The notes beneath the pieces were generated by a model. That model was not told the origin of the DNA and searched no databases. It worked only from the letters and a program-made list of their open reading frames with translations. DNA of 26,221 bases from Candidatus Zixiibacteriota bacterium (GTDB lineage: Bacteria; Zixibacteria; MSB-5A5; GN15; FEB-12): contig JBGSIV010000034.1 in assembly GCA_041742355.1 (NCBI GenBank), positions 1 to 26,221 of the forward strand. Reading direction: 5' to 3'. A program made the position numbers and the translations under genes. Within the stretch, counting starts at the first letter, position 1. Each line of letters begins with the position of its first letter. Below are positions 1-26,221 of this stretch, piece after piece.

Positions 1-1379
1 TTGGTCTCGGCAATACCCACCACGCGCAGCAGGCCGGACGGGCAGCCGCCGGAGCAGTTGCCGTTGGCGCCGTAGCGATAGGTGAAGTATTCCCAGCCGC
101 AGTCGGTGTAGATGTCACCCGGAACGGCCGTCTGGAACGACAGGGCGGAAGCGTCATAGGCGATGAGAATGTCAAAGCCCCAGATGGCTTCCGAACCCTT
201 GGTCACGGTCACGTCAACGTACTCGTGGCCGCCCTGGAACGTGCCGTGCGTCTTCTCGATCACGATTTCGTACGGCTCAGTCGTCAGCACGTTGATGGTC
301 TGGTCGCAGGTCGCGGCCAGGTTGCCATCGGAGTACTCAACGGTGAACACGTAGGCGAAGCCGCCGTCGGCCGGAGACACGGTGTTGAACGTGATCACGC
401 CAGTGTTGGCGTCGATCGAGTAGGTGCCCACCGGAGCCGGAGCCACACCCACGATCGAGAACGTACCCGGGTCGCAGTCAACGTTGGCAGCATTGATGTC
501 AACATTGATCGAGTTGCCCATACCCACCGGCACCGGAGCCTGGCAGGCGATGGTCGGGGCCACGTTCGAGAACGAGACCTGGAACGCGCAGTCCGTGCCG
601 CCGAACGCGTCAGCTACGCGGACAACCACGTCGTACACCGGGCCCACGTTGGCCAGGGTCGGCGAGAACGACCACACGCCCGAGTTGGCGTCGATCGAAC
701 CGATACCGGAAACCATCGAGAACGTGAAGGGGTCGCCTTCCGTGTCGCTGGCGTTCAGGTCGATCGAAGCAACCGCGCAGTGGTTGAACACCTGGGCTAC
801 GCCCGGGCAGTTCAAGAACGCCGGCGGGATGTTCGGTACCGGCTCGACCAGCAAGCAGTACGGAGCATCGTACCAGTCGGGTTCCACGTCGCCGCTGTTG
901 GTTGACCACAGCCAGACGCCGCCCGGCGGGTAGAACGCCGTGTCGATGCAGAACGTTTCGCCGACGGCGACGTTCACACCGGTGACTGACCACAGGGCGT
1001 GCGTCCCGATCGGGATGCCCGGGGCGCCAATGAGGAAGCCACCGAAGCCGAACTGGTCGCCACCCGTGCCGTCATTGCTGACGTAGTTGACGAACTGGTT
1101 GCTGGCTTCGTAGTAGCCGTTCGGGGCCCACGCGCCAACCGGCACGCCGTAGTTGCCCGTGCCGTCCTGGTAGTAGATCTTGAAGCCGTTGGTGCTGCCG
1201 GCGATCACGTCGGTCGTCACGTTCAGGGTGAACGTGATGGTCGTCGGACCGGGGTTCAGCTTCATGGTCGGGCCGTCCATCCAGGTGTTCGTGAACGACA
1301 CCGTGATGGCATCTTGAGCATTAGCGAGCCCAAATGAAAGAATCATCAACGCAGCGATAAACAAAGCGATGCGTTTCAT
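1..1379 (-). CDS. Large secreted Ig/cadherin-like + cohesin-like surface protein (3' end runs off the window)
   Basis: Translated by hand; absent from the ORF track because it has no stop in the window. ATG at 1379 follows an AGGAG RBS. Signal peptide MKRIALFIAALMILSFGLANA, then an N-terminal beta domain (GSTNGFKIY...FCIDTAFYPPGGVWLW), two cadherin/Ig-like units (ASDTEGDPFTFS...SIDANSGV; SIDANTGVITF) and a cohesin-like segment (EYVDVTVTKGSEAIWGFDILIAYDASALSFQTAVPG). Confidence 0.85.
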   Translation of the reverse strand, partial: MKRIALFIAALMILSFGLANAQDAITVSFTNTWMDGPTMKLNPGPTTITFTLNVTTDVIAGSTNGFKIYYQDGTGNYGVPVGAWAPNGYYEASNQFVNYVSNDGTGGDQFGFGGFLIGAPGIPIGTHALWSVTGVNVAVGETFCIDTAFYPPGGVWLWSTNSGDVEPDWYDAPYCLLVEPVPNIPPAFLNCPGVAQVFNHCAVASIDLNASDTEGDPFTFSMVSGIGSIDANSGVWSFSPTLANVGPVYDVVVRVADAFGGTDCAFQVSFSNVAPTIACQAPVPVGMGNSINVDINAANVDCDPGTFSIVGVAPAPVGTYSIDANTGVITFNTVSPADGGFAYVFTVEYSDGNLAATCDQTINVLTTEPYEIVIEKTHGTFQGGHEYVDVTVTKGSEAIWGFDILIAYDASALSFQTAVPGDIYTDCGWEYFTYRYGANGNCSGGCPSGLLRVVGIAET

Positions 1380-1747
1380 TGTGTACTCCTACTTACTTCG
1401 TTAACAGTTGATGATACGAACTTACGATTACCAGACACGCTTCCCAGAACCCCCTCACGGTCCGTAATAGAACAACCTGCAGGTGAGAGCCACCTAACCC
1501 GCGAGCTGTCCGGTCCGGCAAATGCAGGAAAACGGTCCAGCGATGCGTTCATTCTTTTCACTTGAGCGCGTGTCATAAACGTAACCTCTCTAACGCGTCC
1601 TCCTTCCCATCTATCTTCAGGTTGATGGTTCAGCCGGGGCGGCATGGTGCAGCCCCGACCGGTTTCTATGTACATCCAATTTCTCAATCAATTGTTAAAG
1701 CGCTGCAAGAACCTGGTAAGAACTGGGATCCTACTTCTCCTGGGTGT

Positions 1748-1779
1748 CAAAGCCGCGGCAGGCACACCCGGCCTGCCGC
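1748..1779 (-). terminator. GC-rich hairpin just after the 1794..2870 gene (weak terminator or stabilising stem)
   Basis: 9-bp stem GCGGCAGGC/GCCTGCCGC at 1755-1763 and 1771-1779, with only a short T run on the minus strand. Confidence 0.45.
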
Positions 1780-1793
1780 CACTCACGAATCTT

Positions 1794-2870
1794 CTAGCAG
1801 GCCGGACCCTGGCACGGCGCCGGTCCGCCCTTGAACAGGAAAGCAACCATATAGGTCAGGTCGGCCACGTTGGGCTCGTCGATGCCGATGCAGTTGACAT
1901 TTGCCTTCCACAACGGCACGGGGGCAGGACCGGCCTTGAACAGGAAATTCACGAGGTAGGTCAGGTCGGCGATATTCGGCTGGGGCTTGAAATCGCCGTT
2001 CATATCGCCGCACATGCCTTCGAGCACGGTCAACATGCCGTCGGCCACAAAAACGTAGTTGTAATCGATGACTTTGTCGGTGCGCTCCACGATCTGGAAG
2101 GAGTCGGCCGGCGGCTGGCTCACGCGCTGCCAGTTCAGGCAGACATCCCCGGCCCAAGCGGTGCAGATCCAGTAGTTGGTGTCCTGCACGATGGTGTCTT
2201 TCAGGCCGATGGTGGTGCCGTCCGGCCGGGAGAAGCTGAAGTGGTCGGTGAACTGGTGCTGGACGAGCATGTTCACGGTCCGGTCGAGCCCGGTGGCCGT
2301 GTCGGGAATCATGAGGACGTCGGCCAGCAGCTTGATCAGCACGCCGCCGTTCTGCGGCGCGATGCCGGCCTTGTACCCGCCCGACGGCAGGTTGGCGATA
2401 CCGACGATATTGAGGTCGTAGCCGAATCCGGAGAGCGAGCGGGCGTCAACCGATTCCCAGCCCGAAATCAGCGTGCCGGTCGTGTCCCAGCTGCCGATCT
2501 GCACCTCGTTGGTATCGATAGTAATGAAATCGTAGTCGAGGGGAGTGGATTTGGTCGAGTCGATACAATTGCTACCGGCGTAGTCGTTGCAGATCCAGTA
2601 GGTCGTATCGATCTTCGTCTGCGAGTTTGTCTGGAACAGCATGATGTCGGGGCGGTCGAGCTGGATCCAGAGGTTGAATCCGGCCACCGTGTCACTGAGG
2701 TTCACGATGGAAACGGAAATGACGGTGTTCTGAGCGCCGGGCGCAGCGGTGGTGTCACCGACCTCGATGATGAGCTGCGCCGAGGCTGAGGGAGCGAGCA
2801 GGAATCCGGCAAGCAGGACCACGCACGCCGCGAAAAGAGAATACCCCGGGGATTTCGTGCCGAGGATCAT
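1794..2870 (-). CDS. Secreted cohesin-like + C-terminal dockerin (type I-like) protein
   Basis: GGAGG RBS and signal peptide ending ASA. Cohesin-like start (LIIEVGDTTAAPG...VISVSIVN...VAGFNLWIQLD) and end (VADGMLTV). Duplicated dockerin motif CGDMNGD...NIADLTYLVNFLFKAG / ANVN...NVADLTYMVAFLFKGG. Confidence 0.85.
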   Translation of the reverse strand: MILGTKSPGYSLFAACVVLLAGFLLAPSASAQLIIEVGDTTAAPGAQNTVISVSIVNLSDTVAGFNLWIQLDRPDIMLFQTNSQTKIDTTYWICNDYAGSNCIDSTKSTPLDYDFITIDTNEVQIGSWDTTGTLISGWESVDARSLSGFGYDLNIVGIANLPSGGYKAGIAPQNGGVLIKLLADVLMIPDTATGLDRTVNMLVQHQFTDHFSFSRPDGTTIGLKDTIVQDTNYWICTAWAGDVCLNWQRVSQPPADSFQIVERTDKVIDYNYVFVADGMLTVLEGMCGDMNGDFKPQPNIADLTYLVNFLFKAGPAPVPLWKANVNCIGIDEPNVADLTYMVAFLFKGGPAPCQGPAC

Positions 2871-2912
2871 ACCTTCCTCCTTAAAACGATACTGATGTTA
2901 CGTTCGTGTCGA

Positions 2913-3212
2913 AATACCCTTAGCCTAGGTGCGATAAGGTATCCCCGATACGCAGAGCGTCGTCAGCCGTGCATTTCCCGGAAGACGTATCTCTGGGAAC
3001 TGCGTCAATTGTCGTACCCTTGTTGTTCAGTTGCAGCAGCGTTCTGCAATAGTAACCTGTCAGTATTCCCGTTAGAACGGCTCCCTCACCGTTCGGGATA
3101 GAAGTATCAGACGTTTTGCTCGGAAGGACGGACTCGTCGAAAGTCTCGCTGTGTATACTCTTTTGTGGAGTTCTTACCCATCATCCGAGGCTAATATATG
3201 GCTAAGGGTATT
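2913..3212. repeat. Perfect 13-bp inverted repeat pair (2913-2925 / 3200-3212)
   Basis: AATACCCTTAGCC at 2913-2925 and its reverse complement GGCTAAGGGTATT at 3200-3212. Confidence 0.8.
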
Positions 3213-3221
3213 GGTTGTCAA
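3193..3221 (-). promoter_or_regulatory. sigma70 promoter for the cohesin/dockerin genes
   Basis: Minus strand reads TTGACA (3221-3216), 17-nt spacer, TATATT (3198-3193). Confidence 0.7.
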
Positions 3222-3402
3222 CAGGAAAAACGAAAACAGATTGCAGGCGCGGTTCTTCCATCGAGGTGCTTCGTCGTCCGCTGCCGCTTGTGCGGCGCGA
3301 TGCGCTCTTCCTGCTGTGATCGGGTCGCTGTCCTCCTCTGCGGTCGTCCGGCTGGTATTCACCGGGCCTTGCTGTTAGCGCCGACTATCCGGAAGTGTCT
3401 GT

Positions 3403-3419
3403 TGCAACCGCTGTGCCGA
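3403..3419 (-). promoter_or_regulatory. Putative sigma54 (-24/-12) promoter
   Basis: Minus strand TCGGCACAGCGGTTGCA has GG-N10-GC spacing and closely matches YTGGCACG-N4-TTGCW. Confidence 0.5.
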
Positions 3420-3721
3420 TAGGGAAAGCAACTGCACTCCTGTTTCGCCCGCGCGGCCCGATCATAATGCCTTGCCCCGCAAAGCCCTTCCCATCTTCCT
3501 GCAACGGCGTTCAACTATTGCACACCGATGTGCGCTCCGGGGCTGGCCAGTATATGCAGCCCGGTGCATCGCCCGACCGCAACGGTGTCATATTTGCCCG
3601 ATTGCCGCTCCGGGTGTCGCGCACCAAATGATCGGGGCGAGGTTGCCGACACATTAATGAGAAGGATGTCCGCCGCCCCAAAGGACTCAGCCTGTCCGCT
3701 CCGGCTGAACTCCGGCAGAGG

Positions 3722-3736
3722 CGATTATTATAATCG
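3722..3736 (+). promoter_or_regulatory. 7-1-7 palindrome overlapping a TATAAT -10 box upstream of the HDOD gene
   Basis: CGATTAT-T-ATAATCG, with TATAAT at 3729-3734. Confidence 0.4.
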
Positions 3737-3787
3737 GGTTTGTCTCCACTTCGGCGATATGGCCGAGGTGCGCCGGTGTGAATACGC

Positions 3788-5275
3788 ATGACGACGTTGA
3801 CTCGGGATAAAATTCACGAACGCCTCGAGAAGGTCTCCAATCTCCCGTCGATTCCGCAGGTGGTCCTGCGCATCAAGGAGATTACCGAGAATCCCCGTGC
3901 GTCGGTGGCCGACCTGGCCAACTGCATCCTCTCGGACCACCAGCTGACGAGTCGCATTCTGCGCATGGCCAACTCGGCCTACTACGGCGAGTTCTCGGGC
4001 CGCATCACGACCGTGACGCATGCGATTATGCTCATGGGTTTCCGCGCGGTGCGCAACATCGCCATTTCCATGGTCGTCTACGACGCCGTGAACAACATCT
4101 CCCGCGGCAGTGGCTTCGACGTCAAGGCTTTCTGGTCCCGGTCGCTGGCCAGCGGGGTCATCGCCAAGTACCTCGCCCGGGCGACCGGCCAGACCAAGCT
4201 GCTCGAGGTCGCTTTCATCGCCGGCTTCATGCACGATATCGGGCAGGTTGTTCTCGCCAGCGCGTTTCCCGATGAGTACCGGGAGTTGAGCAAGGTTGAC
4301 TGCGACCCTTCGCAGTTGCAGAACACGGAGCGCATTCTCCTCGGGGTCGACCACCTCGAGGCGGGCGAGTACATCGCCCGGAAGTGGAATCTGCCCGAGC
4401 TGCTGGTTCGGCCGATCGGCGAACACAACCGCCCCCGTTCGGTTACCGGTTCGAAAACTTCGTCGGGCGGTATGCTTGTCGACATGGTGCACCTGGCCGA
4501 GCTGGCCTATCCGTTTGTCTCCGGTCGGGCCTCGATTGAGAGCCGGGGCTTCAAAGAGCTGGCCCGCCTAGCCTTCGATCTCCTCGCGATCGACCGGAAG
4601 GTCATGGCCGACCTGCCCGAAGTCTGCCGCAAGGAGGTTGGGGAAATCGCCAGTGATCTGGATATCAAGATCGACCCGCTCCGCCCTGAAACCGCTTCCG
4701 GCGCCAACCTGGCGGAGATTCAGCGGCAACTCTCGGGAAAGGAGTTGCAGCTCTCCTTCCTGCAGGGGGCGGCGGAGAGCCTGTTCGAGGCCGGTTCGGA
4801 GGAGGAAATCCTCCTGATCGTCTGTGAAGCGGTCTTCCGGGGGCTTCAGATGGGACGGGTGCTGTTGCTGGAATATGATGCCGACGGTGGGCAATTTGTC
4901 GGCCGACTGGGTTTCGGCGTAGCGACCCAGGAAGAAATCAAGGCCCTCTCGTTCCCGGCCGACGGCGGTCTCTTCGGGCACCTGCGCACGGACGGCCGGA
5001 CAATCCCAGTGGGCGATCGCACGGCCGACATCGATCAGGTGATTGCGGCGACCTCGGGATGGAATGCGCTGGGGACGTCGGCTTTTGTGCTCGCCCCGGT
5101 CAAAGTGCTCGACCGGGTGGTTTTCGCCCTCTTTGCCGACTCAACCGACCGGGGCCTGCCAATCGATGACGAGCGGCTGCGCTCGGTCACCGCATTGGCC
5201 AACCAGGGATCGATGGCCCTGGAGCGCATTCTCATGCGCCGCCGGCTGTCCGAAGATGACACGGGCAAGTCATAG
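3788..5275 (+). CDS. HDOD domain signalling protein with C-terminal GAF-like domain
   Basis: HDOD motifs LPSIPQ, LRMANSAYY, FW.RS, AGFMHDIG, GVDHLEAG and WNLP. GAF-like C-terminus (AFVLAPV...LFADS...ALANQGSMALE). Confidence 0.9.
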   Translation: MTTLTRDKIHERLEKVSNLPSIPQVVLRIKEITENPRASVADLANCILSDHQLTSRILRMANSAYYGEFSGRITTVTHAIMLMGFRAVRNIAISMVVYDAVNNISRGSGFDVKAFWSRSLASGVIAKYLARATGQTKLLEVAFIAGFMHDIGQVVLASAFPDEYRELSKVDCDPSQLQNTERILLGVDHLEAGEYIARKWNLPELLVRPIGEHNRPRSVTGSKTSSGGMLVDMVHLAELAYPFVSGRASIESRGFKELARLAFDLLAIDRKVMADLPEVCRKEVGEIASDLDIKIDPLRPETASGANLAEIQRQLSGKELQLSFLQGAAESLFEAGSEEEILLIVCEAVFRGLQMGRVLLLEYDADGGQFVGRLGFGVATQEEIKALSFPADGGLFGHLRTDGRTIPVGDRTADIDQVIAATSGWNALGTSAFVLAPVKVLDRVVFALFADSTDRGLPIDDERLRSVTALANQGSMALERILMRRRLSEDDTGKS

Positions 5276-5285
5276 CTCTCTTCGG

Positions 5286-5750
5286 CTACCTATCCAATCC
5301 CACGGTCGTGAAGCGCCAGATCGGCGAGCTGGTCTCTTCCCCGCGCTTATCCTCGGCCACCACCCGCCAGTAGTAGGTCACGCCGTAGCCCAGTTCGGTG
5401 AGCGGGGCGAAGAGCGGGTCGGAGAGATTGCCCGCTATAATGGGCGGGCCGAGTTCGGTTCCGAAGTAGACGTCGTAGTAGATCTGGTCGCCGTCGGGGT
5501 CGGATGAGGTCCAGCGGAGGATTGGCTCCCGGCTGACTCCGGTGGCGCCGTCGGCCGGGGATCCGGCGACGACGTTGTTGACCGGTTCGGTGGGTGGGTT
5601 GTTGGGCGCGGCCGGGTTCTTCTTGTCGTCGTCGCCGCAGGCGTTGACAAAGAGAAGAAGCAGAACAAGTGCGAGTACCGGCACGATTCCCTTTACGAAC
5701 GCCGACCAAATTAAATCTGTATGATTCCTGGCTGTCATATGCATTTCCAT
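5286..5750 (-). CDS. Lipoprotein with Ig/FN3-like (SbsA-type) domain
   Basis: Hydrophobic stretch followed by lipobox VNA-C. Motif SPADGATGV...LRW...DPDGDQIYYDVYFG...TYYWRVVAED...WRFTT. The start could be 5750, 5744 or 5738. Confidence 0.8.
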   Translation of the reverse strand: MEMHMTARNHTDLIWSAFVKGIVPVLALVLLLLFVNACGDDDKKNPAAPNNPPTEPVNNVVAGSPADGATGVSREPILRWTSSDPDGDQIYYDVYFGTELGPPIIAGNLSDPLFAPLTELGYGVTYYWRVVAEDKRGEETSSPIWRFTTVGLDR

Positions 5751-5839
5751 CGACTGCGGTCACTTGCGGACCGGCCTCAGGGAACGTGATGTCCCGCTTT
5801 CAGCGCTTGCCCCGCGCGTCGGGCCTTGACAGACATCGG

Positions 5840-7006
5840 CTATCGATTCCCTTTAGCCCGGTTGTGGGTTGTGCACAGCATCTGGCAGTTCTTCGCCGAG
5901 CTGTCGCCTCCCTTGCTCCATGCGGAAACGTGGTCGGCGTCCATTTCGTCGAACTTATAGATTCTGCCGTTGTTTGCGTTGTCGCCAATCGCGCAGAGAG
6001 GGCAGTTGCTCTTGCCTTTGGTTTCGGCCGCCTGCGTCTGCTTCTCGTACGCCGCCCGCTTGGTCTTCGTGTCGAACACCCGCACGTCCAACAACTTCGT
6101 ATCCTTCGACCCGCCCAGCAAATACTCGAAAATTCCCTTGTGGCCGTTCACGAAGTCGTCGGCCATGAGTTTTTTCACCGCCGCCGCCATCTTCTTCGGA
6201 TCGTAGCTCTTGGCGTGGTACTGCTCGTACAGCCGGCCCCACTCCAAGCCCTTCATCTCCGGGTAAACGTCCTCGAACACCGTTGAAACCCAATCGATCA
6301 CAGCATTGAAATAGGCCTTCAGCTCGTTGATGTTCTTAAGGTTGCGGTGGGCGCTCATGTACGAGCCGATATCCCCCTTGCTCACCCAATCCAGCGCCCG
6401 CTCCAGAAACTCCTGCCGGTTGGCGCTGCCCTTAATGTACGCGCTCCACATCTGGATGTTCGCGTTCTGGCTGTTGCTGAATTCTTCCTTGGCTTTGGTG
6501 ACGAACGGGCCGGAGTAAATGGCGTTGAGAAGCTCCTGATCGTTGAGCGGAACGCCCGCGATGTTGATCGTCTCGAACCACTGCTTGATCTCGGTCTCCG
6601 TACCTTCGCACTCGTAGATCAGCAATTTCGAATCCCGAATTATAGCTTGCTGGTCCGCAGGCAGGCTGGTGAAGTTCTTGGGGTTGCCGCCGTCCATGAT
6701 CGCGAACTTGTCAGTGACGAAGCGCCCGATGCTGGTGATGCGCTGCTGGCCGTCGAGCACCTCAAACTTGTCCTCCGCAACCTTGTTGAAGTAGATCAGT
6801 CCCAGCGGATACCCCTTGAGCAGCGATTGGATAACCGCCTGCTCCTTTTTGCCGCCGCCGTCGGCATAGATGTAGTTCCGCTGATACTCCGGCTGAATGG
6901 TGAGCTTTCCACCCAAGCCGAAGAGCCCCTTACCCTCCAACTGGTTGTACACAAACCCGTCGCAAATCTGGGCGACAGTGATGTCATTCTTGAGCGTCGT
7001 TTTCAT
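5840..7006 (-). CDS. DUF262 (GmrS/ParB-like) + C-terminal HNH endonuclease
   Basis: DUF262 motifs QPEYQR, DGQQR and FETIN. HNH motif CPLC...[12 protein letters not shown]...NCQMLC..HN. The start overlaps the methyltransferase stop (ATGA). Confidence 0.9.
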
Positions 7007-8259
7007 TTTTTGTTCTTCCTTGGAGGCCGGGTGCTACGGCGGCGGATGAGAATTCTCTGGTAAAGCGCTACGTAGTACTCGCCGTCAACGATGTAGTAAG
7101 TCTGGTCGGCCGGTGGTCTGTCGACCTTAATCGCTGGCTGATCGTTGAGCTTCCCAACCACCTTTCTTTTTCCGTCTTTATCCACCTGAATCTGGTTCGG
7201 GAATGTCTTGCTCGCGACGCGAAACCAAGTCTTTGTGATTCCCAGAATCTCGAACTGGTCGGGGTTGTACCTGTCAAGGAAAGTGATCGGGACGCCCATG
7301 GCACCGTCGTAGTCGCTTGGGATTGCGTCGGTGAACGGCACCTCGATCGCATCGTAATTGGCGTACCGGTCGTAGGCCGCCTTGCCCCTTAGTTCCTTGT
7401 GCTTGCTGAATCTCAGGTTGCGATCCATCGACATACACTCTAGCGTCTTGTGGCGTGTCCCATGGTCGAGGTTTGTCCACCAACGGACGCCCTTGACTCG
7501 GATGTACTTCGCGCCGTTTTCATCAACGCGCGAACCGGCCGCGTTCAGTGGATAGTGGTCCGGAACGCGGAACTCGCGGTCGCCGCTGTGGATGGTGACA
7601 CCCATCCATAGTTTGTCGGCCTTGATGAGCGGGAAGATCTCTTTGTACGTGATCGCCTGAACGTTGCCGATGACTATGAACCGCTTATCATACTGTATGA
7701 GTTGGGCCACGTATTCACGGAAGAGGGAGAAGGGCGGGTTGGTGACGACGATGTCTGCCTCTTTTAGGAATGCGACGCATTCCGCACTACGGAAGTCCCC
7801 GCCGGGATATCTGTCTGGGTCGCCTTTGAGTGGAATGCGGTTGGCCTTGTTGCGCTGGAGGAACAGTTCGACGTCGGTCAGGTTTGCGGCTCCGTCGCCG
7901 TCCTCGTCCTTCACGCGGTCGAGGATGACGGCCAAGGCCTTGGGCTTCTGGCGCTTGCCGTTGCCCTCGTTGTATTCCGGGAACAACGCGCCCTGCCCGG
8001 CGATGGGAGAGCCATCGTAGCTGGTGGTGATGAGCCTCTTGAGGCCGAGCTTGTTGAAGTTGGCGGCGAAGTACTTGAAGAAGTTGCTCTCGAAGGGGTC
8101 GTCGCAATTGCAGTAGACGACCTTGCCACGGAAGGTATCGGGGTCGTACTCAAGGTAGGCTTCGACTTCCTTCTGGATATCCACGTATTGGGTATAGAAC
8201 TCGTCCTGCTTGGCGGCCTTGGCGGCGCTGAGGCTGCGGTTGAGCGATTTGCTGGCCAT
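7003..8259 (-). CDS. Adenine-specific DNA methyltransferase, EcoRI family
   Basis: Motifs [18 protein letters not shown], catalytic NPPFS and YD...MGVPITFLD. An alternative GTG start lies at 8295. Confidence 0.9.
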
Positions 8260-8327
8260 GGCGCGATTGGCTTCCTTGAGTTTTCTTGACGTCACTTCCG
8301 GCTAACGCTGTTCATACTGCCCACTCG

Positions 8328-8355
8328 AAGATATGTCGCCCCTTGTAAAGATCAA
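8328..8355 (-). promoter_or_regulatory. Putative sigma70 promoter of the methyltransferase-HNH operon
   Basis: Minus strand TTGATC, 16-nt spacer, TATCTT. Confidence 0.4.
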
Positions 8356-8451
8356 GCACAATCCTGTCCCGGCAACTTTCCCGTTGACTAACCTCAACTG
8401 TCGGGCCATTTTGACCACTAATTAGCACGAACGCAGATAAGGATACCGACC

Positions 8452-9435
8452 ATGGCCAAGGGCAAGGCAAAGACCGCAACGACGAAAAAGAAAATGTCCC
8501 AGACCACGCGGGAGATTATCAAGACCGCCATCTTCCTCACTATCGTCGGTATTCTCGTCGCCGTCTACGTCGTCTACCCGCTCCTGAAGAGCAAGACCGC
8601 TATGGGGCGGCAGGACGGAGAAGAGTCGCTGAAGATCGAGTCGCTGCCGCCGAACGATCCGGCGGCCTGTGTCGAGGCCGGCCTCGTTTGCGATACGTTC
8701 CGTGTCGAAGCCGACGGCATCACGGCGCTGGCGGCTCTCTACATTGCCGCGTCCCCGGACAGCCTGGCGGCCGAACCCGGCACGGTCATTCTCCTGCACG
8801 CCGACACGAGCAACCGCAACGCGCTGCTCCCCTGGGCGCAGCAGTTCACCGACAGCGGTTACCATGTCGTCCTGTACGACCAGCGCGCCTCCGGCTATTC
8901 TTCGGGCAGCTATCATGGCGAAGGCTGGTACGAAGCGAATGACCTGGAGGAGATGATCGCCTGGCTCGAACTGCACGACCGCCTCACTCATCCGCTCTTT
9001 GTCGTCGGCCGGGGCGTTGGCGCCGACGCCGCCCTGCTGGCGTCGCTGGAGGAACCGCGCATCGACGGTGCCGTCGCTATCGAGCCGTACCTCTCGACCG
9101 ACCGCATGTGGGATATGAAGCGTAAGGAGCACGGCCTCTACTGGTTCCCTTTCCACAAGACCATGCTCTGGTGGTGGTACAACATTCGTTCGAGCTATGC
9201 TGCCGCCTACCGGGAGGTTGGGGACCTCGAGGCGGTGCCCAATCCGACGCTGCTTATTGTTCCGACGGATGCCCTTGATGCCGAAGAAGTAGTGACCCTG
9301 CGCGATCTCTCCGAAAAGGAGCAGCTCACGGTCCAGACCACCGCTGAGGGGCAGCTCCTCGGCGCGATCTTCGATTTCATACGGGCTCGCACCCCGAAAC
9401 CGGAAGTGCCGGCCGATACGGCCACCGCGCCCTGA
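8452..9435 (+). CDS. Membrane-anchored alpha/beta-hydrolase-fold protein (nucleophile Ser apparently absent)
   Basis: N-terminal TM helix, then TVILLH, GYHVVLYDQRASGYSSG and EANDL. The elbow reads GRGVGA instead of GxSxG. Confidence 0.85.
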   Translation: MAKGKAKTATTKKKMSQTTREIIKTAIFLTIVGILVAVYVVYPLLKSKTAMGRQDGEESLKIESLPPNDPAACVEAGLVCDTFRVEADGITALAALYIAASPDSLAAEPGTVILLHADTSNRNALLPWAQQFTDSGYHVVLYDQRASGYSSGSYHGEGWYEANDLEEMIAWLELHDRLTHPLFVVGRGVGADAALLASLEEPRIDGAVAIEPYLSTDRMWDMKRKEHGLYWFPFHKTMLWWWYNIRSSYAAAYREVGDLEAVPNPTLLIVPTDALDAEEVVTLRDLSEKEQLTVQTTAEGQLLGAIFDFIRARTPKPEVPADTATAP

Positions 9436-9603
9436 TCTCCGGACCGGTCCGGTTCATCGGCCCCCACTTGCCTCCCGGCTGTGCTTCACTGTATATTGCC
9501 CCCGGTCGAATTGAACCAATGTGCAGCCTGCCCGGTTGTTACCAGTGGCAGCGCCCGGCAGGGGCGCTCCGCGGCAACCGTCAGCATACTTAGAGGATGA
9601 CTC

Positions 9604-10809
9604 ATGAACGCAGCAGCTATAGCCCCCGATGTCTGGTGGGTTGGCGTCAAGGACCCCGGCCTCCGGGTGTTCGACATCATCATGGCCACCGAACACGGCA
9701 CGACTTACAACGCCTATTTGATCAAGGGCGCCAACCGGATCGCTCTCGTTGACACCGTCAAGGAAGGGTTCACCGACGAGTATTTCCGGAATATCGAGGA
9801 GATCGTCCCGCTCGATCAGATCAGCCTCCTTGTGGTCAACCACACCGAACCGGATCATTCCGGCGCTATGCACGCCCTTCTGGACCGGTTGCCCAATCTC
9901 GAGATCGTGTGCGCCACCGCCGCCCTGCCGTTTGTCAGGAACGTGCTCAACCGCGACGCCAAGATCACGACGGTCAAGGACAACTCCGAAATCGACCTCG
10001 GCGGCAAGAAGTTGATTTTCAAGGCGACCCCGTACATGCACTGGCCGGACACGATGATGGAGTACCTCACGGAGGAGGGCATTCTCTTCTCGTGCGACGG
10101 TTTCGCGGCCCATGTCGCGTTCGACTCTCTCTGGGCCGACGAGAGCACGGTGGATTTCGATCATGAGGTGCATTACTACTACGACGCCATCATGCGCCCG
10201 TTCGCGCACTATATCAGGAAGAACCTGGCTAAGCTCGACGGTCTCGATATCCGCATGATCGCCCCTTCCCACGGCCCGTTGATCCGACGCGAGATCGGCC
10301 CGCATATCGACCGCTACCGCCAGTGGGCCGTCGACAAAACCGAAGGCAAGAACCAGGTCGCGATCGTGTACGTCAGCTCCTATGGCAACACCGGCAAGAT
10401 CGCCGATGCTATCGCCGCCGGACTGCGGAGCCGGGGCTACCAGACCGCTATGATCAACGCCGCCGAGTGTGAGGTCGAAGCGACCCGCGACACGCTCGAA
10501 TCTTCCCGCGCCATCCTGTTCGGCACGCCGACGTTTGCCGGCGACGCGGTGCGCCCCACGTGGGATGTCGTCAACCTCCTCTCCACCATCTCCACCCGCG
10601 ACACCCGGGCGGGGGTCTTCGGTTCCTACGGCTGGGGGGGCGAAGGGGTCAAGCTGGTTCATCAGCGCCTTGACGGCATGAAGATCAAGACGTTCGAGGA
10701 GATTTTCAAAGCCCGCCTCGTGCCGTCATCGGCGGAGATGGGGGGAATAGACGAGTGGGTGGGCAAGTTTGCCGCGTTTATCGAGGAGAAGAGCCAATCC
10801 TCTGAGTAG
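9604..10809 (+). CDS. fprA: Flavodiiron protein (A-type flavoprotein; O2/NO reductase)
   Basis: Metallo-beta-lactamase di-iron motifs GTTYNAY, HTEPDH, HWPD, SCDGF and PSHG. Flavodoxin domain motifs SSYGNT and FGSYGWGGE. Confidence 0.95.
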   Translation: MNAAAIAPDVWWVGVKDPGLRVFDIIMATEHGTTYNAYLIKGANRIALVDTVKEGFTDEYFRNIEEIVPLDQISLLVVNHTEPDHSGAMHALLDRLPNLEIVCATAALPFVRNVLNRDAKITTVKDNSEIDLGGKKLIFKATPYMHWPDTMMEYLTEEGILFSCDGFAAHVAFDSLWADESTVDFDHEVHYYYDAIMRPFAHYIRKNLAKLDGLDIRMIAPSHGPLIRREIGPHIDRYRQWAVDKTEGKNQVAIVYVSSYGNTGKIADAIAAGLRSRGYQTAMINAAECEVEATRDTLESSRAILFGTPTFAGDAVRPTWDVVNLLSTISTRDTRAGVFGSYGWGGEGVKLVHQRLDGMKIKTFEEIFKARLVPSSAEMGGIDEWVGKFAAFIEEKSQSSE

Positions 10810-10836
10810 TCGGAGCACAGACGAGAGGGTGACCGG

Positions 10837-11436
10837 ATGACTGACGACAAGCTCAAGAAGTACCGCGCGAAGCGTGATTTCGACAAGACCGCCGAACCAG
10901 CCGGCGACACGCCTGCCGAAAACGAGGCCGGCCGCCCCATCTTCGTCATACAGAAACACGATGCATCCCGCCTCCACTACGACATCCGCATCGAGATGAG
11001 CGGCGTCCTCAAGTCATGGGCGGTGCCCAAGGGGCCGTCGCTCAACCCGGCCGACAAGCGCCTTGCGGTTGAGGTCGAGGATCACCCGCTGGACTACGCC
11101 GATTTCGAGGGGACCATTCCCGAGGAGGAGTACGGCGGCGGCACGGTCATGGTCTGGGATTTCGGCACCTACACGAATATCAAGCGGGTGAAGGGGGATG
11201 CCATGGTCACCATGCAGGAGGCCTACGAGATGGGGACGATTGAGATCGAGCTGTCGGGGCAGAAACTCCACGGCGGCTATGCCCTTCGGCGGTTCAAGCG
11301 TGAAGGGGATAAAGACCAGTGGCTCTTGATCAAGATGAAAGACGCCCACGCCGATCCCGCGCGGGACATCACGAAGACGGATCCGGATTCGGCGAAAACG
11401 GGGCGGACGCTGAAGGAGATCTCCACGAATACATGA
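10837..11436 (+). CDS. Stand-alone LigD 3'-phosphoesterase (PE) domain protein
   Basis: Motifs Y..KRDF.KT.EP, FVIQKHDASRLHYDIR, SWAVPKGPS, EDHPLDY and GGGTVMVWD. Confidence 0.92.
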   Translation: MTDDKLKKYRAKRDFDKTAEPAGDTPAENEAGRPIFVIQKHDASRLHYDIRIEMSGVLKSWAVPKGPSLNPADKRLAVEVEDHPLDYADFEGTIPEEEYGGGTVMVWDFGTYTNIKRVKGDAMVTMQEAYEMGTIEIELSGQKLHGGYALRRFKREGDKDQWLLIKMKDAHADPARDITKTDPDSAKTGRTLKEISTNT

Positions 11437-11493
11437 TTGACAAACGGTTCGCTCATACCCGACTGGTGAATCAGCCGCCCCCCACTTTCCCCA

Positions 11494-11521
11494 TTGCAAA
11501 ATCCGCCCACAGCCGTATAAT
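11494..11521 (+). promoter_or_regulatory. sigma70 promoter of hflX
   Basis: TTGCAA (11494-11499), 16-nt spacer, TATAAT (11516-11521). Confidence 0.55.
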
Positions 11522-11572
11522 TAATGCGGACCAAACCGATCAACAAAACTCAAGGAGTCGGCTGACAGCCCG

Positions 11573-12685
11573 GTGGCCATAGACCTGCGCAAAGTGGAAA
11601 TCGAGAAGGCGATCCTCATCGGGATTGCCACCACCTCCCGCGACAAAGTCGCGGTCGAGGAGTCCCTGGACGAGCTTGCCGCCCTCACCGTATCGGCCGG
11701 AGCACAGGTGGTCGGCCGTCGCGTTCAGGTCCGCCCCGCCCCCGATCCCGCCACGTATATCGGCAAGGGCCTGGTCGAGGAGATCAAAACCCAACTGATC
11801 GAAGTCGGCGGCAACTGCGTCATTTTCGACGATCCCCTCTCCCCCGCCCAGCAGCGCAACCTTGAGGAGCGGATCGAGGCAAAGGTGATCGACCGTCCGG
11901 TACTTATCCTCGATATCTTCGCCACCCGCGCGCGCACGGCCGCCGCCCGCCTGCAGGTTGAACTCGCCCAGCTTGAATACACTCTCCCCCGGCTGACCGG
12001 CGCGTGGGTGCACTTCTCCCGCCAGTACGGCGGTATCGGCTCGAAGGGGCCGGGTGAAACGCAGCTTGAAATCGACCGGCGCCAGATCCGCACCAAGATC
12101 TCTCATCTCAAGCAGCGGCTCGAAAAACTTGACACCCAGCGCTCGGTCCAGCGTAAAGCCCGCCAGGAGATGTTCAAGGTCGCCCTGGTCGGCTACACCA
12201 ACGCCGGCAAGTCGACGCTGTTCAATCGCCTGACCAAGGCGGATGTCCGCACTGCCGATATGCTCTTCACCACGCTCGACTCGACCACCCGGGTCATGTC
12301 CTCCGGCTACCCCTGCCGGGTGCTTTTTTCCGATACGGTCGGGTTCATCAAGAAATTGCCGCACCAGTTGGTGGAGTCGTTCAAATCCACCCTTGAGGAG
12401 GTTGCCCAGGCCAACCTGCTCCTCCATGTCGCCGATATCGCCGATCCGCATCTGGATGAGCACATTGCCCAGACCCGCCAGGTGCTGGCCGAAATCGGCG
12501 CCGAGAAAGTGCCTTACCTGATGGTGTATAATAAGATAGACGCCAATCCCGAGTTTGTGGTGAATAACGGCCGCGGCGAGAAGATGTTTTTCATCTCGGC
12601 TCTGGCCAACCGGGGTCTGGCGGCTCTCCAGGCTGAGTTGATCTCCCGGTCCAGCAAATCAGGTTCCGAATCTTACTCATTCTAA
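11573..12685 (+). CDS. hflX: Ribosome-associated GTPase HflX
   Basis: Motifs LQVELAQL, GPGETQLE.DRR, G1 GYTNAGKST, FTTLD, DTVGFI and NKID. GTG start with an AAGGAG RBS. Confidence 0.96.
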   Translation: MAIDLRKVEIEKAILIGIATTSRDKVAVEESLDELAALTVSAGAQVVGRRVQVRPAPDPATYIGKGLVEEIKTQLIEVGGNCVIFDDPLSPAQQRNLEERIEAKVIDRPVLILDIFATRARTAAARLQVELAQLEYTLPRLTGAWVHFSRQYGGIGSKGPGETQLEIDRRQIRTKISHLKQRLEKLDTQRSVQRKARQEMFKVALVGYTNAGKSTLFNRLTKADVRTADMLFTTLDSTTRVMSSGYPCRVLFSDTVGFIKKLPHQLVESFKSTLEEVAQANLLLHVADIADPHLDEHIAQTRQVLAEIGAEKVPYLMVYNKIDANPEFVVNNGRGEKMFFISALANRGLAALQAELISRSSKSGSESYSF

Positions 12686-12737
12686 GTCAAGCTCTTCGCG
12701 GGTTTTGCCGATACTTGCCATAAGGAGTAGGCATAGT

Positions 12738-13091
12738 ATGGCAAAACCGATTCTCATCGTGGATGACAACCCGAACATGTCTTCGCTTTTGTCGGACATG
12801 CTTGAGGTGTTTGATTACCCGTCCGACCGTGCCGGCGACGGCCAGGAGGCGCTGGATAAACTTGAGAACCAGCCGTTCTCCATGGTCATCACCGACATGC
12901 GCATGCCCAACATGACCGGACTCGAATTGATCCAGAAGATCAAGGAGAAGTATCCCAAACTTCCGGTCGTGCTCATCTCCGGCTACTCGATCAACGAATT
13001 CGACTCTGTCGAAGGACAGCGTCCCGACGGCTTCCTCGCCAAACCGTTCATGATGTCCGATGTCGAGAAGCTGTTGAACTCGCTGCTGTAG
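12738..13091 (+). CDS. Single-domain response regulator (CheY-like receiver)
   Basis: Motifs ILIVDD, ITDMRMP.MTG, ISG and LAKPF. ATG at 12738 follows TAAGGAG. Confidence 0.93.
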   Translation: MAKPILIVDDNPNMSSLLSDMLEVFDYPSDRAGDGQEALDKLENQPFSMVITDMRMPNMTGLELIQKIKEKYPKLPVVLISGYSINEFDSVEGQRPDGFLAKPFMMSDVEKLLNSLL

Positions 13092-13129
13092 CCCGGCCCT
13101 GATTTCTCGTTCCCGCAGAATACGTGATT

Positions 13130-13159
13130 GGCCCCGCCCCGGCGGGGCCTGCCTTTTTA
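13130..13159 (+). terminator. Rho-independent terminator after the response regulator
   Basis: GGCCCCGC-cccg-GCGGGGCC followed by TGCCTTTTT. Confidence 0.6.
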
Positions 13160-13185
13160 TACCCACCGATCACAAGGCCCAAAGT

Positions 13186-13221
13186 GAAAACACCGCCGCC
13201 TCCTTCCGGAAGCGGCGGTGT
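13186..13221 (-). terminator. Rho-independent terminator after the Cys-rich dockerin gene
   Basis: Stem ACACCGCCGC/GCGGCGGTGT followed by TTTT on the minus strand. Confidence 0.6.
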
Positions 13222-13264
13222 CGCTCACGTTCTCCCGCGTCGAAGGCGGGGAGCATCAGAATCC

Positions 13265-15811
13265 TTACGGGCATGGCTTCGGCGCCGGGCCTCCCTTGAA
13301 GAAGTAATTCACCAGGAACGTCAGGTCGGCGACATTAACCAGTCCGTCGCCGTTGACATCCGCCTCTTCGAGGCACGGCGGTTTCGGCCCGCCCTTGAAC
13401 AGGTAGTTTACGAGGAAGGTCAGGTCGCCGACGTTAACAATACCGTCGTTGTTGACATCCCCCTTGAGGTTGCAGCAGCCGTCGCAGCACAACCGCAGCC
13501 GCACCATGAGGTAGTCGACCTCGGTGTCATCCTGGAACATGATGTCGAGGTCGCCGTCCTGCACGGCCGCCAGCACATTCGTGATCCCGAGCCCGCTCGC
13601 CGGCAGGTTTGCCAGGTCGAGGCACATTGTCAGCGTGTCTCCCGTACTCCAGGACGGATCGGCACCGCCGGTCGCGATCGACTGGAGTGTGTTCATCCGG
13701 ATACCCCAGACGAATACCCCGTTCTCCGCGATATACAGCGCGTCGGTCCCGGCGATCGATCCGCTCGCATACACGCGGAAGCACAACTGCGCTCCGATCA
13801 GGCAGCACTTCGCGGTATCGTACAGGTTCGTGAAGGTGTGTCCGAAACACTGGTCCTCCATGAACTGATCGAACTGGTTGGTCGAGCCGAGCGGACAGGT
13901 CAGAAGCGGAATCAGATCCGCTCCCGGCGTCGCCGGCTCCGGCCCAGCGAAGTTGTCGATTGTCCCGGCCACCACGCTCGGCGTCTGGATCGAACCATCC
14001 GCGCAGGTCGTGTCGTGGTTGCCGAAATCCAATCCGCCGATGAAACCGCCCGGCGGCAGATTGACCTGGTGGAAGACGGTCGGCGGGAAGGTCTGTACCC
14101 AGCCCGGCTGCACCGTCTCCCAGACCTGGTAAGTCCCGGGCGGCAGGCCGGCGAAGTCATACTGACCCACGGCGTTGGTCACCACCGAACCGACATAAAA
14201 CCCGCCAAGGTAGACGTTGATCGTCCAGCCCGCCATCGGCGGCTCGTTGGCATCCCAGACGCCGTCGCAGTCGAGGTCGTTCCACTTGTGTCCCTGCAAC
14301 GAACCGTCGCCGCCCGAGCAGCAGTGCTCCAGGTGCGCCGCATGGATCGCCTGGTCGGCCGCCGTGATGACGCCGTCGCAATCGTAGTCGTTGCACGGCA
14401 GTTTGCCCAGCCAGTCATCCGGCTTGACGCACTTGTCGTTGTTGATGTCGAGGTACCGCCCGGTCAGGAACCGGCACAGCTTCCCGTTGACAAACAGCAT
14501 GATCCGGCAGTCGCTGCAGGTGAGGCTCGACGCCTTGATCGAGAAGTAGTGGTTTCCCGTGGCAGGATCGCAGCTGTCGGGATATACGATCGGCCAATCC
14601 GGGTGCTCGCCCGGACACGGCTTCGCCTCGCACTGGCTGAAGTCCATCCAGACCGCCGACGGATCGCAGAAAGGATTGCCGCAGCTGTCTTTCACCGTTA
14701 CGACGTGCGTGATATCCCCGGTCGGGCAGATGAGCACGCAATCGTCCGTGACGACACTATCGCAGAGCGGCGGGCCGGGCGCGCACGGATCCGAATCACA
14801 GCAGTGACCGTGGTGGGCCGTGTGGATGGCGAAATCGGCCGCCGTGATCGACCCGCTGCAGTCGTAGTCGTTGCAGAATTTGTCGATCCAGTCCTTGTCG
14901 GTGACGCAGTTGTCGTTGTTGATATCGAGGAACTTCACCTTGATCGTCTTGCAGATCGACCCCGGCGTCAATTGCAGGAACGCGACGCAGTCGATACAGT
15001 CGAGGCTCGAGGCCTTAATCGAGAAATAGTGCTTCCCGGTGGCCGGATTGCAGCTGTCGGGATAGACCAGCGGCCAGTCGGGATGGGCCCCCGGACAGGG
15101 CTCCGCGGCACACTGGTCAAAGTTGAGCGCCAGGTCGGGCAGGCACAGCGGATTGCCGCAGCTGTCTTTCACGGCGACCGTGTAGACAATATCGCCGATC
15201 GGGCAGATAACCATGCACGGATCGGCCACCACGCTGTCGCAGAACGCCGGCCCTGCGGGACAGGGCTGGCTCTGGCAGCAGTGCCCCTGGTGGGCGGCCA
15301 GGAAGGTGGCATCCGCGCCATCGGTGACGTTGTCGCAGTTGTAGTCGCTGCATGTCTGGTTGGCGAAGAAGTCGCTCGTCTCCACACAGAGCGAGCCGTT
15401 CTGATCGAGGAACCGGAACCGCACCGGTTTGCACGGCACGCCATTGATATAAAGCGCCGCCGAACAGACAAAGCAGTCCGGAACGCCCATTTGCAGTTGG
15501 AACGTATGCTCCCCCGTCGCCGGGTCGCATGACACCGGGTACACCAGGGGCCAGTTCGGATACAAGCCCGGACACGGCGTCACGGGGCAGTTGCTGAAGT
15601 CAAGGTACGTGCCAGTCATGTCACACACCGGCATGCCGCAGCTGTCGAGGACCGTAACGACAAAGGGAATGTCGCCGGACGGGCAAATCACGGGGCACGA
15701 AGTAAACGTAACCGAATCACAGAAGGGATCCGGACACGCCGCGCCGCTGTCGCCGACCAGCCCGAGCAGCACAACCACCATACAACCGATGAAGAGATCA
15801 ATCCTTCTCAT
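13265..15811 (-). CDS. Secreted Cys-rich repeat protein with three dockerin-like repeats, an SdrD-B/Cna-B domain and a C-terminal dockerin
   Basis: ATG at 15811 after GGAAGGAAG, then a signal peptide and three ~160-aa repeats. SdrD-B-like domain GHKWNDLDCDG.WD.NEP...G.Y.V.E...DFGN. Terminal dockerin GDVNNDGIVNVGDLTFLVNYLF / ADVNGDGLVNVADLTFLVNYFF. Confidence 0.88.
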   Translation of the reverse strand: MRRIDLFIGCMVVVLLGLVGDSGAACPDPFCDSVTFTSCPVICPSGDIPFVVTVLDSCGMPVCDMTGTYLDFSNCPVTPCPGLYPNWPLVYPVSCDPATGEHTFQLQMGVPDCFVCSAALYINGVPCKPVRFRFLDQNGSLCVETSDFFANQTCSDYNCDNVTDGADATFLAAHQGHCCQSQPCPAGPAFCDSVVADPCMVICPIGDIVYTVAVKDSCGNPLCLPDLALNFDQCAAEPCPGAHPDWPLVYPDSCNPATGKHYFSIKASSLDCIDCVAFLQLTPGSICKTIKVKFLDINNDNCVTDKDWIDKFCNDYDCSGSITAADFAIHTAHHGHCCDSDPCAPGPPLCDSVVTDDCVLICPTGDITHVVTVKDSCGNPFCDPSAVWMDFSQCEAKPCPGEHPDWPIVYPDSCDPATGNHYFSIKASSLTCSDCRIMLFVNGKLCRFLTGRYLDINNDKCVKPDDWLGKLPCNDYDCDGVITAADQAIHAAHLEHCCSGGDGSLQGHKWNDLDCDGVWDANEPPMAGWTINVYLGGFYVGSVVTNAVGQYDFAGLPPGTYQVWETVQPGWVQTFPPTVFHQVNLPPGGFIGGLDFGNHDTTCADGSIQTPSVVAGTIDNFAGPEPATPGADLIPLLTCPLGSTNQFDQFMEDQCFGHTFTNLYDTAKCCLIGAQLCFRVYASGSIAGTDALYIAENGVFVWGIRMNTLQSIATGGADPSWSTGDTLTMCLDLANLPASGLGITNVLAAVQDGDLDIMFQDDTEVDYLMVRLRLCCDGCCNLKGDVNNDGIVNVGDLTFLVNYLFKGGPKPPCLEEADVNGDGLVNVADLTFLVNYFFKGGPAPKPCP
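14318..15727 (-). repeat. Three tandem intragenic repeats (~480/477-nt period)
   Basis: Each unit runs xFCDSV...ICP.GDI...V.DSCG.P.C...CPG..P.WP.VYP.SC.PATG.H.F...LD.N...CV...C.DY.C......AD......H..HCC. Confidence 0.9.
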
Positions 15812-16168
15812 GATGCTTCCTTCCCTGAACACACCAGGACACCACTCGCCGCTTCGGGCGGCGTACAGCTATCTATTGATCACTGCTCCGAATGGAGCCG
15901 GTAGCATTATCCCCGGCGCGGTTGGTGGCCGCGCCGCACGAACACAAACGGAACTTTGCCCGGACACGTGTTTTGGTGTAGTTGCCTGAAATTGCTTTGC
16001 TGATACTGAAAAGTCGATCGCGGTCCCCGACCGTCAACCTGCCCTAATTAAGATATTGTGGATCTTGTATGTCAAGTCTTTTCTGTCCCGAGCCCGTCGG
16101 GAATTTGCAGTTTCATCGCCGCGCGCGATTGCCTATACTACCGCAGATGATTTGAGGAGTGACCGAGA

Positions 16169-16855
16169 GTGCGTCGTATACTGGAAAAATCGCAGTTGTT
16201 CGCGGGGCTCGACCCGGCTTCGCTCGCCGAAGTCGAAACCGCCACGTCAATCCGCCACGTCGGCAAGGGGGAGATCCTCTTTTCCGAGGGGGATCCCGCC
16301 GTGTCGTTTTTTGTCGTCGGCGAGGGGAAGGTGAAGATCTTCAAGCTCTCCCCCGATGGCAAGGAGCAGATCCTCATGATCGCCAAACCAGGCGACACTT
16401 TCGCCGAAGCTGCGATCTTCAACGATGGCCGCTACCCGGCCGCCGCCGAAGCGATCGAAGAGAGCGAGCTGCTCGCGATAAACCGCGACCGCTTCATCTT
16501 GCTCCTCGGCCACAACCCCAATCTCGCGTTCGGCCTTATCGCCCGCCTCTGCCAGCTTCTGCGCAAAATGGCCGCGCTGGTCGAGGGCTTATCGCTGACC
16601 GATGTCACGACCCGGGTCGCCCACTACCTCGTCCGCCAGGCCGACCGCGCCATCGCCCAAAACAAGGCCGCGGGCAACGATGTCACCGTGACCCTCCCCG
16701 AGAAGAAGACCCTCCTGGCCTCCCAGCTCGGCACCATACCCGAGACCCTCTCTCGATCGCTGGCGAAACTCACCAAGGAAGGCGTGATCGAGGTCGACGG
16801 CCCGCGGATCCACATACGGGATCTCAAGCACCTGCGCGAATTGATCGAGGCGTAG
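16169..16855 (+). CDS. Crp/Fnr family transcriptional regulator (no FNR-type N-terminal Cys cluster)
   Basis: cNMP-like domain (LFSEGDP, G.VKI, GKEQIL, GDTFAE) and HTH (LASQLGTIPETLSRSL). GTG start after GAGGAG. Confidence 0.93.
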   Translation: MRRILEKSQLFAGLDPASLAEVETATSIRHVGKGEILFSEGDPAVSFFVVGEGKVKIFKLSPDGKEQILMIAKPGDTFAEAAIFNDGRYPAAAEAIEESELLAINRDRFILLLGHNPNLAFGLIARLCQLLRKMAALVEGLSLTDVTTRVAHYLVRQADRAIAQNKAAGNDVTVTLPEKKTLLASQLGTIPETLSRSLAKLTKEGVIEVDGPRIHIRDLKHLRELIEA

Positions 16856-16857
16856 CC

Positions 16858-17478
16858 ATGACCCCGGCGCGCATCAACGGCCTCATTTTCGACCTCGGCA
16901 ACGTCGTCCTCGACTACACTTTTGACCGGACGTTCGCCGCCTGGGGTCGAATTTTCGGGCGTGATCCGCTCGAATTGAAAGTGCGCTTCCGCTATGACCG
17001 TCAGTTTGAGGCGCTCGAACGCGGGGATATTTCACCTGAGGAGTACATTGCCCATGTCGGCAAGATGATCGAGATCGACTTCACGCCGGACAGCTTCGAC
17101 GCCGGCTGGAACGATATTTACGTCGGTCTCAAGCCGGGTGTTGTCGACCTTATCGACTCTTACCGGCAGAACTACTGGGTGGTTGCCCTCACCAACACGA
17201 CGCCCCTGCATGCTCCGGTGTGGAAAGCGAAGTTCGGCAGTGAGTTGAACCGGGTGTTCGAGCGGGTCTTCTGCTCGCACGAAATCCGCGCCCGCAAGCC
17301 GGAGCCACGCGCGTTTCGGACTGTGCTTGAGTACTTGAATCTCTCCCCGCAGTCAGTCATCCTGCTCGATGACAATCCCGTGTTTGTCCGCGGGGCCGAG
17401 GAGCTTGGTATCCGCTCGCTGCTGGTATCCTCGCGGGATGAAATCGAAGTCGGGCTGAGAGACACACTGCTGCGGTAG
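16858..17478 (+). CDS. HAD-family phosphatase (YihX-like)
   Basis: Motif I IFDLGNV, motif II LTNT, motif III RKPE and motif IV LLDD. ATG 2 nt after the crp stop. Confidence 0.9.
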   Translation: MTPARINGLIFDLGNVVLDYTFDRTFAAWGRIFGRDPLELKVRFRYDRQFEALERGDISPEEYIAHVGKMIEIDFTPDSFDAGWNDIYVGLKPGVVDLIDSYRQNYWVVALTNTTPLHAPVWKAKFGSELNRVFERVFCSHEIRARKPEPRAFRTVLEYLNLSPQSVILLDDNPVFVRGAEELGIRSLLVSSRDEIEVGLRDTLLR

Positions 17479-17486
17479 CGGGTGGA

Positions 17487-18416
17487 TCACCGGACACGCG
17501 CGATGAGCTTTGCATCGCGCCGTTCCCGATACAACTGCCCGATCTCGGCCCCGAGCATGAAGACCACGGCCGAGTAGTAAATCCAGAACGCTGCCACGAT
17601 GAAGAACAGGTACGTCCCGTAAATCACCGGCAACGCGGTGGCGTTGCTCAGGTACACCGCAAACGCCTGCTTGGCCACCTCCCACAACAGCGCCGCCCAG
17701 AACGCGCTCACCAGCACCACCCGCCGTTCCATCTTGGCGTACGGCACGAAGTAGTACAGGCTCCAGAACGCGAGGTACATGATCGCAAACGACGCCGCAT
17801 ACACCACCGCCTGTTGCACCCGGCCGAACTCGTCCTCGGTCAGCCCGCCGTACTTGTGCGCTTCCTGCACCAGCACGTTGAGCAGCGGCAGGGTTATCAC
17901 CGAGATGAGGAAGAATCCGATCACCAGGAGGACCATGCCGAGATCGCGCAATTTGCCGATCAGCATGTGCTTGGAGTCCTCGGTGTGGAAGATCAGGTTG
18001 AGCACGGTGCGCATCGCGGAAAACAGCCCGCTCGCCGCGAACAAAAGGCCGATCGCGCCGATTATCCCCGCCACGTTGCGCCACTCGGCGAATTCATCGA
18101 GGCGGGAAAAGATGAACTGCTTCGGTTCCTCGGTGTATTTTTCGTAGGGAATGACCCGATCGATCCAGACCGACAGCTCCTGTTGTACCTGCTGGCGCTC
18201 CAGCACTGTCCCGAGGACGAAAAAGAGAATGAGCACCATCGGCACGACACAGACGAAGAGTGAGAAGGCGATTCCCCCGGCGTGGAGGAACACGTGATGG
18301 CGGTCGACCCGGTCGTACAGGCCGCCGAAGTAGTGTTTCAGCCAGCGCCAGACGGCCCCCCAGGAGGGAAGCCACGGCGGGCGATGAAACCGGGCTGTTT
18401 TCGTTCGCGTTGCCAT
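17487..18416 (-). CDS. YihY / virulence factor BrkB family membrane protein
   Basis: Motifs AGGIAFS...VP, AASGLF.AM...LN, LYYFVP, LLWEVAK.AF.VY, IYG and WIYYSA...LGAE. The start may be 18434. Confidence 0.9.
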   Translation of the reverse strand: MATRTKTARFHRPPWLPSWGAVWRWLKHYFGGLYDRVDRHHVFLHAGGIAFSLFVCVVPMVLILFFVLGTVLERQQVQQELSVWIDRVIPYEKYTEEPKQFIFSRLDEFAEWRNVAGIIGAIGLLFAASGLFSAMRTVLNLIFHTEDSKHMLIGKLRDLGMVLLVIGFFLISVITLPLLNVLVQEAHKYGGLTEDEFGRVQQAVVYAASFAIMYLAFWSLYYFVPYAKMERRVVLVSAFWAALLWEVAKQAFAVYLSNATALPVIYGTYLFFIVAAFWIYYSAVVFMLGAEIGQLYRERRDAKLIARVR

Positions 18417-18574
18417 TCTCTCACTGCTGCCCATTTCCCCCAATAAGCTGTGCCACAACGAACCTGTCAAGGCGGGGCGTTCAATGGCCGGCTGTTCCCA
18501 GCCCCTTTTCGCTTGCCCGGGGCACGACCTCGCAGCATCTTCCGCCATCACGCCAAACCGCGAGGATTGAGGCT

Positions 18575-19345
18575 ATGCCGACGAGCAAACCGTACACGCA
18601 GCTTCCCCTGGTCTGGGATCAGATGGGTCAGGATCGCCATTCGATCAGGATGGTCTCCTATACGCTGGAGATCATGAAGCGTCACAAGATCCGCGCCACC
18701 ACGGGGCTGGATCTTTGCTGCGGCACCGGCACGGCGATCAGTCGTTTCCTCGACCACGGGTTTGTCATGGCCGGTCTTGACGGCTCGGCGGAGATGCTCG
18801 CGCTCGCGGCGAAGAAACTGCGCGGCCGGGGGGTTCGCCTCTACCAGAAGATGCTCCCCAAGTTCCGGCTCATTCCCGACGACGATTCGCGCGGCACGGT
18901 GCGCTTCGACTTTGTCACCAGCTTCTACGATTCCCTGAACTACATGCTCACCGCCGAGGACCTCGGGCTGGCGTTCAAGTCGGTCGCCAACCATTTGAAC
19001 GACGGCGGCTGGTTCATTTTCGACATGAACACGAAAGAGGCGTTGACCAATATCTGGGGGGGGCATGTCTACGCCGACAGCCGCGACGATATCGCCTGGG
19101 TCTGGAAGAACGACTTCGACCGCCGCTCGGCCACGGCCACCTGCCTGACGACGACATTCGTGCGCGAGGGGGACCACTGGCGGCGGTTCGACGAGAACCA
19201 TGTCGAGGCGGCCTACAGCAACACGCGGATCCAACAGCTCCTGAAAGCGGCCGGCTTCGTCGTCCGGGGTTACTACGGGTGCCACCGTTTCACCCGCCCG
19301 AACCGCGAGACGCTGCGCATCTGCGCGGTGGCGCAGAAGAAGTAA
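18575..19345 (+). CDS. Class I SAM-dependent methyltransferase
   Basis: Motifs LDLCCGTG, GLDGSAEML, YDSLNY and GGWFIFD. ATG at 18575 after GAGG. Confidence 0.9.
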   Translation: MPTSKPYTQLPLVWDQMGQDRHSIRMVSYTLEIMKRHKIRATTGLDLCCGTGTAISRFLDHGFVMAGLDGSAEMLALAAKKLRGRGVRLYQKMLPKFRLIPDDDSRGTVRFDFVTSFYDSLNYMLTAEDLGLAFKSVANHLNDGGWFIFDMNTKEALTNIWGGHVYADSRDDIAWVWKNDFDRRSATATCLTTTFVREGDHWRRFDENHVEAAYSNTRIQQLLKAAGFVVRGYYGCHRFTRPNRETLRICAVAQKK

Positions 19346-19365
19346 TTAGCCGAAGCGAGCGACGT

Positions 19366-19452
19366 TTGTAGGGCGGGAGTCCTTCTGACTCCCGCCTCTT
19401 CTGGCTTGAGCCATCTTCAAGCGGCAGGAGCCTGGGGGCTCCTGCCCTACAA
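19366..19452. repeat. REPIN-like element: two inverted GTAG-type REP palindromes
   Basis: TTGTAG-GGCGGGAGTC-cttct-GACTCCCGCC and the inverted copy GGCAGGAGCC-tggg-GGCTCCTGCC-CTACAA, located between convergent genes. Confidence 0.7.
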
Positions 19453-19471
19453 CTCATCTGTCCTCTGCGCC

Positions 19472-19765
19472 CTACTGCTGATAGTATCCGCCGGGGCTGC
19501 CGCCTGAATGGCGGTTGGCCAGATCCCGATTGATCTTCTCGGCTGATTTGTATGCGTCGTACATCCCCCAGATCCACAGGATCGGCGTCGTGATAAACCC
19601 GATGAGGATAATCATGAGCAGGGCCGAGAAGCTGTAGATGATAATGAAGAAGATCCCTTTGGCGAGCTCGCCGTTGTAGATCTGACCCAGACCCATCCAG
19701 AAGAACGACAGCACCGCCGCCAGGCCCGGGTTTTTATAGAAGATCGGTGAGGAACCGTTGGTCAT
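19472..19765 (-). CDS. Small TM2-like membrane protein
   Basis: KNPGLAAVLSFFWMGLGQIYNG...KG followed by a hydrophobic helix and DAY. Confidence 0.8.
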   Translation of the reverse strand: MTNGSSPIFYKNPGLAAVLSFFWMGLGQIYNGELAKGIFFIIIYSFSALLMIILIGFITTPILWIWGMYDAYKSAEKINRDLANRHSGGSPGGYYQQ

Positions 19766-19915
19766 ACCTTGTTCCCTTCTGAAGCATTCTTTGCTCGTTC
19801 CTGTCCATATTATTCACAATTCATCGGGCTATTCAACGCTTTTTTTGGTGTTATATCAGATAGCTGCTCCCCATCGCCGATACCCCGATCAAGGCCCGAG
19901 TTCGAAAGGAAACCG

Positions 19916-20461
19916 ATGCTGAAGCATATACTCATATGTGGCTATACGGCGCTGCGGCTCATGTTGTTCTGTGTGGGCTGCTCGGGAGATATGGTAACCA
20001 CCAGAGCCCAACGCGGCGCCGAACTCCATCCCGCCGTCGTTTCCGGTTTCACCGATTCCGTTGCCGTCGCCGAGAGCGAGGAATTTGCCGCGCTGTTGAC
20101 CGACGGCCAGATGCTGTTCCGGCAGGAGAAATACGGCGAAGCGGTGGCCATATTGCGGCAGGCGGTTGCGCTCGATCCGCGCCACTGGCAGCCGTACTAC
20201 TTCCTCGGCCTGGTCAAGACACAGACGGAAGAATACGGCGTGGCCGACGCGTTCCTCACAACCAGCCTCGACTTGGCCCCGCCCGACAACCGGGTGCGCT
20301 GCCAGGTCTACCTCGCCCTCGGGGAAAACTGTGAGGCCCAAGCCCTTTACGGCCAGGCGGTGCGGCATTACCGCACCGCGCTCGATCTGCATCCCGGATC
20401 CGACGTCGCCCGCCAGGGGCTTGCGCGACTCAGCGACCATCACGAACTGTCCGGGCGGTGA
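19916..20461 (+). CDS. TPR-repeat (lipo)protein
   Basis: ATG at 19916 after AAGGA, lipobox-like VGC and three TPR motifs (G...F....Y.EA.......A..LDP). Confidence 0.8.
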   Translation: MLKHILICGYTALRLMLFCVGCSGDMVTTRAQRGAELHPAVVSGFTDSVAVAESEEFAALLTDGQMLFRQEKYGEAVAILRQAVALDPRHWQPYYFLGLVKTQTEEYGVADAFLTTSLDLAPPDNRVRCQVYLALGENCEAQALYGQAVRHYRTALDLHPGSDVARQGLARLSDHHELSGR

Positions 20462-20505
20462 TATTTTTCCCCCGCCGGCGACACCATCGCCTATATTAGT
20501 CTACT

Positions 20506-21180
20506 ATGGACCGGTCATACCCCACCTACCGCCTCGGCCCGGATTTCCGGGCCCGCCTCGCCCGCTTTCGCGAGCGGTTTCTCCTGGAGGGCTTCGACGA
20601 ATTCGCGGCTGAATTCGCCAACCTCGATCAATTCATCTGCCGGGCCTGGAGCGAGGACTCCCCCGAAAAGGAAATCCGTCGCACGCCGAAAGAAGAGTAC
20701 CTGCTTGAGGCGCTCTCATTCTCCGTCCTCGATGAACTCCACCGCGATGCGTTCAATAAAGCAAAACACACGCTGATCATACTTCCCGACTGCCTGACCC
20801 TTCACAACCCCGCCTGCGAAAAGGTCGAGAGCCGCTTCGGCGACACCTGTATCCAGTGCGAGAAGTCCTGCCAGTCCTACCATGTCACCGACCTGGCCAA
20901 CCGCTACGGCGCATATGTAGCCTTCTCCAAACGCGATCTGTCGTCGCAGTTGGAGCACTACAAAGAGGAACTGGCCGATTTCGGCGTGATCGGCGTCGCC
21001 TGTATCGTGATGCTTGCATCCGGCATGCGCACCGCGGCCGAGATGGGCATTCCGGCCCGGGGTGTGCTGCTCAGTTTCACCGGCTGCGAGCACTGGAACG
21101 ACAGTCCTTTCACCAGCGCTTTCCCCATAAGCTGGCTCAACGCGATCCTCGAGGAGAAGCGGGTGGCGCAGGGGGGGTAG
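20506..21180 (+). CDS. DUF116 domain, Cys-rich putative metal-binding protein
   Basis: Motifs ILPDCL...C...C..C...C, IGVAC and GV.L...GC. Confidence 0.75.
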   Translation: MDRSYPTYRLGPDFRARLARFRERFLLEGFDEFAAEFANLDQFICRAWSEDSPEKEIRRTPKEEYLLEALSFSVLDELHRDAFNKAKHTLIILPDCLTLHNPACEKVESRFGDTCIQCEKSCQSYHVTDLANRYGAYVAFSKRDLSSQLEHYKEELADFGVIGVACIVMLASGMRTAAEMGIPARGVLLSFTGCEHWNDSPFTSAFPISWLNAILEEKRVAQGG

Positions 21181-21236
21181 GCGGATCCCTGATTCGCCGG
21201 GATGATTTTGGCTGAGCGTTGGCATAGGGCAGCACC

Positions 21237-21266
21237 TGTCATGCTTCGACTACGCTCAGCATGACA
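21237..21266. repeat. Palindromic REP-like element
   Basis: TGTCATGCT-tcgactacgctc-AGCATGACA, a 9-bp stem. Confidence 0.55.
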
Positions 21267-21270
21267 TTCT

Positions 21271-21387
21271 GGGATCCCACAGCAAGCTGTGGGCGACCCA
21301 TTCTGTGTGACGTAGGGATCCCACAGGAAGCTGTGGGCGACCCATTCTCTGTAACTCATCGATCCCACAGCAAGCTGTGGGCGACCC
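21271..21387. repeat. Three tandem palindromic repeats with a 44-bp period
   Basis: Core GATCCCACAG(C/G)AAGCTGTGGGCGACCC at 21273, 21317 and 21361, separated by two 17-nt linkers. Confidence 0.9.
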
Positions 21388-21487
21388 GTCCGTCCATTCT
21401 CCCTCTTGCCCCATCGCCTTCCTTCTACTACATTTCCTGCATGCCAACATCGCTCCTGCTACATCACAATCGCCGGGGAGTATCGCC

Positions 21488-21922
21488 ATGCCGCGTGAAC
21501 TGCGTAAACTGACGATCGATGATTACGACGCCCTGATCAATCTCTGGGGGGATGCCGGACTATCCTACCGCCCGCTCGGCCGCGATTCGCGCGACAAGAT
21601 CGAAATCGAAATGCACCGCGCCGACACCGCGTTCATGGGTATCTTCGAGGACGGCCGCCTCATCGCCACCGCGCTGGCCACCTACGATGGCCGCAAGGGG
21701 TGGATGAACCGCCTTGCCGTGCATCCCGATGAACGCCGTCGGGGACTCGCCGCCGAGGTCCTTCGGGCCGGTGAGGAGTTTCTCCGGAGCCACGGCGCGG
21801 AGATTATCGCCTGCTTGATCGAGGAGTGGAATCTTCCGTCGATGGAGTTCGCCACCAAGCACGGCTACCTCCACAGCCCCGACGTCCACTACTTCTCGAA
21901 GCGGAAGTCGGACGAAACCTGA
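21488..21922 (+). CDS. GNAT family N-acetyltransferase
   Basis: YDGRKGWMNRLAVHPDERRRGLA acetyl-CoA motif. ATG at 21488 after GGGGAG. Confidence 0.92.
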   Translation: MPRELRKLTIDDYDALINLWGDAGLSYRPLGRDSRDKIEIEMHRADTAFMGIFEDGRLIATALATYDGRKGWMNRLAVHPDERRRGLAAEVLRAGEEFLRSHGAEIIACLIEEWNLPSMEFATKHGYLHSPDVHYFSKRKSDET

Positions 21923-22003
21923 CCAGAGCTGTCACGGCGGCGAATTCGCACCTAAGTGTTCATACGTGGGATTCCCGCAGGGCCCGGGCTGCCAACAAAA
22001 TTG

Positions 22004-22040
22004 TTGACTCGCTCAGTCCCCTTTGTTACTCTTTTCACAA
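22004..22040 (+). promoter_or_regulatory. sigma70 promoter overlapped by a Rex-like operator
   Basis: TTGACT (22004-22009), 17-nt spacer, TACTCT (22027-22032) with an extended TG. TTGTtAc-tctt-TTCACAA (22023-22040) matches 12/14 positions of TTGTGAA-N4-TTCACAA. Confidence 0.6.
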
Positions 22041-22108
22041 ACACTGTGACTTTCACACTCCGGTCCGCCCCTGTGGGTTCATCCCCGGAGTCGCTGCGGA
22101 GGTAATTC

Positions 22109-23620
22109 ATGAACTACCCCTTCTGGGATGTCGGAGTCGGCTACGGCGTTCTCATGGCCATCATCGCCGTCGTCCACGTCTTCGTCTCCCACTTCGCGAT
22201 CGGCGGCGGTCTCTACCTCGTGGTAGCCGAACGCGCCGCCCGACGCACCGATGACACCGCGCGGCTGGATTTCATCCAGCGCCTGAGCAAGTTCTTCGTG
22301 CTCGTCTCGGTGGTCTTCGGCGCGCTCACCGGGGTGGGGATCTGGTTTATCATCGGCCTGTTGAACCCGGCCGCCACCGAGGCCCTCATCCACAACTTTG
22401 TCTGGGGCTGGGCGACCGAGTGGTGTTTCTTCGTTATCGAGATCCTCGCCGCCCTCTTGTATTTCTACGGCTGGTCGCGCATGTCGGGCCGCAACCACAT
22501 GATTATCGGCTGGATCTACTTCGGCGCCGCCTGGATCTCGCTGGTGATCATCAACGGCATCGTCACCTTCATGCTCACCCCCGGCGAGTGGATCGCGACG
22601 GGCAATTTCTGGGACGGCTTCTTCAACCCGACCTACTGGTCCTCGCTGGTGTTGCGCACGGGCATTTGCATCATGCTTGCCGGCCTCTACGCCCTGTTGG
22701 TGGCGTCGCGCTACACCGCGTCGGACTTCAAAGCCCGCACTGTCCGCTACAACGCCCTCTGGGCGGTTGTCGGGCTCGCGGTCGTGGTACCCTCGGTCTT
22801 CTGGTACTTCAGCGACATCCCGGCCGACATGATGGCCGCCGCGCGCGCGGCGATGAACATCCCGTTCGCCGCGCTTGACCTGATGTACTGGCTCACCGGG
22901 ATCGTCGCAGCGCTGGTTATTATCTTCGGCCTGCTGATTCCGCGCGCGTATCACACCGCGATCGGCGTGGCCGTGATGGCTCTCGGCCTGACCTGGTTCG
23001 GGTCGTACGAGTGGTTCCGGGAGGCGTTGCGCAAGCCGTATGTCATCACCGGCTATATGTATGCCAACGCGATCGAGATTCCCAATGTCCCGACCTACCA
23101 GGCAGAGGGGCTGCTGGCACACATCACGTACAAGACCGACGATCCCGGCGCCGACCTTTTCCGCCGCGCCTGCCGCACGTGCCACACGATGACCGGCTAC
23201 AACGCGCTGAAGCCGGTGTTCGACGGCACCGACGAGGAGTTCATCGCCGGGATGGTCATGGGTACCGGCGCCACGCGGGGGAATATGCCTCCGTGGGTCG
23301 GCACCGAGGCCGAAGCGAGACTGATCGCCGCGCACATCTACCAACAAGTGGACAAGCGCCCGCTCGCCGAGATCACCGGTCTCCACGGTGTCGAGCTCGG
23401 CCGCAAGGTCTACGACCTCCGGTGCGGTTCCTGTCATCAGTTCGGCGGCTACAACGACAAGACCGCCTCCCTCGCCGGCCTCACCGCCGAGGACTACCAC
23501 GGCATCCTCGACATGGCCGATGACCTCGGCGAGGAAATGCCCGCTTTCACCGGCACGCAGGAGGAGCGCGACGCTCTCGTGCAGTTCCTCCAGACTATCA
23601 CCGAAGGAGGTGTGCAGTGA
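22109..23620 (+). CDS. Cytochrome bd-superfamily subunit I (CydA-like) fused to two c-type cytochrome domains
   Basis: CydA-like motifs HVFVSHFAIGG, GALTGVG, WATEW.FF..E, NG..TFMLTPG.W, FFNP and WFREALRKPY. C-terminal CRTCH and CGSCH, each with a distal Met (NMP, EMP). Confidence 0.88.
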   Translation: MNYPFWDVGVGYGVLMAIIAVVHVFVSHFAIGGGLYLVVAERAARRTDDTARLDFIQRLSKFFVLVSVVFGALTGVGIWFIIGLLNPAATEALIHNFVWGWATEWCFFVIEILAALLYFYGWSRMSGRNHMIIGWIYFGAAWISLVIINGIVTFMLTPGEWIATGNFWDGFFNPTYWSSLVLRTGICIMLAGLYALLVASRYTASDFKARTVRYNALWAVVGLAVVVPSVFWYFSDIPADMMAAARAAMNIPFAALDLMYWLTGIVAALVIIFGLLIPRAYHTAIGVAVMALGLTWFGSYEWFREALRKPYVITGYMYANAIEIPNVPTYQAEGLLAHITYKTDDPGADLFRRACRTCHTMTGYNALKPVFDGTDEEFIAGMVMGTGATRGNMPPWVGTEAEARLIAAHIYQQVDKRPLAEITGLHGVELGRKVYDLRCGSCHQFGGYNDKTASLAGLTAEDYHGILDMADDLGEEMPAFTGTQEERDALVQFLQTITEGGVQ

Positions 23621-24702
23621 ACAACCTTCCCGACTACCAGTTTCTGCCGGCGCCGCTCTGGCTGATCACCGTGCTGCACATTCTCACGCTCACGCTGCAT
23701 CTGGCCGCGATGAACTTCCTGCTCGGCGGGCTGATCATTGTCCTCTTCGGCAAGTTCACCGACCGGTGGAACCATCCGGTGGTGCAGCAGTTTATCAAGC
23801 TCTTCCCGGCCGCGATGGCGGCCACGGTCACGCTCGGCGTGGCGCCGCTATTGTTTGTGCAGCTCGTCTATCCCGTGCAGACGTACAGCGCCGCGATTGT
23901 GACCGCCTGGTTCTTCCTCGCGATAGTCGCGGCGGTGATTGTCGCCTACTACTTCCTCTACGCGAGTTCTTTCGCCCGGAAGGGGTCGTCGCGGTACCCG
24001 GCGTTCATGACGGTTTCCCTGCTGCTTCTCCTGTATGTCTCGTTCACCTACAGCAATGTCTTCTCGATAGCGGAACGTCCCGCTCTGGCCGCGCAGCTCT
24101 ATGCCGGCAATCAGTCCGGCTTCCAGCTCAACCCGAATGTCGGCGAGTGGATCTGGCGCTGGCTCCACATGGTTCTCGGCGCGGTCACGGTCGCGGGGTT
24201 CTTTGTCGGCCTCATCGGCCGCAAACACGAGGAAGCCTTCAATACCGGCAAGACGTTCTTTCTCTGGGGGATGGTCGGCGCCATGATGGTCGGCCTGGTC
24301 TACCTGCTGACTTTGGCCGATATCCTCAAGCCGATCATGCGTTCCCCGGCGATCTGGTGGATGACGGTCTCAATCATCCTCTCCCTGGGCTCGCTCCATT
24401 TCTTCTTCAAGAAGAGGTTTCTCCCGGCGAGCCTGATGTTATTCGTGTCGCTCTTGGGCATGGTTGTCCTGCGGCACTATGTCCGGCTCATCCAGTTGCA
24501 GGATCATTTCGATCCGGCCGCGTGGGTGATCAAACCGCAGTGGGGCGTGTTCATCATGTTCCTCGTCTGCTTCGTGCTCGCGCTCGGGCTGGTGTGGTAC
24601 ATGCTGAAGCTGTTCTTCCGCAAGCCGGATCTGATGACGGTCAATATCGGCGGTCGCAAGGATCCGGAGCGGTCGGGCCTGTCCGAGCCGGTTGACCGGT
24701 AG
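23617..24702 (+). CDS. Second bd-type subunit (CydA'-like multi-TM protein)
   Basis: GTGA overlap with the upstream gene, about 9 TM segments, and motifs TLHLAAMN, TVTLGVAPLLFVQ and RWLHMVLG. Confidence 0.75.
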   Translation: MNNLPDYQFLPAPLWLITVLHILTLTLHLAAMNFLLGGLIIVLFGKFTDRWNHPVVQQFIKLFPAAMAATVTLGVAPLLFVQLVYPVQTYSAAIVTAWFFLAIVAAVIVAYYFLYASSFARKGSSRYPAFMTVSLLLLLYVSFTYSNVFSIAERPALAAQLYAGNQSGFQLNPNVGEWIWRWLHMVLGAVTVAGFFVGLIGRKHEEAFNTGKTFFLWGMVGAMMVGLVYLLTLADILKPIMRSPAIWWMTVSIILSLGSLHFFFKKRFLPASLMLFVSLLGMVVLRHYVRLIQLQDHFDPAAWVIKPQWGVFIMFLVCFVLALGLVWYMLKLFFRKPDLMTVNIGGRKDPERSGLSEPVDR

Positions 24703-24724
24703 GGGACAGATCGAACTGATTGTT

Positions 24725-24757
24725 GTTGGGCGGGAGTCTGTGGGCTCCCGCCTTTTC
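24725..24757 (+). terminator. Terminator hairpin resembling the REP at 19368
   Basis: GGCGGGAGTC-tgtg-GGCTCCCGCC-TTTT; the left arm is identical to that of the REP at 19372. Confidence 0.6.
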
Positions 24758-24857
24758 TTATTTACTTCGCCTTGTCGACGCGAGCGGGTTTGAGGTGCTT
24801 TCCCGGCGACGGGTTCGTTCGATACGCGGCCGATGTGGACATCGGCCGCGCACATGT

Positions 24858-24917
24858 GCAGGGTCACACGCTTTCCCTCGCTCCGCTCGGGGTCGCGCAA
24901 GACCCTGGGGAACGGGG
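24858..24917. repeat. 60-nt palindromic dispersed repeat, copy 1
   Basis: 50/60 identical to 25910-25969, with outer stem CAGGGTC...GACCCTG. Confidence 0.8.
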
Positions 24918-24930
24918 GGTTGAAACGCCC

Positions 24931-25797
24931 CTAATTGAAAGGATTCGGGAAGTTCTGGCCGAGATAGAATTCTGTCGGCAATTGGGCCTGAGTCTCATTG
25001 ATACGTCTCGGCCGCTCGATGTTGCGGTCTCCCGGCTCCCGAGGACCCGCAGTCGCTGGCGGGGGGTCCCACGTGAGATTGATATCAACGCCGTGAGATT
25101 CAACCGTTTTCGTGAACTCCTGGGAGGCACCGGAGATGGTGTCTGTCAGTACGATGGTGATCGTATCCGTGTATCTGAACTCACCCAAAGCCACGCCGAT
25201 TTCATTGGTCCGGAGCAGTTCGGGCAGAGTGAAGAGGTTTGGGAACCGCAAGCTGTCCTCGCACGTCAGAGTGCCGACTGAGTTGGTATAACCGAGGATA
25301 CTCACGTCCGGATCGGGTTGCCAGAGAACCGCCAGAACCGTGTCTTGAAAAAGCACCTCGCCTGCGTCGCCAGCCGCCCGCAGAATAAACTGATACACTC
25401 CGTCGTTAAGCGCTTCTTCGGCGTCGAGGCCACTCCACTGAGTGTTGTAGACACCGGCATTACTGTATTCGTCATGTAAGAGGGAAACTCGATGCCCGGC
25501 GATATCACGAACCTCCAAGCTCGCTGAGCAAGCCACGGGCAGAGCGAAAACCAGGCCTGTGGAGAATGCCGGTTCCGTTGGCCCGAGAATGCGCCCCAAC
25601 AGCCCGGAAAAGACGGGTGGTGTCATGTGGTGCCACATGCTCACTCGCAAGTTCTCCACTGGAGAGCTCGCCGCATCCGTCGCGACGATCTTCACAACGT
25701 AGTCCGGCTGCGAATTGGTGATATCGTCGTCGTCTGAGCAGACGCATAGCCAAAGGAGCAACAGCCCCATCGCCGCAATACCTATGGTGCGAGTCAT
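24931..25797 (-). CDS. Lipoprotein with an internal FlgD-Ig-like domain and a terminal QNFPNPFN motif
   Basis: ATG at 25797 after GGAGG and lipobox-like CVC followed by SDDDD. FlgD-like segment FALPVACSASLEVRDIAGHRV..L......AGVY...W.G.......DGVY. The protein ends LPTEFYLGQNFPNPFN*. Confidence 0.8.
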   Translation of the reverse strand: MTRTIGIAAMGLLLLWLCVCSDDDDITNSQPDYVVKIVATDAASSPVENLRVSMWHHMTPPVFSGLLGRILGPTEPAFSTGLVFALPVACSASLEVRDIAGHRVSLLHDEYSNAGVYNTQWSGLDAEEALNDGVYQFILRAAGDAGEVLFQDTVLAVLWQPDPDVSILGYTNSVGTLTCEDSLRFPNLFTLPELLRTNEIGVALGEFRYTDTITIVLTDTISGASQEFTKTVESHGVDINLTWDPPPATAGPREPGDRNIERPRRINETQAQLPTEFYLGQNFPNPFN

Positions 25798-25909
25798 TCG
25801 GACCTCCCTACGTTTTTGCTGCATAGTTGATCTTCAATGTGGCCGAGTTAGTCCAGAATACCGGCCCTGCCAAGGATTGTCAAGCGGAGGTTGCGGGGTG
25901 AGATTCTCC

Positions 25910-25969
25910 GCAGGGTCTCACGCTCTCCCTTGCTTTGCCCGGGGCCGCGCACGGCCCTGCGGAACGGGG
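25910..25969. repeat. 60-nt palindromic dispersed repeat, copy 2
   Basis: 50/60 identical to 24858-24917, in the same orientation. Confidence 0.8.
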
Positions 25970-26089
25970 ATGGGTTTGTTTGCGCGTCTTCGGAGCATTG
26001 CTGTTTCTCCCGTCAAGCACCCAGAGCGGTGCTTGACCTACCGCCGATGGAATTAGGTTCGTTTGTGACCGCCCGGGGGTGACGCAAGG

Positions 26090-26221
26090 TGTACGGTGTC
26101 AAGACATAGTATACACTGTGTGTCAGGACATGGTATACATCCTTGGTTGATCAGCCGGGACCAAGAGGGTCACCGACCGGTGGGTCGTCAAGTCGATCTC
26201 ACGGACGTACATGTGCCGGTA
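26090..26221 (-). mobile_element. Probable IS481-family insertion sequence, right end (truncated)
   Basis: Begins TGT. Contains two 20-nt direct repeats GTGTCA(A/G)GACAT(A/G)GTATACA at 26096 and 26120. A minus-strand ORF ends inside the terminal repeat. Confidence 0.6.
26123..26221 (-). CDS. C-terminal fragment of a probable IS481-family transposase
   Basis: Open frame YRHMYVREIDLTTHRSVTLLVPADQPRMYTMS* runs in from the window edge and stops within the IS end. Confidence 0.5.
   Translation of the reverse strand, partial: YRHMYVREIDLTTHRSVTLLVPADQPRMYTMS

Follow-up and report, generated by a model that had tools for sequence, protein, structure and literature searches.

Genes and domains in the window

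The analyzed window, a stretch of 26,221 nucleotides from a Candidatus Zixiibacteriota bacterium, encodes three proteins, p1 to p3 (genes i to iii; Table 1), which a first-pass annotation had read as a secreted, Cys-rich, non-cellulosomal cohesin–dockerin assembly. All three are minus-strand ORFs with signal-peptide-like N-termini, and domain search found no glycoside hydrolase domain in any of them, as that annotation had stated. The Cys richness applies strongly to p3 (66 Cys, 7.8%), but p1 and p2 reach only 2.4% and 2.5%.

Table 1. Positions of genes and features in the window
Feature	Position	Strand	Remarks
Gene i (p1)	1..1379 (ORF 3..1379, 459 aa)	minus	Open at contig end; N-terminus signal-peptide-like
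CohN, N-terminal cohesin-fold domain of p1	834..1313	minus	Residues 23–182
Two cadherin/Ig-like spacer domains of p1	282..833	minus	Residues 183–366
CohB of p1, first 93 residues	3..281	minus	Conserved ~210-aa cohesin-family domain (by profile)
Probable 5′ leader of p1	1380..1614	minus	AGGAG ribosome-binding site just upstream of ATG
Gene ii (p2)	1794..2870 (358 aa)	minus	Signal peptide, cohesin, C-terminal DocA
DocA dockerin of p2	1797..2021	minus	Residues 284–358
Sigma-70-like promoter match upstream of p2	3193..3221	minus	TTGACA-17-TATATT, 11/12
Gene iii (p3)	13265..15811 (848 aa)	minus	DocA-tagged cargo; N-terminus signal-peptide-like
DocA dockerin of p3	13268..13471	minus	Residues 781–848; PF00404 59.8 bits, E 3.1e-16, cut-off 22.9
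Three ~157-aa repeats of p3	14309..15736	minus	47% identical to first repeat

The window holds the 5′ half of an 840-residue p1, whose remainder is truncated by the assembly. A full-length copy—P0165, 840 aa and 99.1% identical to p1 across all 459 residues—gives the order signal peptide, CohN, two cadherin-like domains, CohB, DocB (an asymmetric dockerin, 74% conserved), a β domain of ~95 residues, and a type 9 secretion system (T9SS) C-terminal domain (CTD); p1 orthologs carry the identical domain set. The last three of these domains lie off the contig, and the PF18962 match (54.3 bits against a cut-off of 27) is taken from residues 763–837 of P0165. On this copy, the signal peptide and C-terminal CTD of a T9SS substrate are both found; the T9SS anchor would make gene i a cell-surface scaffoldin gene. 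The earlier description of p1 as Ig/cadherin plus cohesin-like holds for residues 183–366 and for the start of CohB in the last 93 residues, but it missed CohN and the truncation.

The AF2 model of CohN (pLDDT 91.7, pTM 0.86) was compared with 48,161 chains. Cohesins or chains that contain one take the top 13 places (4ums_A first, with Z 13.0, rmsd 3.0, 139 aligned), and the best non-cohesin match is CLIPPER at Z 10.2, with adhesin domains at Z 8–10. CohN is also the most variable domain among p1 orthologs (33% mean identity). In the spacers, Big_9 exceeds its cut-off (25.8 against 23.6 bits), Cadherin_4 is weak, and the family profile matches protocadherin-15 at E 7.8e-10. CohB is, judged by its profile, a cohesin family member: each of its 18 matches among PDB sequences at E ≤ 10 is a cohesin or a chain that bears one (best E 0.0019), and HHalign against Pfam-positive cohesins of relatives gives P 96.4. 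At predicted outward positions of CohB, the canonical binding sheet is 87% conserved versus 66% for the other sheet—a comparison of 13 and 16 hand-assigned positions. The CohB–DocB linker measures six residues in all 114 readable rows (of 131).

Contigs from RNA libraries (92–100% identity; four runs, three studies) span p1 and reach upstream to 1502–1614, which, as contigs only, give a weak hint of the 5′ leader and of expression. With a codon-bias rank of 42 among 3862 ORFs (rough score), p1 looks highly expressed.

For p2, the AF2 model (pLDDT 91.5) places cohesins or cohesin-like modules at all top 20 positions among the same 48,161 chains (best 6kgc_A, Z 17.3, rmsd 2.1, 141/144 aligned). 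This cohesin bears two long disulfide-tipped β-hairpin inserts; C94, C102, C236, and C244 are invariant across 117 homologs, and the family is present in 97 of 151 phylum genomes. The terminal dockerin of p2, a module we call DocA, has no Pfam match, superposes on 4fl4_A (Z 9.6, rmsd 1.8, 65 aligned) and 2ccl_B (Z 9.3, rmsd 1.7), and scores 93.9 bits with the profile of its own genome. Hence, the assignment of p2 as cohesin-like plus dockerin is borne out, and p2 is adaptor-like. The promoter-like site upstream is a consensus match only, from a scan with two sites versus 1.1 expected by chance. Expression signs are much weaker than for p1 (codon-bias rank 298).

In 24 of 29 loci, the gene immediately downstream of p2 is of the p1 type, and a p1-type gene follows p2 in all larger loci of relatives (10–11 loci, 13–16 kb), which amounts to 29 of 34 genomes with five shared between the two locus sets. 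Genes ii and i are a conserved pair. No p3 homolog is reported around p2 in 11 relatives' loci of 13–16 kb, and the proposed three-gene assembly is hence retained for genes i and ii and rejected as a locus i–ii–iii.

p3 has three Cys-rich repeats followed by an SdrD-B-like domain, an unassigned domain of ~175 residues, and its DocA, the genome's top PF00404 match. At the end of each repeat, a pair of Ca-loop-like motifs and a single helix make up a shortened dockerin-like motif that aligns with DocA (HHalign P 85.9, E 5e-6) with gaps across helix 1. A reading of the repeats as full dockerins was rejected, as most of helix 1 is absent and no Pfam dockerin stretch is found there; the multi-dockerin protein of the first-pass annotation thus has one true dockerin. 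The repeat family comprises 218 cluster representatives and has no match among PDB sequences. On its sequence, gene iii encodes unlinked cargo, one among ~117 DocA-tagged proteins.

Dockerins, cohesins, and T9SS genes across genome and phylum

The dockerin signature, previously taken as local, occurs in its strict pattern in eight ORFs, and a profile detects the dockerin module in 117 ORFs of the genome, at the C-terminus in 107 of them. DocA is a highly conserved, Cys-flanked dockerin. In 106 full-length copies, the Ca ligands are D/N at position 1 (99–100%), N/D at position 3 (87–89%), and Asp at position 12 (100% in both loops), with N at position 9 in only 44–46%; the two helices share one consensus. 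A symmetric dockerin of this type supports dual binding (PMC12484212). The duplicated Ca-binding loop plus helix that defines a dockerin is found in p3 through PF00404 and in p2 by superposition.

A scan of 102 DocA bodies, out of the 117 ORFs, turned up 17 peptidases and a single glycoside hydrolase (GH16), and a cargo dominated by cellulases or hemicellulases was rejected on this count. The label non-cellulosomal therefore holds, while that of unknown function gives way to a cargo that, by its domains, is mostly peptidases, β-propellers, and adhesin-type proteins. DocA cargo is mostly free of a CTD: the two tails are nearly exclusive (the DocA profile matches 5 of 84 CTD ORFs), and for 25 of 96 DocA bodies a paralog ending in a CTD was found at E < 1e-15, one of them 57% identical over 712 residues.

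On the cohesin side, Pfam gave a mixed outcome: PF00404 is matched on p3, but PF00963 has no match over cut-off in this genome, although 139 of 151 phylum genomes carry one. The cohesin-like domains are 9–19% identical to solved cohesins; the cohesin β-sandwich is found in the predicted models of p2 and CohN. Cohesin-like domains were detected in 38 proteins with at most two per protein, a maximum to be read against a genome of 94% completeness, split over 310 contigs, and against profiles that miss divergent cohesins. In 21 of these 38 proteins DocA is present as well, often immediately after the cohesin-like domain (in one family, in 7 of 8 proteins), and every cohesin family was found in cis with a dockerin. 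Proteins with a single cohesin and a CTD and free of dockerin recur across the phylum. CohB at E ≤ 1e-25 is missing from 33 of 151 genomes, including eight whole families, and therefore cannot be a universal receptor. The system is genome-wide and phylum-wide rather than a three-gene locus.

T9SS core genes are present: SprA (TIGR04189) scores 611 bits against a cut-off of 200 and PorU 643.8 against 420; of 151 phylum genomes, 147 have a PorU above this cut-off. The PorV family has eight matches over cut-off, and the PorV-specific model NF033710 gives 155 against 250 for the one copy scanned. About 84 ORFs carry the CTD. The GldM motor (TIGR03517) has no match in the genome, and controls gave none either. 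Two secretin clusters with GspE/PilB-like ATPases are found.

A proposed surface scaffoldin and its competitors

Two neighboring cohesin-fold genes, one of which has an outer-membrane export tag at full length, and more than 100 secreted dockerin-bearing proteins make it likely, as far as sequence can tell, that the cell surface bears a relative of the cellulosome equipped with proteases and adhesins. The specific arrangement we favor, and regard as reasonably probable, is that p1 is a T9SS-anchored scaffoldin capturing dockerin-tagged proteins, p2 and p3 included, by Ca-dependent cohesin–dockerin binding. p1 would cross the outer membrane via SprA and be attached by PorU, as for CTD proteins of Bacteroidota, and DocA cargo would leave the cell separately, the simplest option being either of two systems that resemble the type 2 secretion system or type IV pilus. 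The symmetric DocA would bind the cohesin of a CTD-anchored protein, p2 would act as adaptor, and proteolytic and binding proteins would be held at the cell surface. As receptor of DocA, CohB is in our judgement the leading candidate at somewhat short of an even chance, with CohN a tentative second and single-cohesin CTD proteins (e.g., C52:1913-2827) slightly less likely again.

We count in favor of this scaffoldin the cohesin folds and profiles, the CTD on the complete p1 copy, the core genes of the T9SS, the DocA set, and the ii–i pair, together with DocA symmetry, DocA/CTD alternation, conservation of the CohB binding sheet, p1 codon bias, and PF00963 in the phylum. Against it count the lack of a cohesin over the Pfam cut-off and the low identity to solved cohesins—a shared fold shows no function—as well as the maximum of two cohesin-like domains per protein, the missing GldM match (missing in the controls, too), the genomes in which CohB was not found, and the variability of CohN while DocA is highly conserved. 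The fixed CohB–DocB linker and the adjacency of cohesins to DocA fit a rigid stabilizing module equally well as a receptor.

Some cohesin-like domains may indeed be spacers, since many stand immediately ahead of a dockerin within one chain (p2, CohB–DocB, C77, C259). In an unlikely but serious alternative, all cohesin-fold domains would serve as structural spacers or would stabilize a dockerin, as the X module does for type II dockerins; CohN would be a variable adhesin tip, a role its variability and its similarity to adhesin domains would suit; and DocA would bind another receptor or work alone as a Ca2+/disulfide-stabilized surface-binding tail. However, type I cohesins outrank every adhesin domain among the matches of CohN and of p2, CohB occurs without DocB in 5 of 14 proteins (truncated p1 among these five), conservation in CohB is higher on the face predicted to bind, and dockerin-free proteins with one cohesin and a CTD are recurrent. 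Rather doubtful is a cross-linked surface coat instead of an enzyme rack, with CohB–DocA and DocB–p2-type or CohN cohesins as pairs and p2 bridging p1 neighbors into a cargo-decorated lattice. Two dockerin classes, the conserved p2–p1 pairing, cohesin families all in cis with dockerins, and the apparently high expression of p1 speak for such a possible lattice. Yet the weaker expression signs of p2 make it a poor fit to a 1:1 cross-linker, and this coat extends the favored scaffoldin rather than excluding it. At its furthest, and with similarly low expectation, the outer-membrane coat of Zixibacteria would be a self-assembling mesh of two orthogonal cohesin–dockerin pairs, in which p2 places its DocA on the CohB of one abundant, T9SS-anchored p1 and its hairpin-bearing cohesin on the DocB of another. 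Loaded with >100 interchangeable DocA-tagged proteases, propellers, and adhesins, this mesh would be a layer of the cell envelope that doubles as a general platform for display, not an enzyme rack. Lastly, DocA might be an export tag, its CTD-less cargo binding a periplasmic cohesin–CTD carrier and riding through SprA, or a PorV-family shuttle might read DocA directly. The interchangeable, nearly exclusive tails and the many PorV-family paralogs would agree with this, but of nine PorV-family matches, seven are no more than 1.4 kb away from a CTD gene and none comes as close as 4 kb to a DocA gene, and the secretin clusters provide an ordinary route; we consider an export tag highly improbable.

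Relation to known systems

Characterized cohesin–dockerin assemblies come nearly all from cellulose-degrading Gram-positive bacteria. A phylum-wide, T9SS-anchored diderm version with proteases and adhesins would, if true, explain many non-cellulosomal dockerins, show surface enzyme retention in an abundant uncultured sediment lineage, and offer a source of disulfide-stabilized, possibly orthogonal cohesin–dockerin pairs for protein engineering. We found no published account of the system in Zixibacteria. The surprise is limited, since the same idea is already published in silico for Cloacimonadota and Planctomycetes.

With clostridial and ruminococcal cellulosomes, the system shares the cohesin fold (type I as best matches), a symmetric cargo dockerin, and a cohesin-plus-dockerin adaptor (ScaC there, p2 here). 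It differs in having no cellulases and no detected multi-cohesin primary scaffoldin in the 94%-complete genome, and in its Cys-flanked dockerin, long disulfide-tipped cohesin inserts, and T9SS tail. The clostridial anchoring cohesin proteins OlpA, OlpC, and SdbA carry an SLH or sortase anchor. Bacteroidota T9SS offer the parallel of a PF18962 CTD, here on p1 and ~84 ORFs, and of SprA, PorU, and PorV-family genes, whereas the alternating dockerin-based second tail sets the present system apart. A GldM-type motor may also be lacking here, although its model matched nothing in the controls either.

In Ca. Stygibacter (Cloacimonadota), a cellulosome-like complex was proposed in silico only, likewise with a cohesin protein bearing a cell-attachment C-terminal domain and with S8 and C25 peptidases that carry dockerins (Williams et al. 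2021, PMC8542988). That complex relies on a single 3,755-aa scaffoldin with tandem cohesins and CBM2/3, whereas p1 combines two cohesins with an asymmetric dockerin inside the chain and has no detected CBM; ~117 proteins are tagged, and the arrangement is conserved in much of the phylum. Chlorobium chlorochromatii is a further diderm with neighboring cohesin and dockerin genes, Cag_2037 and Cag_2038, whose products are predicted to bind; the two make up one giant pair, for which T1SS export is proposed, and not a genome-wide tag (bioRxiv 10.64898/2026.03.19.712371). The hypothetical 'Planctosome' of freshwater Nemodlikiaceae is also non-cellulosomal and peptidase-bearing, with an adaptor of dockerin, HYR, and cohesin, but its anchor is a lamin-tail-domain protein instead of a T9SS tail (Andrei et al. 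2019, PMC6461901). In the present genome, C284:21285-24137 combines the same three elements, dockerin, HYR, and cohesin.

A phylum-scale cohesin–dockerin system

The cohesin–dockerin system described here is real, extends across the phylum and is a variant of a known concept. In our best reading, the scaffoldin p1 would be anchored via the type IX secretion system (T9SS) and would dock cargo carrying DocA, the genome-wide dockerin tail. The three ORFs that the first-pass annotation had combined into one surface system are present on the minus strand where it had placed them, and domain scans bear out that none of p1, p2 and p3 contains a glycoside hydrolase domain. As one locus, the proposal holds for the p1–p2 pair, which is conserved, but not for p3, which was not found in 11 relatives' loci around p2. 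The genome comprises 4.37 Mb in 310 contigs (93.8% complete), and the window is the entire contig C34. Named homologs of p1 and p2 are mostly labelled Zixibacteria, the rest being "bacterium", division GN15 and, once, Deferrimicrobium; one titled record reads Ignavibacteriales. These labels are the basis on which the phylum name is inferred.

Features of contig C34 and loci on other contigs of the same genome (G000)
Feature	Location	Strand	Description
p1	C34:1-1379	−	scaffoldin-like protein
p2	C34:1794-2870	−	putative cohesin–dockerin adaptor
Gene pair	C34:5840-8295	−	EcoRI-type adenine methyltransferase; GmrSD_N/HNH nuclease
LigD-like gene	C34:10837-11436	+	LigD 3'-phosphoesterase domain standing alone; adjoins hflX
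p3	C34:13265-15811	−	DocA-tagged cargo protein
Cytochrome gene	C34:22109-24702	+	fusion of a cytochrome bd subunit I-like membrane domain and two c-type cytochrome domains; 361-aa membrane protein without assignment lies 3'
FlgD-Ig-like gene	C34:24931-25824	−	secreted-looking protein, weak FlgD-Ig match; ends just past first strand motif of T9SS CTD
Right-end repeat	C34:26095-26221		last at least 127 bases; recur at ends of C65, C117, C270 and C301
L013	C237:4355-7156		one of two paralogs of p1's N-terminal arm
L160 and L159	C126:605-10614 and C4		porU, then protein of 950 aa holding two PorV-family stretches, and M6-like CTD protein; sprA directly upstream of selA-selB
L161	C52:1913-2827		305-aa protein, single cohesin and CTD, without dockerin
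L009	C284:21285-24137		CohB, HYR repeats and DocA together
L097	C139:10965-14147		much stronger LamG match overlaps weak Toxin_R_bind_N match (28.6 bits)

Domain structure of p1 and p2

p1 is interrupted by the contig end, and a full-length copy, P0165 (840 aa, 99.1% identical across all 459 residues), terminates in a T9SS C-terminal sorting domain (CTD, PF18962). The domain order is signal peptide, CohN (the N-terminal cohesin-like domain), two cadherin-like domains, CohB (the second cohesin-like domain), DocB (an asymmetric dockerin), a β domain of ~95 aa and the CTD. Among ten relatives' loci, the CohB–DocB–β–CTD end recurs in all ten and CohN in seven. A search of the rest of the assembly for the remaining half of p1 gave no end overlap, the best other contig reaching 68%. 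The cadherin-like and cohesin-like content that had been read from the sequence stands—with CohB as the cohesin-family domain by profile—but CohN had been missed and the protein is cut by the contig end.

Sequence-level comparison gave no cohesin match for CohN, and the Atlas lead is weak (0.88). Its model is confident, with type I cohesins filling the first 13 rows of the fold search (Z 13.0; best non-cohesin 10.2), and this search settles the predicted fold as that of a cohesin. One additional CohB comparison relied on a mixed profile and so adds no independent support. DocB, with two unlike halves, is homologous to dockerins (HHalign P 97.5 against DocA). Mean identity among orthologs is 33% for CohN, 62% for CohB and 74% for DocB. 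The β domain 3' of DocB resembled a cohesin by eye; profile comparison (P 0.6) gave no match. Two paralogs of the CohN and double cadherin-like arm, including L013, bear DocA at the C-terminus in place of the CohB–DocB–CTD cassette.

The p2 model, built from 117 homologs, has a pLDDT of 91.5. The listed Foldseek matches are cohesins to rank 25, and in an unbiased fold search of 48,161 chains the first 20 are cohesins or cohesin-like modules (best cohesin Z 17.3, rmsd 2.1, 141/144 aligned; best other fold Z 9.9), while the C-terminal tail superposes on solved dockerins with an rmsd of 1.7–1.8. Hence, the earlier cohesin-like plus dockerin assignment is upheld, p2 is by its modelled architecture a putative adaptor, and both the CohN and p2 models rank cohesins above other folds, generic Ig domains having been named as the alternative. 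Two long β-hairpin inserts (about 77–126 and 223–268) carry invariant Cys pairs; a likeness to pore-forming toxins (Foldseek TMq 0.15–0.20) was traced to long hairpins and rejected, and no such toxin is among the listed matches of the 48,161-chain search. The p2 family is present in 97 of 151 phylum genomes, and in 52 of 55 of its own family.

Linkage of p1 and p2

A p1-type gene lies 3' of p2 in 24 of the 29 best-scoring relatives' loci. Two of the five misses have <500 bp of downstream sequence; in the other three, the genome has another p2 copy, which CohB follows at about 1.5 kb. Adding five genomes gives 29/34, which are kin and hence not independent. p3 was not found in these loci. Relatives have α/β-hydrolase and FprA-like genes a short way upstream of p2; a stretch of about 5.5 kb separates p2 from them in the window, including the methyltransferase–nuclease pair, which is probably a restriction-modification insert between p2 and the α/β-hydrolase gene.

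The DocA tag and its cargo

In this genome, 74 PF00404 matches reach E≤0.01, and a profile made from 21 own-genome DocA copies finds 117 ORFs, with the module C-terminal in 107. The dockerin signature that had been called local is thus widespread: its strict pattern alone occurs in eight ORFs. A single consensus describes both halves of the 106 full-length copies; in each half the Asp at position 12 never varies, and 91% of the copies have a terminal Cys. In cellulosomes, dual binding is supported by dockerins with such symmetry (PMC12484212). The signal-peptide heuristic, a loose one, is positive for 79/98 DocA ORFs and 81/300 control ORFs.

The cargo scan covered 102 of the 117 bodies, leaving out short fragments, two window proteins and one ORF. 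Peptidase domains occur in 17 (six S8, four M14, also C25, M4, M1, C10, C1, M28 and trypsin-like); a weak C39 match, GH16, a metallophosphoesterase and cytochrome c7 appear once each. β-Propellers and lectin/Ig/TSP3 proteins make up many of the bodies; for about a third, Pfam gave no match. For L097, the weak toxin-domain match is read as the lectin fold shared with LamG, not as a toxin.

p3 is itself a DocA-tagged cargo protein, consisting of three Cys-rich ~157-aa repeats, an SdrD-B-like domain, one unassigned domain and DocA. Of the two profiles named in the suggested HMMER check, PF00404 is passed by the C-terminal dockerin of p3; PF00963, the cohesin family, is over cut-off nowhere in this genome—against 139/151 phylum genomes. 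"Multi-dockerin" is too strong a name, because each repeat ends in two Ca-loop-like motifs from which helix 1 is largely missing. Of the 218 representatives of the repeat family, the best 150 end C-terminally in DocA (70), CTD (20), the repeat itself (41) or other sequence (19). A large group (many of P0300–P0389) consists of ~205-aa secreted-looking proteins formed by a single p3-type repeat; their nearest Atlas clusters, as a lead only, are Krumholzibacteriota and Eisenbacteria (0.80–0.81).

Export, anchoring and choice of receptor

The genome encodes SprA, PorU and PorV-family proteins, core parts of the T9SS, together with two secretin clusters that include GspE/PilB-like ATPases. In 147/151 phylum genomes, PorU scores above its cut-off. 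CTD occurs on 84 ORFs, only five of which also match the DocA profile, and a paralog with a CTD tail exists for 25 of 96 DocA bodies. Export and anchoring of p1 would proceed through its CTD. That PorV might read DocA directly finds no support in gene positions in this genome. Seven of the nine PorV-family matches have a CTD gene no more than 1.4 kb away.

About 40 cohesin-like domains are spread over 38 proteins, at most two per protein; 21 of these proteins bear DocA and 10 CTD, p1 being entered without its off-contig tail. Our choice for the putative DocA receptor is CohB: conservation is higher on its predicted binding sheet (87% versus 66% for the other sheet, with hand-assigned positions), the domain occurs on proteins with a CTD, and its usual partner in cis is DocB, not DocA. 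Several points weigh against this choice: the CohB–DocB linker is constant at six residues, cohesin-like domains often lie directly N-terminal to a dockerin in the same protein, DocA is also present in three CohB proteins, and no CohB was detected for 33 of the 151 phylum genomes. L161 makes a good candidate for a simple anchor of DocA; orthologs of 280–330 aa (33–42% identical) occur in five relatives' loci. G050, G089, G093 and G124, relatives' genomes from a family in which no CohB was detected, have ORFs of 1207–1386 aa, each with at least two Pfam-positive cohesins and adjoining a ~290-aa cohesin–CTD gene.

Comparison with described systems

The modules are like those of the cellulosome, but the cargo is not. 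The closest published proposals, both in silico, are that for Ca. Stygibacter—a CTD-bearing scaffoldin with dockerin peptidases (PMC8542988)—and the planctosome (PMC6461901). L009 combines the same modules as the planctosome adaptor. No paper linking Zixibacteria to dockerins, cohesins or the T9SS turned up in a search of main texts that left out most subscription journals. Cellulosomes of Latescibacteria have zero occurrences in Youssef et al. 2015; a dockerin claim for that phylum is credited to Farag et al. 2017 by another paper (PMC7424252). The available text of a giant-gene preprint (10.1101/2023.11.21.568195) does not mention Zixibacteria.

Expression hints and contig end

By a rough codon score (nine reference genes, spurious ORFs included), p1 ranks 42 among 3862 ORFs, p2 298, p3 932 and the DocA median 2037. 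In four runs drawn from three studies, p1 and its leader are covered by RNA-library contigs, which are nearly absent outside p1 in 20 kb (4 of 10 listed runs compared); they are unfit to rank genes, because runs were chosen with bases 1–6000 and only contigs were available. Both signs of p1 expression are hints only.

C34 terminates in a multi-copy repeat, as its right-end bases recur at four other contig ends; a plasmid search with this repeat gave no match. The tail of the nearby FlgD-Ig-like protein is read as a truncated or degenerate T9SS CTD.
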